A DNA stretch of 63,779 bases, the filler included, from Psammoneis japonica (taxonomy: Eukaryota), in assembly GCA_008632985.1 (NCBI GenBank). It is 4 parts of 4 records of this genome, joined end to end, with 100 filler letters (N's around TTAATTAATTAA, not from the genome) between each part and the next. Parts side by side here need not be neighbours in the genome. Positions count along the whole stretch, not along the records: positions 1 to 17,438 come from QPGO01000477.1; positions 17,539 to 34,757 come from QPGO01000485.1; positions 34,858 to 51,914 come from QPGO01000479.1; positions 52,015 to 63,779 come from QPGO01000514.1. One strand, written 5' to 3'. The notes beneath the pieces are model-generated. The model made no database searches. It was given only the letters and a program-made list of their open reading frames with translations, and was not told the DNA's origin. Shown here one piece after another: positions 1-63,779 of the stretch. The position numbers and the translations under genes were made by a program. Position 1 is the first letter of the stretch. Every line of letters starts with the position of its first letter.

Positions 1-108
1 TCAATGCAGAGGAATGATGACCTGACAAGGCCACAACCTGACAGAATGCCAATGGCAAGAGCAACAAGCTGAAGAGATCTCTACAAACTGGCCAGACAAA
101 CTGGCCAG

Positions 109-202
109 TGACAGCAGATGACACATGCACTGGTGAGAAAGAGAGAGAGAAGCAGATGTCAGAAGATCTGCTCATCTGTCTAAAGTGTCTGTTAGCTGTT
201 AC
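109..202. repeat. LTR-like fragment related to the LTR at 4569-4699
   Basis: Shares the core 'tgagaaag..gagaagcagat.tcaga..gatctgctc.tctgtctaaa' with ~4591-4640; begins TG and could end CA at 202. Boundaries uncertain. Confidence 0.35.
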
Positions 203-1738
203 ATGCATGAAGACAGTGACAATTGTGACAAATGTCATGAAGAGCATGTTGCAGGATGATGGGGCAACATTGTGCAGCCCCCTCCTTTTTTTGCCAAACG
301 TCCATTTTTTCTGGTGGCAAAACCAGTTTTTGTGCCTGGACATGAACACATGCATTGTTCAGCAATCAATGCAAATGCATTGTGCATTCACTGCAATGTG
401 TGAAAAATGTGTGTGCTCTGTGTGCAAGAAATTGTTGAATGTAAAAACCCACATGATGACACACATCTTCAGATGCACACATTTGAGATTTCAAATTTTT
501 CACCACTTGTCGAAATGTGACAACAATGGCGACCGCAAACACAATGTGCTCCATCAACAACAACAAACTCACCATGACACTGGCATGCATCAATGACATG
601 CATCGATGGATCATGATTTGTTTCACATGTGCATGCCTTGCTGTGCTTTGAAATTGATTGATCACATTGAAAACAGCTGAAACATTAAATTTTTTTCCCA
701 TCGCTTTTCGACCTCACAAGTCAACAATGAGCTGGTTGCACTCTCATGTGTAAATTCCATGACACATGAGTTCATGAGATGTGACACACTGTTGATTGCT
801 GTGGCTTTTGAAGGTGGTGCCATTGAGCATTGAGAAAATGGCAACCGCAGAGTCACCATGGTGAGGTGGTTTCTCACGGTTTCTGGCTGTGGCACACCAC
901 CGGTGAATTTGCACTGAATCTGAGTCATGCTTGTCAAGTTAGCATGGCTGCCAGTTTGCACATCATGTGCCCACCATTCTCAGTGGCAGGGCCGGCAGCA
1001 AAAAAAAAACAGTGATTTAGCAGAAAAAGAAGTGACTGAGATTTTCTAGTTTGCCCCAGACAGATGTGCCATGGATGATTTAAAAAGGCTGTTGTGGGCC
1101 AGTTGCTTCCCCCCAGTGTTGACCCATTTGGGGCATGTGGTCCTCTTGTGAATCTCCACACCACTCACATCCCCAAGGGCAGAGCAAGTCAATGTGGGTT
1201 GGGTGAGGCACCGATGGTGTTGTTGGTGATGCCAGGAAGCCAGCATTGTTCTTTCACCAAGACATCACCAAGGCAAGTCCCAAGAGCAAGTGGACATGTC
1301 AAAGAGTGGATTTCTTTAAATTGACTCCTGAGATGATCAACCATTAGATCCAGGACTGGATTGTTGGTCCTTGCAGCAAAACCATGAGAGAGAGAGACTT
1401 GTGGTGCTTGTGTGGAGCATTTGGTGGAGTGTGTCCATGATGCCTCACACTTGTTCAACAACATGGTTGATTGCACCAATTTGGGAAAGCACACACATCC
1501 ATTGATTTGCAAGTCAAAGGATGTCAGTGCCCATGCAACTGATGTGCCTGGTGACGTTGTGGTTGGCATGCCACAGGATTCAGTGGAGCCTGGATGTGAT
1601 GTGTCATAATGGAGCATTGGCGCAAGTGGCAGGAGTGTGTTGGAACATCCAAATCACAAGGGAAACACAAGAAAGCCACACGCATTGAAGAGAAGATGCT
1701 GTGGCTCCTCACATGGCAGATTCAGTGGCTCTTCACAA

Positions 1739-1948
1739 TTGAGATTTCATCATCACCAATCTCTCTCACCTTTCAGTTCATCTCACTATTTTGAGCAAGT
1801 AAAATCAAGAGCATTTGTGACAATTGCAGACAATTGTCACCAACNGCTCTTGATTTTCTACAATTGTCACCAATGCTCTTGATTTTACTTGCTCAAAATA
1901 GTGAGATGAACTGAAAGGTGAGAGAGATTGGTGATGATGAAATCTCAA
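1739..1948. repeat. Long inverted repeat, ~92-bp arms (1739-1830 / 1857-1948)
   Basis: Arms are reverse complements with about 2 mismatches; the spacer contains a single N and a short local duplication. Confidence 0.8.
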
Positions 1949-2334
1949 GATAAGCAGTCATGGAGAAATGCTCACTTGTCAGTCACTTGTTGCCTTTTGG
2001 TGGTTGTGACAGACCTTTAGAAGCATCTTGTTGATTTTTGTGTTGCTGTCTTGCTGAGACTGTGAGTGGCTGAACCTTGTCTGTCAGCTGGATTTACTCG
2101 CTTTGTCAGAGCTGAGTCAAAACTCACATTCAGTGAGTCACAACATGACAAAAAATGATTTTGATGGTCGTGTCATTGTGGCATGGTTATGGTGACAATT
2201 GTTGACTGACCAAAGGGTGTGCACTGCAATGTTTGTTGTTGCCTGGCATCAGCACATGCTCAAGCAGTGGAAAGACAAGGCCAGTCTCTGTGCTTCAAAT
2301 GGCTTGTGTGTCATTGTCAACACAATGTGATGCA

Positions 2335-4400
2335 ATGAGAAACTCTGCTTCTCTGCTGGTGCAGACATCACAATGGTGGCTGCTCCTCTGGATCCAATCA
2401 AGGCAGCACTGGATTGGATTGGATTCACTGACCCAGCTCACTGAGTCTCACTCCTGACAGACTTTGCATCATTGGAGGACTTTGAAGACCTCAAGGAGAG
2501 CAACATTGACTCACTTGCATCTTGTTGTGGGAGGATGACTGCCATTGAAGGGTGCACTCATTTTGGAGCAGCGTGCAGCCATTGTCTCAAATCTCTTGCT
2601 CACTGGGTCCAGGATTTCTGCCGTGTGAGTGAAAAAAGTTCTCACTGTTGGGGGCTTGGACCAAGTGTCTTTCCATTCTCAGTTGCAAATGATGCTCAGT
2701 TTTGCTGAAATTTGTCATTAGCAAAAGGACACCACAGAGTCTCTCAGCAAAGATGCTTCTCCTGGAGTGCTGGAGAATGAGAAAAGATGGATCAAATGGA
2801 GCATGGGTCTTGCAAACATGCTTGGCATTGTGCTCAGAGCATCTAGCATGCTGTTGGTGCACTGCACTTGCATCACAAGAACCCTCAACCTGATGGTCAC
2901 AACACCTTTGTTCAGAAGTGCATTGCCTGTGCACCACTTCATGGTCCAGCTTTTTGAAGCAGATGCTCCCACCATTCATTCATTGATCAAATCCCTTGCT
3001 TTGGCAATGCCAAGTGCTGATCAATGGTCAAAAGATCACAAGAGCAAGCAGAAGGGGCATGCAGACTGTCAAGCTCTCAGTGATCACTGTCAAGGGGGAG
3101 GCAACTCTTCCCATTGCATTTCTGAGACTGAGCGCTTGGAGATTGTGCTCCATCACAAGAGCAAGCATGTCATGCCATTTGAATCATTCATTGACAAGCT
3201 CCAAGAAATGTTCAACATTGTTGAGAAGAATGAGGAACCAAAGACAGAGGCTCAAATGTTGTTGAGACCTTGAAGGCACAGAACAAGTTTGGAAGGGGCA
3301 TCTTGTTCACCACTGGGGCCAATTGTCTTGCCGCAAAGGTTGCCACCCTTCCAGAGATGCTTGCACATTGATTTGCAATTGCGTCAGTCACCTCTGGAGG
3401 AGGGAGAGAGGGCAGTGCCACACACACCAGAATTGGGACCAGTTGAGCAAGGAGTGCTGCAAGCAGAAAGTTGTCATCAAGCACGTGCATCAAGGCACCA
3501 ACAAGAAGCCCAGAAACCCCAAGCATCATGCTGCATCTGTTAAATTGCTTGAGAAGAAGAATCAGAAGCTGTCATCGCAGCTCAAGGAAGGAAGCCACAA
3601 AATCTCTGCTCTCAATGCTGGGACTGACTCTGACTCTGGAGAGGGTGACTCAGGAGTCGAGGGCAAAAACAAGGACAATGCTGGGGACACATTCAGAGGA
3701 CATGGCAAATGGTGCACCAAAGAGGGGTCAATGACTCCTGAGCTAGACCCTGCTCTGTGGTCTCACCAAATTTGTTTTGTGGCTGCTGCACTTCAAGATT
3801 GCCAGAAGATTTGTGAGATCACCACCTCCACAAGATGCATCATGGCGGTGCCATCTGATCCACAAAACATCCACGTGCATGACATGAAGCAGGTGAAGCA
3901 TGGGCATCTTGAACTGGATTCGCATGCTGACACTGCTGTTTATGGTCAAAACTTTGCTCTCCCAGGTCATGCTTGATGGGAATGTGATGTGCCTCCTTGT
4001 GACCAGGGGTGCGAGTCCATCAAGAGCATCCCAATTGCATCAGTGGCCACTCTTGGACATCTCCCAGTCACGGGAGCAATGCATGTGCTTGTTTTTCATG
4101 AGGGCTTGTGGATGGCAGATTTTGTGGAGCACTCACTGTTGAACCCCACTCAGCCAGTTGCAGCATTTTGGCATTGTGGTTCAGGACAACCCCTGTTCCA
4201 AGTCACCATTGCACATCCTCACAGAGGGCAAGAGGAGTCAATGCTGCCCCTTCAAGTGATGGGGACTGGTGTCATTGCCGCCACTTGGACTCCTGCAGAG
4301 ATCAGGATCTCCACCAGTGCCCAAACATCCAGATGACCTCCCACCATCCTTGGGATCCACAAACTGTTGAGTTCAAGCAGTCAAGAACTGGATGATTCAT
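2335..4400 (+). pseudogene. Heavily decayed Ty1/copia (CoDi-like) gag-protease fragment
   Basis: Protease motif GHLELDSHADTAV at ~3900-3940; 'LVFHEGLWM..EHSLLNP' follows; gag-like 'FESFIDKLQEMF'. Many frameshifts and almost no Tyr. Confidence 0.7.
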
Positions 4401-4568
4401 GGAGGAAACAAAGTTGATCTGGCCCATCAAAAGCATTCAAACCAACACATGATGCACAAGCCCAGCAAAGATCCTGCTTGCTGCAATGCTCAGTCCAGGG
4501 GTTGTTGACAGAATGCCGAAGGTCGACAGTGACAGAGGCATGAAAGACTCCCTAAAGTGCCAGGACTG

Positions 4569-4699
4569 TGACAACACGAGTGCCAGTAGATGAGAAAGTG
4601 AGAAGCAGATCTCAGAGAGATCTGCTCGTCTGTCTAAATGGTCTAGCCATCATCCGCATCCAGTCTGTCCATCCTACAATAGGTGTGGATGGGCTGACA
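4569..4699 (-). repeat. Putative 3' LTR of the host copia element
   Basis: Minus strand reads TGTCAG...TTGTCA (TG..CA), directly preceded by the polypurine tract AGGGGAGGG (plus 4700-4708). The partner LTR is not visible. Confidence 0.55.
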
Positions 4700-5443
4700 C
4701 CCTCCCCTGATCTGCAACATCTCAACATAGAGAACAGTGCAGATCAAACCAAAGAATGGGGATGATGTGAGGAAAAAACAGAGAGACCAGACATGGGACA
4801 TGATGAGTGTCCATGCCCAATGCGCCATCAAACAAGGGGGCAATGCGCAGCAGGGAGGCCACCGTGGAAAAAAATATCAACAGCAGTGTCCCATCATGCG
4901 TCGAGCATGGCGGGCATGTGATGCCCAGCCAAGAGCCTTGGCAAGGTCATCGCTGGGGTTGACAATGCCAGGGACATGTCTTGTGACAATCTTGCCCGCT
5001 TCCTTCCATTCTTGAATCGCAAAAAACTGGATCTCAGTGTGACGGGAGCGCTCGGTCGGAATCGAGTGATTGATGATCTTGATCGCCGATTCGTTGTCAA
5101 CACATGACGGGGTTGGCTCCGTCTGAGGGAAGCCTGGGTTGTGTAAAACGTGATGAAGGTGCAGGACATGCTTGGCAGTGGTTCCAGCAGCACAAAATTT
5201 AGCTTCCGTAGAGCTCAGCGGTCACCGATTGGGTCTTGCACCGAAAAGATACAGCAGCACCAGCTAACATGCAAGCATGGCCAGTCGTAGAACGACGGTT
5301 GCGGAGGTCATTGCCACAAGCAGCATCCAAGAAAGCAACGAGTTGATGATCACATGCAGGACAAGGGAACGATGGTAAGGTCGGGTCCGGAGTGAGACGT
5401 TCGAAGGGGCAGGCAGGTAGTTTTGAGTCTCGGGCAGGCTTTT

Positions 5444-5719
5444 TGACAGGATTTGAACAGGATTTGGATGCACGCGAAGTATCGCGCGCTGTTTAGTTTA
5501 CCGCGCACAGTTTTGTGTGCTTTAGTTCCGCGCGTTCGCGCGCGATGTAGTTTGCTTTCGAGCCACAAGGCTCACAAGAATAATGACAGTAGCCCGATTA
5601 TACCGACTTACACGTCTTTCGGCTCCTGCAACGGTCTCTGAGCGGAGACTCATCTGCTATTTAGACAGCAGTAAGGAGTTATTGTTTGAATTCTTGCCAT
5701 TTGCCTTCATTTTCTGTCA
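5444..5719 (+). repeat. 5' LTR
   Basis: Direct repeat of 12272-12547 with 7 substitutions and no indels. Confidence 0.97.
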
Positions 5720-5734
5720 GATTAACAGTCTTGC
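5720..5734 (+). promoter_or_regulatory. Putative primer-binding site complementary to a tRNA-Asn(GUU) anticodon arm
   Basis: GATTAACAGTC immediately follows the LTR. Its reverse complement GACTGTTAATC is an anticodon loop CTGTTAA with flanking stem bases. There is no TGG start. Confidence 0.55.
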
Positions 5735-6659
5735 TCATTGTCAACCCATTGAGCAACCGCCATCGTCGTCGTTGATTTACCAACGACGCTATTTCAATTC
5801 TACGTGGACCTCCGTATATATTCTACATACATCGGCAAGTCTACGCGCATTCAATACCAGGGCATCGGCAGGAAGTTAACGTCACCGTCAAGTCTCCTTA
5901 CCGCTGGATATCTGGATTGATTATACTACCTTTGATCGCTGAAGACATACATTCAACGGTCATATCCAAGTCTATCCTTGATCCTCATCCCTTGATATAC
6001 CTATTCATCGGTTAACGGTCAAGAACCCTACATATTCAAGGATCTTCGTTGCTGAAGACATATATATATATACATATCTTCACGGCCAAGAACCTGTACC
6101 CACTCTTCGGACTACGGTTTTGCTACCACTCTACAAGCACACCGAGTCCATTGTACCTGATCTACCCCGGACTACTGGTGCTCTACAGTTCTACTAGGTC
6201 CACGAGGATGACTGTGAGAGCAAGCAGCCGTGATTACAACCTACGTTGGGGCGAGGGTGCTTTCCCGCGTTTGTTCGTTCGTCCACAGCGCCTAACGCCT
6301 ACGTCAACTGGCCAGCCTGATCGGGAAATCCAACCGATATAAAATAAGAACGGTTCGGGGGTCTTGTCCACCTCTAGTCAGCTTACCTGCAGGGGTTTAC
6401 AACCCGCTACTCCGCTCGTAAGCAACCCAAAGCGCCACTGGCTGCGGGTTCGGACGTGCCGGCACAACTCTACGGACCGGATAGGAAGTTTAGCACTTAA
6501 CAACGAACGGGATAACAAAGCCCGGCGACTTCTGATTTTAAGATAGTTCAAGATTTCAAGTCAAGTCCATTTCAAGTCAAGCCTGTTCTCACCCAAGTTT
6601 CGAGTCTACCTTCGCTTCCCAACCCCGAATTGATTGTCCTGACACCACTTTTGTCTACC

Positions 6660-9600
6660 ATGGTTCTCACTCGTCAGCAACAAACCGATGGTTTCGAGCA
6701 CGTTGTTGGAACCGTGCTTGCCCAAGGTGCTGGGAGTCCTCTTCGTTTAGCTTTGGCCCAAGACGGCACGGACTCGCATCAGGAACTATTCACGTTCATA
6801 CCGTCCCAAATCGACTCGCTTGAGTACGACAACGGCACTAATGTAATCCCTTTGCCCCGTGGTTATAAGAACATGTTAGCAGCACTAGTTAGCCTGTACA
6901 TTGTCAAAGCACACAAGGGGTCTTGACGTTGCCAACGACTCCTCTTTGTTCACGCATGACGAGTTCCTTGCCTGCCGCCTCAGCCCGGACTGCATGTCCT
7001 CTGTGTCCATCGGCAGCTCACCCCTTGCACCTCCACATGTCACCAACCCGACCAAGGCACACGACCCGGTGCGAGACTTCAAGCGAGGCATCAAGCGTGA
7101 TCCCACCGCTTTCACAGCTCTCAAATCCGACAAGCAGTGGCACACTTGGCACACCTCACTTGTGGCACAAGCCCGTGCCCAAGACGTCGAGTGCATTCTA
7201 GACTCGTCGTACAAACCGACCAGCCCCGAAGACAAACTGCTCTTTGCTGAACAGCAAAAGCACATGTTCGCCGTCTTCGAATGCATCCTTCTCACCGACA
7301 AGGGCAAGGCTCTCATTCGCGAAAATGTGGGGTCTTCTGACGCACAGACCGTCTACCGCTCCTTGTCTGAGTGCGCGCTTGCCTCCACCCGTGCATCTGT
7401 CGAGTCCTCCACCCTGCTCACGTACCTCACCACCGCATGTCTTGGTGATGGCACTTGGAAAGGCCCGACCCACGGGTTCATCCTTCATTGGCAAGATCAG
7501 TTGCGCAAGTACGAGGCGCTCATCCCTGCCAGTGACCACTTCTCTGAAGGACAGAAGCGCGTCATGCTCGAGAATGCCGTGCACCCTGTCGAGGAACTCC
7601 GTGCTGTCAAGAACCAAGCTGATCAGCACCGCACGCAGAGTGGCAAGAGCCTCACATACGATCAATGCTGTGGCTTGCTCCTCTCCGCGGCAGCTCAGTA
7701 CGACAGCACGTTTCAACCCAAGACGACACCTAGAGCTCCCCGACGCGCCATGTGCGCACACGACGTCTACTCCGAGGAACCATCCGACGATGTGTTCTAC
7801 GACATTGACAGCGACGTTGACGTCCTTCAAGCCAATGCTGCCTACACCCGCGGTCCCAGCCTCACCGGTGTCCAATGGAGACGTCTCCCTCCCGACCACC
7901 AACGGCTCTGGGATTCGTTGCCCGATTCCTCCAAGGCGATCATCCTTGAGCATTCTCGTCCGCCTCCCCGCAACCCGCGAGCCAGCAACTACCATGAGTC
8001 TGTTACGGCCAACCTTCACGACCAACACCTTGGGAGTGACGGTGATGTCAACTTGTCCAACACGACTCCTGCTGACTGTGGTGACCCGCCACATGTGGAC
8101 GCCACTTCGGATAATCCCATCCTGGCGCACCTCACCAAGCGCAAGCCACTGCCACCCGGTGATCTGCAACGTCTGTTGTCTCCTAACCAAGCCCCCAATG
8201 CCAGTCGACCGGGGCCATCCGCCGCTTCCTCTACCCCGCCAGCTTCTGCAGATAACACAGAACTTGACGGCTGCACTTGCCGCCGCGTTAACAACCACAA
8301 TGTCATTTACTCTGCCTCTGCTCATCGCTCCACACGCACTGGCGCTCTAGTCGATCGTGGGGCCAACGGCGGCATTGCTGGCGACGACGTTCGCGTCATC
8401 GCACGCACCTCTCGCCAAGTCGACGTTCAGGGCATTGACGATCATCAATTGGTGGACATCCCCATTGTCACCGCTGGTGCCGTCATTGAGACCCAGCGTG
8501 GTCCCGTCATCGCCATCCTCCATCAGTGCGCACACACGGGAAAGGGCAAGACCATCCATTCCTGCGGCCAGCTCGAATGGTACAAACAGGATGTCAACGA
8601 TCGCTCTGTCAAGGTGCCCAACGGCTTGCAACGTATTGCCACTCCTGATGGCTATGTCATCCCCATTGACATCAAGGCTGGCCTGCCTTGTGTTGCCATG
8701 CGACCTTACACTGACGCCGAATGGGACACCCTGCCCCATGTCATCCTCACCGGTGATGACACATGGGACCCTTCCGTCCTCGATCACTCTGTCACTGACG
8801 ACGACCAGTGGTACGACGTGATCTCTGACCTGCAGGACGATCCCACTGCCAACCTATTTGACGAATACGGCAACTGCCGTCACCGTGTCGTTGTCAACGA
8901 GACCATCTTGTCCGCTTCCTTGTCTGCCGATCACGCGTCCGCCCTCGATGATCACCTCATTCCGAACGACGACGTGTTCTACGAGTGTCATCTGCATGCG
9001 ATTGACCCCCAGGGCGATGACGTTCCACCTCCGGAGCGCACTGTACAGCCCAAGGACCCCCCCTTTGAGTCTCTTCGGCCTCACTTTGGCTTCCTACCTG
9101 CCGATGCGGTCCGTCGTACTTTTGACTGCACCACGCAGTGCGCCCGCATGCCCGCCGGTACACACCTTCGCAAGGCCTACAAATCACCCAACCCCGCCCT
9201 TAATGTGCACCGCCGCAACGAGCCTATCGCCACTGACACCGTTTATGCCGACACCCCGGCCGTCGACTCTGGTTGCACCAGCGCCCAACTGTTTGTTGGC
9301 ACCGCGTCTACCGTCACTGACGTCTACGGCACTAAGACGGACAAAGAGTTTGTCAACACACTCGAGGATCAGATCCGTGAACGTGGTGCCCCATCCAAAC
9401 TCATTAGCGACCGTGCTCAAGTTGAGATCAGCAACAAAGTGCTTGGGATCCTACGCGCCCTCTTCATCTCCAGCTGGCAAAGTGAGCCTCACCAGCAACA
9501 CCAAAACTTTGCCGAGCGTCGACACCAGACCGTGAAGCGCATGGCGAACACTGTCATGGACCGTTTTGGTTCGCCCGCCCACACATGGCTGCTGGCGCTC

Positions 9601-12324
9601 ATGTACGTGTGCTTCATACTCAACCACACAGCGTCCCCACGTCTCCACTGGCGCACGCCCCTCGAGACTCTCACTGGATCCACCCCGGACATCAGCCCAT
9701 TGCTTCGCTTTCACTGGTGGGAACCAGTGTACTTCCACCTCGATGACTCCGATTGGCCGTCCGAATCCCGTGAGTTGCGTGGACGCTTCGTTGGCATTGC
9801 TGAGCACGTCGGCCACCAGATGACCTTCAAGATCCTATCTGACGAGACTCAGAAGATCCTCTACCGGTCCAACGTTCGCTCCGCTACCCCCGATCCTGCC
9901 GTTCGAAACCTGCGTCTTGATCCTCCTGATGGGGAGCCACCTGAACCCATCATCAAATCTCGCCATGACGACAACCCCGTCGATTCTCCTGATGGGGAGA
10001 TCAGGACACCCAAGATGCCAGTTTTCGATCCGCAAGACATCATTGGACGACCTTCCTCATGCAGCCACAAGAGGACGGACAACGCCACAGAGCTCGCATC
10101 GTCAAGGCCGTCGAAGACCACGAATGGAAAGTGAACGGCAATCCCGAGCTCACTAAGTTCGTCTGCTCTGTCAACAATGACGAATACGAGGAAGTCCTTG
10201 CCTACAATGACATCATGAATCACATTGAGCAAGAAGACGAAGACACTGCTGTTTGGAAATTTCGACGCATTGTGTCACACGAAGGACCTCTGAAGCCTCA
10301 CGACCCAACCTGGAAAGGCTCAAGCTACAACATCATGCTTGAATGGGAGAGTGGGGAGATCACGTCCGAGCCTCTTGCCATCATCGCCAAGGACGACCCC
10401 GTCACCTGTGCCATCTATGCACGAGAGAACGGACTCCTCGACACGGATGGCTGGAAGCGGTTCCGCACTATCGCGAGGCGCCAAAAGAAGCTATTTCGCA
10501 TGGCCAACCAAGCCAAGCTTCGCTCCTTCCGCACTGCACCTCGCTGCAAGTACGGATACGAAGTTCCCCGGAACTACAAACACGCCATGTCACTAGACGA
10601 ACGCAACGGCAACCGCAAGTGGGGAGACGCAACTAATCTCGAGATGGACCAACTCGACGAATACGAAGTCTTCCATGACTGCGGGCCCTTCAAGTCTTCC
10701 ACTCCTCCTGCGGGACACAAGAAGATCCGAGTGCACCTGGTGTCGACGTGAAACACGACGGTCGCCACAAGGCACGACTCGTAGCCGACGGGCACCTCAC
10801 GGACGTACCATCGACAGTGTCCACTCCGGAGTAGTCTCCCTCCGTGGCCTTCGGCTGATGATTTTCCTGGCCGAACTCAACGAGCTGGAGACATGGGCCA
10901 CCGACATTGGCAATGCCTGCCTTGAAGCCACCACCAAGGAGAAGCTTTACATTGTAGCTGGACCCGAATTTGGCAAACTCGAAGGACACATCCTTGTCAT
11001 CCACAAGGCACTGTATGGACTGCGCAGCTCCGGTCTCCGCTGGCACGAGCGCTTCGCCGACTGCCTGCGAGCTGAAGGCTTCTTCCCCTGCCGCGCCGAA
11101 CCCGACATTTGGATGCGCAGGAACGGCGACCACTGTGAACACATTGCCGTTTATGTGGATGACCTCGCCATTGCCATGAAGGACCCTCAATCTTTCATCG
11201 ACACTCTCACGGAAAAGCACAAGTTCAAGCTCAAGGGCACAGGACCCATTGAGTTCCATCTGGGTTGCGACTTTTCCCGGGACCCCGACGGAACCTTGTG
11301 CCTGTCTCCGCGCAAGTACATCGAGCGCATGGTCGACAGCTACGCCCGACTGTTTGGGGAGAAACCTGCCACCAACGCCCTGTCACCTCTAGAGAAGGGT
11401 GACCACCCCGAACTGGACACTTCCGAACTGCTGGGACCCGATGGCATTCACAAGTTCCAGTCTCTTGTTGGTTCACTCCAATGGGCAGTGTCCCTTGGTC
11501 GAATTGACATTGCCACGGCTGTCATGTCACTCTCTAGCTTCCGAGCTGCGCCCCGTCAAGGCCACTTGGATCGTGCCAAACGCATCTGTGGGCACCTCTC
11601 CAAGATGCGACATGGTGCTCTCCGCGTTCGCACGGAAGAGCCCGACCATTCGGATCTCCCTGCTCCGGCCTATGAATGGATGCATTCCGTGTATGGTGAA
11701 GCAGAAGAGATGATCCCGAAGGACGCTCCACCGCCCCTTGGCAAGTTCGTCACTACCACCCACTGCGTCGATGCAAACTTGTGCCATTGCATGCTCACCG
11801 GACGCTCTGTCATGGGAATGCTCCACTTCCTCAACAAATTCCCGGCTGATTGGTTCTCCAAGAAACAAGCCACCGTGGAGACTGCAACCTGCGGATCTGA
11901 ATTTGTTGCCGCAAGGAATTGTGTTGAGCAGATTATCGACCTGCGCATCACCCTGCGCTACCTTGGCGTCCCGATCCGTAATGTCAGTTACATGTTCGGT
12001 GACAACAAGTCGGTTGTAGACAGTGCCACCATCCCGCACTCCAAGTTACACAAGCGACACACCGCACTGTCGTTCCACCGTGTGCGTGAGGCAATTGCCT
12101 CTGGTTACCTTGAGTTCCACTTCATCGAAGGCTCCCGCAACCCTGCTGACATTCTCAGCAAGCATTGGGGTTACTCCCAAATCTGGGGCCTTCTCCGCCC
12201 CCTCATGTTCTGGAACTTCATTCCATCCGAAGTCGAATCTGTTTCTGTGGCTCCTCAAGCAAACTGGGGAGTGACAGGATTTGAACAGGATTTGGATGCG
12301 CGCGAAGTGTCGCGCGCTGTTTAG
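6660..12324 (+). pseudogene. gag-pol polyprotein (frameshifted, with many Tyr to Cys/His changes)
   Basis: ATG at 6660; protease LVDRGANGG; integrase (ATDTVY, ISDRAQ, QNFAER); RT YVDD; RNase H (VDAN, SEF, GDNKSV, NPADILSK). Frameshifts near 6900, 10050, 10742 and 10808. The stop lies inside the 3' LTR. Confidence 0.92.
12261..12271 (+). promoter_or_regulatory. Polypurine tract
   Basis: AAACTGGGGAG directly abuts the 3' LTR. Confidence 0.7.
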
Positions 12325-12547
12325 TTTACCGCGCACAGTTTTGTGTGCTTTAGTTCCGTGCGTTCGCGCGCGATGTAGTTTGCTTTCGAGCCACAAGGCT
12401 CACAAGAATAATAACAGTAGCCCGATTATACCGACTTACACGTCTTTCGGCTCCTGTAACGGTCTCTGAGCGGAGACTCATCTGCTATTTAGACAGCAGC
12501 AAGGAGTCATTGTTTGAATTCTTGCCATTTGCCTTCATTTTCTGTCA
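12272..12547 (+). repeat. 3' LTR
   Basis: Direct repeat of 5444-5719, followed by TSD CTTTT. Confidence 0.97.
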
Positions 12548-15500
12548 CTTTTTGTAGTTCAATTCCCAATGCTTGGTGCGTCAAAGGCACTTGCATGTTC
12601 CTTTGAGCGCGTTGCAGTGAACCACAGCAGGACAGGTCGAGAACTTGGAGAGAGCAGTGATGGCACACCCAATGTCCAGTCGACAGACAATGTGCGCATA
12701 CAACAATTCGCCAAGAAGAGTGCGGCAGCCGAAACCAGCAGCTTGTTGTAGCTCTGCATGCTCCGGGGTTCCTTCAGCTGGGCCAATGGCAGTGTACAGT
12801 TCGCGAACAGAGTCAACAGGGAGTGGCGCAGCCTTGCAGTCATCGTCGAGTTCCTCGTCCGTCGGTGTCGACCAACCATGCGAGGCACAAACCCGATCTA
12901 CACAGCTGTGAACAGCAATGCCAATGGAGTCATCACATTGATGAATGTCGACACCATTGAATTCGTCAATCATGCCAAGACACTTGAACGGCAGAGAGGT
13001 TTCCGAATCCAATTGGAGAGCTTTGCCAATCCTGTCGTAGATTTTGATCGCAACAGACTCTTCAGGACAAGCGAGAGAGAAATCATCAACCTGACGGAGG
13101 AGCAAGATCTTCTGTCCTTCAAAAGCAGCAGAGTGGGTGCATTTGTCATGAGCAGTGTTGCGAAAAAGCAGATTCACATCAGATGAAATGCCGTTGATGT
13201 GTGTCTCCCAGAGCACGCCGGCTTCTGGGTGTCCTTGGAGTGCATGTTGCATCGGAAGTACCATGCTCCTATCCAAGTCAACACCAAATCGAGCCTTGTG
13301 CCAGGTCGCGCATGCCTCGTCCATGGCAACATGTGCAGGATGTGACGGTCGTGGAGAGTGTGCATGGGCATCATGAGCATCCCCACCAAAGACAGGATAG
13401 CTCATGGTCGCAGCAAGGGCAAAAAACATGCATTGGATAGGTTGCTCGACACAGGATGAGTGCGTCGAGTAGAGACGATGTAGCATCGACGCAGCACGGG
13501 GAGATCCATCGCAGCACTGTCGAGAGCGCCGTGTGCCATCATGCTTGAGGTCACATTGCCAATGCGGACGAAGTACGACAGCATCCTTGGGTCATTTAAT
13601 CGGTGCACCAAACATCCCCAACTCATGGAACTGGTCAAGTTGTTTGAATTCACCTGCATGCCATTCTGGCCACGTGTCCAACTTCTTGAGATGATGGCGG
13701 GTGAAAGTGCCTAAGGCTTGTTCCTCTGGAGTAACAGCGTGAGATGACACAGCACAGACATTGACCACACCATTGTCACAATCGACAAAGAACAGTGGAG
13801 GGACATCGTCATTGTCCGTGTCGGAGAAATCAATGTCAGGGTGGCGGATGGCAGCAACAGCACACATGTCGGCGTTGGTGATTTCCGGAACATGCTCATC
13901 ATCAGGATCAGGAGTCGGTGCACATGTGTTGTGTTCCATCAGAGCACATTGTAGAGCTTGAGAGTCCAGGCGACGTTCCGGCGCGAATTCAATTTCAAAA
14001 TGAGTCTTGCCAGAATCATGGACTTGCTGAAAACGTTTGATAGCCTCCTCTGCCGTGAAGATGGGATGATCATCGATCAATGCGACATGCACACCCTTGA
14101 TCTTGTCACGGGTGGCCTTCAAAGAAGAGAAAAGACGCGCAGCAGGAGAACCACGTTTAATGTCAGAGACAAATGCTCGCCGATAGAGATCGTCCATAGC
14201 CAAGGAAAGTCCAAACGTGGGATCAGTAAATGGTCCCTTCATCGTGTGCTCAATGGTCTTGGCAAAAGGATTCCCATGAAAGTGAAATTCATCCATCGTG
14301 GTTTCTTCAGTCTCGGCAGGTAAAGCCTTGCCATCTTGAGCACGTTCCAAGTGAACCACATTCGGCGGAAGAGCGTCGTGGGGAAGATCATTCATGCCCT
14401 CATCACAGCGGATGTGCTTGGCAAGCTTGACACGCGATGTCTCAGTGTCACACCAAAGAATGTTCTTGGTGGTGTCCGGAAGATAGCCTAAGAATATTCC
14501 CTTGCGAGAGACGGACCGAAATTTTGCTGGGCGGTGATTCGACGCACGTACCCACACTCGACAACCAAACGTACAAAAGTTCTTGAAATCATCCTTCCGA
14601 CCAGCAGCGAGAGTAATCAGAGCAGCAAGTTGTCCGCCGGATGGTGTGGCATTGTTGATTCGAATGAAATGATGAAAAGCACAGGGCCAGAATTTTTTGG
14701 GCAAATCGGCACCGATTGGCATCGCCCGGATGGCATTGGCAACAGACAAATGACTGCGTTCCACTGGGCCACTCTGATTTGAAGCATCTTTTCCCGCAGG
14801 ACGAATTGCACAATGAAAGTCATCCTCGAAGAGTCGCCGAACTTCTGGGTTTTGATGCAATTCACCTCCTTGATCCACAAGTGCACACTTGTCTGGACAT
14901 TTTGGCGAGTGCTCTTCCAGAAAGTGGTGAAGCCAATTCAAAGGGGTTGCCTTGGAGACACGAGTCGCACCATGGAGACGCTTCGTTTTGTGATCGTAAA
15001 CAGTGATCCAACAAGTCTCGCCATTCAATCCAACACAGTCCTTGGCACGCTCCGAGTTCTTGGAGCGTAGGCCAGAGAAGGAAAAATCAATCGCAAGGCC
15101 TTGGCAGGGTTGGGTGGCAGTAAGAGCAGCATTCGGACCGGCAGGTTCCTTCGTCTGCTTTGCTCGTACACATGCAGGACAAGTGTCGAGGGGAGAGGTT
15201 CCGTGAGCAAACTTGGGGACGCCGTCAACGTGTTTGTGGGCATGATAAAGGTGGTGATCACTCGGATGACCAAGTCGCTGATGCCATAAAAGACGTTCCG
15301 TGTCGGCCTTGAGAGACTGGACAGGAACATTCTTCTCAGCATGCTTCTCAAAAGGAATGTCTTGATGGACACGGGGGATCAACTTGCGTTCATCATGAAG
15401 AGCTTCATGTTGGTGGGTACGATGAGTTTCAATCACACATGCAGAGACCGCTTCACACTCATCGGCAAAAGAAGGATCACTGGTCTTGAGGCGCTCGACA

Positions 15501-17438
15501 GATGCACCCAGTTCGTCGTTAGATTCCAGGAGAATGAGAGGGTGAGTAAAACATTTTCCATTGATCAATTTCCCATGAATGATGACATCCTGACTCTTGC
15601 GTAATCGGTGTCGTGCAACAAACTTGCAGGTGCCGAGATCATGGAACTTGAGAATGCAATCGACATTGCAATCTGCGCGACGAGTGCCATTTTGACGGAG
15701 TGGCAGTCGCTCATCGATCAACGTAGATTGGATCTGCGGGTGACAGCATGTACGAACCTCAACACATCCGGCAGAGTTCTCTGCAGGAATCCGCAGGTGT
15801 CCGAAGCCAACTGGGACAGCTTGATGGCCAAGGGCGGGATTGACAGCAAGGGGACAGGGATGAGACGGAGTGAATTCTTGGTGTCGATGGAGGAGGTCAC
15901 GGTCACCTGTGCACGCAATGTCAGCACCTGTGTCGAGTTGAGCGCAACATTCATTTGGAGCAAAATTGACCCCATGGACAGAGCAAGTAGAGCGCAGCAG
16001 TTCTGGTTCAGGAGAGTGAGTCGCTTGGCATGGATCAATCGGAGCAACTCGAACAGAATTGACTGCAGCAAAACCATCTTCAACGGCCACATCATCGTAG
16101 GCAAGATCAATGTGTTCCTCAAAATCCGGTGTTTCTGAGGCTTCCCTCCCCTGTTCCAAAGGATCCGGAGCAGGAGCAGCATCGACGGTGTCTTCTTGAG
16201 GAGCAGGGTCATCGTCTGGCAATTTACTAGTGTCGAATGATACCTTCTTGGTAGTGGCAGGGGTGGCAACCATGTCAATCTGCGGAGAAAGAGGCATTTC
16301 AGCGGTGGATGACGAGACGGTTAGTCCCTCTTTCAAGGTCATCCCGCTGACATTAGTCGTGTCTTGGTGAGGAGAAAACGGGCAGCGTCGGAGATCTGAA
16401 ACTAGCTGCGATGGCCCAATTGAAAATCCGAGGGCGGAGCACCAGATTTAGTCAAATTTTCAGGGTTTTCATGATGAGGGGGGAGCAGGCCTTGGGGTCC
16501 TTGGAACTCAGAAGCACACATGGCTGCCTCCCTCTTCAAGAATTGGCAAAAGCGGACATGGAATCCCTTGATGTACGGATTGTTCTTCAAGACTGGACAG
16601 TCGTCAAACAAGTGTTCACCGGAGCAGACGAGACACGGTTTCTTGGAAGCTTCAGTCAGAGCAACTTTCAGCTTGTGAACTGAAGCCGAGCAGACATGGT
16701 GAAGGAGTCGATCTTCATCCGTGGAGGGGAACTCAAGTCCATGTAACTTGTCGCAAAGAGTGTCGAAGGTATCCGAAGAGAGAGATTCTGCACCAGTGTC
16801 TTCAACAGCAGAGTCATTGACTGGTTCAAGTGGAGGGATCTCAGGGACCTGGAGAGCATTGACATCAACAGTCATGCGTCGTGTTTCCTCATTGGTGCGA
16901 TTCCATTTACGGCAGGGATTGGATGGTGTCGCACGGGTGTTAAGGGATGGACCATCCGGTTGGCGGAGGAAATCAGAGAGAGTCTCAACAATCTGTGCAT
17001 CGGTGCACTTCTTCTGCACAGCTGGAGACTTCCGTTCATCTCTGGCAGCACGAGATAAGAACTTGGAGCAACACTTGGTGTTCTTGACAAAGACAGTCAT
17101 CTCTCGTGGATCACTCAACGTAGAGTCCGCATCAAAGATGCAGGCACGTAGCTGCAGGAAATCATTGAAAATCATGTGGTAGTCCATCAATGATCGATTG
17201 CCTTGGGCAGGATAGGAATCAACTAGTCCTGCAGCATCATGGTCAAAAGCAGGGTGATTCTCGTAGATGATCTGCTTGAGAGCCTTGCATCCGTCACCGC
17301 AGCATGATGCAACAATCCGATGACACTTGCTGTGCTTGGGGAACACATCCGACTTGGGTGGGATCTTGTGGAGAGAGCTCTGGGCTTCCTTGCAGTGGAC
17401 GTACATGCGCTGAGGTAAGTCGTCATCTTTGGCCGTTT

Positions 17439-17538
17439 NNNNNNNNNNNNNNNNNNNNNNNNNNNNNNNNNNNNNNNNNNNNTTAATTAATTAANNNNNN
17501 NNNNNNNNNNNNNNNNNNNNNNNNNNNNNNNNNNNNNN
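17439..17538. other. Assembly gap with artificial six-frame stop linker
   Basis: 44 N + TTAATTAATTAA + 44 N. Confidence 0.95.
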
Positions 17539-20500
17539 CTGCATGCTGACGTTGCCTCACAGTTCTCTGGTCAGCTTGACAAGCAGTTGGATGGACAACT
17601 GCAAAAATCGATCCTGTGTCTTCCTGTTCAAAGAAACACAGCAAACAGGAGGGAAACTGTTGATCACCCTTTCGTGTGCCAAAGGTCACACAGTCAAAGT
17701 CATGCCATGGTCCTTCGCTTTTGCAATCGGGGTGCGCACGGTGCGTGTCCCTCCCGCTTGCATTGCAAAACTCTGTCTTGCAAGTCAGGTGTGCATTTTC
17801 ACTGTCTTCACCAACACAATCCTCCCACTTTTCCGACATGAAGTTCAGTGACACAGGACAAACTTGGCAACGAGCATGCTTGCTGTTCCACTCAAACGTC
17901 ACAGCGTCAATCCCTCGGTTGCAGGTGAGAGTGAATGCACTTCCTCCCAGCGTGTGATTGTCCATCCTGACTCTTGATGATTCCTTTTTCCCAGTTGGCA
18001 AAATCCAACTGTTGGCTGAAATTGCGGCGTTGAGCCTCATTTGGTCCTCCACGCATGACATGACCTGCTTCAGAAAACTGTTGAGGTTGCATTGTTGTGC
18101 GGCAGATGACGACAGCTTGAAAAAGTCTTTCAAGAGACACCCCCCCAAGCCTGCGTCAAAGTTCATTGCATGTCGGCAACGACAAAGAAACGCTGGGAGA
18201 TGGAGTGTTTCATGAAGCTTTTGAAGCTTCCACCCGCATCCTTCTGTTTGCGGGACGAATTGCACTGTCCGGTCAATGAGGAGACGGACTTTCTTGTTTG
18301 TTTTCTGAACAGATGAGCTGGGAGTTGCACTTGTGATGGGTGGATCACCTGGCCTGCACCATGCGTGGAAGACAAGAAGGTCCTCGAGCAATTGAGTGAA
18401 TTGCCGGACGCTGCATTTGAGTCTTTTTCCCTTGTGTTTTTTCTTTTTTTGGTTGTCGTCGCCATCCTCAGCCTCGCTCTCCTCTTTCTCATCCTCATTT
18501 TCGTCCCAGTCACCCTCTTTGGACTCCTCCGACCTTTCATCGTCAGAGTCNNNNNNNNNNNNNNNNNNNNNNNNNNNNNNNNNNNNNNNNNNNNNNNNNN
18601 NNNNNNNNNNNNNNNNNNNNNNNNNNNNNNNNNNNNNNNNNNNNNNNNNNNNNNNNNNNNNNNNNNNNNNNNNNNNNNNNNNNNNNNNNNNNNNNNNNNN
18701 NNNNNNNNNNNNNNNNNNNNNNNNNNNNNGACGTTGCTCCTCCTTTGAAGTTTGTTCGCAAAAAGGATGCTTTGCAAGTTGACCAGTGATTGCTGAAAAT
18801 CCTTTCCACTGCTGTCCACCTCACTTGCGACCACAGGTGTCATGCTNNNNNNNNNNNNNNNNNNNNNNNNNNNNNNNNNNNNNNNNNNNNNNNNNNNNNN
18901 NNNNNNNNNNNNNNNNNNNNNNNNNNNNNNNNNNNNNNNNNNNNNNNNNNNNNNNNNNNNNNNNNNNNNNNNNNNNNNNNNNNNNNNNNNNNNNNNNNNN
19001 NNNNNNNNNNNNNNNNNNNNNNNNNNNNNNNNNNNNNNNNNNNNNNNNNNNNNNNNNNNNNNNNNNNNNNNNNNNNNNNNNNNNNNNNNNNNNNNNNNNN
19101 NNNNNNNNNNNNNNNNNNNNNNNNNNNNNNNNNNNNNNNNNNNNNNNNNNNNNNNNNNNNNNNNNNNNNNNNNNNNNNNNNNNNNNNNNNNNNNNNNNNN
19201 NNNNNNNNNNNNNNNNNNNNNNNNNNNNNNNNNNNNNNNNNNNNNNNNNNNNNNNNNNNNNNNNNNNNNNNNNNNNNNNNNNNNNNNNNNNNNNNNNNNN
19301 NNNNNNNNNNNNNNNNNNNNNNNNNNNNNNNNNNNNNNNNNNNNNNNNNNNNNNNNNNNNNNNNNNNNNNNNNNNNNNNNNNNNNNNNNNNNNNNNNNNN
19401 NNNNNNNNNNNNNNATCCGGGAGACAACCAATTGGTTTCCAGACACTCTTGTCTGACCATTTGTTGAAGGCAACATGCACAGAGGTCATGATCGCTGGTT
19501 CTCCGCAACATATCCCATCCCTTGTGTCCTGCCAGTCTTGTCAAGGTGGATGACATTGCACTCGAGAAATTGTTTCTCTGGGTCAGTTGTCCGTTCTTTG
19601 CAACTGTGCCTGTGCCACTCACCCGCCAAAAGGCACTTGTCATCTGGTCCCTTTGCTTTGCACTTCCCAAAAGGATTGTCTGGATCGGCCACATTCTCTC
19701 TGCTGCACCACAGGTGAGGATCGAGCAAAAACTGTTCCCAAACCTTTGTGAAATCCCATCTTGGCACTGACACTCGTTTTGGCAAACCGGTTTTGAAATT
19801 TTTGGTTTCTAGAGTGACAGGAATAGACTCGCTGGGTGGAAGAGGGAAATGCTGGTTAAGGTGTGCATCAACTGTTTTCTCCTTGGCAGAACTGCACCAA
19901 GCTCAATGTTGCTGTTGCCAGTGTGCTCTCAATGAATCAACATGCAATCGCACAATTCCAGGGGAGCACCACGTGTGTCCATGAGCTTCTTGCACAACTC
20001 TGCGCAAGCTCCGTCAAGATTTGTCAAAGAGGGAGCAGAAGCCAAGGCCTCTTCTGCAGGAGCATCACACCTGATCCCCAAACGTTGATCCTCATCGTGA
20101 TGTCCTCTTCCTCCTCCATTGTCATGTCCAATGCTGCAGCAAAGGATTGACCACCGCCAACATCCAAATCGTTCATTGCCAAAAGTTCAACTCCTTGCAT
20201 GCTGTGGTTTGATGAAATGGAGGACATGTCGTCCATTCCGTGCGGTGCGTCATCCGGGGAGGGGAGCAAGGGGCTGCTGCTCAGATCACTTGTTGAAGAT
20301 CTTGGGAATCTGCTGCAAGTTGATCGCCTTGGATGGGATTCATCATCATCAGAGGACAAAGAGGAAGAGCTGCAGCTTTCTTTGGGTGGCCCCTCTGTTG
20401 TGGCAGGAGTGTCACTTTGATCTGGGATTGGATCTTGGGTTTGCAACTCTTGGGCAACTGAGCAACACATCGGTGAGTGTCTCCAATGGCAGGCCATTCA
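17539..20500 (-). pseudogene. Decayed Plavaka/CACTA(EnSpm)-like transposase, copy 1 (with internal gaps)
   Basis: Motifs 'IHLDKTG', 'RTNFKGG', 'LEDLLVFHAW' and 'WKLQKLHETLHL...NFDAGLG...KDFFK'; collinear with 29190-33266. Confidence 0.6.
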
Positions 20501-20918
20501 CAAAAAACTTTGGCCACAACCGGGACAGAGAAGAGGTTTCCGTCCATTGCAAATCAGACATGTTGACAGGGCCTTCATCAAGACTCACACTCGTCATCCT
20601 TGTGAAGGGAAAAAAAGAACAACACGCAAAAAATGGCGGGAAATTGGCAAACATTGCATTGTCTTCCAGATTGGGATGATTCTCACAGGTGTGACGTGTC
20701 TGCATTTTGATTTTTTGTCTGGCATCCACAGCAAACATTGCACTTTTTGTTTGCTGTCAAAATGCAGGATGTCATCTCCGTTGAAACGCAATGACAGCCA
20801 CATCAAAAAGCAAGTTGGGCTGTTTGTTGTCACACACAAATGTTTTCAAATTTCAGTGTTGCTGACAATGATTTGTGCAATGCCACAGAGAAAAACAGAG
20901 TGCCTGGCTGTCTCAACA

Positions 20919-22369
20919 TGACCCAAATGATGGTTGCACTGTCGAACAGCACCACTCCTCTCATTGTTGCCGTGAAAAGATCAAGATGTCATCTCCAGCC
21001 GGCAAAGAAGAGAAAGAAAAATGAGGCCATTGAGCCAATGAGCCCGAGACTTCAGGCAGTGTTGAAGAGAACAGGTGCACAGGCAGCGCATGGTGCACTG
21101 AAATCAGAAGCAGAGAAGGTGGCCAGAAATGATCTCTTTCCACAGGTGAAGTTTCTCAGTCCGTCAGAATTGGCAAGCAATGGGAGCGTCTCAATGTTTG
21201 TGAAGAAACAGATTGCTGGTGGCAACATGGACACTTCAAATTGGTCAGGAACTTGGGAGGAATGGGCAAAAAAGAGCGTCTCAATGTTTGTGAAGAAACA
21301 GATTGCTGGTGGCAACATGGACACTTCAAACTGGTCAGGAACTTGGGAGAAATGGGCAAAAAAGGCAGAAAAAAGGCAAATTGACAATCACAGAAACACG
21401 GTGTGTTTGGCCATTGGGGCAGAGGCAATGGCCCGCAAGTCAAGTGACCAATGTGTGTGACTCGACAGTTGCACGCACCTCACAAGAAGATGACGGCAAT
21501 GCTTTGTTTGCACAGGCGTTGTCACTGAGGAAGAGGGAAAGGAAAAAGAAAAGAAACTCAAGGCAGCAGACAGGAGGAAAAAGAGGAAAAAGTCAAGCCG
21601 TGACAAGAATGAAGAGAATGACATCCTGTTTGTGCCAACATGGGATCTGTTTGGCCCAGACACCATCACCGGCGGCAAACGAAGGAACAAGCAGGCGCGC
21701 AAGTGGTTCTGTGATCACATCCTGCCTCAAACCAAGCAAAAGCAGGCATGGAGTGGCGCCATCAAAGCTGGGAACGCACAGGTCTCACAGTTGTTTGCGG
21801 TCGGTGACGAAGCTTTGGCGCTGTCAGCCATGGAGAATTGTTGGCAGGTGTGGGCATGCAGGAACAAGGAGGAGGCAGTGGAAAAATTGGGTGAGGAAAT
21901 GGAGCCCGAAGAAACAAGGCCTGCCCCTTGGCACATGAAGCCAAAGAAACAACAAGTGTCTTGGGGAGACAGCAGAATCAATTGGTCCAACGATTTGTGC
22001 AAAGAGGTGATGAAAGACAGAGACTCCAAGGAGGGCAAGGAGTTTGAAAAGTGGTGTGCGGAGATCAAGAAAAGCGAGTGCGAGAAGTCCGGAGAAGCAA
22101 AAAAGAAGAAAAAGAAAGCACCGACCGGCGATGCAGACAAGGTGAAGGCAATGAACAGCCTGATGGTGGAGAGCAGCAGGGGCGACAATGGCGACAACGA
22201 TGAGCAGGAGGAAGGTGCAAAAGGCAAAACGGACGAAGGAGGAGACGAGTCCAATGGAAACGAGTCCGATGATGATCGTCAGCTCAGTTCAAGAGAGTTG
22301 CAGCAAGAAAATGTGTGCACAGCCAACATGGCACTCGGCAATTGCACTGCAGATGTGACAAGGGATTGA
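20919..22369 (+). pseudogene. Decayed transposon-associated accessory ORF (charged, Tyr-less)
   Basis: ORFs 20840-21460 and 21632-22369 ('DLFPQVKF', 'DEALALSAMENCW', Lys/Glu-rich tail). Divergent from the transposase relic and TpA-depleted like the TEs. Confidence 0.45.
21184..21363 (+). repeat. 90-bp in-frame tandem duplication (2 copies)
   Basis: Encodes SVSMFVKKQIAGGNMDTSNWSGTWE[E/K]WAKK twice. Confidence 0.9.
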
Positions 22370-24845
22370 CTTGACCGATGAAATGCTTTTCTAGTTTAAA
22401 ATGATGTTTGCAAAAATTGACAAACCAAGGATTGTGTGGAAATGCAATCGCGCGCTGGCACATGGCAACAAGGTGGAGGCAGAAGCAGCGATGTGGACAC
22501 AGTGAAAAATGGCACGCACAATTCTCAGCAAGTTGTTGCAACATTGGTGCAGCAAACTTGCAACCAGAGGTTGGCCTTTCATTGCACAACAACAATGTTT
22601 TGCAATGTTTTGACAAATTGTCATCATGCAAATCTACACATTTTTGACATTTTGTGCACTCTGATGATCAAAGTGCTGTGGCGGTGTCTCAATCTCAAGA
22701 CAAAATTGGCTGGAGACAGACCCCAATGGCGCTTCTCATCTTTGTGGAACAAAGCTCAGCCATCATGCTTGCTGTCAGCTGGATTGTGCCGCTCCTTGTC
22801 GAACATGGAAAAGCACTCAGTTTGGGTTGCTGCGATTGGCAGTTTTGTGTGGCCCCAGCGGCGGGAGCTCTCCATGATGGCGCTGCACATGGGTGCAATT
22901 TGGGCACAAGAAAGTCCTCACAGCACCGTGACGCCGAGGCAGAAGCACAAGCCATCCACTCCAAGGCAGACAGCTGTTCAGCTTGCAATCGATCCGAGTT
23001 GCTCAGTTCAGTGGAGGAGCATCTCACTTGTTCGACCCGCAGGTTGTGCAGCTGGTTGGCCATGGCTCAACCAGTGTTCAAGCCAAGCATCCGCAAAGCC
23101 TGGCATCTGGCAGCAAGGGGCGTTGGCGCCATCACAAGTTGTTTTGGCACAACATCGCCTCAGGGTGATGCCGGTTGAGGATGTGCAAAACCAACAATTT
23201 GACCGCAATGTAAAAAGTTGACTCCATCATGATGTTCCATTTGAGAGGGCAGTCTGGAGATGGCCTGGCGCACTTTTTGTGCAGAAGCTGCACGAGAGCC
23301 AGCACATGCATTCCTGCACAGACGCAGCACAAAAACAGAAAGCGCGGCACGCCCATCAGTGACTCACGACAACACCACATGACAACCATGCATCTAAATG
23401 GCATCACCCGCATCTTTCTGTGGCTCCTCTTTTGCTTGCCCAATTGCCCCAAAAGGGCCAGGGAAAGCTCGTGCACTTCTGTCATGATGGATCAACGCAA
23501 GCTGAAGTTGTTCTTTTCACTCCACAACATCAGAATGCAGCGCAACAGATTGTCAAGGCACACCCGCATTTGCTGTGCTGTCAGCCAAATCAACGCCATT
23601 TGCCGTTTGCTCACTTGACGAGTTGCAAAGCCAACGACTCTTGTTGGCTGAAACTCTTGAGCCACTTTTGAGACTTGACACAATGACCCATTTGTCCCGT
23701 TCTTCACCCTCTGTGTTTCATCAGAGGCGGCAATGCAGCATTGCTCACTTTCCTTTGTAAATTTCGGAACATTGAATTGCACAAAAGTGTGTTGTTGTTG
23801 TTCAGCTTCAACTTCAATTTCAAGAGTCAAGTTGAATTTGTTGTTTCCTTTTTGTGTGCACAATTGTCGCCTTTTTGTTTTGATTTAAATTCACCAAAGA
23901 CTTTCAACATGTGCTTCATTGTCGAAAAACAAGTTTTGTTTTGACGAATTTGTCGCGCACCCATGGAAACGTCAACTTTGACAGCGCTCTTCATTGGCTC
24001 CACCGCAGTCTTGTGTGGCCCTGACAAAGAGAAAAGGGGCGGGAGGACTTGCCGTGCCTGCCAACGTCAAGACTGCAAAGGACGTGGAGGCAGACATTTG
24101 TGTGAGCACCAGATGCATCCACAGTTGGGAAATCAACACTGCACTGCTGTCGTGCCATTCAGCCAGACCAGTGATCACCAGCAAGAGCGACCTCAAACTT
24201 GCCTTCTGTCAACACAAAAAGCAAATGTGCCCTCATGACAGGTGCACTCATTTCCATCTCTCGCTGCCATTTTGACTTTCGACCGGCATCCCGAGGGTGA
24301 CACCACGGCCCGACGGCGTCACCGCAGCCCCTCCCCTTTCCCAAGGTCTGTTGACGGCATTGTCGCATTGCAGCCAGTGAAGTCGATTTCACATTCCCAA
24401 CATCCGTCGATGGCTTCACCATGGCCCAGCTCCTTGCCAACCATGATGCCAACAGCAGCAAAAACACAGAAGCAGTTTTTGTCCATTTTTGGACTTTCTC
24501 ACCTCTGTTTTCTTGGACACACAACATCAGAGTAAAATGTGGAATTGACTTGCATTGGCGTTGTTGCAGAGAAGGTTTGCGGCAATGGTCGAGCATCAGC
24601 TGCTTCTGTGCCATCATGGTGGTTTTTTGTGATGGTTTTCTGTGCTGCGTTGTCTCCCCTCGAACAGATGCCAGCTTCGGTGGGATCAATTTGACCCTGT
24701 GTGTCCACATTGCCGGCCCTTTCCAGGCCAATTCAAAAAAACTGTGTCTCAGGACGGAAAATCCCAGTTGGTCTGAAAGCCAAGCCAATCAGTGGCGCCA
24801 CAACTGCACTGGGCTTGGGCATTTTGCCCACCACTGGAATCACAC

Positions 24846-26568
24846 TCACCACAAAATGTGATGAATTGACTCCTGGAGCCTCGGTCCAGGCATCAACTTG
24901 GTGAGAACGCCAGCAAGATTCGTTTTGCCATCCTCCCAAGCAATGCGCACAATGCCAGCAGCCTGCACCTCATGCATCCGGTGACAAGCAATGGCACTGT
25001 GCTTCTTTTTGAGTGTCGACTCGGGCTGCGTCGAGTTCTTAAACACGGCCTCATTGTCACAGAAGACATCAGTGGAGACATCGAGGGGAACACCCATCAT
25101 GCGAAGCTTGTGTCAAAAGGCATCGATCTGCTCCCCGGCAATCTTCATTGCAACGAATTCCAACCCAAAAGTTGAGGATTCCACGGTGTTTTGCCGCTTG
25201 GAGCACCACAAGATTGGGCCCATTCATGAACACAATGATCCCTGAATGGATCGGCGCATCACTCGACAACTAGCATGATCCGCGTCGACAAAACATGCAG
25301 TGGTGACACTGTTCCCCCTGGCCTCAGGGGCATCATGAGGGATGGCTTTGGCTGCCCCAGGATGGCATTCCGGCCAGTCACATTCCTGAAAACGTGGATG
25401 ATTGAAGGTCGGTTCAGTGTCATCGAACACCATCGCTGACCTGGCGTGTGCCTTCAAACAGGCGAAGATGTGAAACACCTCATCCAGGTGCCCAACCCTT
25501 GGCGCCGCCAAGCAAGAAGACAGAAGAGAGACTGGCGCTGTGGCATCAATGCACCCCAGTTCCACCATCCAATGCAAAACGCCAGTGAGTCCCTGGNCAA
25601 AACTCAATGGGATTGTGACTCTCTTCTTGAGTCCCCGGCCTGCTCGGCCGAGTTCAAACTCAACATTGGCAGTGGCCCGCTTGACATGCAAGTCAGATGA
25701 AAGGGCCCAACGTGTTTTGCCATCCAAGTCAGACAGTGGGAACTTCTTTGCTTCGGCACCCAGGTGCTCTTCCGGTTCCTTGACGCTTCCCTCTTTTAGC
25801 ACATGTCTCAAAGCCATGCAATCCATGAACTTCTGGGGTTCGTGCGAGACAACTGGCAGGTCGTCCACATGTGCAAGTGCGCATTCCCAGTGTTTGAAGC
25901 CACCTGGCTTGGCATTCTTGTGCATCCACACATCGGGGCTGCCCTTGCCAGAGGTGAAACCCGCGAGCCTTGGTGCTGCTGCCACATGTTCCCTGAAAGC
26001 AGTGCCGGAACTCTTCAGTCCGCACAGGGCCCTGACAATTTCAGTGGGTCAACCGACATTCTGCTTGCCAAATTCCAGGCCAGCAATCATGTGACAGCAC
26101 TCTTTCGTTGGTGCACTCAGACAAGCGTTCTGAGTGTTGGCACACATGACTTCCAAGTCATTCAGAGCTGCCATCGTAAGAGCTGTTCTCATGCCATTGC
26201 ATGAAACCACACTGGAGTGAGTCGATTCCTTCGGCAGATCAGCCACGTGGCCTCCGGCCACGCACCACGCTTTCCCAGTCAAGTCCAACTTGACATCAAA
26301 CACCAAGTGGCACTTAATTTCCTTGTGTCCCATCTGGTCATCATCGACAAATTCAAAGGCTGGCACTGCATTGCGCATCTCCTTCTCAGCTGCATTTCCC
26401 CACAGGTCAAGCCCAGACTGCTCGTCCAGTGTCAAGGCCTGCTCCACGGATTTCGGCAATTCGACACCGAATTTGTGAGTGCGCTTCCAGTGCCTGGTCT
26501 TGACTTTCATGACGATCTCCTCCCATGATCCCGGCGCACTCACGCTTGCTGAATACTCGCCATTTGCT
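24846..26568 (-). pseudogene. Decayed Ty1/copia RT-RNase H fragment
   Basis: 'HKFGVELPKSV', 'CHLVFDVKLD', 'HVDDL', 'FVDADHA', 'FCDNEAV', 'KKKHSAIACHR', 'NLAGVLTK'. Confidence 0.88.
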
Positions 26569-26857
26569 NNNNNNNNNNNNNNNNNNNNNNNNNNNNNNNN
26601 NNNNNNNNNNNNNNNNNNNNNNNNNNNNNNNNNNNNNNNNNNNNNNNNNNNNNNNNNNNNNNNNNNNNNNNNNNNNNNNNNNNNNNNNNNNNNNNNNNNN
26701 NNNNNNNNNNNNNNNNNNNNNNNNNNNNNNNNNNNNNNNNNNNNNNNNNNNNNNNNNNNNNNNNNNNNNNNNNNNNNNNNNNNNNNNNNNNNNNNNNNNN
26801 NNNNNNNNNNNNNNNNNNNNNNNNNNNNNNNNNNNNNNNNNNNNNNNNNNNNNNNNN

Positions 26858-27172
26858 ACGTAGATTTCTACGTGTGACATTTAAAAAAAATTGTCCAGAC
26901 TTGCTGTTTTGCGAAGCCCCAGACGTTTTGTGTGACAAATTTATAGAAACAACAATGCGCCAGTTACATTCTTCAATGTCTGAAGAATGTAACTGGCTGA
27001 GTAAAAAATGATGTGCTTCAATCATGTGCGAGTTTGTGCGTTCGCAAAATTGCCTCATTTTCTGTTGACGATCATTGACATTTTAATTGCCTTGTGATTT
27101 TGCTGCGGAGCTCGCACGTAGAAGTCTATGGGCCCAATGTCACACGGATTCCCACCTGCATCTGGAATGCGT
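26858..27172 (+). repeat. Dispersed ~310-bp repeat or element end, homologous to 63471-63779
   Basis: Both begin with (C)ACGTAGATTTCTACGTG and, ~245 bp later, share CGGAGCTCGCACG.AGAA.TCT..GGGCCCAATGTCACACGGA.TCCCACCTG...CTGGAA.GC. Confidence 0.7.
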
Positions 27173-27524
27173 CCTTAGCTGCTTTCTTCCTCCTTCCCAT
27201 CGTCCTCGACTCATTGTGTCGCTGTCAGTTCCTCCTGTCTGCAATCGTGCAGTGCAACAGCTCTTCCAAGGAAAATTGTCTTTGCAAAATTTCAAACCTG
27301 TTCCTGACACTTTATGGTGATGCTGCTTCCCCCTCCTCATGTGTTGTCAACTGTCAAATCTTTCCCAAATCATCGCAGTCAGTGATTTTTGTCATTTGAC
27401 TTTGAAAACCACATGTTTGGTTGCACTTGTTTCAACTCAATTAAACGTCAATGACAATTTTGATGTGCAGCCAGATCATTGCATTTGAAACTTTCAATCA
27501 CACAGAATCACACATGAACATCAA

Positions 27525-28920
27525 TCACCACAGGTCAGAAGTTTGCGTCCATGCTCCATGTGCACTCCAGTGGAAACTTGGTGCCAAAAACGATCTCCAA
27601 CCCAATTCTTCCATCGCATCCTCCTCTAAATGGACAATGACAAAATCGCTGTGCCTCCCCTCATGTGAGCAATCAGTCATGCGATGAAATGCGCTGGTTG
27701 CCTCACTGACACACCCAACGAAACGCTCGACGTGATTGTGACGAATCGTTTCCTTTTTCATTTTTAGATGTTGTCTCCGTAGTCTCCTGTTCTCTTCATT
27801 GTCACAACAGCCGAAGGACCCCACACCCAAGCCCAATTTCTCGATTTTCTCCAAGATCCAACCGTTGGCCTTCCCAGGTGTCAATTCAAAGAACTCCAAT
27901 TCGTCACACCGCCACAACCTGCAAGGTGCGTCTCGCTCCACTTGTCGCTCGAACAAATGCGCTGGCTTCCTTGCATCAAACACGACGCCCTTTTGGTCCA
28001 CAACCAGTTTGCACACATCTCCTGAGCCTTTGTCCAATGCAAGCGGTCCGCAATTCCCGCTTTGGTCCATTCCACATGTGGGCAAGCTGATGGTTGATTC
28101 CCTGCTTAATGAATCAACATCTTGCTTGTCAATCGCCAGAAGAAGCTCGCCCTCCCTTGATCCAGCTGCAAACTCATCAAACAGCTCATCGCTTGGGTTG
28201 TTTAACCAACCGCTTGCCGCGTGCTGTTCTCCCTGCCTCTCCGGGTGTGTTGCCAGTGAGCTCCAATGCTGGCGTGTTTTGTGAGCATTCCTTGCTCGCT
28301 CGATGATCAAACCTGAATGCTCATCCTTGTCGTGAATGGAGAACATGGCCTGTGCAGCATGCATGCATTCCCTCACTTCCCTGGTCCATTCATGCATGTT
28401 CTCATGCACCCGGCTCATGATGTTGTTTGGTTTCCCACAGTTCCTTCCATTTCTCCTTGATGGTCCGCTCATCTCTTTCCATGATCATCAAATGAATCGC
28501 CCAAATTTCTTCGACATCTGCAGGCTCTCCACCCAAGTCACCGCTCATGACTTTGCTGCACGAGCCAATTGAACCACACATGTCCATGCAGTCTCTTCGC
28601 AAGCAGGGGTTGTTGGATGGTTCCTTCCTGCCGGTGCCCAACCATCGACCCAGCTCTTTTTTAGCTGCGCTGCAGTCCGCCTCCATCTTTTCCTCTTTTG
28701 CTTCTTGTCCCATGCTCTCCACCTCAGCCAGTTTCCTCCAGCAGTCATCAGGCCAGCGTGCCAGCAAGGCATCGTTCTGGACAATGGAAGCCATGGTGCA
28801 CGTCACTCGCACGGCTGTTGTGGCACAACGGGTGTTGTTTTTGATGCGTTGACACAGCCCCAATGGTGGAACTGACGGACGTGGAACAATGCCTGCCTTT
28901 TCACTGCGTGCACAAGCCAA
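27525..28920 (-). pseudogene. Decayed ORF of unknown function, probably TE cargo or an accessory ORF
   Basis: Consecutive protein-like ORFs (28402-28920 and 27525-28472) lacking Tyr; divergent from transposase copy 2. Confidence 0.35.
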
Positions 28921-29189
28921 AGAATTGACGGTGAGTGGAGATCACAAAATGTTCCGAAGACTGTGTTCCAACTTGCTCTTCCCTTTCCGTTGGCAATTTT
29001 TGCATTCTCATTTGTCACACAACACGAAAGTGTTCAATTGTCCCAACGCATTCTTTTGACAGGCAACTGCAAAAGCATTCATCAATGCAAAAAAATCAAT
29101 GATCACCATTTTTGCGCCAATTTCGTGTCTTGTTTCCCGCCAACCCTCACAACACACATGCCGTCCACATGACCAAACCTCAGCCGCAA

Positions 29190-32100
29190 CCATTTGCACA
29201 ATTGTTCTCGCCGATCCTTTGCTGTTTCTTTCCACCAAAACACCAAAATGGAACTTCCTCAGTCCAAAAACAAGGGCAAAGAAGCAACCACCTGTCCCTG
29301 TTGCCATCGCTCCTTCCAGCTCATGCTCGGTCACTTAAATCGCAATCCACAATGTCTCTCTGTTGCTCGCGAAGTGTCCAACTTGGCGTCACAAGGTGCA
29401 CCGGGACCCAACTTGTCACCCGATGCTTGTGTCAAAGTGGTTGGAAGGCGCAGCAACTCTGGGAATGCAAATTTGCATTCAATGGCTTCTCGTGGACTCG
29501 ATTCTTCCTCGTCATCCAACGACACCTCACACATGGATTGAGATGATCAAGACGAGGGGCCTCTGTTTCCAATGCCCGCATGGCTGGTTCCACCCGTTCG
29601 TCCGAACCACCTTCTGACGCTCCATGGTTGCCAGCATTCGAAGACAACATGTCCCCTCTCTCCTCCATTTGTGGCCCGGACGATGGTTGCTTCATGTCAC
29701 TGGAGATGCTTTCAGGCGAAAGCAGCGACACAGAAGCAAACTCTTTCGCCGCGCTGCCGGACGTCACCATGGACATTCCAGACAGCAATGCAACGGATGA
29801 CACGCAAGCATCCCAAGGGAACATTTCCTCTCTGTTGGATGACAGCCGATTGGGCAACATCTACCAACACCCCGCCGAGGCAGCCTTTGCCGGCTTGTTG
29901 TCATTGAGCAACCCAAATGGGGCCTGTGTGGAGTTGAGCAAGCTGACAGATGACTGTGGAGCGCCGCTCCACCTGTGCAACGACATTGTGGGATTCGTCG
30001 AAAGACATTGCGGCATCACATTCAAGCTCGGGACCAAAATGCCTTGTCGCAATGCGCTGATGGAAACTCTTTCCAAATCGTTCCCCGGACCTGAAACGAG
30101 AGATGATGCCGGTCAACCTGGAAACTCCAAGCGGCGAACGGGGAGAGAAAACTGTGATGGCTCCAAGATGGAACTTCCAAGAGGTGCGGGAATCACACAT
30201 GCTTGACACTTGCACGTGGGCTGACAAAAGCAATCTTGCGGACACACATCGGCATGTGCGTTGCCAAGGGCTGGGATGACAAATGCGTCTTGGACAGAGA
30301 GTGGTGCAGGAGCATGCACTCGGCTAGAGTCAAGGATCCACCAAAACAGTTCTTGGAATGTTTGATGGTTTGTGTAGACAAGACGGGACAGACAGCTTCG
30401 ATGGGATCTTCTTGCGGAGAACCCGCGACAGTGACCTCCACGCATGTTGCCTTCAAACAGTGGCACGACAAAGCCAAGTGGAGAGTTCTTGGGTGCATTC
30501 CCGACCTTGAAAAAATGTCTTCTTCCGCAGCAAAACAGCAGTCCAATGCATGCAAATCGGAAAAGGGGCAAAGTCTTTGTGAGCACCACAAGGTTTTGAA
30601 AACCACACTTCAGCCTTTGCTTGACGCAATGGAGCTGGGTGGTTTCAAATGTTGTGTGCAACGAGGCGACGAGATCCGTTGCCTTCATGCAATTCCAACC
30701 ACAATCCCAATCAATGGAGATGCAAAGAGCGGAGACTGCATTGTGGGCAGGTGCGGTGCGAAGAATTGTCGCCAACGCTGCTCCCGTTTTTGCATGACGG
30801 GACACAACAACCTTGACGACCCTTGGAAGGAATGCGAGCTGGTGCGTGCTGGTGACTTGCTGCAAGTTCAGTGCATGGCCAATGATGAAAGTCTTGAAGA
30901 CAAGGAGCGGAATCACTGGAGGGAAGAATGCACTGCATGAAGCAACACAATGTTCCAACAACAGTTTGCTGTGTGCAGACTTTGGTCAGCAACCATTTGG
31001 AGCAACTCTTTCCACGGTCAGCGACATGATGCACCTGCACAAAAATGGCACTCTGAAAAGGGAGATCCGTGTGTTTGTGGACAGCATGACTGCAAATGTG
31101 AGAAAGGAGGTAGACGGGCTGGCAGAAAAGATGTTCGGGAATCACCGATCCACATGCAGTTCCTCCTTTCTGCGCACCAATTTCAAAGGTGGGGCCACTT
31201 CACTCACCTTCTTAAGGTGGTGCGAGACGAAAATTGTGAAAATCGTTTCCGCGCGCATTTTCATTGAAAATCATGGGAATCAGGAATTTGTCGTCAGACA
31301 AAAGCATTGTGTCTCATTGGCGAATCACATGGGTCGGCATGCGCGTGATTGCAAGTGTGTCGCTCAACGGAAATTCCGTTTTGGCGATCGCTCATTTGTC
31401 GCCTCATTCTCTACATCGTCTTGGAAAGGCCATGAAAGGCACTTCCAAGACGAAAACACTTGTGAATTCAAGCATGCAGACACTTTCTCTGCTGTCTCAG
31501 CTTCCTGCCGAGTGAAAGAAACTGCACCTTTTGACACTTTTTCCCATCTGAGCATCTAATTCAAAAACTTGGGGCAAAAAAACAGGACCTTGTTTTTGCT
31601 GACAGGAACATCTTGTTGACACAATCTCGAAACTTGCAGTTTCTTTCCATGGGCAAGTCAAGGAGACACCAATTGAGAATGCAGGACACTTGGTTGAAGG
31701 AAATGCAGCATTTGATGGTGTCCTGGGACAAGCCGAAGTGCGACCATCGCTTTGTGTAGAAACGTGTAGAAATCATGCCAGAAAAAATTCTAAACAATTT
31801 TCGTCTTGCACTGCATTAAATTCTCATTGCTGGGCAGGGATGGCCTTTGTCTTTTGCCTTCTGTTGCTTGCAAAGGAGGGTCGCGAGGTCTGCGCACCCT
31901 GCTTCAGCAAAGAAGACGCGAAGGAACCTTCACTTCCCTTGGGTCGCCGCATCCCAAAATTCAGAATGGACAGAATCTACATGCCACAAGAATGCGATCC
32001 GGAGGATGATTGCCAGGCAGCAGTTGATCCAGACAATGGAGAAGACGTGGCAGCCGACAAATGCGACACTGACCATTCTGTTGAAAACAACGACAATGAA

Positions 32101-33266
32101 TCAGACAACGAAGGAGAGGGCAAGTGCAAGAGATCCAACAAAAAGAGAATCCCAATTAGATGCAGCGTTTGCCAGTGTGCAAAGCTGCTCGAAGACATGC
32201 TCACATTCCATGCATGGTGCAAGCTGGGTGACCCTCCTTCAGACAGAAACGACCTTCAAAAGATTGCAAAGAAAATTTGTTTGCTTGTCGCTCATGTGGT
32301 CCATTTCTCCCCACGGCACGAGGGTGCTGGTTGGAAGCTGCAAAAACTCCATGAATTGATCCATTTGCCCACTTTCCTGTTCTTCTGCCGTCATGCCATG
32401 AATTTCGATGCTGGTCTTGGCGAATCACTGTTGAAGGATTTTTTTCAAATTGCCAGCCGCCACGGCTCAACAGCGGAGCTTTGATGTCTTCCTGGGTCAG
32501 GTTGCTCTCGCATGGAAGACCAAATGATGGTTCACCGAGCCATCTCCGCCAATCCATGGACAACAAAGAAGTCGGATTGCAAAATGCGTGCGGCGGGCGA
32601 TGCGGCCAATCACCGTCTTGGTGGTTCCTCGCACGTGTTGAAGTGCAATGCTTCGAACAAGGCTGTTTCATTCCTGTGGAAGGGAGAACAAAAGCATTGT
32701 CAGGTGCACCCTGTTCTCCTCAAATCTGCAGGGAAAAAGTGGGAGGAATGTGTTGGTGACGGAGAGAACCAGACAAAAAGCATTCTTTGCAAAACTGAGT
32801 GTTGCAACAAAAACGGCATCGACACTTGCCCGCACACCCGGGCTGCAACAGCGAAGGCGCCATTCATGACTGGGCAAATGCAAACTTTGGAACTTGGTGT
32901 GGCAATTTGTTCTTCCCTTCACGACTTCATTCTTTCTTTCAAAGAATGAGCGATGGTGAGTCATTTGCAGTTGTGCATCCTTGTGCTTGCCAGGCGGACA
33001 AGCACACCATGGTGGAGCGCATGCAACACACCAACCTTGTCAGTTGATGGCAATTGGATCAAGTGAAAAACCAAGAGTTGTCCACACGCGAAAAAGCCGT
33101 GCATGCTCCAAAACTGCGTTTGGCTCCAATCGAGGCGGTTGGTGAAAAATTGCAGGTGTGCGAGGAACAACCGGGAATCACAGAGTCACACGAGAAGACA
33201 AAGTGCGTTTGGGTGGTTCAAGACAGGAGAAAAACATGGGCGGCCAAGTTTCACAACAGCGGCTGA
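29190..33266 (+). pseudogene. Decayed Plavaka/CACTA(EnSpm)-like transposase, copy 2, interrupted by a MITE
   Basis: 'VCVDKTG', 'INGDAKSGD', 'SDMMHL', 'RTNFKGGATSLTFL|NSHCWAG', 'WKLQKLHELIHL...NFDAGLGE'. Confidence 0.65.
31216..31815. mobile_element. 600-bp non-autonomous TIR element (MITE) with TTAA TSD
   Basis: TTAA at 31212-31215 and 31816-31819. TIRs are GGTGGTGCGAGACGAAAATTGT and (reverse complement) TGCAGTGCAAGACGAAAATTGT. Removing it restores the host frame ...FL-NSHCW. Confidence 0.85.
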
Positions 33267-34757
33267 TTGGCAACTGCAAACAGTGCTTCACATTTCGAAA
33301 CAGTGTCAGAGCATGCCATTGTTGAAACATGTGCAATTCAGGAAACAGACGACACAACCATCAGCACTCACCTAATTTGTGCAGTTGACAAGGCCACAAC
33401 AATTGAAGGAGTCAGCTTTGTTCGTCGATGTGCGGGCCCAGAAACCACCAGGGCCACAGGTTGAGGCAGGTCTGCCAATTTGGCACGCTTCTTTTGAAAG
33501 AAAAAAACTTCCATGGATCATTCGGATCACAACTCTCAACTTCTCTCATGAAGTCTAAGACCTTGTCCCTTTCTGTTTCCGGAAGTGTTTCCCGAATTTC
33601 CTGTTCCGTGACTCCCAAATGCATGGCTTCCTGGTCGGATGGTTTTCCTGGCCAGTCCCCCCTGTCTTGTTCTGCGATTTCGAGCGACGTTTGGCATGTC
33701 GTAATTTCCTCCAACGCCGTTTCGTGAGTCATCAATTGAGTCAGCGCATGTTCTTCTACATGCTCCAAGTTGCGCACGACTTGGGAGAGGGACCACAGGT
33801 TGCGTGGGACTGTGATGCGACACCTTTCAAACTTGGGATGCAACAAGGATGGCATCATCTCTTTTGGGTTTTCGTGGAAGAAGCGATTGCCAAAAGACAT
33901 CATGTTCCACTCGCCGCGTTGCATCCAGCAACAGTCCATGCAAATCTGGATGAATCCACTGTTCTTAAAATCAATTTCACCGCCGAATTGTGACTTCACT
34001 CGAGACACAAAATCCTTTGCAGAAATGTTGCAATTGAGGTGGTGCGTGGCACTTCCGTCCTGCAGAGAGATGGTGCACACCTCAACGCTGGCGTTCGTGT
34101 GCAGGTTTTCTGCAACTTGACACCTGGCCTCGTCTCTTTGATGCTGAGTGTCAGCCACGGCCTGCACCCCACGGTCGGAACAAAGGTCGTCGAAGGACAG
34201 CTGTCCGGCATTTGCAGGCCCAGTCATGCACAGCCACAGGATTTTGGCGCTGCCGTCGCGACTGCACATTGTCAAAAAGCAGGGCAGAAAGAGTCACACA
34301 TCAGCCACAACAGCAATTCACACTCAAGTCTCAAAGGAGAAGGCACAAGACTTGCGCTAAAGTTGCCGCCACGTGTTCGTTCACATCCACAGTGGGATTT
34401 TGTTGAAGGTTGGGTGGATTCGCACGGTCGTCGGTGGTGTCGACAGAACTCTCCTCAAGCAATGACAGGGGTGTCGCATTCCGAAACACTGTCTTTGTCA
34501 TCGGAGGAGCTGAGTTCGTTGTCTGCCACAACTCCATGCAGAGTCAATGATTTGTTCTTGTCCAATGCACCAGAAAAGGATCCTGCACATTCTTTGTCAT
34601 TGGAGGACTCATCATGCAAGGAGCTGAGTTCGTTGTCTGCCACAACTCCATCAAGTGCCAATGATTTGTTGTTGTCCGATGCGCAAGAAATTAATCCCGC
34701 ACTGTCTTCGTCGTCGGAGGATTCTTCTGGCAAGGATTTGTCCTGGTTGGATGATCT

Positions 34758-34857
34758 NNNNNNNNNNNNNNNNNNNNNNNNNNNNNNNNNNNNNNNNNNN
34801 NTTAATTAATTAANNNNNNNNNNNNNNNNNNNNNNNNNNNNNNNNNNNNNNNNNNNN
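34758..34857. other. Assembly gap with artificial linker
   Basis: N-run containing TTAATTAATTAA at 34802-34813. Confidence 0.95.
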
Positions 34858-35416
34858 CTGAAAAAGTTGCGCGGCCTTTGCTTAAAGTATCAAAAAGATT
34901 CTGAAATCCCAAAAGAAACCAACAGACCGAGATCTTGGGTAAGTGTGTTCCTGAAGTTTCATCATCTTGAAGCTCACGTGTACAGCTTTTTAGAACGGTG
35001 GCGGATGTACCGGTATGGTAGATTGTCGGAGGAGGGCTTTGAGAATGCTCATCCAGTCGTTAATGAAATCCGACACATACTAAGTCTATGTCATCCACAA
35101 TACAACGAATCAACACAATATGTCAGAGACTAGACTACACAATGGATTGAAAGAAGAAGTGTCGGAGGCAAAAGCAGTTGATGAAAAGAGGGTTACAAAG
35201 AAGAAGCGCGTTACTTACAACGTTTCAAGCCAAACAAGAGCGAATGATGAGGTGGTGGTGGCGAATCGATTGACTACGCTGGTGGAGGAGGGGAAACACT
35301 TCCAGACCCCCGATGGCACCCTCATGTGTGTAGACTGGAAGGAAGTATACCACATGGCCGAACGGGAAAGGTGCCGGATTCGTGGTGGGCTCCGTTTGAT
35401 GCTCGCACCGACCTAA
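34858..35416 (+). pseudogene. C-terminal fragment resembling a Transib/RAG1-type DDE transposase
   Basis: KFHHLEAH...GRLSEEGFENAH resembles the H-xxx-H...G-x-x-SEE-x-x-E motif. Frameshifted, and 5'-truncated by the gap. Confidence 0.45.
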
Positions 35417-36265
35417 GCACAGCATCAAAAGAAAAGGCAAGATTTAGTCAATAGTAAAATCTCCAAACCATACATTCGCATTTTTACATATCCAAAGGAC
35501 TACACAAGAGCTTTGCACCACAATGAAACAAAAAAACTAGAGAATCGACCGGTGAAACAACTGGTATAGAACGGAGGAAGCAACAAACCAGCGGATCAAC
35601 AATGCAGCACTTGATCCACCATAGTCGCATTCTTTCTTTCATCTTCAGACGACAGTATTAGACCTTGCTAGTGCAACAGAAGCGAAAAGCAATCGAGTAC
35701 TCTTGCTTCTTCTTCCGAGTGCAGAAGAGAAACGAAACTGTAAGTGAGAAATTGGAAAAGCACATATCAACATTTTGGCATTGTTTGGAATTGCAGTAGC
35801 CACATTTAACTCACCTCGTGTATTCGATAGAAGCAATGTTCTAGCTCTCGGTTCAATAAGATGAACCGACACGAAACGCCGCCGTATTACTTGATCAGCG
35901 CCCTCAAAAAAATGCTCAACATTTCTTCCCCATTTTTGGCAGCTGAATTTCTTTACTTTTCAAGCAATTTCAAGAAAACAAGCAAGGTGAGGCATTCCTT
36001 CGAATGTTAATAATACAATGACCTGATAGTACATGTTACGCTACTTACAACGGCCGTCGGAACACTTCCCGCGTCATGGTGAAGGCTTGCAGCTTGCAGA
36101 CAGAAAATAAAATGTACAGTACGTAATGTGCGCGCGTACGTGCGACGTTCACCTGCGGTCTTGCCGTCACAAGTCTACACAAAATCTTTGTACTATTTCT
36201 ACCTACTGTACCGCACCGTATGTAGAGAAAGCAGTCACAAAAGAAAAACAGTGACTGCTTTCACC

Positions 36266-38347
36266 ATGGCGGCGATTTCAGGTCAGCAACCCCGCCGTCA
36301 GCGCAGGCGGAGACCTGAACCCTCACCCGAAGCATCGACGGGACTTATAGCAGCCATACTGACTCTTGTGTTGGTGGTGGTTTTTGTTTCCCTGTCTCCA
36401 ACAAAAAGTGCTGGGTCTCCCAATGCCGACGGCAACAACTCACCTAGTACGCAGCAGCACATGTCTATTGCAGACACGGTACTACAGCGACGAAAGCAAT
36501 TCCGAGATGCGCTCTCGTCATTAACTCATAATCAGATGCCATTCAGACTACAGAACTTGAGAAGGGAACGTAAAATTGTCGGTGAACGTCTCGTCGAAAT
36601 CAAGCAGGGACGCGAGACTGTTATGGAAGTTCTGCACGGAGCCTCGCCCCTGAACCAACACGTCAACAAGACTCTTCCTCAATCTAATCAGCATCACAGT
36701 AGCAGCAACAAGCCACCTATGGAGTTGCAAGAAATACAGGAGTACTTGACCAACTGGATTCACACTCTTCACAACACGCTCGGGAAGGTGAAGACGGAGA
36801 CCTATCACGGCATTTGGAAAGCCTACCATGACTTGACCGTAAAGACCTTGTATCCTTGGGATCGAGAGTATCTCGAACGTATGCCTCCTCGTCGTAGTGA
36901 TGGATCCATATACCTGAGTCTAGCGTCCTATCGTGATGAGAATTGCATCAACACAATCACTTGGGCGTACGAAAAAGCGAAACACCCAGAGAACCTGTAC
37001 GTGGGATTGGTGCAGCAGAACTGTCACAAGAATTGCCGATCCGGCGTCTTGGAGGGAGGCAAGATGGAAGACGTTGAGCCAGACGTGGATTGTTACAAAA
37101 CCTTTTGTGATTCCGAAATTGGGAAACCGCATTGCGCGGCCAACCGAGTCAGACTCATGGACATTGATGAACCCGAATCGCTTGGACCTTATGCTGCTCG
37201 ATATTTTGCCTCCAAGCTATGGTATGGAGAGCAGTGGTTTATGCAGGTACGAACGGAAAACTTGTTTGTGAAACTGTGAGATTTATTTACCTACTTACAC
37301 TTTTTACTTTGTCCGACTCGTATCGTTCTTCTTCTTGTAGACGGACGCGCACATGACCTTTGCTCAGGATTGGGATGCCATCTCGGTATCCATGCTCCAA
37401 AAAGCACCAGCCAAGAAGCCGGTTCTTAGCCATTATCCACCGAGCCACACAGCTAATCTTGAAGCTGCGGCCAACCAACCAGCGTCCAGGCTTTGTGGCC
37501 CAATGTTTGCTACTAGTGACTTGGAGGCGCAAATTGTCCGTCTGGAGGGAGGAGGAGTAAGTTTCGTGCACTGGATTCCGTGATTGTCCGGCTATCATAG
37601 GCGCTCACACACTTATCGGATTGTGATTACTCGACAGCGATACGACAAGAAACATTTGGATATTCCTCGATTCGCTCCCTTCACGGCTGCAGGCTACTTT
37701 GTTGCTCACTCTGACTTTCTTCGCGAGGTGCCCTTTGATCCATTTCTACCTTGGATTTTCATGGGAGAAGAAATCATCATGTCGACGAGGTTATGGACGT
37801 CGGGATACACCATCTTTTCACCATCGCAGTCCGTGGTGGGCCACATGTACGTTCGACGACACAAGCCGAAATTTTGGGAATCCGGTGAGTTAGTATGAAA
37901 ACAACGGTGAAGCTGTGCAATGTCAGGATAGAAAGCTAACAGGATTGTCTCTATTACTTGCAATGCAGTTCACCGTGCCTTCAGCATGGGTGTTCATAAT
38001 CCTTTGCAGGTACGTGCGACCTTATGTCGCTTGTTATAGTGTTGTATGTGTCCAGAGATTGTCTCGTTTCCTCGTCAACTCATTGGATTGTTTCGTGGTT
38101 GTAGGCTTTGGTGTTGCAGCGCATCAAGTATCAGTTAGGTTATCCGGAATCAGCGCTCGACATGCTCAAGCCAAAAAGTCTCTTGACAGCCGTAGAACAG
38201 TATTCCATGGGAACGGAAAGAAAACTGGAGGACTATCTGCGGGCGGTGGGACTCAACATGACGACCAAGTTGGTAACTTATACTGGATGGTGCGAAGACG
38301 GAAAACCACCTCCGGGCTTTGAAGAGTATGCACACTACTATGAATAG
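36266..38347 (+). CDS. GT60-family (Gnt1/Gnt2-like) polypeptide alpha-GlcNAc transferase, type II membrane protein, 5 exons
   Basis: N-terminal TM helix; motifs SIYLSLASYRD, GPYAARY, QTDAHMTF, LSHYPP, EVPFDPFLPWIFMGEE. Predicted exons 36266-37246, 37341-37556, 37638-37884, 37969-38009 and 38105-38347, with GT-AG introns. Confidence 0.9.
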
Positions 38348-39064
38348 AACGTGGGAGTACCGATAGTCTAATTTACTTGTCAAGGGCGAAGGTATTTAAA
38401 CATAATCTCGGTAACAGGACAATCGTTGAAAACAAGAAATGCTTGTCATAGAAACACCCAAGCCGATCGATGAGAACCGGTACCATACCTTATTCTCCCT
38501 GCACTGGCTGACGGAGCATTTACTTTAGGGCACAATAACTATTTACGAACTCCGTGGCACGGTTACTTGAACTTTCAGCACTTAAAACGCCAAATGGGCG
38601 GTCACAAGCAAGGTCGAAGAAGAGGAGACAAGANACTGTTGCACAACAAAAACATACAGCTTCTCCGAAACTCCGAACGACTTGCTTTGTTGCAAGAGAC
38701 ACACCAATTTCGTTGTCGGAAATGCCAGTGAATGTTATTTTCGTTTCTCAACTTGCCATGTCGCGACGATGCGAGAGAGCTGTCGCAATGGCAGAAAACA
38801 ACTGGACATACGGCAGCACTCCCGACCCGTAGGCGGACGCCGTGCACGGACTGCAAACTGTTGCTACGATGCTCGTCTACTCGGCGCACGTACAGGTGAA
38901 AAGAGAAAAGGATCTTTGTAGGCAGTAAGCATATGAGGATACAGATACGACTACACCTAGAGAGTTGAGGCAACCCACACACGGGTTATGGCACGGTAGA
39001 ATGACTATGTTGCCCATATACTCTCTTAAGCCTTCTTCACAGGCGCTTTTCTCTTGGCTGTTTC

Positions 39065-40837
<1,773 letters not shown>

Positions 40838-41491
40838 TCAAATGCAGAATGCACTCCAATGAATACTGGTGGCAATATGCTACGGTAGATGAGGGAGCAG
40901 AATAGTCTCGCAAACCTGCAACGTCCTGATACTTTTCCGGGTACGACGTTCAATGCAAACCAACAGACAATGCCGCGGCGTCGTCGCGATGTGTTTCTTC
41001 ACCGCGGCCCGCGGCCGCCCAACAAACAGTTTTGTGAGGTTGGCAGGTCATTCAACATCGTTTGAGCTCGTCTATCTGCAACTTTGTCTCAAAATGTGAT
41101 ACTGGAGTTTTTCGATATCTCCAGACGGGAAGCTTGTTAAAAAAAGCAATTTGAAAACGACAAAATTTTTGCATACTGTACTCATTCATTTTGAAAAACA
41201 ACCGTTGATGTTAACACTGGGGGTTCTCACACATTATTATTAAGGTATTACGACGTTAATACAATCATTTACTAAGCAGCTCGTTTGGTCGCGTTTTCTG
41301 ACTCGTGCATGAATCACACAAACATCATCATCAAGACTACGTCGGTATCTGATAAGAACGAGTAGGTCTACCGGTAGGAACCTAAATGGCTTCGTTGTGT
41401 TCAACGTTTACATCTGATAGACGAGATGGTACTTCCAGATGGTGCTGTGCTCATGCGAAGTAGTTATTATTGCGCGAGGCTCCATTAATTA

Positions 41492-44300
41492 TTAGGGCAC
41501 AGGTGGTAGAGAATAGCGTGCATTCGTCTCATCATGTTGTCTTTCACGTAATGAAACGCAACACTACGGGCCGCGCAGTGATCTAAACCAAACTTGATAT
41601 CAATCGAATACATCGCATACCAGTCTTTCTCTGGATTAGGCGGTAACTGGTATTGGTAATGATGACCGGGCTACAATCCGAGTGTTCCAAATCGAAAGAA
41701 CCCGTTAGAGCTGAAATTCAAGAATACAATTGCGTAACACTCGAGCAATGAAAATAGAAACTTACAAGAAAAGGCATGTAGCGTTCACCACCAGCTTCAT
41801 CCTTGGTGTCGTAAGGGAAAACGCCCATCTTCTTAAAGATCCGTGCAACCATGGTGTCCTCGGAGAATGTTTCCAAGTGTGGAAAGTAATTTGGAAAACC
41901 GTTTACGACCAAAGATTTTAGAGCAGCTTTGTTCATCGTGTATCCCGACCCGCCAGAATTGAAAATCTCATCCATGTGTCCCTGGTATGCAAATCTCCTT
42001 CCAAGAAAGAGTGGCGTCTGCATCGTTTCGTCACCCGTCGGGAGCTCATGTCCGCCATTGGAAGCTAGTTTGATTTCTTCACTTTCTAGGTACAGGCGAA
42101 GATTCTCAACAATTAGATACAAGTCATCTCCTCCTATATGGAACCAGTCATAATCTTCGTAGTAATTGTCGTAGATGTAGCTCCAAATCGCTCGGACTTT
42201 CTGCCAAATGTTGTTGTACTTCTCTTCGCCTTCGTGAGGAAGTTCAACAGTTCCGAGTGATCGGTCCGTCTTGGTAGAAGCAACCATGAATCCGTCGCAT
42301 TTCGGGCTGAGGAGCAAAAAGAGTACAGTTAGTTCTCTCAAATGCACAGTCGGAAGGAAGAACATACAGTTTGCACTTACGCCCATGTTTCACGAATACC
42401 AGGGATATTCGGGTGTCCTTTTTCGATGGTGTATACCACACAGAAAATCTTATCTCGTTTCCGCCCGCTTTGTTCGGCTGATTCGTGCGCTTCCAAATCT
42501 ACAAAAACCTTTTCGGTAAGCATCTTGTAGTGCGAGTCGTGATTTGAGCAGCCCTGCTGAAGTTTTTTGTTAAAGTAGGGTGGCGGATCGCGTCGTAAAG
42601 CCGTTTCATCGTGACGATAGCCCCAGTTTCCGTTCTCATCTTTCGCCCCCATGTGCGGGTGCTGCTTGTGACCTCCAGATACATCTACATAGCCAATATC
42701 AATAGGAGTAGCCTTCTGAACAATTTCCAAGTTCACAGCGCTGAGAGGCTTTGAAGGTTTTCTACCCTTTGCTGTTACGCTTTGAGCCTCGCCAATTGCG
42801 TCTGGTTTCATGGAGAACTGGTCTGCAAACCATGAAAAGGATCTGCATTTGTGTTGAAGGCCACTCGGGAAAGAGTGCGAATCTTTCGCAGTCGAAAGTA
42901 GCCTTCTCCATTCGGCAGCAGACGATACATCAGAGCGAGCCTGAAAGACTTCATTAGCATGAGCCTCGTCCATCCACGCGGCAGCAAAGCGTGCCGCTTC
43001 AGCCGCTGATGAAATATGTTCGGCCTGTTCCGGCGTCGACCCTTGAGGCGGCACAACATGTACTTGAGTCAAGACATCGATTCCATCGGCACAAAGCCAT
43101 AGATTCAGCGAAAGGTCCAAATCAGAAGCCCATGCAGTCTCGAGTGACATATCTTGAGAAGGGAGATCCATGTAGGTCTCCAGCCGAAGTGCGGTTGCCA
43201 CGCCATCCACCACAGGAGAAGGATAAGAGTTGCCATTGTCCAACGCCAAGTCTGCTCCAGTGGCCGCAGACTTCGCTTCTTCAAGGCAAAATCAAAAGAC
43301 GTTTGCTCCATAGAATTTGACCCTTCAACGGAAAACGACACGGCATTCGAAAGTTTTTGCGCGACGGCGTGATCCACCTCTGCAATAATCGGCGGAGGAA
43401 CAATTAACGCTGAAGTGATTGGTTTCAACCAAGTGTGGTCTTGTAATGTTGCCCCCTGTTGCAATAATACCAAAATAAGATCTTCTTCCTGTGACTTTAG
43501 CCGGATACTTCGTGCTTTTTCGCCAATAGGTTCACAAAATCGACGGCATCAGAGCGTGAAGCAGCCATCCCCTGTTTTTCTTTGGAAAACAGAACATGAA
43601 CTTTGCCAGTGTGTCTATCCTTATCGTCTTCTTTCATCGGCTCCTCGTGCACATGTGGTCTCAATCCATGCCTAGTATGGTTTTGGTGATAAAACAAAAG
43701 TGTGTCAAATAAGCCATACCTGCGCGAAGTGGCATTAGCATTTAGAACGCAACATTTGGAAGCTTACCAATGCGGAACAGAACCTTCGTCTATGTAGTTT
43801 AGTCTTGACACAAGGGTCTCGTCACTTTCGATACCATCCATAACAGCACACACGAGAAACAGCCGATTTCGATCCGTATTTCTGTCGTCGTAAAAGCAAG
43901 AGATTCAGCGTCAGGAAACTTCAACTCAGAATTGACATGAAACATACCGATTTTTTTGTCATGCTCACCGAAACACACTCTCAACCGACGTTGCTACTTT
44001 CTCTGCATCATCCCCAACAATGACAAATGCTACACGAGGATGCGTAGGAGAGTACCCAAGTATATCCACTCGATTGAGAATGTTATGGATCATAGTCTTG
44101 CCGGGCGCAACAACGGATGCTGAATTCGATCTCACTCCGCCTCCGCCCGGAGACGAAGCGCTGAACAACGCCATAATAACCAACGGCCAGACGCACGCAA
44201 GAAGAAGAAAGAGCCGTGCTTTTGTCGCATCACTGAAGTCATCTTGCGGAAGACCCCGTGCCCTTGATGTGCGACGCTGTGGAGGACGACGGCTCGCCAT
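41492..44300 (-). CDS. Multi-exon glycosyltransferase: degenerate ppGalNAc-T (GT27)-like domain plus C1GALT1/T-synthase-like GT31 beta-1,3-galactosyltransferase domain
   Basis: ATG 44300 and TM anchor. C-terminal ETW..KCDG, WQKVR, DYDWFHIGGDD, FNSGGSGY, EDT and FHY motifs. N-terminal WLKP, LNLWLC, AWMDE and CRSFSWF. Several GT-AG introns and one apparent frameshift at ~43255. Confidence 0.82.
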
Positions 44301-44796
44301 GGTCGACACTTCGTTTTTTTTTCGGTGTCGGCCAGAAAATGACCGCGGCAGGAATGAGAGGCGTGAGTACTTGCCTTTTCGTACCTGTCTACATACGAAA
44401 GATCGTACCGAATATTCAGTACTGATGAGGCGTAGGCCCTACAGCCAGACTTCCAGCCCGCCCGCCCAGATCATATCAAATCAGATTGACAACGATCCTG
44501 AATTGCATGGATGGTTGAATGCACACGGAAAGCAAAAGGCAGAAGCGAAGAAGAGGAAACATTTTAAGGTATGCTACAGCACTAAGTCATTCTCTACGTA
44601 GCTCTAGAGTAGGTACGAGAAGTAGAGATTCTTCTATAGTGTGATGCGTACAACTAAAGCAAGGCTGGTGCAACTTACGCTTCGTTCATTTTTTGTAGAG
44701 TACAAAAGCATTCAACTCAAAGCTCGTCAATAAGTCTGTAGTAGACTAGAGGATAGGATGGTTGAAGCCTCTGCATTGGTGAAATGGTTTGCCAAT

Positions 44797-46943
44797 CTAC
44801 CAGTTGAGCTGCATAATCCAATCACGGCATTCAAGGGACTGACGATCGAACAAATATCCTGTCCTCTTCATCTTGTCTCCTGGGTCACTGAGTAGTCTCA
44901 GAATAGAGACAGCATTTTCGTCACAAGCCTCGAGGAGAGAAAGAAGTTCGGGGTGGTCGACGGCATCCACGATCCAATAGTTGTACGTTGTAATGCCAGG
45001 CACTTCTTGAGTGTAACGTAGGTACTTGGTAACTCCATGTCGAAGCTGAAAGAGAGACTGTAGCACAGCAGGAACCAACTTTGAAAGAGGTGTACTACTC
45101 CAGCTGGAAGGATGGGTGCTGGACGACAACTCACAGACAACCAGCCGGGCAACACTTATCACCGCATATGAAGCACAAACCAAAGCTCCTGGTGGCAATG
45201 CCCATGTGGCGAATGATGAAGAGTGACTCTTGGGAACAGAATGCGGAGGATTGAAGGTATACGGCTGCGCACAAGAAACCAAAGTCCGGCCCAATCCACA
45301 AATATGGGCACAAAGCGCCCGTACTAATACAACCGACATGCGTTCGCCTTCAAACACATCCTTGCAGTTTACCCAGTACCGCACATTGTAGACATGGCCT
45401 TCCAACTCAGGGTCAGACAAAGGCAAAACGGTCCCGCCAATTGACTCGAGGAGGAGCACTCGTAGAATGTCTTGCTCCAGGCAAAACTCGTACGCCGCTC
45501 TCATGTTCATGCGCGGAGGTTTTCGTCCGTTGTACACCAGCGTGTTCTCCAGTAGCTCTGCGCACCTATGAACAATTCCAATTCAACCTCTTCCTTGTTT
45601 CCTTGCACTTGAGAAGAATCAACAATAGAACGAATGCACTCCTCGTTTCCGTGCAGAATAGAAGACACCAACACATCCATGCAGAGGTACGGCGTGACAT
45701 GGTGATGAACGTCGTAGACGAGATCTGGCAAACTCAAGCCACGGACGCAGAGACTCATGCGGTAGGCTTCATCTGTAATGGTCAAGTAGCAGGTTACAAG
45801 TGCCGAAAATACAAAGCAAGTGGATCCCAAACGTAGGACCTGGCCCCAAGAATGATACAATGATGAATCATCGCTTGCCGCAGTCGGTCCAAGCCAAAAG
45901 GCCACAATGGTCGCAATCATAGTGAGAAAGACGATTTTGGCCAATTTGTACACACCATGTTTCACCATGTACAAGAGCTTGAAATTGTTGTTGTAGTATG
46001 GCATGGGGTTGAGTTCATGTGACACACCGTCGAGGGTCGTAAACAAAAGTTGAATGACGCAGGTCAAGATACTCGTGACAAACAATGCGGTCTTGAGCAA
46101 GTCGTCGTGAGTTGGTCCCGCCAAGAAAAATACAATCATTCCACAAAGAATGGCAAAGAAGAATTGTGTGGGTTGTTGGTATTTGAATGTAGGCTGCTGG
46201 TATCTTTTTTGCGGCATTTGACTGGCAACTGGCGATCGAAGCAGAACGCCGGGAGGATCCGTCGGGCCCGCAATTAGGTCTAGAATGGCATCTAGTGTTT
46301 TCAATCTTGCCCAAAAGAAGAGAGCCTTGATGTCGCGGGGTTGATAATAGTGGAGAAGCGGAACACCGGACTAAGCAAACGGAGCGCGAGTTCAAAGAGA
46401 GTGAGAAAACGAATTTAGAGTTTATCATGGAAGAAGCAACACCCTCAAAGGGCAACGTACCAACCGAGGTCCATCCAACAAAGCGTAGCAAAACAGTAAG
46501 GCCCATAATCAACGCGGTCATCGAAAACCGAAAGACGGCTGCGTATGGAATGTATGGGACGGCACTGCATCCCATTTCTCCAAACACAAAGACAAGAACG
46601 GGTGAAGCGAGGTACCGAGTCAGAAAGATACTGACAGCGACACAACCCAGAAGCCAAGCGAGTCTCCCTCGATTCCATACTCTATCTCTTTCTTGAGGAG
46701 AAGGCGCGCCATTGGTTGAATCGTCGACCGAACCGAAACGTACATTGCCACCGTAAGGACGATCGTGAATATTCCGTGGTTTCGCGTAAACAAGTTGAGG
46801 AGCGTGACAAACGCTTGTGCAAAAAGAGGCAGGGCACAAATCACCAATGGAGGGGCGAGCCAAACAATCCAAAGCCGCTTGTAGGTGACCACCATGGCCG
46901 CCACAAGAGCGTCAGTGAGCAGTTCCGGTGATGGCTTGTCCAT
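44797..46943 (-). CDS. Hypothetical multi-pass membrane protein (topology weakly reminiscent of nucleoporin Ndc1)
   Basis: Chain of ORFs (46620-46943, 46015-46872, 45507-46304, 44797-45537) with several hydrophobic helices then a soluble C-terminus; normal TpA/Tyr content. Exon structure unresolved. Confidence 0.5.
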
Positions 46944-47228
46944 GGTCGATATTATGTTACTGTATGTACGTTGCGTGTTGCGCTGTTGTCCGTCTGTGCT
47001 GTGTGTGTCTCCCCCCTGCCCTGACCCCAAACGGACCGGGGACGGACGGGTAAGACGAAGTCGGGTACGGTGGGCGGGTACCGGTAGTGGGTAGGTCGGG
47101 CGGTAATGATGACGATGGTGCGATGAGACATGAGACCGACGATGGCGAGCAGCGGCGGTAAGAGTTACAGCAACACCACACAACACCGCCTTCGAGTTGT
47201 CAGCCATCATTTCCGCTTTACGAACAAA

Positions 47229-48720
47229 ATGCCACCGCAAGAAGCATTGCTTAGTGCAGAGGCACAACGCGAGTCGTTGAGAGAACCTCTAGTAGTTACT
47301 TCAGCACAGAACGACGAACCGGAAACAGATCGCAGCCCCAACTTTCGCTGGATCCTCTCCTATACTCTGTTTGCGTTTACTGGAAGAGCAGCTTGGTATC
47401 AAAGTGTGCTAAGTACATATTGCTACTTGCTTCGGAATGACAATCCTGAATCGGTCGGCTTCATCACGTCCGTCATGGGAATATGCCAACTCTTGGCATC
47501 GATACCAACTGGCATTGTCGCTGATCGGTTGAGTCCATCTCATGGAAGACGTCGGGATTTGTTGCTTAGAAGTGCTGCTGTGATTGGATTGACTGCAGTT
47601 GGAATGACTTCGTTTTCAGTTTATAGAGAGAGCTACATGCTCCTTGCCTCCGCGTTGGCGCTGTGGGGTTTAGTGTACGGTGTGGTCAATACAGCCTTGA
47701 CTGCAATGTTTGCAGATTCGATTGATAACGGGGAACGTTCAAAATGCTTTACACAGCGCTCAATACTGATCAAGCTGGGTAATACCATGGGCCCTACTGT
47801 GTCTTTGGTTCTCTTTGCCTTCCTGGGAGACAAGTGGTCGATTCGGGACTGTTCGATCGTCATGGTGGTAGGACAGGTGATTTGTTTGCCCTGCATTGTC
47901 CTCTTGTGCTGCACCAGCGATAGGCATGTGGTTCTCCCTGTTGATTCCTTGGAAGAATCATGCGAGCCGAACGACACCATGGACGTCGCTTCACCGAGCA
48001 ACAACTTTTGTACGACTCACGTCGACATGAATACCTTGAATGATTCGCCTCCTTCGTTGTTGCTACCGTCACCAAACTCTGCAGAGTCGAACGAAACGGA
48101 GGATGACGATTTGATGGCATATTTTGAATCTGATGGCGACAAAAATCGACAGTTCCTTCCTGATTTCGAGCATACCGGACGAGTCACAGTTTGAAGGGTT
48201 GCATGAAGAGCGCGGCTGGTTTTGCGTTTGCCAAGGACGGATGATTCCGATATTGGTGGCTGTAGCAGGCATCATTTCAGGATTGAACTCCGGTGTATCG
48301 GTTCGCTATTTCCCTATTTTCTGTAATGAAAAGTTGGAGACTCGGACCAGCAATTGTTCAAGTGCTGGGATTGCTTGTCAACTCGCCGGCGCGATGATTT
48401 CACACCTTGCTCAGCATTGGTCTTTGAAGATCGGCCGGTGTTGTGTGATTTGCATTTACAAATGGAAAGGGCGAGTACGCATGGTTTCCATGAGTGCATC
48501 CCACAAATGTCGCAGCTTACCTGGTGCACTTGTGTTTGGCACATTTGCGGACATCCTTTATGAACTCGACGTCTGCTCTCACCAAGAGTGTCATAATGTA
48601 TGGTGCAACATATGATGAACGTGGCAAGTGGAGTGCGCTTGAGTCCGTAACATGTTTCCCTGGTTGGGCAGTGCAGCCTTGGATGGAATCATGGTGTTTC
48701 GTTGAGAACTTTCGAATTTG
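47229..48720 (+). CDS. Major facilitator superfamily transporter (3' half frameshifted; possible pseudogene)
   Basis: TM helices; motif-A-like GIVADRL..RR; 'AMFADSI..GERS'. The second half continues in shifted frames (48124-48615, 48494-48721). Confidence 0.7.
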
Positions 48721-49216
48721 ATCAGGCTCTGCTATCTGGATGTGTTGTTCATCCACAATTCTCTACGATCGTGTCAGCATAGAGAGCCGATAGTCGGCGA
48801 AGGCTGAAGGACTAAATCAACAACACCCCCTTCTGTATATTGTCTTCATGTAAATTGAAAGACAGGCGTGCCTCGACAACACGCCCCTACTGAGATTTGA
48901 AGAAACTTGTGCACAACGCAGAGTATAACTAAATGCGTCTTATTCGCACACAATGGTGCCTTTTCTTCTGTTCTATATGATGCATCTCGGAAACAAAAGC
49001 GTATCCAGCTATCCCAACATCTAGGTTCTTCTTCATCCGCTGGAAGCAAAGTTTATAGTCCGTATTGACATCATTGATAATGGCTCCCTTCGGCATATCT
49101 CACACTAACTAATGGGTGCATGCTTTAGATAGAAACTGTAGGTAGACTAGAGCAGAGCTAGCTAGAGTGTGTCTTTTTATCTTTTCTCTGTATGCTGGTT
49201 ATCTCTACCCATCTCA

Positions 49217-49620
49217 TTACTCCAGGAGCATGGACCTGAGTTGGTCTACCTTCTGAAGTGCTTCGTCATACTTCATGCGGTTTTTGCTATCAGGTTTGAG
49301 GAGCCCAATAACAATGTTTACCAATAAATCGCCTGCTTCGTGGAGATCATTACCGGTGTCAAAAGCCGAGCCGAAAAAACCAAATTTACCGCGGATCTGC
49401 TGTTCCATCGCTGCTCGATCCAATCCGGTGTAGTCCGCTTTCGATTGTGCTACAATTTGGGACGTGTTCAATGGCGTGCCACGAAACTTGGGAGGCCGCT
49501 CTCCAGACATCAGCTCGCCAATAATGATTCCCATGGAGAATTCATCAGGATACTTGTCCTTTTCATCGAGCGGCTTGTATCCAGGTGTTCCCACGTTTGC
49601 CGAGAACGATGTCGTTAGAG
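49217..49620 (-). pseudogene. C-terminal fragment of a Ser/Thr protein kinase, 5'-truncated by a copia relic
   Basis: GTPGY (VIII), DEFSMGIIIGELMSGERP (IX), LLKPDSKNRM (XI). The upstream sequence is copia RT. Confidence 0.65.
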
Positions 49621-51914
49621 ACACTGCACCAGAATGCACACTGTCGACGGGTGTGTCAGTGAGGTGTGTCCATCAGCAACAAGGCGTGCTTTGTGTCTGC
49701 CGTCATGCTTGACATTGCAAACAAGGTGCACCCGGATCTTCTTGTGTCCTGCTGGTGCGCTGGAGTCCTTGTGGTGTCCGCAGTCATGGAAGACCTCGCA
49801 CTCATTGAGTTGAGTCATCTCGAGATCTTTGTGTCTCCCCACTTGTGGTTGCCATTTTGTTCGTTGAGGGCCAAGGCATGCCTGCAATCCCACGGTGCTT
49901 TGCATCTGCACTTGCATCATGGTGCAGTGCAAAATGAGCAAAGCTTGGCTTGATTGGCCATGTGGAGTTGTTTCTTCTGATGCAGAGCTGTCTTGCAAAA
50001 GTGCTTCCATCCATCAGTTTTGAGGAGGCCATGCTCACGTGCACAGATGGCACAGGTGATGGGATCATCCTTGGCAATGATGGCAAGGGGCTCAGACGTG
50101 ATCTCCCCATGTTCCCATTCAAGCATGACTTGGCAGCTTGACCCTTTCCAGAGGGGTCGTGAGGTCTCAACAGCCCTTCATGCAACACAATGCAGCAAAA
50201 TTTCCAGATGGCTGTGTCATCTTCTTCCTGCTCCATGTGATGCATGATGTTGTTGTGGGCAAGGATCTCTTTGTGTTTGTCATTGTTGACTGAACAAATG
50301 AATTTGACCAGGTCAGGGTTGTCACTGATCTCCCAGTCGTGGTCCTCAACAGCTTTGATGATGCAGGCTCTGTGACACTGTCTGTCCTCTTGTGGGTTCA
50401 CGAGAAAGGTGCACCCGACAATGTTGTTGGGGTCAAAGACTGGCATCTCAGGCATCCTGATCTCCTCCCCATCTGATGAATTGGGCAAATCTTCAGAGTC
50501 ATGGTGGGATTTGATGATGGGTGCAGCAGACTCCCCATCAGGAGGATCAAGACACAAGTTGCATGTCAACAATTCGCTGGCAGCGGGGTGGACATCAGAC
50601 CAGTGCAGAATCTTCTGAGTGTCGTCAGAGAGAATCTTGAAGGTCATTTGATGGCCCACATGTTCAGCAATGCCAACAAAGTGACCACGCAGCTTGCAGG
50701 ATTCAGACGGCCAGCCCCAGTTGTCCAGGTGGCAGTGCATGGGTTCCCACCATTGAAAGCAGAGGAGGGGGCTGATGTTGGGAGCAGAGCCAGACAACAC
50801 TTCGGCAGGGGTGCACCAGCGGAGCTTGGCAGAAGCCGTGTGGTTGAGCAAGAAGCACACGCACATGAGAGCAAGCAGCCAGNGCAGGCCAGAGCAATCC
50901 ATGATGGCATTGGCCATGTTCTTCATGGTTTGGTGACAGTGCTCAGCAAAGTTCTGATGCTGTTGATGGGGCTCACTTTGCCAGCCAGAAATGAAGAGAG
51001 CATGCGGGATGCCAAGGACCTTGATGCTGATCTCAACTTGAGCATGAACTCTGATGAGCTTGGACAGAGCACCGCAGTTGTGAATGTTGTCCTCAAGGGC
51101 ATTGACAAATTCCTTGTCTGTCTTGGTGCCGCACACATTGGTGATGAGTGATTCCATGCCAATGAAGAGCTGTGCACTGGTGCAGCCAGAGTCAATGGCG
51201 GGGGTGTCGGAGTGCACTGTGTCAGTGGCGACGGGTTTGTTGCAGTGACAGATGTTGAGAGCCGGGTTGAATGACTTGTGCACCTTTTTCTGGTGGGTGT
51301 TGGCAGGCATGTGAGCGTGTTGGGTCGCACAATCAAAAGTGCAATGAACAGTGTCCTTTGGGAGGAAGCCAAAATGGGGGTGCAATTGGGTGCAATTTCA
51401 TGCTCATGGCATTCGTGGAAGAAGTCACAGGTCGGCAGGATGTGATGATCGAGCACAGGGTCCACAAGCACGGCATTGTTGACAATGTGATGGTGATGAC
51501 GGTTGCCAAACTCGTCAAAGAGATTGGCAGTGGGATCATCCTGGAGGTCTGACACAGTGTCGCACCATTTCTTGTCATCGGCGAACTGGTGGTTGAGTGG
51601 CGGATGGGTCCCAGGTGTTGTCGCCAGTGAGGATGACATGAGGCAGGTCGTCCCATTCAGCATCAGTGTGCAGGCAAATGGCAATGCAAGGCAGGCCACC
51701 TTTGATGTTGATGGGAATGACATGGCCATCAATGGTGGTGATGCACTGCAACCCATTGGTGGGGACCTTGATGGACCGATCATTGACACCGTGCTTGTGC
51801 CACTCGAGCTGGCCACAGGAATGGATGGTCTTGCCCTTTCCAGTGCAAGCGCACTGGTGAAGGATGGCAATGACAGGACCACATTGCATGTGGATGACAC
51901 CACCGGCAGTGACA
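49621..51914 (-). mobile_element. Decayed copy of the same copia family as 5444-12547 (post-protease region, integrase, RT start)
   Basis: Collinear peptides: GKGKTIHSCGQLEW, SDLQDDPTANLFDE, WQSEPHQQHQNFAE, VGIAEHVGHQMTFKIL, GHKKIRVHLV. Confidence 0.93.
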
Positions 51915-52014
51915 NNNNNNNNNNNNNNNNNNNNNNNNNNNNNNNNNNNNNNNNNNNNTTAATTAATTAANNNNNNNNNNNNNNNNNNNNNNNNNNNNNN
52001 NNNNNNNNNNNNNN
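51915..52014. other. Assembly gap with artificial linker
   Basis: N-run containing TTAATTAATTAA at 51959-51970. Confidence 0.95.
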
Positions 52015-52140
52015 TGAGAAACCTCAGAAGGAGGAATGAACAGTTGTGCCAGCACCAAAAGGTGCAGATCCACCTGTTGCTGCACCTGCTGGCACTGTGC
52101 ATTCATCTCCAGGTGATTCCTGGAGGACACACATGTCTCT

Positions 52141-52830
52141 TTGTCATGTGCTGGACATTCAGATGGTGAAGCAACCAACGACTTGGACTTGCATGCTGAT
52201 GCATGTGCTGTTGGGTCCAATTTTGTCATGTGCTCTGATGTCGACTGCACTGTTGCAGCACATCCTTGCTCCGAAGAGTGCGCACCAATGAGGAGTGTTC
52301 CCATTTGCACAGCTGCTGCCATGTGGGTTGATCCAACCAATGGACAGCCACACCTGCTGCCAGTCCATGAGGCTGTGTTTTTTGGGGACAGAATGACTGA
52401 CACCCTGCTGTGCCCCAGCCAACTGCGAGCGAATGGACTGACTGTCCATGACACCCCTTGCCAGTTTGACCCCAACAGTGCACACTCTGTTGTTTTCCCT
52501 GACTCGAAAATCAGGGTGCCTTTGCACATGCGAGGTGTTGTTTTGGTCTTTGACTCACATGAGCCAACTCAGAAGGATCCAGAGAACCTCCCCTGGCTGG
52601 AACTCACATCACCCCCCAGATGGGAACCTTGTGTTGATGCCATGGTGCAAAAGGAGGAAGAGTGCACATGTGCCAGTGTGCGCCAATGACAAGCGAAGTC
52701 AGACAGACAGTTGACAATGATGAATGCAACCAGGTGTGTCGCTTCAGTTCATTTGTGTCAGACGTCCCATCACAATGAGAGGGTCATTGTGGAAGCCAAT
52801 GGCGACAATTCTCTGCATCGCCGCTTGGTT
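52141..52830 (+). pseudogene. Copia protease-region relic
   Basis: DLDLHADACAVGSNF (related to ELDSHADTC), HEAVFFGD, TLLCPSQLRANG. Confidence 0.75.
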
Positions 52831-52834
52831 GCTC

Positions 52835-53700
52835 ATGTCGTTTCAAGGAAAACAAACATGTCGTTTCAAAAAAAAAAAACACGTCGTTTCAAGGAAAACA
52901 AACATGTTGTTTCAAGGAAAACAAACGTGTTGTTTCAAGGAAAAAAACAAGTCTTTTCAAGGAAAACAAACATGTTGTTTCAAGGAAGGAAAACAAACAA
53001 GTTCTTTCAAGGAAAACAAACATGTCTTTTTGATGAAAACAAACATGTCTTTTCAAGGAAAACAAGCATGTCTTTTCAAGGAACACAAACATGTTGTTTC
53101 AAGGAAAACAAATGAGTCGTTGCAAGGAAAACAAAAAAGTTGTTGCAAGGAAAACAAAAAAGTTGTTGCAAGGAAAACAAACATGTCTTTTCAAGGAAAA
53201 CAAACACGTCATTTCAAGGAAAACAAACATGCTGTTTCAAGGAAAACAAACATGTTGTTTCAAGGAAAATGATCATGTTGTTTCAAGGAAAACAAACATG
53301 TCATTTCAAGGAAAACAAACAAACACATCTTTTTGACGAAAACAAACATGTCTTTTCAAGGAAAACAAACACGTCTTTTCAAGGAACACAAACATGTTGT
53401 TTCAAGGAAAACAAATGAGTTGTTGCAAGAAAAACAAACAAGTTGCAAGGAAAACAAAAAGTTGTTGCAAAGAAAACAAACATGTCTTTTCAAGTTGCAA
53501 GGAAAACAAAAAAGTTGTTGCAAGGAAAACAAACATTTCTTTTCAAGGAAAACAAACATGTCATTTCAAGGAAAACAAACGTGTTGTTTCAAGGAAAACA
53601 AATGTGTTCTTTCAAGGAAAACAAACGTGTTCTTTCAAGGAAAACAAACATGTTCTTTCAAGGAAAACAAACAAGTGTCATTTCAAGGAAAACAAACACG
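52835..53700 (+). repeat. 23-bp tandem array (TTTCAAGGAAAACAAACATGTTG)n
   Basis: Direct inspection; 23-aa periodic translations KENKHVVSRKTNMLFQGKQTCCF. Confidence 0.95.
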
Positions 53701-53919
53701 CAAAAAGAAAAAAAGAGAAAATCTGCTGGCAGCGCTGCCAGCGAAACATGTTGCTCACAATGCCTCTGGCACATGGAGCACATTTCCATGATGCTGTGTT
53801 GCTGAGATTAGCACCGTGTTGTGCTTGCAGCCTGCTCTTGGTTTGCTTGGAGAGGGAAGGCAGATGCAATGTTCCCAACGAATGTGCTGGGGATGGCTTT
53901 GCTCTTGGAATTTGGTTGG

Positions 53920-54350
53920 ACAACCAATGGCCACAAAACACAAGCTCGACAAGCTCAACATTGAAAAAGAAGAAAAACTTGAGGAGGCTGGTGTTGAGCG
54001 GGACTTGTGGGAAAATCAATGGGGCACAATGCCCTCTCTTCTCAAGCAATTCACAAAATGGGAGAGACATTGCAACATGCCAAGGGGCCACAACGAGGAT
54101 GGGGAGAACCTTGGAAAATGGTCAAGCAACCAACAGGGTGCCACAAGGAAAAGGAAATTTGACACTTCTCTGCAGGAATGACTGAAGAAGGCCAGAGCCA
54201 AGTGGGGCATTCGGGCTGAGCATTGGGAGACTGTGTTTTCTCTTCTCAAACAGTTTGTGGTGCACAAGGGAAGCTGCAAAGTGCCCCAATGTCACAATGA
54301 AAATAGAGAGAGACTTGGACATTTGGCTGGACATGCAAAAGCAAGCATGG
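53920..54350 (+). pseudogene. Relic of two helicase-associated (HA) domain repeats; duplicated at ~59465-59895
   Basis: W..M.SLLKQF...HCNMP..H....LGKW..NQ and WETVFSLLKQF..HKGSCKVP match the HA-domain pattern. Confidence 0.6.
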
Positions 54351-55415
54351 AAGGCTGTAAGACTGAAGAACAGCCATGCAAACTGGCTGCTGGATGTTGG
54401 CGTGTTTTTGTCCAACAGCTGTCTCCACTGCAAGCTGCAACAGAAGAGACAAAGTGAGTGCTCCAAAAGATTGCGGCTTGCAAGGAGAAAGCAGATTCAA
54501 GTGTCAAGACCATTCAAGTGCCGGCCAATCCTCAAGACAATCCGAAGACATGCAAACATTGGATGACAGCAGATGCTCTGGAGGATGTGGCAGCAGCGCT
54601 TCAGACATGGGGTCAATGTCATTTTGGACAGGCCAAAGGTGCGCCTCCTGCTGTCCCTCCCCTGTCCATGGACTTGGGGCATGAAGGGAACACCGTCATG
54701 GCAGAGCTGATGTTGGATGGGGAACATGACACCTGTCAATTGAAACTTGCTGCCTCGTTGCTTGTCCAGCATCTCCGTCAAGGCACACCTCCAGCTGTGA
54801 GCAATTCTTTGTCTTCTGCCACTTTGTCATCCAAATTGAAGACATGGCCTGAATCAACATCTGCCTTGCTGAAATCAGGACCACATCTTGGCCCTTGGAA
54901 GGCTCTGAATGCCCCTCATTCACACTCCAAAGATCAAGTTGCTCAAGGAAATCCAACTCCAAAGAAACTGCACCTGGGGCAGGCACGGCAAACCTCATTG
55001 CAACACTGCTTCACCTTGTTGACTGTGCTTTGAAGTGGGGATGCTTGCGCGACCATTGGAGAGACATTGTCAATGTGATGATCTTCAAAGAACCAGGGAA
55101 CAACAAAGTCCATCAACTGTGGGTCTCACACATGTGCAAAGCAGACCATCAAATCATTGTGAGTGTGAAATGGCAAGAATTGGCACAGCAAATGGAGCAC
55201 CACTGGATGTGCAATCCCGGCATCAGTGGATGCCACTCATTCCTTTCTGCCCAGACTCCCGTGTTTCTTGAGAACTTGATGTCAGAAATGTCATGAGCTT
55301 CTTGAAAGACGATGCTGATGGGCAATGATGATTGCACCTCTTGCTTTGACAGAAACGTTCCTGACTTTGCTCTTGGACTGACGGCATGCACTCGCAAGTT
55401 GTTGAAGTTGACATG
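54350..55415 (+). pseudogene. Non-LTR retrotransposon RT-upstream relic; duplicated at ~59895-60960
   Basis: 'HFGQAKG.P', 'TWPESTS...SG.HLG.WKAL' and 'W..IVNVMIFKEPGN.K.HQL.V.HMCKADH' resemble diatom LINE-type RT N-terminal motifs. Confidence 0.6.
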
Positions 55416-55418
55416 AAA

Positions 55419-56899
55419 CAGCACGTTTGTTTTCCTTGAAACCGCTGGTTGCTTGTTTGTTTTCCTAAAAAACCATGTTTGTTTTCCTTGAAATGTTTGT
55501 TTTCTTTGAAACAACATGTTTGTTTTCCATTTGTTTTCCTTGAAACAACACGTTTGTTTTCCTTGAAACAACGGGTTTGTTTTCCTTGAAACAACACATT
55601 TGTTTTCCTTGAAACAACGCGTTTCTTTTCCTTGAAACAATGTGTTTGTTTTCCTTGAAACGGCTGGTCATTTTCTTTGAAACTTTTCTTGAAACAACTT
55701 GTTTGTTTTCCTTGAAACCGCTGGTCGTTTTTCTTGAAACAACACGTTGGTTTTCCTTGAAACAACACGTTGGTTTTTCTTGAAACAACACACTTGTTTT
55801 CCTTGAAACAACTTGTTTGTTTTCCTTGAAACAACATGACAGTTTTCCTCAAAACAACATGACAGTTTTTCTTTGAAACATTGCCTTGAAACAACACATT
55901 CGTTTTCCTTGAAACAACATGCTGGTTTTCCTTGAAACAACACGTTGGTTTTCCTTGAAACAACACGCTCGTTTTCCTTGAAAGAACACGCTCGTTTTCC
56001 TTGAAAGAACACATTTGCTTTCCTTGAAACAATTTGTCTGTTGTCCTTGAAACAACATGTTTGTTTTTCTTGGAACAACACATTTGTTTTCCTTGAAGTG
56101 ATGTGCATGTTTTTCTTGAAACAACACGTTTTTTCCCTTGAAATGACACGCATGTTTTCCTTGAAACAACACGTTTGTTTTCTTTGAAACAACACATTTG
56201 TTTTCTTTGAAACAACACATTTGTTTTCCCCAAAAAAACTTTTTTTGCCTTGAAATGACACGTTTGTTTTCCTTGAAACAACACGTTTGTTTTCCTTGAA
56301 ACTGCGCGTTTGTTTTCCTTGAAATGACACGTTTGTTTTCCTTGAAATGACGTGTTTGTTTTCCTTGACACGACATTTTTGTTTTCCTTGAAATGACACG
56401 TTTGTTTTTCTTGAAAAGACGTGTTTGTTTTTCTCAAAAAGACGTGCTTGTTTTTCTCAAAAAAAAATTTTGTTTTCCTTGAAACAACATGTTTGTTTTC
56501 CTTGAAACGTGTTTGTTTTCCTTGAAATGACGTGTTTGTTTTCCTTGAAAAGACATGGTTGTTTTCCTTGAAAAGACATGTTTGTTTTTCTTAAAATAAA
56601 ATGTCTGTTTCCTTGAAGCGACACGTTTGTTTTCCTTGAAATGACATGTTTGTTTTCCTTGAAACGACATGTTTGTTTTCCTTGAAACGACATGTTTGTT
56701 TTCTTTGAAAAGACATGTTTTTTTTTTCTTGAAACGACATGTTTGTTTTCCTTGAAACAACATGTTTTTTTCCTTGAAACGAACATGTTGGTTTTCCTTG
56801 AAACAACGTGTTTGTTTTCCTTGAAATGATGTGCTTGTTTTCCTTGAAAAAAACATGTTTGTTTTCCACGAAAAGACATGTTTGTTTTCCTTGAAAAGA
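55419..56899 (-). repeat. 23-bp tandem array, inverted orientation
   Basis: (GTTTGTTTTCCTTGAAACAACAC)n, the reverse complement of the 52835 array. Confidence 0.95.
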
Positions 56900-58400
56900 T
56901 GTGTGGGCAGGCGGAAGGATTGGCTGCTGCCACCACCCACAAGAACCGTGCCCATGCACAGATTGCCGTCGCGAAGTGAACCGGATGGGGTCATTTTACT
57001 TTCGACCAGTGCGCTCAATGCCATCAGAAGGCTTGCAATGACTTGTCTGAGCTTGATGAGCCGGTGGCTGAGACCAAGAAGGTCTCTGACTTTCTCAAGG
57101 GTGTCTCTGACCCTGAGTTGGAGACTGGTGAAGGTGCAGTGGATGGAGATCCAACGAAGTCAGCAGATTTCAAAGCATGCCAGCAGCATGTGAAGACTCT
57201 GGTGGAGAATGCCAAGAACCGCAATGCTGATGCTCACGGAGTCGCGTCTGTCCAACACTGCAACAACCGGCATGGAACCCCTGGCAGCAAGCACCAACCT
57301 TAAAAAGGACAAGCCCAGGATCCGGGCAGGCTGTTGCCCCATTGGAGAGTGGAGTGCTCTTGACGGTCCTGAGCAAGAGCAAGTTGAGAAGCTCCGCGAG
57401 GCCAAGAAAACCAGCGAGAAATGCAAAGCAGCAGCTGCATCCTCGGATGCTGAGCTGGTTGACACCGACACTCGCGCTGTGAAAAAGGTGGCTGTTGCTG
57501 AGCCTCAACCACCTGCCAATGAACAAAAGAACTCCAAAGAGTTAGATGAGCTGCCTGCTGCCAACGCAGGCACGCAGCTTGGACGCAGCACCCATGAGAA
57601 ACCTCAGAAGGAGGAATGGGCAGTTGTGCCAGCACCAAAAGGTGCAGATCCACCTGTCGCTGCACCTGCTGGCACTGTGCATTCATCTCCGGGTGATCCC
57701 TGGAGGACACACATGTCTCTTTGTCATGTGCTGGACATTCAGATGGTGAAGCAACCAACGACTTGGACTTGCATGCTGATGCATGTGCTGTTGGGTCCAA
57801 TTTTGTCATGTGCTCTGATGTCGACTGCACTGTTGCAGCACATCCTTGCTCCAAAGAGTGTGCGCCAATGAGGGGTGCTCCCATTTGCACAGCTGCTGCC
57901 ATGTGGGTTGATCCAACCAATGGACAGCCACACCTGCTGACAGCCCATGAGGCTGTGTTTTTTGGGGACAGAATGACTGACACCCTGCTGTGCCCCAATC
58001 AACTGCGAGCGAATGGACTGACTGTCCATGACACCCCTTGCCAGTTTGACCCCAACAGCACACACTCTGTTGTTTTCCCTGACTCAAAAATCAGGGTGCC
58101 TTTGCACATGCGAGGTGTTGTTTTGGTCTTTGACTCACATGAGCCGACTCAGAAAATCCAGAGAACCTCCCCTGGCTGGAACTCACATCACCCCCCAGAT
58201 GGGAACCTTGTGTTGATGCCATGGTGCAAAAGGAGGAAGAGTGCACATGTGCCAGTGTGTGCCAATGACAAGCGAAGTCAGATGGACAGTTGACAATGAT
58301 GAATGCAACCAGGTGTGTCGCTTCAGCTCATTTGTGTCAGACGTCCCATCACAATGAGAGGGTCATTGTGGAAGCCAATGATGACAAGCCGCTTGGTTGC
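56900..58400 (+). pseudogene. Copia gag-protease relic (the protease part duplicates 52015-52830)
   Basis: 'ELDEPVAETKKVSDFLKGVSDPEL' is gag-like; followed by DLDLHADAC. Confidence 0.7.
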
Positions 58401-58401
58401 T

Positions 58402-59245
58402 CATGTCGTTTCAAGGAAAACAAACATGTCGTTTCGAGGAAAACAAACACGTCGTTTCAAGGAAAACAAACATGTTGTTTCAAGGAAAACAAACGTGTTG
58501 TTTCAAGGAAAAAAACAAGTCTTTTCAAGGAAAACAAACATGTTGTTTCAAGGAAGGAAAACAAACAAGTTCTTTCAAGGAAAACAAACATGTCTTTTTG
58601 ATGAAAACAAACATGTCTTTTCAAGGAAAACAAGCGTGTCTTTTCAAGGAACACAAACATGTTGTTTCAAGGAAAACAAATGAGTCGTTGCAAGGAAAAC
58701 AAAAAAGTTGTTGCAAAGAAAACAAAAAAGTTGTTGCAAGGAAAACAAACATGTCATTTCAAGGAAAACAAACATGCTGTTTCAAGGAAAACAAACATGT
58801 TGTTTCAAGGAAAATGATCATGTTGTTTCAAGGAAAACAAACATGTCATTTCAAGGAAAACAAACAAACACATCTTTTTGACGAAAAAAAACATGTCTTT
58901 TCAAGGAAAACAAACACGTCTTTTCAAGGAACACAAACATGTTGTTTCAAGGAAAACAAATGAGTTGTTGCAAGAAAAACAAACAAGTTGCAAGGAAAAC
59001 AAAAAGTTGTTGCAAAGAAAACAAACATGTCTTTTCAAGTTGCAAGGAAAACAAAAAAGTTGTTGCAAGGAAAACAAACATTTCTTTTCAAGGAAAACAA
59101 ACATGTCATTTCAAGGAAAACAAACGTGTTGTTTCAAGGAAAACAAATGTGTTCTTTCAAGGAAAACAAATGTGTTCTTTCAAGGAAAACAAACGTGTTC
59201 TTTCAAGGAAAACAAACAAGTGTCGTTTCAAGGAAAACAAACACG
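58402..59245 (+). repeat. 23-bp tandem array
   Basis: Duplicate of 52835-53700. Confidence 0.95.
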
Positions 59246-60963
59246 CAAAAAGAAAAAAAGAGAAAATCTGCTGGCAGTGCTGCCAGCAAAACATGTTGCT
59301 CACAATGCCTCTGGCACAAAGAGCACATTTCCATGATGCTGTGTTGCTGAGATTGGCGCCGTGTTGTGCTTGCAGCCTGCTCTTGGTTTGCTTGGAGAGG
59401 GAAGGCAGATGCAATGTTCCCAACGAATGTGCTGGGGATGGCTTTGCTCTTGGAATTTGGCTGGACAACCAATGGCCACAAAACACAAGCTCGGCAAGCT
59501 CAACATTGAAAAAGAAGAAAAACTTGAGGAGGCTGGTGTTGAGCGGGACTTGTGGGAAAATCAATGGGGCACAATGCCCTCTCTTCTCAAGCAATTCACA
59601 AAATGGGAGAGACATTGCAACATGCCAAGGGGCCACAACGAGGATGGGGAGAACCTTGGAAAATGGTCAAGCAACCAACAGGGTGCCACAAGGAAAAGGA
59701 AATTTGACACTTCTCTGCAGGAATGACTGAAGAAGGCCAGAGCCAAGTGGGACATTTGGGCTGAGCATTGGGAGACTGTGTTTTCTCTTCTCAAACAGTT
59801 TGTGGTGCTCAAGGGAAGCTGCAAAGTGCCCCGGTGTCACAATGAAAATAGAGAGAGACTTGGACATTTGGCTGGACACGCAAAAGCAAGCATGGAAGGC
59901 TGCAAGACTGAAGAACAGCCACGCAAACTGGCTGCTGGATGTTGGCATGTTTTTGTCCAACAGCTGTCTCCACTGCAAGCTGCGACAGAAGAGACAAAGT
60001 GAGTGCTCCGAAAGATTGCGGCTTGCAAGGAGAAAGCAGATTCAAGTGTCAAGACCATTCAAGTGCCGGCCAATCCTCAAGACAATCCGAAGACATGCAA
60101 ACATTGGATGACAGCAGATGCTCCAGAGGATGTGGCAGCAGCACTTCAGACATGGAGTCAATGTCATTTTGGACAGGCCAAAGGTGCGCCTCCTGCTGTC
60201 CCTCCCCTGTCCGTGGACTTGGGGCATGAAGGGAACACCGTCATGGCAGAGCTGATGTTGGATGGGGAGCATGACACCTGTCAATTGAAACTTGCTGCCT
60301 TGTTGCTTGTCCAGCACCTCTGTCAAGGCACACCTCCAGCTGTGAGCAAATCTTTGTCTTCTGCCACTTTGTCATCTAAATTGAAGACATGGCCTGAATC
60401 AACGTCTGCCTTGCTGAAATCAGGGCCACATCTTGGCCCTTGGAAGGCTCTGAATGCCCCTCATTCACACTCCAAAGATCAAGTTGCTCAAGGAAATCCA
60501 ACTCCAAAGAAGCTGCACCTGGGACAGGCACGGCAAACCTCGTTGCAACACTGCTTCACCTTGTTGACTGTGCTTTGAAGTGGGGATGCTCGCGTGACCA
60601 CTGGAAAGACATTGTCAATGTGGTGGTCTTCAAAGAACCAGAGAACAACAAAATCCATCAACTGTGGGTCACACACATGTGCAAAGCAGACCATCAAATC
60701 ATTGCGAGTGTGAAATGGCAAGAATTGGCGCAGCAAATGGAGTGCCGCTGGATGTGCAATCCCGGCATCAGTGGATGCCACTCATTCCTTTCTGCCCAGA
60801 CTCCCGTGTTTCTTGAGAACTTGATGTCAGAAATGTCGTGAGCTTCTTGAAAGACGATGCTGATGAGCAATGATGATTGCACCTCTTGCTTTGACAGAAA
60901 CGTTCCTGACTTCGCTCTTGGACCGACGGCATGCACTCGCAAGTTGTTGAAGTTGACATGAAA

Positions 60964-62435
60964 CAGCACGTTTGTTTTCCTTGAAACCGCTGGTTGCTTG
61001 TTTGTTTTCCTAAAAAACCATGTTTGTTTTCCTTGAAATGTTTGTTTTCTTTGAAACAACATGTTTGTTTTCCGTTTGTTTTCCTTGAAACAACACGTTT
61101 GTTTTCCTTGAAACAACGGGTTTGTTTTCCTTGAAACAACACGTTTGTTTTCCTTGAAACAACGCGTTTCTTTTCCTTGAAACAATGTGTTTGTTTTCCT
61201 TGAAATGGCTGGTCATTTTCTTTGAAACTTTTCTTGAAACAACTTGTTTGTTTTCCTTGAAACCGCTGGTCGTTTTTCTTGAAACAACACATTGGTTTTC
61301 CTTGAAACAACACGTTGGTTTTTCTTGAAACAACGCGCTTGTTTTCCTTGAAACAACTTGTTTGTTTTCCTCAAAACAACATGACAGTTTTCCTTGAAAC
61401 ATTGCCTTGAAACAACACATTCATTTTCCTTGTGCAGCATGCATGCAGACAAAAGGTTGTTTTTGTCACGCCCTTTGTGACATTTGAAGGCTGCGACACG
61501 TCGCCGTGACACATTGACTCTTGTCAGCAGCTGTGCATTGCACTCCTCCCCATGTGTCACGCGTCCATGCGGCTCTTTGCTGACGTGCACTGACACTGCA
61601 CGGTTTTGGCAGAACAGTGTGGGTGCGTGTGAAGGAACATGCAGAACTGCGCAGAGTTTTGCGCGTTTGACAGTGATCAACGTTGCTGCAGACAACTCCT
61701 GCTCAGGGTTTCGAACCCCTGGCCTCCTGCCTGATGGTTGTGAGATGAACCACTCCGCTGTGAGTTCATGGTGCAGCATGCATGCAGACAAAAGGTTGTT
61801 TTTGTCATGCCCTTTGTGACATTTAAAGGCTGCAACATGTCGCCGTGATGCGTTGACTCTTGTTGGCAGCTGCACATTGCACTTGAAACAACATGTTGGT
61901 TTTCCTTGAAACAACACGCTGGTTTTCCTTGAAACAACACGCTCATTTTCCTTGAAAGAACACACTTGCTTTCCTTGAAACAACTTGTCTGTTGTCCTTG
62001 GAACAACATGTTTGTTTTTCTTGGAACAACACGTTTGTTTTCCTTGAAGTGATGTGCATGTTTTTCTTGAAACAACACGTTTTTTCCCTTGAAATGACAC
62101 GCATGTTTTCCTTGAAACAACACATTTGTTTTCTTTGAAATGACACATTTGTTTTCTTTGAAACAACACGTTTGTTTTCCCCAAAAAAACTTTTTTTGCC
62201 CCAAAATGACACGTTTGTTTTCCTTGAAACAACACGTTTGTTTTCCTCGAAACTGCACGTTTGTTTTCCTTGAAATGACACGTTTGTTTTCCTTGAAATG
62301 ACACGTTTGTTTTCCTTGACACGACACGTTTGTTTTCCTTGAAACAACACAATTGTTTTCCTTGAAACAGCTGGTCATTTTCCTTGAAACAACTTGTTTG
62401 TTCTCCTTGAAACCACTGGTTGTTGTCCTTGAAGC
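60964..62435 (-). repeat. 23-bp tandem array, inverted, interrupted by the TRIM
   Basis: Duplicate of the array starting at 55419. Confidence 0.93.
61433..61881 (-). mobile_element. 449-bp TRIM-like mini LTR element with internal tRNA-like A/B boxes
   Basis: 110-bp terminal direct repeats (61433-61542 and 61772-61881) with TG..CA ends; 4-bp TSD CTTG; minus-strand PPT GGGGAGGAG (61543-61551); empty site in the paralogous array at ~55908. Confidence 0.88.
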
Positions 62436-63034
62436 AACATCCGCGGATGTCAAAACAGTCTTCAGCACTGCAGGACCTTGGGGATTGGAGCATGTGGCAA
62501 TTCCACAGCTGATGATTTTTGGGAAGGGGAGCCGCCACATGACTGGGGCTGAATCGCATTGTTGACATCTGCGGCAGCTGCTGAAGTGGAGCTTGGCAGC
62601 TCAAGGAGTGGCGGCACTTGTTGGAAGAAGAATGCCGCTGGCACCGTGTCCGGAGGCATCTTGACAACCAGCAGTGGTTGGCTTGAGTGGGGCTGGTTCC
62701 TGCGTGCAAACAGGTTGGGTGTCGAGGGTGGACTCTGGATCTTGAAAATCGTCTGATGCCAAGCGAGCATCGGCAGATGTTTGGACCCTGGAGTCCAGCG
62801 CAGAGCATGTCGGAGATTTTCTTGGAGTGCTGAGACAAGGCCCCAGGATCCGGGCATGGCCAGGCTCAAGGAGCGCAGCTCTCCCAGAAGCTTTTGATGA
62901 TCGGCAACGGCAGACGGGCTCCAGCCCCAGGTGAGACTCTGTGTGACATTGGGCCCGCAGAATTCTGCGTGCGATCTCTGCAGCAAATTTTTCAAGTGAT
63001 GAAAGCATGAATGATTGCCAACAGAAAAAAAGGC

Positions 63035-63378
63035 AATTTGTTTGTTTTCCTTGAAACAACTTGTTTGTGCTCCTGAAAAAAAACGTGTTTGTTTTCCCTG
63101 AAACAACGTGATTGTTTTTCTTGGAACACCGCCATTGTTTTCTTTGAAACAACTTGTTTGTTTTCCTTGAAACTGCTGGTCTTTTTTCTTCAAACAACTT
63201 GTTTGTTTTCCTTGAAATGACATGTTTGTTTTCCTTGAAACAACACATTCGTTTTCCTTGAAACAACACGTTTGTTTTCCTTGAAACAACTTGTTTGTTT
63301 TCTTTGAAATGACATGTTTCTTTTCTTTGAAACAAAATGTTTGTTTTCTTTGAAACAACATGTTTGTTTTCCTTGAAA
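63035..63378 (-). repeat. 23-bp tandem array, inverted orientation
   Basis: Same unit as the other arrays. Confidence 0.92.
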
Positions 63379-63470
63379 AAATGCGTTTGTGACGCGTTCC
63401 AGGTCCAGGTGGGACCTCGTGCTGCTGAGCTGTGACATCGACAGTTTTTTGAATCACGTCGCATGTCGCG

Positions 63471-63779
63471 CACGTAGATTTCTACGTGACATTTTTGATG
63501 TTTTGTGTCATTTTACGGTGCACTCATTGAGCGATCCGTCCAACAAATTTTGACTTTTTTTGTCACAGCACAATTCCACAATGTCTTAAGAATCGCACAG
63601 GGCAGGTGCACCTGCAAAAACGTCGAGTGGTGAGAGGCACAATTGCACCACAAACTTGGCCGTTTGTTTGATGTTGAAGACAAATGTGCCCAACAATCAA
63701 ATTCTTGCACCACGGAGCTCGCACGCAGAATTCTGCGGGCCCAATGTCACACGGAGTCCCACCTGAGGCTGGAACGCAT
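63471..63779 (+). repeat. Dispersed repeat or element end homologous to 26858-27172; partial inverted copies at 62913-62978 and ~63390-63417
   Basis: Shared hairpin and GGGCCCAATGTCACAC..TCCCACCTG motif. Confidence 0.7.

Follow-up and report, generated by a model that had tools for sequence, protein, structure and literature searches.

The window analysed here is a stretch of 63,779 nt from the diatom Psammoneis japonica composed of four contigs, joined artificially by the spacer N44-TTAATTAATTAA-N44, which was read directly at positions 17439-17538, 34758-34857 and 51915-52014. The left part of contig 1 (1..5000) is a tract depleted in TA and CpG according to dinucleotide counts, and none of its 12 ORFs reached the cut-off of a Pfam family. 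It is followed by two nested copia elements. The younger of these, copia A (5444..12547, + strand), was delimited by its LTRs and target site duplication and carries an RVT_2 domain (Pfam). Its 276-bp LTRs are located at 5444-5719 and 12272-12547 and are flanked by an intact 5-bp duplication, CTTTT, at 5439-5443 and 12548-12552. Its insertion severed an older element on the opposite strand, copia2, whose 3′ part (5001..5443, - strand) includes RNase H and the motif RSTTGH and whose 5′ part (12553..17438, - strand) includes gag, integrase and the start of RT, with gag_pre-integrs, SH3_retrovirus and weak RVT_2 matches in Pfam. LTR ends of the form TG..CA, the 5-bp duplication and the order gag-integrase-RT-RNase H identify Ty1/copia elements. 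Homologues are 55-72% identical and one carries the label Cylindrotheca fusiformis.

Contig 2 (17539..34757) is depleted in TA along its full length and includes, at about 24.4-26.5 kb on the minus strand, a copia relic (B) recognized by its motifs and by tblastn (121 hits at 24.5 kb). The third contig begins with a gene island of normal TpA content (34858..49616, from Pfam and dinucleotide counts) which carries a GlcNAc-transferase-like gene, a MAP kinase, an MFS transporter and others, with GT..AG introns of 74-105 bp whose joints were taken from run X2. It ends with a truncated copia relic (C; 49617..51914, - strand) which has no TA at all and is 72.8% identical to positions 9079-10841. Contig 4 (52015..63779) has only 17 TA in 11.8 kb. 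It is made up in part of a 5.58-kb direct duplication (52015-55911 / 57595-61432; 97.5% identical), contains satellite arrays with a unit of about 23 bp, and carries the relic of an HA-repeat gene at 53792-54178 together with its duplicate (HA domain PF03457, 34.3 bits for a cut-off of 28.4; 1388 relatives). This HA repeat was the only one of 111 ORFs in the depleted DNA to reach a curated Pfam cut-off. The only TE domains recognized by Pfam were those of copia, in the partly mutated elements, and copia is the only TE class confirmed in the window. Because most of the depleted DNA has no recognizable TE protein, its status as repeated DNA rests on contig depth over one relic and on the duplication within the window.

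The observed/expected ratio of TpA is 36/346 (0.10) in 1-5000, 59/1019 (0.06) in 17539-34757 and 20/1043 (0.02) in 49617-63779, with TA-free runs of up to 2535 bases, compared with 647/1020 (0.63) in the gene island (34858-49600) and 51/77 (0.66) in ten of its introns. TG and CA rise to 1.56-1.84 across the three depleted parts (1.84 and 1.83 in 1-5000) and are at 1.16-1.18 in the island. In every region the excess of TG and CA roughly equals the deficit of TA and CG (for example deficits of 545 and 1417 for excesses of 522 and 1149). CpG is also reduced in the depleted DNA, to 0.16-0.62 (44/279 in 1-5000; 0.62 in contig 2), and AA, at 1.0-1.45, is not. These counts bear out a preliminary description of this DNA, which had set TpA-depleted segments against a gene island of normal TpA, and they show that single-copy genes and introns are spared. 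However, the left edge of the island is artificial, since a spacer joins two contigs there, and only at the right edge, 49616/49617, does depleted DNA truly border on unique DNA. The list of depleted segments given in that description included the three parts above but omitted 5.4-17.4 kb, where the two nested copia elements are partly depleted. It also had the pattern extend over several TE classes (CACTA-like, LINE, MITE and TRIM besides copia), of which copia alone is confirmed here. TpA is normal in the LTRs and leader of copia A (103/114, 0.90), falls to 82/248 (0.33) in its coding part and is 65/293 (0.22) on the copia2 side (12548-17438; CG 0.76) and 0.20-0.50 in the copia2 3′ part, where CpG is about 1.0. 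As CpG remains at 0.94 in the coding part of copia A, CpG decay is not needed for the loss of TpA. Part of this coding deficit may go back to the source copy or reflect base composition, because relatives go as low as 0.30: among 80 metagenome loci of copia relatives the median is 0.68 and two elements are at 0.30. On the sense strand of both partly mutated copia elements, TG exceeds CA (1.45 vs 1.23; 1.60 vs 1.29).

The direction of the change was addressed through tyrosines conserved among 120 related copia proteins, scored in three copies of the window. Copia A keeps 13 of 21 (4 have become Cys, 3 His and 1 Phe), relic B none of 16 (4 Cys, 3 His) and relic C none of 6 (4 Cys, 2 His). In copia A, Tyr has changed to Cys or His at 7/21 sites, whereas the other residues have changed at 22/387 (Fisher p=2.6e-4), and in relic C conserved Lys is kept at 9/10. 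The five peptides quoted in the preliminary description as examples were all located: DIGNACL (10903-10923, +), ETATCGSEF (11878-11904, +), RSTTGH (5277-5294, -) and, in relic B, AIACHR (24978-24995, -) and HVDD (25860-25871, -). Comparison of copia A with relic C gives the same polarity: of 34 TA in copia A, 14 are CA in relic C, 10 are TG and none is TA, which makes 24 sites in one direction and 0 in the reverse. A/G mismatches of this pair are polarized after T (10 vs 0) and have no direction after A (19 vs 14). The proposed direction, from TA to TG or CA, thus stands on both the outgroup tyrosines and the copy pair, and both outcomes are represented (in total 12 Cys and 8 His across the three copies). 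CpG-type sites of the same pair number 88 vs 6, and of the 97 differences between the contig 4 duplicates 45 are CpG-type and 3 TA-type. The same DNA is also subject to a slower process separable from the first, the CpG to TpG/CpA change expected when 5-methylcytosine decays, which goes on once the TAs are exhausted. In the metagenome loci the tyrosines are kept in 78/80 (1161/1262). The same Tyr-to-Cys/His pattern is found on two unrelated metagenome contigs from other projects.

The two LTRs of copia A differ at 7 positions, 5 of them TA vs TG/CA and 2 CG vs TG/CA; this corresponds to 5/32 TA site-copies, 2/44 CpG site-copies and 0 of the other roughly 400 base-copies. Because LTRs of a single insertion differ at 5 TA sites, the change occurred after integration, in agreement with the earlier proposal that it acts on chromosomal DNA. 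It also halts at the repeat edge. The last TA of the third contig is at 49616 and the next, at 51960, is inside the spacer, so that depletion begins exactly at the edge of relic C, which is a truncation point within the element. This edge coincides with a jump in summed contig depth in run X1, from 61 in the bin 49083-49651 to 803 in the bin 49652-50220. Sequence support was taken from Logan contigs of run X1, which may be the assembly's own sample: one is identical to the window over 51177-51719, and over the island this run shows ordinary differences, with 5/19 A>G/T>C changes at TA, which is not TA-specific.

Neighbouring bases influence the rate. Among surviving TAs, YTAR outnumbers RTAY by 60 to 3, for 97 to 209 in the island (p=2e-22), and TAG and TAA survive 4-6 times as well as TAC and TAT. 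The fastest context is therefore TAY (A followed by a pyrimidine) and the slowest YTAR. The products predicted from this, YTGY+RCAR, are in excess over YCAY+RTGR by 1.48 (1.16 in the island; p=4e-4). The preceding base relates to the Cys or His outcome in the predicted direction (8:3 vs 4:5), which is not significant (p=0.36).

Retrotransposon relics and other repeated or silent DNA here have thus undergone a local hypermutation after insertion, which has run almost to completion from TpA to TpG or CpA, an A:T to G:C change at the A of either strand. We consider it probable that the agent is a DNA adenine deaminase recruited to silenced or repeated chromatin. Such an enzyme would convert adenine to hypoxanthine, which is read as G, and could descend from TadA/ADAT2, the deaminase of tRNA A34, which naturally acts on an A with C as its next base. 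No stop codon would ever arise from the process, which would remove TAA and TAG; because it converts Tyr to Cys or His and makes no stops, elements would be disabled by missense changes and by the loss of TA-containing signals. RIP, in Neurospora and other ascomycetes, similarly involves transitions at one dinucleotide, confined to repeats with sharp edges and driven to saturation. It converts CpA to TpA, enriching TpA and creating stop codons, whereas here TpA is erased, CpA is enriched, and TAA and TAG are removed. Deamination of 5-methylcytosine at CpG, another palindromic YpR to TpG/CpA change, is present in the same DNA but cannot remove TpA and is both slower and separable from TpA loss (copia A coding part). 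Among known adenine deaminases, TadA/ADAT2 and ADAR also yield an A read as G but act on RNA; in the table of a review, the preferred sites are 5′ACG for TadA/ADAT2, sharing with the process described here the A followed by a pyrimidine, and 5′UAG for ADAR2, sharing its 5′ neighbour, U/T, and having as 3′ neighbour the G which is here the poorer context (PMC10661471).

Other explanations appear less probable. At a palindrome, A- and T-directed changes are indistinguishable by sequence, and the copy pair, the tyrosines and the neighbour context would equally fit a modification of the thymine in TpA of silenced DNA (TET/JBP-type, 5-hydroxymethyluracil or base-J-like) which mispairs with G and gives T to C whichever strand it lies on, with the TAY rule then turning into RTA to RCA. 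Thymine modifications in other protists favour TpA contexts, but 5-hydroxymethyluracil normally pairs with A and literature searches gave no such mutational outcome; we regard this as unlikely, although the strongest of the alternatives. Error-prone repair of the Pol-eta type recruited to repeats, a candidate of the preliminary description, is the least credible: A to G at TA does belong to its WA to WG hotspot motif, but undepleted AA argues against it, as do the A/G mismatches of the copy pair, without direction after A and entirely one-way after T, and the conserved Lys of relic C. It is also very improbable that the pattern is an artefact, such as systematic miscalling at modified bases, or the native composition of TA-poor TE lineages. 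Sequence support does come from contigs (Logan, run X1), and two metagenome relatives are as low as 0.30 in TA; against this are the identical run X1 contig, the graded TA states (0.90, 0.33, 0.22, 0.02), the loss of tyrosines from catalytic motifs which nearly all related loci keep, and the two contigs from other projects that share the pattern.

An equally remote alternative to a DNA deaminase is that retrotransposon RNA underwent ADAR-like A-to-I editing, or its cDNA deamination, and that the changes were fixed by reverse transcription before integration. The sense-strand excess of TG over CA in both partly mutated copia elements would agree with this, as would the 5′ U/T preference resembling that of ADAR in the review table, of which the 3′ preference, G in the UAG of ADAR2, differs from the pyrimidine preferred here (PMC10661471). 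The occurrence of both Cys and His outcomes, the presence of satellites and of the HA-repeat gene relic in TA-free DNA and the depletion edge at a truncation point inside an element all count against it. ADAR-type hyper-editing before integration was rejected as the main cause, the LTRs not being alike (5 TA sites) and TAG and TAA surviving better than TAC and TAT.

The preliminary description had known of no report of such a process, but the same signature has been reported by Mettrop et al. (bioRxiv 10.64898/2026.01.13.699255) in the chlorarachniophyte Bigelowiella natans, where integrated giant-virus and virophage DNA undergoes TpA to TpG/CpA hypermutation. In mutation-accumulation lines its de novo rate is about 1000-fold over background, in some lines only, and changes in the target region are almost exclusively A:T to G:C; reverse-transcriptase and DDE domains are over-represented among TpA-poor CDS, and an ADAT2-like adenine deaminase is proposed, though unproven, as the agent. 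The signature of the window matches that of B. natans, where TpA alone is hit, in falling on TpA and giving both TpG and CpA (24 vs 0 sites, 5 of 7 LTR differences, 12 Cys and 8 His) and, the host being a diatom (a stramenopile), is a second and far more saturated case: depletion is near total, at 0.02-0.10, compared with 0.45 in the B. natans NCLDV region. The confirmed targets of the window, unlike the viral ones of B. natans, are LTR retrotransposons and further repeats. CpG decay proceeds alongside, CpG-type changes outnumbering TA-type in the copy pair (88 to 24) and making up 45/97 in the duplicates, which we read as a second process and not as a refutation of a B. natans-like one. The TAY/YTAR neighbour effect is not mentioned in the accessible text of the preprint, where the words 'trinucleotide' and 'flanking' are absent (10.64898/2026.01.13.699255). 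A broader view is tentative: diatoms and chlorarachniophytes, distant branches of SAR, might share a chromatin- or repeat-guided, TadA/ADAT2-derived DNA adenine deaminase which targets T-A-pyrimidine in genome defence and has rewritten most of the repeat DNA here; the two unrelated metagenome contigs that share the tyrosine pattern would point to a wide marine distribution of it.

So far the process has been reported in a single preprint, from 2026, on an alga unrelated to this diatom, and its much more saturated occurrence here shows that it is not peculiar to one species. A natural, targeted A:T-to-G:C DNA mutator would represent a novel form of genome defence, a mirror of RIP and APOBEC, and might supply natural DNA adenine deaminases. 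Thousands of target sites are available for defining its sequence rule, here TAY, and a comparative search for the enzyme becomes possible among genes that affected lineages have in common and unaffected diatoms lack. There is also a consequence for annotation. Because TGA is the only stop left, TA-free DNA is full of long false ORFs, which, together with TE proteins that escape Pfam, distort gene and repeat annotation; the window includes 92 ORFs of at least 150 aa.

Three spacers, each composed of 44 N, TTAATTAATTAA and a further 44 N, were read directly at 17439-17538, 34758-34857 and 51915-52014. TTAATTAATTAA is a linker with stops in all six frames which joins contigs. The window therefore consists of four contigs (1-17438, 17539-34757, 34858-51914 and 52015-63779) and not of one locus, and adjacency across these three positions is artificial. 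The contigs carry a gene island (34858-49616) and several copia elements. The best named relatives of a MAP kinase exon from the island belong to Nitzschia, Fistulifera, Fragilaria and Pseudo-nitzschia (68-74% identity), no near-identical relative of this exon being found, and among the 2586 relatives of the copia reverse transcriptase one is labelled Cylindrotheca fusiformis. Judged by these relatives, the source organism is a diatom and hence not Bigelowiella natans. Contigs of the sequencing run X2, although this is labelled 'DNA?', are RNA-like: between 34858 and 49000 they skip ten introns of 74-105 bp bounded by GT..AG (or CT..AC) and thus give the exon structure of GlcNAc-transferase-like, fringe-like and other island genes. 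X2 cover is absent over 38.8-41.1 kb and 49.1-51.9 kb, and nothing is inferred from these blanks.

The loss of TpA from three parts of the window is real and strong. Observed and expected TpA numbers are 36/346 at 1-5000, 59/1019 at 17539-34757 and 20/1043 at 49617-63779, compared to 647/1020 (0.63) in the island (34858-49600). The near-absence of TpA claimed in the preliminary description is thus confirmed, and the peptides quoted there were all located in the window. In the depleted parts TG and CA reach 1.56-1.84 times expectation and the longest TA-free runs extend to 2535 bases. The combined deficit of TA and CG approximates the combined excess of TG and CA in every region (545 vs 522, 1345 vs 1157 and 1417 vs 1149). 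Equal loss in single-copy introns had been named as evidence against a repeat-targeted process; it is not seen, since the ten island introns placed by the X2 skips retain 51 of 77 expected TpA (0.66), and single-copy non-coding DNA is therefore unaffected.

The direction of change was addressed by comparing 120 copia polyprotein homologues with the window by tblastn, keeping codons covered by 15 or more homologues of which at least 80% agree. Three copies were compared. In copia A, a young element on the plus strand (9.0-12.4 kb in this comparison), 378 of 408 conserved columns are identical and 13 of 21 conserved tyrosines are kept, the others being replaced by Cys (4), His (3) and Phe (1). 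Relic B (24.4-26.2 kb, minus strand; 140/282 columns identical) keeps none of 16 tyrosines (4 Cys, 3 His and 9 other) and the truncated relic C (49.6-51.5 kb, minus strand; 113/149 columns identical) none of 6 (4 Cys, 2 His). Both of the outcomes reported earlier, Cys and His, thus occur in all three copies. In copia A, change of Tyr to Cys or His (7/21) far exceeds change at other residues (22/387; Fisher p=2.6e-4). Over the 1751 bases along which copies A and C could be aligned, TA in A faces TG or CA in C at 24 sites and the reverse is never observed; the 34 TA of copy A read in copy C as 14 CA, 10 TG and no TA. Both the outgroup tyrosines and the copy pair therefore bear out the proposed direction, TA to TG/CA. 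CG in A faces TG or CA in C at 88 sites with 6 in the reverse direction, so that CpG decay runs alongside TpA loss. Sites with TG opposite CA (23 in the A/C pair and 5 in the contig 4 duplicates described below) were left out of the TA events because an ancestral CG leaves an identical picture.

Copia A (5444-12547) is inserted in an older copia element on the minus strand, copia2, and the 5-bp target duplication that borders it, CTTTT (5439-5443 and 12548-12552), is perfect. This nesting allows stages of the mutation process to be ordered by relative age. The two LTRs of a single insertion are identical at the time of insertion. Those of copia A, 276 bp each, now show 7 differences: 5 oppose TA to TG/CA, with TA in either LTR, and 2 oppose CG to TG/CA. 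In terms of site-copies, change has affected 5 of 32 for TA and 2 of 44 for CpG, compared to 0 of about 400 other base-copies. The TA differences therefore did not arise by RNA or cDNA editing before integration, which upholds the view that mutation occurs in chromosomal DNA and not during reverse transcription.

The region 5.4-17.4 kb, omitted from the preliminary description, contains these two copia elements caught part-way through depletion: copia A has a TA observed/expected of 0.33 in its coding part and copia2 one of 0.22, with CpG at 0.94 and 0.76. TpA loss is faster than CpG decay. Indeed, about one third of the tyrosine TAs of the copia A coding part have gone with CpG intact, and in the oldest DNA of the window TA stands at 0.02-0.10 and CpG at 0.16-0.62. 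Contig 4 includes a direct duplication of 5.58 kb (52015-55911 and 57595-61432) whose copies are 97.5% identical. Of the 97 differing positions, 45 are of CpG type and 3 of TA type; five TG/CA double sites account for 10 more, and the remainder are 7 transversions and 32 further transitions. The few TA-type and many CpG-type differences imply that the TAs were lost before the duplication and that CpG decay continued afterwards.

The window has one genuine junction, at 49616/49617, at which normal DNA meets depleted DNA. TAs occur every 20-40 bases to its left and are absent for 2.3 kb to its right; homology to copia A ends exactly at this point and the summed depth of the X1 sequencing run, measured on Logan contigs, jumps there from 61 to 803. 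Depletion therefore begins where repeated sequence begins, although a rearrangement at a later time could have produced the junction. The bases 51177-51719 are reproduced without difference by one X1 contig, giving some support to the base calls of depleted DNA, X1 being compared as contigs and coming perhaps from the assembly's own sample. The 40 differences listed between X1 and the island are ordinary, with 5 of 19 A>G/T>C changes at TA.

The bases next to TA influence its survival. The 115 TAs remaining in depleted DNA include 60 YTAR and 3 RTAY, compared to 97 and 209 in the island (p=2e-22). Depleted-to-island count ratios, taken over both strands, are 0.41 for TAA, 0.25 for TAG, 0.085 for TAC and 0.065 for TAT, and thus A is lost fastest before a pyrimidine. 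The predicted products (YTAY to YTGY and RTAR to RCAR) exceed the alternatives 1.48-fold in depleted DNA and 1.16-fold in the island (p=4e-4). Tyrosine codons following a pyrimidine gave 8 Cys and 3 His and those following a purine 4 and 5, which is the predicted direction and not significant (p=0.36).

These observations show a transition specific to TpA that acts on either strand, after insertion and locally, and is modulated by the adjacent base; they support TpA-directed A:T-to-G:C hypermutation of repeat DNA. The agent may be a DNA adenine deaminase, perhaps descended from TadA/ADAT2, which would be guided by chromatin state or by recognition of repeats. Modification directed at the thymine of TpA would be expected to leave the same pattern, and the sequence alone fits it equally well. 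Pol eta-type mutagenesis, a candidate raised in the preliminary description, is argued against on two grounds: AA is not depleted (observed/expected 1.03-1.45), and A/G mismatches following A have no preferred direction (19 vs 14). The data also argue against ADAR-type RNA editing, given the TA differences between the copia A LTRs and the occurrence of both TG and CA outcomes. The 3' preference is also wrong for such editing: TAG is a poor site here and TAC a good one, while a table in a review gives 5'UAG for ADAR2 and 5'ACG for TadA/ADAT2 (PMC10661471).

A similar process has been described in Bigelowiella natans, in a preprint which supersedes the earlier statement that no description was known (bioRxiv 10.64898/2026.01.13.699255, Mettrop et al.). 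According to this source, 231 of 302 new mutations in mutation-accumulation lines fell in two integrated viral regions, where 230 of 231 were A:T-to-G:C, all at TpA giving TpG/CpA; TpA-poor CDS were enriched for reverse-transcriptase and DDE domains, and an ADAT2-like deaminase was proposed. Its accessible text makes no mention of diatoms or flanking bases. Our literature searches found no diatom report of TpA hypermutation, and general searches yielded this preprint only. Complete novelty of the process is therefore not supported: the window adds a second, distant lineage with this kind of process, in which the targets are retrotransposons and other repeats and mutation is far nearer saturation.

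The 80 related copia loci collected from metagenomes provide a baseline, with a median TA observed/expected of 0.68 (range 0.30-0.99). Two of them, L075 (2912 bases) and L058 (2759 bases), carry the same signature, with TA at 0.30-0.31 and DNA identity to copia A of only 65-68%. L075 keeps 6 of 17 conserved tyrosines (7 Cys, 2 His) and L058 keeps 9 of 15 (3 Cys, 3 His), compared to 1161 of 1262 in the other 78 loci. Mutated copies are under-sampled in this set because the loci were sought with two patterns, one of which accepted TATYGSEF only with its tyrosine intact. Context skew in the two part-mutated loci is not significant (YTAR 17 vs RTAY 28, p=0.42).

Changing TA to TG or CA creates no stop codon and removes TAA and TAG. 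As TGA is the sole stop left in TA-free DNA, long overlapping ORFs abound in all six frames and 92 in the window reach 150 aa or more, a trap for gene prediction. Most depleted DNA is without recognisable transposable element protein. For 39 ORFs from this DNA that reach 150 aa or more, all Pfam matches were below threshold. The 146 stop-to-stop ORFs with a minimum length of 100 aa formed a broader set; leaving out 35 located in satellite arrays or in the second duplication copy, 111 were compared with Pfam, and one match, an HA repeat, passed the cut-off. Relics B and C, found by tblastn, have no Pfam match either, so this blank is uninformative on element class. Copia is the one class confirmed among the depleted elements, and the CACTA-like, LINE, MITE and TRIM targets proposed in the preliminary description are putative.

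The HA (helicase-associated, PF03457) match identifies a relic of a repeat-protein gene at 53792-54178 on the plus strand, in TA-free DNA, with its duplicate near 59337-59723. With 1388 relatives, it is a member of a large family of repeat proteins, and a weak HA match in a second frame, 53394-54185, suggests a frameshift. Where it departs from the majority of the family, some of the changes, among them V to M and R to Q, are of CpG type. The relic hints that coding sequence other than that of transposable elements can occur in depleted DNA; it is unusable as a non-transposon polarity test because it lacks a tyrosine column with strong conservation.

Several further features were observed. Satellite arrays with a unit of about 23 bp occupy 52833-53703, 55408-56904, 58401-59247, 60953-61432, 61882-62440 and 63033-63390; they occur in both orientations, are TA-free and are poor in ApT (observed/expected 0.4-0.5 in those kilobases). 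A near-perfect 210-bp palindrome in a depleted tract, at 1739-1948, has arms 91.5% alike, contains 5 of the few surviving TAs and could be a hairpin element. In copia A the LTRs and leader have normal TpA (103/114) and the coding part has 82/248, a deficit of which part may have come with a source copy that was mutated beforehand, or be compositional. On the sense strand of both part-mutated copia elements TG exceeds CA (1.45 vs 1.23 and 1.60 vs 1.29).

Follow-up and report, generated by a model that had tools for sequence, protein, structure and literature searches.

The window, meaning the whole stretch of 63,779 nucleotides from the diatom Psammoneis japonica analysed here (assembly GCA_008632985.1), contains an LTR retrotransposon of the Ty1/copia type, nested within an older copia element (Table 1). 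This young copy presumably belongs to CoDi, the family of copia-like elements of diatoms within Ty1/copia. It has direct LTRs with TG...CA ends, a 5-bp target-site duplication and an RVT_2-type reverse transcriptase located after the integrase-bearing part, the integrase being recognized from the names of homologues. The RVT_2 domain was matched in open frame 3 (Pfam, E = 4.5e-22), whose relatives are up to 72% identical. The homologues of open frame 1 are 37-57% identical and include P. tricornutum proteins annotated as 'Integrase catalytic domain-containing'; no Pfam match, the rve domain included, was obtained for this frame. All these traits, together with a polyprotein of ~1800-1890 aa, are shared with CoDi elements, and the closest named relatives are found in Cylindrotheca and Phaeodactylum. 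The young copy differs from CoDi in that Tyr has given way to Cys or His at 11 conserved positions and in two frameshifts, which make it defective. The empty-site joint 5438->12548 was present in two contigs of a run designated X1.

Table 1. Features of the window, differences between the two LTRs and transitions at conserved tyrosines of the young element.
Feature	Position	Strand	Remarks
Older copia, left part (RNase H end; left limit approximate)	4750..5438	-	
Target-site duplication CTTTT, left copy	5439..5443	.	5 bp
5' LTR	5444..5719	+	276 bp, TG...CA
Leader / 5' untranslated part	5720..6888	+	rho(TA) 0.97, hardly depleted in young copy
Open frame 1, gag-protease-integrase part of CoDi-like copia polyprotein	6889..10134	+	1081 codons, stop to stop
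Open frame 2, polyprotein middle piece, different frame	9993..10751	+	252 codons
Open frame 3, reverse transcriptase + RNase H	10597..12324	+	575 codons
3' LTR	12272..12547	+	276 bp
Target-site duplication CTTTT, right copy	12548..12552	.	5 bp
Older copia hosting the insertion, right part	12553..16447	-	gag_pre-integrs, SH3_retrovirus, weak RVT_2
Separate scaffold, unidentified repeats	17539..34757	.	rho(TA) 0.00-0.22 per kb, rho(CG) 0.37-0.76
CoDi-like old relic	49617..51914	-	73-77% identical to young element
Duplicated, satellite-rich block	52015..63779	.	4 TA in 3842 bp of copy A
LTR difference	LTR pos 29		5' A / 3' G (CA/CG)
LTR difference	LTR pos 38		5' A / 3' G (TA/TG)
LTR difference	LTR pos 88		5' C / 3' T (CG/TG)
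LTR difference	LTR pos 142		5' G / 3' A (TG/TA)
LTR difference	LTR pos 186		5' C / 3' T (CA/TA)
LTR difference	LTR pos 229		5' T / 3' C (TA/CA)
LTR difference	LTR pos 237		5' T / 3' C (TA/CA)
Tyr->Cys, open frame 1	7667, 8528, 8876		
Tyr->Cys, open frame 3	10919, 11135, 11765, 11891		
Tyr->His, open frame 3	10822, 11140, 11593, 11647		

The two LTRs were retrieved by a repeat search as one direct repeat pair of 276 nt, 97% identical. Their alignment, checked with a script, contains exactly seven mismatches and no gaps. The first-pass annotation had described these differences as transitions without any transversion, five of them opposing TA to TG/CA and two opposing CG to CA/TG, with no other context, and this description is reproduced exactly. 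All seven transitions lie in YpR steps, which occupy 144 of the 276 LTR positions (P = 0.0105 that all seven would do so). The class TA<->CA/TG covers 65 of the 276 positions and received five of the seven (P = 0.0098 for at least five). The 16 TpA found in either LTR represent 32 positions and carry five differences, against 0/200 at non-YpR positions (Fisher p = 3.8e-5), and a further two fall in the 44 CpG positions. These changes are distributed over both strands and both LTRs. Taken alone, the LTR pair suggests a context-specific process and does not go beyond that, because the context classes were set after the data were seen; it is the evidence gathered over the whole window that makes the case solid.

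The direction of change was determined with outgroups, in the coding part of the young element and in two other copia copies of the window. For the young element, 690 positions are the same in at least 80% of 45 full-length distant homologues, and fifty of these conserved positions are lost in it. Conserved Tyr is lost at 14 of 36 positions and the remaining residues taken together at 36 of 654 (Fisher p = 2e-8), in a test that covers solely the TpA within Tyr codons, so that rates at other TpA lie beyond its reach. The lost Tyr were replaced by Cys in seven cases (TAC>TGC), by His in four (TAC>CAC) and by Phe in three. By comparison, conserved His, Gln and Cys of the young element are unchanged (0/23, 0/19 and 0/5), a single conserved Trp out of 24 is changed, to Phe, and its frames of 1081 and 575 codons contain no premature stop. 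The changes are nearly all A->G or T->C, with 11 Tyr->Cys/His transitions in the young copy and nine in the old relic. The three Tyr->Phe replacements are transversions and probably reflect functional variation. The host copia has lost its three conserved Tyr (3/3), and its 951-aa frame comprises 5 Y, 35 C and 57 H. The same erosion of Tyr is observed in a few unnamed database relatives (P0216, 10/12; P0076, 8/21; P0173, 11/36; P0086, 5/17), which, under the more speculative reading given below, would suggest further hosts. In coding DNA, the outgroups show TA as the ancestral and TG/CA as the derived state, and the RIP-like situation that the initial annotation had itself envisaged, with TG/CA ancestral, is contradicted. 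By extension of this direction to the noncoding repeats, the five TA-type LTR differences would be losses of TA.

The older repeats of the window provide a view of the same process at a more advanced stage. The relic at 49617-51914 has zero TpA in 2298 bp and has lost 10/10 conserved Tyr (5 Cys, 4 His, 1 Ala; p = 9e-7) as well as 15/19 conserved Arg (7 Cys, 7 His, 1 Trp). At 41 sites where a TA of the young element is aligned to the relic, the latter has CA at 18, TG at 11 and CG at 2. The TA-free zone begins at 49617, which is exactly the start of the homology to the element (boundary 49616/49617). The duplicated and satellite-rich block is nearly devoid of TpA, and the process therefore extends beyond retroelements. 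Over the window, rho(TA) amounts to 0.00-0.22 in repeats, where rho(CA/TG) reaches 1.4-1.9, against 0.54-0.65 in gene DNA; the corresponding densities are 0-12 TA per kb and 34-58 TA per kb in the gene-bearing stretch at 35-50 kb, with 185 TA in 41.5 kb of repeats and 647 in 14.7 kb of genes, a tenfold gap. Host DNA is thus spared, and the young insertion forms a TA-rich island (rho(TA) 0.34 in its coding part, 0.74 in the LTR, 0.97 in the leader) within a TA-poor host element (0.22 in the right part, 0.19 at 4000-5438). The only other repeat pair of the window, 52015-55856 versus 57595-61401, displays three TA-type differences among 93 transitions, presumably because its TpA is exhausted, with four left. 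The scarcity of TpA in older repeats, non-retroelement DNA included, favours a process acting on the chromosome over one coupled to reverse transcription. Together with the polarised coding changes, the TpA-poor satellite and duplicated DNA supports the proposal, made on first inspection of the LTRs, that a context-specific process operates in the chromosome after integration.

Loss of TpA is accompanied by loss of CpG. Per kb, rho(TA) is correlated with rho(CG) (Spearman +0.75) and inversely with rho(CA/TG) (-0.78), and rho(CG) in repeats is 0.13-0.76. A decay of the 5mC type, CpG->TpG/CpA, would account for two LTR sites, the Arg losses of the relic and this low rho(CG). As a control, 80 metagenome loci encoding relatives of the element were found to have a rho(TA) of 0.46-1.14 (median 0.74), none of the 80 being below 0.35. 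Four of them combine a rho(CG) of 0.12-0.23 with a rho(TA) of ~0.5. CpG decay alone does not, therefore, strip TA, and 5mC deamination at CpG was rejected as the cause of the TpA losses.

Other copies of the young element's family were examined in four runs, whose contigs all come from a single study and a single sample, which may be the one that the window was assembled from; the runs are non-independent and rare variants are dropped from them. The family is very abundant, with 14464 contigs of run X1 matched at >=85% likeness. The best-supported 40 of 471 difference rows, which are not a random sample and two of which (5140, 12614) lie in the host copia, comprise 36 transitions, 35 of them in YpR steps. 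Among these best 40, 21 of the 36 transitions sit in TpA and yield TpG or CpA, the window having TA where the others have TG (17 rows) or CA (4 rows), and three rows run opposite, with TG in the window and TA elsewhere. Within the same best 40 of 471, the leader shows TG in other copies at eight TA sites and CA at two. In run X2, the changes from the window to the other copies were A>G 78, T>C 39, C>T 19, G>A 15 and transversions 12. Seven TA-versus-TG rows among the best 40 of 471 oppose TAC (Tyr) in the window to TGC (Cys) in the others. At five of these seven sites, 60 homologues have Tyr (58, 53 and 50 of them) or Phe/Tyr (46 and 43), the remaining two sites being uninformative. TG is thus the majority at internal TA sites, yet the distant homologues show that this majority is the mutated state, and polarisation by a family consensus is therefore unsafe. 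As for CpG decay, the window reads Cys, His or Val at five sites that read Arg (CGC/CGT) or Ala (GCG) in the other copies; the homologues have mainly Arg/Lys or Ala at four of them, residue 58 being mixed (Arg 17, Tyr 13 and His 4 among 60).

A preferred motif can also be discerned. TACG makes up 7 of the 17 A>G sites, as drawn from the best 40 of 471 rows, against 23 of the 185 TpA of the element (p = 0.0016). In the TpA left in depleted DNA, TTAA is enriched 3.95x and ATAC is at 0.15x, relative to gene DNA, a baseline other than the composition that the repeats truly had in their ancestral state.

These observations likely reflect a young, frameshifted copia inserted in an older one, in a genome where repeats are hit by TpA->TpG/CpA transitions, opposite to RIP, alongside CpG->TpG/CpA. 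This reading is built on direct observations: the context of the changes, the way they run in coding DNA, their progression with the age of an element, their sharp stop where an element ends, and the 80 outside relatives, in which TpA is not depleted. Both LTRs would have been copied from one template at integration and would have mutated since then solely at TpA and CpG steps. One process would turn A:T into G:C at 5'-TA-3', whichever strand is concerned, so that TA becomes TG or CA. It would favour TA followed by a pyrimidine, notably TACG, proceed at a rate far above background and strip essentially all TpA from old repeats. The other would be the ordinary CpG->TpG/CpA decay expected of methylated cytosine, both acting on repeated DNA and converging on TpG/CpA. 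The mutation events appear to be chromosomal and posterior to integration, and their mechanism is probably the deamination of adenine in DNA, the preferred chemistry being that an enzyme, a TadA/ADAT2-like deaminase or another one, turns adenine into inosine in the DNA of silenced repeats. If all seven LTR differences stem from hypermutation, none being clock-like, the element would be much younger than its 2.5% divergence suggests.

Several other origins were weighed against this reading. Cytosine deamination of the RIP type (CpA->TpA and TpG->TpA, plus CpG->TpG), in which TA would be derived at the five LTR sites, is barely credible. The affected DNA does consist of repeats, and a naive consensus does mimic RIP, since in 21 of the best 40 of 471 rows the window has TA against a majority of TG/CA; however, Tyr (TAC) is ancestral at 5/5 informative TAC/TGC sites according to distant homologues, conserved His, Gln and Cys are intact, old repeats are TpA-free instead of TpA-rich and the long frames are free of premature stops. 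Fungal RIP itself was rejected on account of its opposite direction and of the depletion, rather than enrichment, of TpA in repeats. Chance combined with an ordinary transition bias might be invoked for seven differences whose post hoc context classes give P ~0.01, but it is highly unlikely in view of the two independent polarised signals of Tyr loss (p = 2e-8 and p = 9e-7) and of the tenfold gap in TpA density. Ectopic gene conversion or recombination with differently mutated copies could have introduced the LTR differences, the family being abundant and rich in TA/TG variant alleles. Conversion tracts would nevertheless import linked variants of all kinds, whereas isolated YpR transitions alone are seen in the 276 bp, and this origin is very improbable; the imported variants would moreover be products of the same TpA/CpG process, so that conversion alters the location of the mutations and not the process.

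Two further proposals concern the chemistry. In the first, an ADAR/ADAT-like enzyme would edit the element's RNA or single-stranded cDNA from A to I, and reverse transcription would fix the edits at each cycle. This would agree with the 17:4 ratio of A>G to T>C on the coding strand at TA (best 40 of 471 rows) and with the preference for UACG, a motif that resembles the anticodon-loop target of TadA/ADAT; displaced single strands late in reverse transcription, if deaminated, could even differentiate the LTRs at integration. Given a preference for TAY, however, the 17:4 ratio would fit the coding-strand TAC:GTA ratio of 88:36 (p = 0.23). T>C changes are found at TA as well (Tyr->His, four in the young copy and four in the relic), the LTR differences affect both strands and both LTRs, and TpA is equally missing from repeats without retroelement domains and from the duplicated and satellite sequence at 52-63.8 kb. 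A change of the ADAR/ADAT type restricted to RNA or to a single strand was accordingly rejected, and an origin through RNA or cDNA editing is quite improbable. Against it also stands Bigelowiella natans, which displays the same signature de novo in chromosomal single-copy DNA (10.64898/2026.01.13.699255). The last proposal, chemistry on the thymine side, is unlikely although less so than the others: the T of TpA, modified in the manner of 5-hydroxymethyl- or 5-formyl-uracil, would mispair with G, or T:G-directed repair would be aberrant in methylated DNA. TpA is palindromic, and T->C and A->G are therefore indistinguishable from sequence; the parallel loss of TpA and CpG (Spearman +0.75) suggests a tie to chromatin rich in DNA modification; in some protists, TpA is a favoured place for modified thymine, and 5-formyluracil mispairs with G. 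On the other hand, the TACG/TAY preference resembles known targets of adenosine deaminases.

Comparison with known systems helps to define the process. Fungal RIP also produces dinucleotide-specific transitions in repeated DNA, degrades transposons and leaves a compositional scar, but it turns CpA/TpG into TpA, makes stop codons and lowers GC; the process described here destroys TpA, raises GC and can make no new stops (only TAA to TGA, stop to stop). Deamination of 5mC at CpG matches two of the seven LTR differences, the Arg->Cys/His losses of the relic (within 15/19) and the low rho(CG) of repeats, and diatom transposons carry methylation, yet the TpA losses are unexplained by CpG decay. ADAR hyper-edits the dsRNA of repeats and, to our knowledge, ADARs are known from animals only; TadA/ADAT edits UACG loops and thereby turns Tyr codons (TAC) of bacterial mRNAs into Cys codons (TGC). 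These adenosine deaminases share with the present case the A->G change with a 5' U/T neighbour, the TACG enrichment and the recurrent Tyr->Cys replacement, but they act on RNA, whereas here it is DNA that is changed, in its two strands alike, and the changes reach resident copies as well as repeats other than retroelements. APOBEC3 likewise leaves a deamination signature that is imposed by the host, depends on context and is lethal to retroelement copies; it deaminates C in cDNA (plus-strand G->A) in a 5'-neighbour context, in contrast to A:T->G:C at TpA on both strands.

The closest parallel is provided by mutation-accumulation lines of B. natans, in which integrated viral DNA was reported to undergo TpA->TpG/CpA hypermutation de novo (Mettrop et al., bioRxiv 10.64898/2026.01.13.699255). 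The two cases share A:T->G:C at TpA only, giving TpG or CpA according to strand, the confinement to DNA that is foreign or selfish, where the local rate is very greatly in excess, and the long-term outcome of depressed TpA alongside elevated CpA+TpG; reverse-transcriptase and DDE domains are also enriched in its TpA-poor coding sequences. The cases differ by the host (a stramenopile diatom here, a rhizarian chlorarachniophyte there), by the targets (LTR retrotransposons, satellites and duplications versus giant-virus and virophage inserts), by rho(TA), which falls to 0 here and to 0.45 in its viral region, by the co-occurring CpG loss and the visible TAY/TACG preference in the diatom, and by the evidence, which is real-time de novo mutation there and comparative only here. 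The words diatom, retrotransposon and LTR are absent from the text of the preprint.

In a literature search, targeting of selfish DNA by A:T->G:C at TpA was found in this one 2026 chlorarachniophyte preprint only. The present analysis adds a second, ecologically dominant lineage of algae to the range of the process, along with LTR retrotransposons and satellites, and indicates that it can go to completion, with TpA-free DNA as its end state. LTR pairs constitute natural before/after pairs with which the rate and the motif of the process can be gauged. In such genomes, consensus polarisation, RIP indices, LTR-divergence dating and ORF-based gene calling would be misleading, the latter because TA-free DNA retains very long spurious ORFs. 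A more speculative reading, offered as a tentative possibility, is that diatoms possess a repeat-directed defence based on DNA adenine deamination, a mirror image of RIP, whose TAY/TACG preference would be inherited from a tRNA-anticodon deaminase of the TadA/ADAT2 lineage. Such a defence would turn every 5'-TA-3' of transposons, satellites and duplications into TG/CA, sharing its chromatin with cytosine methylation, so that all CpG and TpA would end as TpG/CpA, and would kill proteins through Tyr->Cys/His recoding, never via new stop codons. If this is true, a defence shared by a stramenopile and a rhizarian would be an old system of the SAR supergroup and not the oddity of a single alga.

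The window holds one clean pair of direct repeats (276 nt, 97% identity), which start with TG, end with CA and are flanked by the 5-bp duplication CTTTT at 5439-5443 and 12548-12552. This pair delimits a plus-strand element (the young element) nested in an older minus-strand copia (the host copia), and two contigs of run X1, one of the aligned contig sets, carry the empty site, with 5438 joined to 12548. Given the repeat pair, the RVT_2 domain and the named diatom polyprotein relatives, the young element is a Ty1/copia retrotransposon of the diatom, CoDi-like kind, CoDi being the family name for such elements, and two frameshifts break its coding. Of the 8000 entries scored against frame 3, 2606 are relatives at E <= 0.001; the top 120 reach 58-80% identity in best local alignments and include one named Cylindrotheca fusiformis. 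Relatives of frame 1 number 430, and their top 120, at 37-57% identity, consist mostly of polyproteins of 1800-1890 aa; Phaeodactylum tricornutum contributes two of them, under the name 'Integrase catalytic domain-containing'. No LTR pair of the host copia was matched by blastn of 1-5438 against 16001-17438, and an exact 28-nt LTR word gave 0 matches in viral_contigs. At 7201-8350, within the coding region of the young element, 382-codon ORFs overlap on both strands, an example of TA-poor, GC-rich DNA retaining long spurious ORFs, a possible trap for gene callers.

Features of the window, with symmetrised TpA odds ratios, rho(TA)
Feature	Position	Strand	rho(TA)	Remarks
Block 1-4000	1-4000		0.10
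Host copia, overall			0.19-0.22
Host copia, RNase H end	~4750-5438	-
Host copia, right part	12584-16447	-		gag_pre-integrs, SH3_retrovirus, weak RVT_2
Young element, LTRs	5444-5719; 12272-12547	+	0.74
Young element, leader		+	0.97
Young element, coding part		+	0.34
Frame 1	6889-10134	+		without Pfam family match; overlaps frame 2
Frame 2	9993-10751	+		without Pfam family match; overlaps frames 1 and 3
Frame 3	10597-12324	+		Pfam RVT_2, E = 4.5e-22
Tyr to Cys, n = 7	7667, 8528, 8876, 10919, 11135, 11765, 11891			young element, conserved columns
Tyr to His, n = 4	10822, 11140, 11593, 11647			young element, conserved columns
Tyr to Phe, n = 3				young element, conserved columns
Block 19.4-34.8 kb	19.4-34.8 kb		0.04-0.08
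Gene DNA			0.54-0.65
GlcNAc-transferase-like ORF	36083-37276
MAP-kinase ORF	39500-40837	-
MFS transporter ORF	47127-48191
Relic (CoDi-like copy)	49617-51914	-	0.00
Duplicated block	52-61 kb		0.01

The first-pass annotation held that the two LTRs differ by seven transitions only, five opposing TA to TG/CA and two opposing CG to CA/TG. The alignment bears this out, with seven of seven found, no gaps, the TA class at LTR positions 38, 142, 186, 229 and 237 and the CG class at 29 and 88; each LTR has a mixture of TA and TG/CA across the sites. Pyrimidine-purine (YpR) steps include 144 of the 276 LTR positions, and the probability that all seven differences fall in them is 0.0105; that of at least five in the TA<->CA/TG class (65/276 positions) is 0.0098. 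With denominators taken from the dinucleotides found in one LTR or the other (16 TpA, 22 CpG), the differences occupy 5/32 TpA positions, 2/44 CpG positions and 0/200 others (Fisher, 5/32 vs 0/200, p = 3.8e-5). Since these context classes were picked after the data had been seen, the LTR pair by itself is suggestive. The five differences would be TA losses, those at 142 and 186 in the 5' LTR and those at 38, 229 and 237 in the 3' LTR, and one CpG would have been lost per LTR, which puts the losses since integration at about 16% of TpA and 4.5% of CpG. With these losses and no change at the 200 other positions, the young element would be far younger than its 2.5% divergence implies.

The direction of change was examined against 45 full-length homologues at the 690 columns where 80% or more of them agree, a test that covers TpA inside Tyr codons only. 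The young element departs at 50 of these columns, and Tyr columns are changed in 14 of 36 cases against 36 of 654 for all other residues (Fisher p = 2e-8). Residue changes of the RIP type, the fungal C:G->T:A repeat mutation that has TpA as its product, are absent at His (0/23), Gln (0/19) and Cys (0/5) and occur once at Trp (1/24, to Phe). The excess loss of Tyr and the intact His, Gln and Cys therefore show a process running TA->TG and TA->CA, that is A->G beside a 5' T on either strand. The first working idea, a RIP-like process or methyl-C deamination at CpA, is contradicted by this homologue test. The change from TA to TG or CA creates no new stop codon, TAA merely passing to TGA, stop to stop, and for this reason frames of 1081 and 575 codons are kept in a decayed copy.

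A second polarisation came from contigs of four runs (one sample of one study, which may be the assembly source) aligned to 5000-13000. Read from the window to the other family copies, the X1 contigs gave A>G 147, T>C 123, C>T 73 and G>A 70, and those of run X2 gave 78, 39, 19 and 15, respectively. The 40 best-supported of 471 difference rows were inspected, two of them in the host copia (5140, 12614) and none at an LTR position. Among these 40, 36 are transitions, 35 of which lie in YpR steps: the window has TA where the others have TG in 17 rows and CA in 4, and it has TG or CA where the others have CG in 8 rows and 1 row; the opposite direction is seen in 3 TG/TA rows and 2 at CG, and one row is GG/GA. 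Seven of the TA/TG rows read as TAC (Tyr) in the window and TGC (Cys) elsewhere. In an alignment with 60 distant homologues, three of these positions are Tyr in 58, 53 and 50 of the 60, two further ones are Phe or Tyr in 46 and 43, and the last two are variable. The TA of the window is thus ancestral, and most family copies carry the mutated state. At five CpG-type sites the window encodes Cys, His or Val and the other copies Arg (CGC/CGT) or Ala (GCG). At four of these Arg/Lys or Ala prevails among the homologues, so that the window copy is the derived one there, through CpG decay; at residue 58, the remaining site, the homologues vary, with Arg in 17, Tyr in 13 and His in 4 of 60. A loose end near 12356 in the contig alignment is ambiguous.

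TACG represents 23 of the 185 TpA of the young element and is over-represented at the A>G sites, 7 out of 17 (p = 0.0016), and among the TpA surviving in depleted DNA, relative to gene DNA, TTAA stands at 3.95x, CTAA at 2.2x and ATAC at 0.15x. Together these figures suggest that TA is preferred when a pyrimidine follows. This preference, with the 88 TAC against 36 GTA of the coding strand, accounts for the 17:4 ratio of A>G to T>C at TA (p = 0.23) and makes an RNA-strand effect unnecessary. Small local RNA folds do not put the 17 A>G sites at any consistent place in a hairpin loop.

The older repeats carry the same pattern further. The relic, at 73-77% identity to the young element, has lost conserved Tyr at 10/10 columns (5 Cys, 4 His, 1 Ala) and conserved Arg at 15/19 (7 Cys, 7 His, 1 Trp), with no change at His (0/10), Gln (0/11) or Lys (0/13). 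Its 2298 bp contain zero TpA, and the TA-free zone begins exactly where the homology begins. Opposite 41 aligned TA sites of the young element the relic has CA at 18, TG at 11 and CG at 2; opposite 167 CG sites it has TG at 64, CA at 43 and CG at 29. The host copia has lost all three of its conserved Tyr, and its 951-aa frame contains 5 Tyr, 35 Cys and 57 His; the young element stands as a TA-rich island within this TA-poor host. Across the window TpA per kb is bimodal (0-12 vs 34-58), the repeats (41.5 kb) holding 185 TpA in total and the gene-bearing DNA (14.7 kb) 647, and rho(TA) correlates with rho(CG) at +0.75 and with rho(CA/TG) at -0.78 (Spearman).

Satellite arrays with a 23-bp unit and a 5.58-kb duplication make up the block at 52-63.8 kb, which bears no retroelement domains and is equally TA-free. 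This is the main reason for placing the process in the chromosome instead of linking it to reverse transcription. The duplication copies (52015-55856 and 57595-61401, 96.4% identity) differ at 104 sites, of which 93 are transitions, at least 45 fall at CpG and only 3 are of the type TA vs CA/TG. Both copies are almost devoid of TpA and only 4 TA remain in the 3842 bp of copy A, so the scarcity of TA-type differences is read as substrate exhaustion. The satellite arrays lie at 52.8-53.8, 55.4-56.9, 58.4-59.3 and 61.8-63.5 kb on both strands; the weak Pfam 'LbR_Ice_bind' and 'HA' matches of their long ORFs are probably artefacts, produced by translating repeat DNA free of TA.

The gene-bearing stretch, 34858-49600, has normal dinucleotides, and the closest proteins to its MAP-kinase ORF are from Nitzschia (72%), Fistulifera (70%) and Fragilaria (68%), none above 80% among the matches listed, which marks the host as a diatom. 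About 21 kb (17539-34757 and 1-4000), with rho(TA) 0.00-0.22 and many long ORFs on both strands without Pfam match, may derive from mobile or viral DNA too old to be recognised; CpG is scarcest in 1-4000 (rho(CG) 0.07-0.22). Two-copy tandem repeats occur at 21184-21363 (90 bp, 98% identity) and 34498-34725 (114 bp, 81% identity), and 8-bp tandem repeats stand beside N runs at 17430-19500. The N runs at 18551-18729, 18847-19414 and 26569-26857 appear to be ordinary scaffold gaps, and the GC dip to 0.31 at 18-20 kb is probably due to that stretch being mostly N. Spacers of the form N44-TTAATTAATTAA-N44 at 17439-17538, 34758-34857 and 51915-52014 join separate scaffolds of descending size (about 17.4, 17.2 and 17.1 kb, then a fourth, cut off), so no feature is readable across the joints.

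As a control, the best 80 of 586 confirmed metagenome loci encoding relatives have rho(TA) of 0.46-1.14 (median 0.74, none below 0.35); TA depletion is not a family property. Four of these 80, the environmental CoDi-like loci L006, L010, L026 and L078, combine rho(CG) of 0.12-0.23 with an ordinary rho(TA) of 0.46-0.52. They come from hosts with CpG decay only, and CpG decay alone therefore leaves TpA in place. At conserved Tyr columns, 193 of 240 database homologues have zero Tyr->Cys/His, and erosion of this kind is found in P0216 (10/12), P0076 (8/21), P0173 (11/36) and P0086 (5/17), from ENA/NCBI contigs of 2.6-10.7 kb; the process may thus operate in other organisms.

Taken together, the repeats of the window record a TpA-specific A:T->G:C change and a CpG-specific C:G->T:A change that are confined to repeats, converge on TpG/CpA, accumulate with age and are sharply bounded. 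A sequencing or assembly artefact is rejected, as the window alleles restore conserved Tyr and TA-poor and TA-rich DNA share scaffolds; GC-biased gene conversion is rejected as the main cause on account of the dinucleotide specificity of the changes. The favoured chemistry would be an enzymatic deamination of adenine to inosine in the DNA of silenced repeats. A thymine-side chemistry at TpA may also produce the pattern, because this dinucleotide is palindromic and sequence alone cannot separate the two sides. Deamination of adenine to inosine in DNA is a hypothesis raised for the like signature of Bigelowiella natans too; there, two integrated viral regions gained 231 de novo mutations, 230 of them A->G or T->C and every one of these at TpA, with a rate roughly 1000-fold that of the background (bioRxiv 10.64898/2026.01.13.699255). 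The preprint mentions neither diatoms nor retrotransposons nor LTRs (bioRxiv 10.64898/2026.01.13.699255), and the full-text literature, subscription journals being outside its scope, yielded no report of a TpA process in diatoms. Each defining feature of the B. natans process that is open to a test here is shared by the signature of the window, whose direction is contrary to that of RIP. It is therefore filed with the B. natans kind, as a further case, in a diatom, of a very recently described process; the targets are new and the end state goes further.
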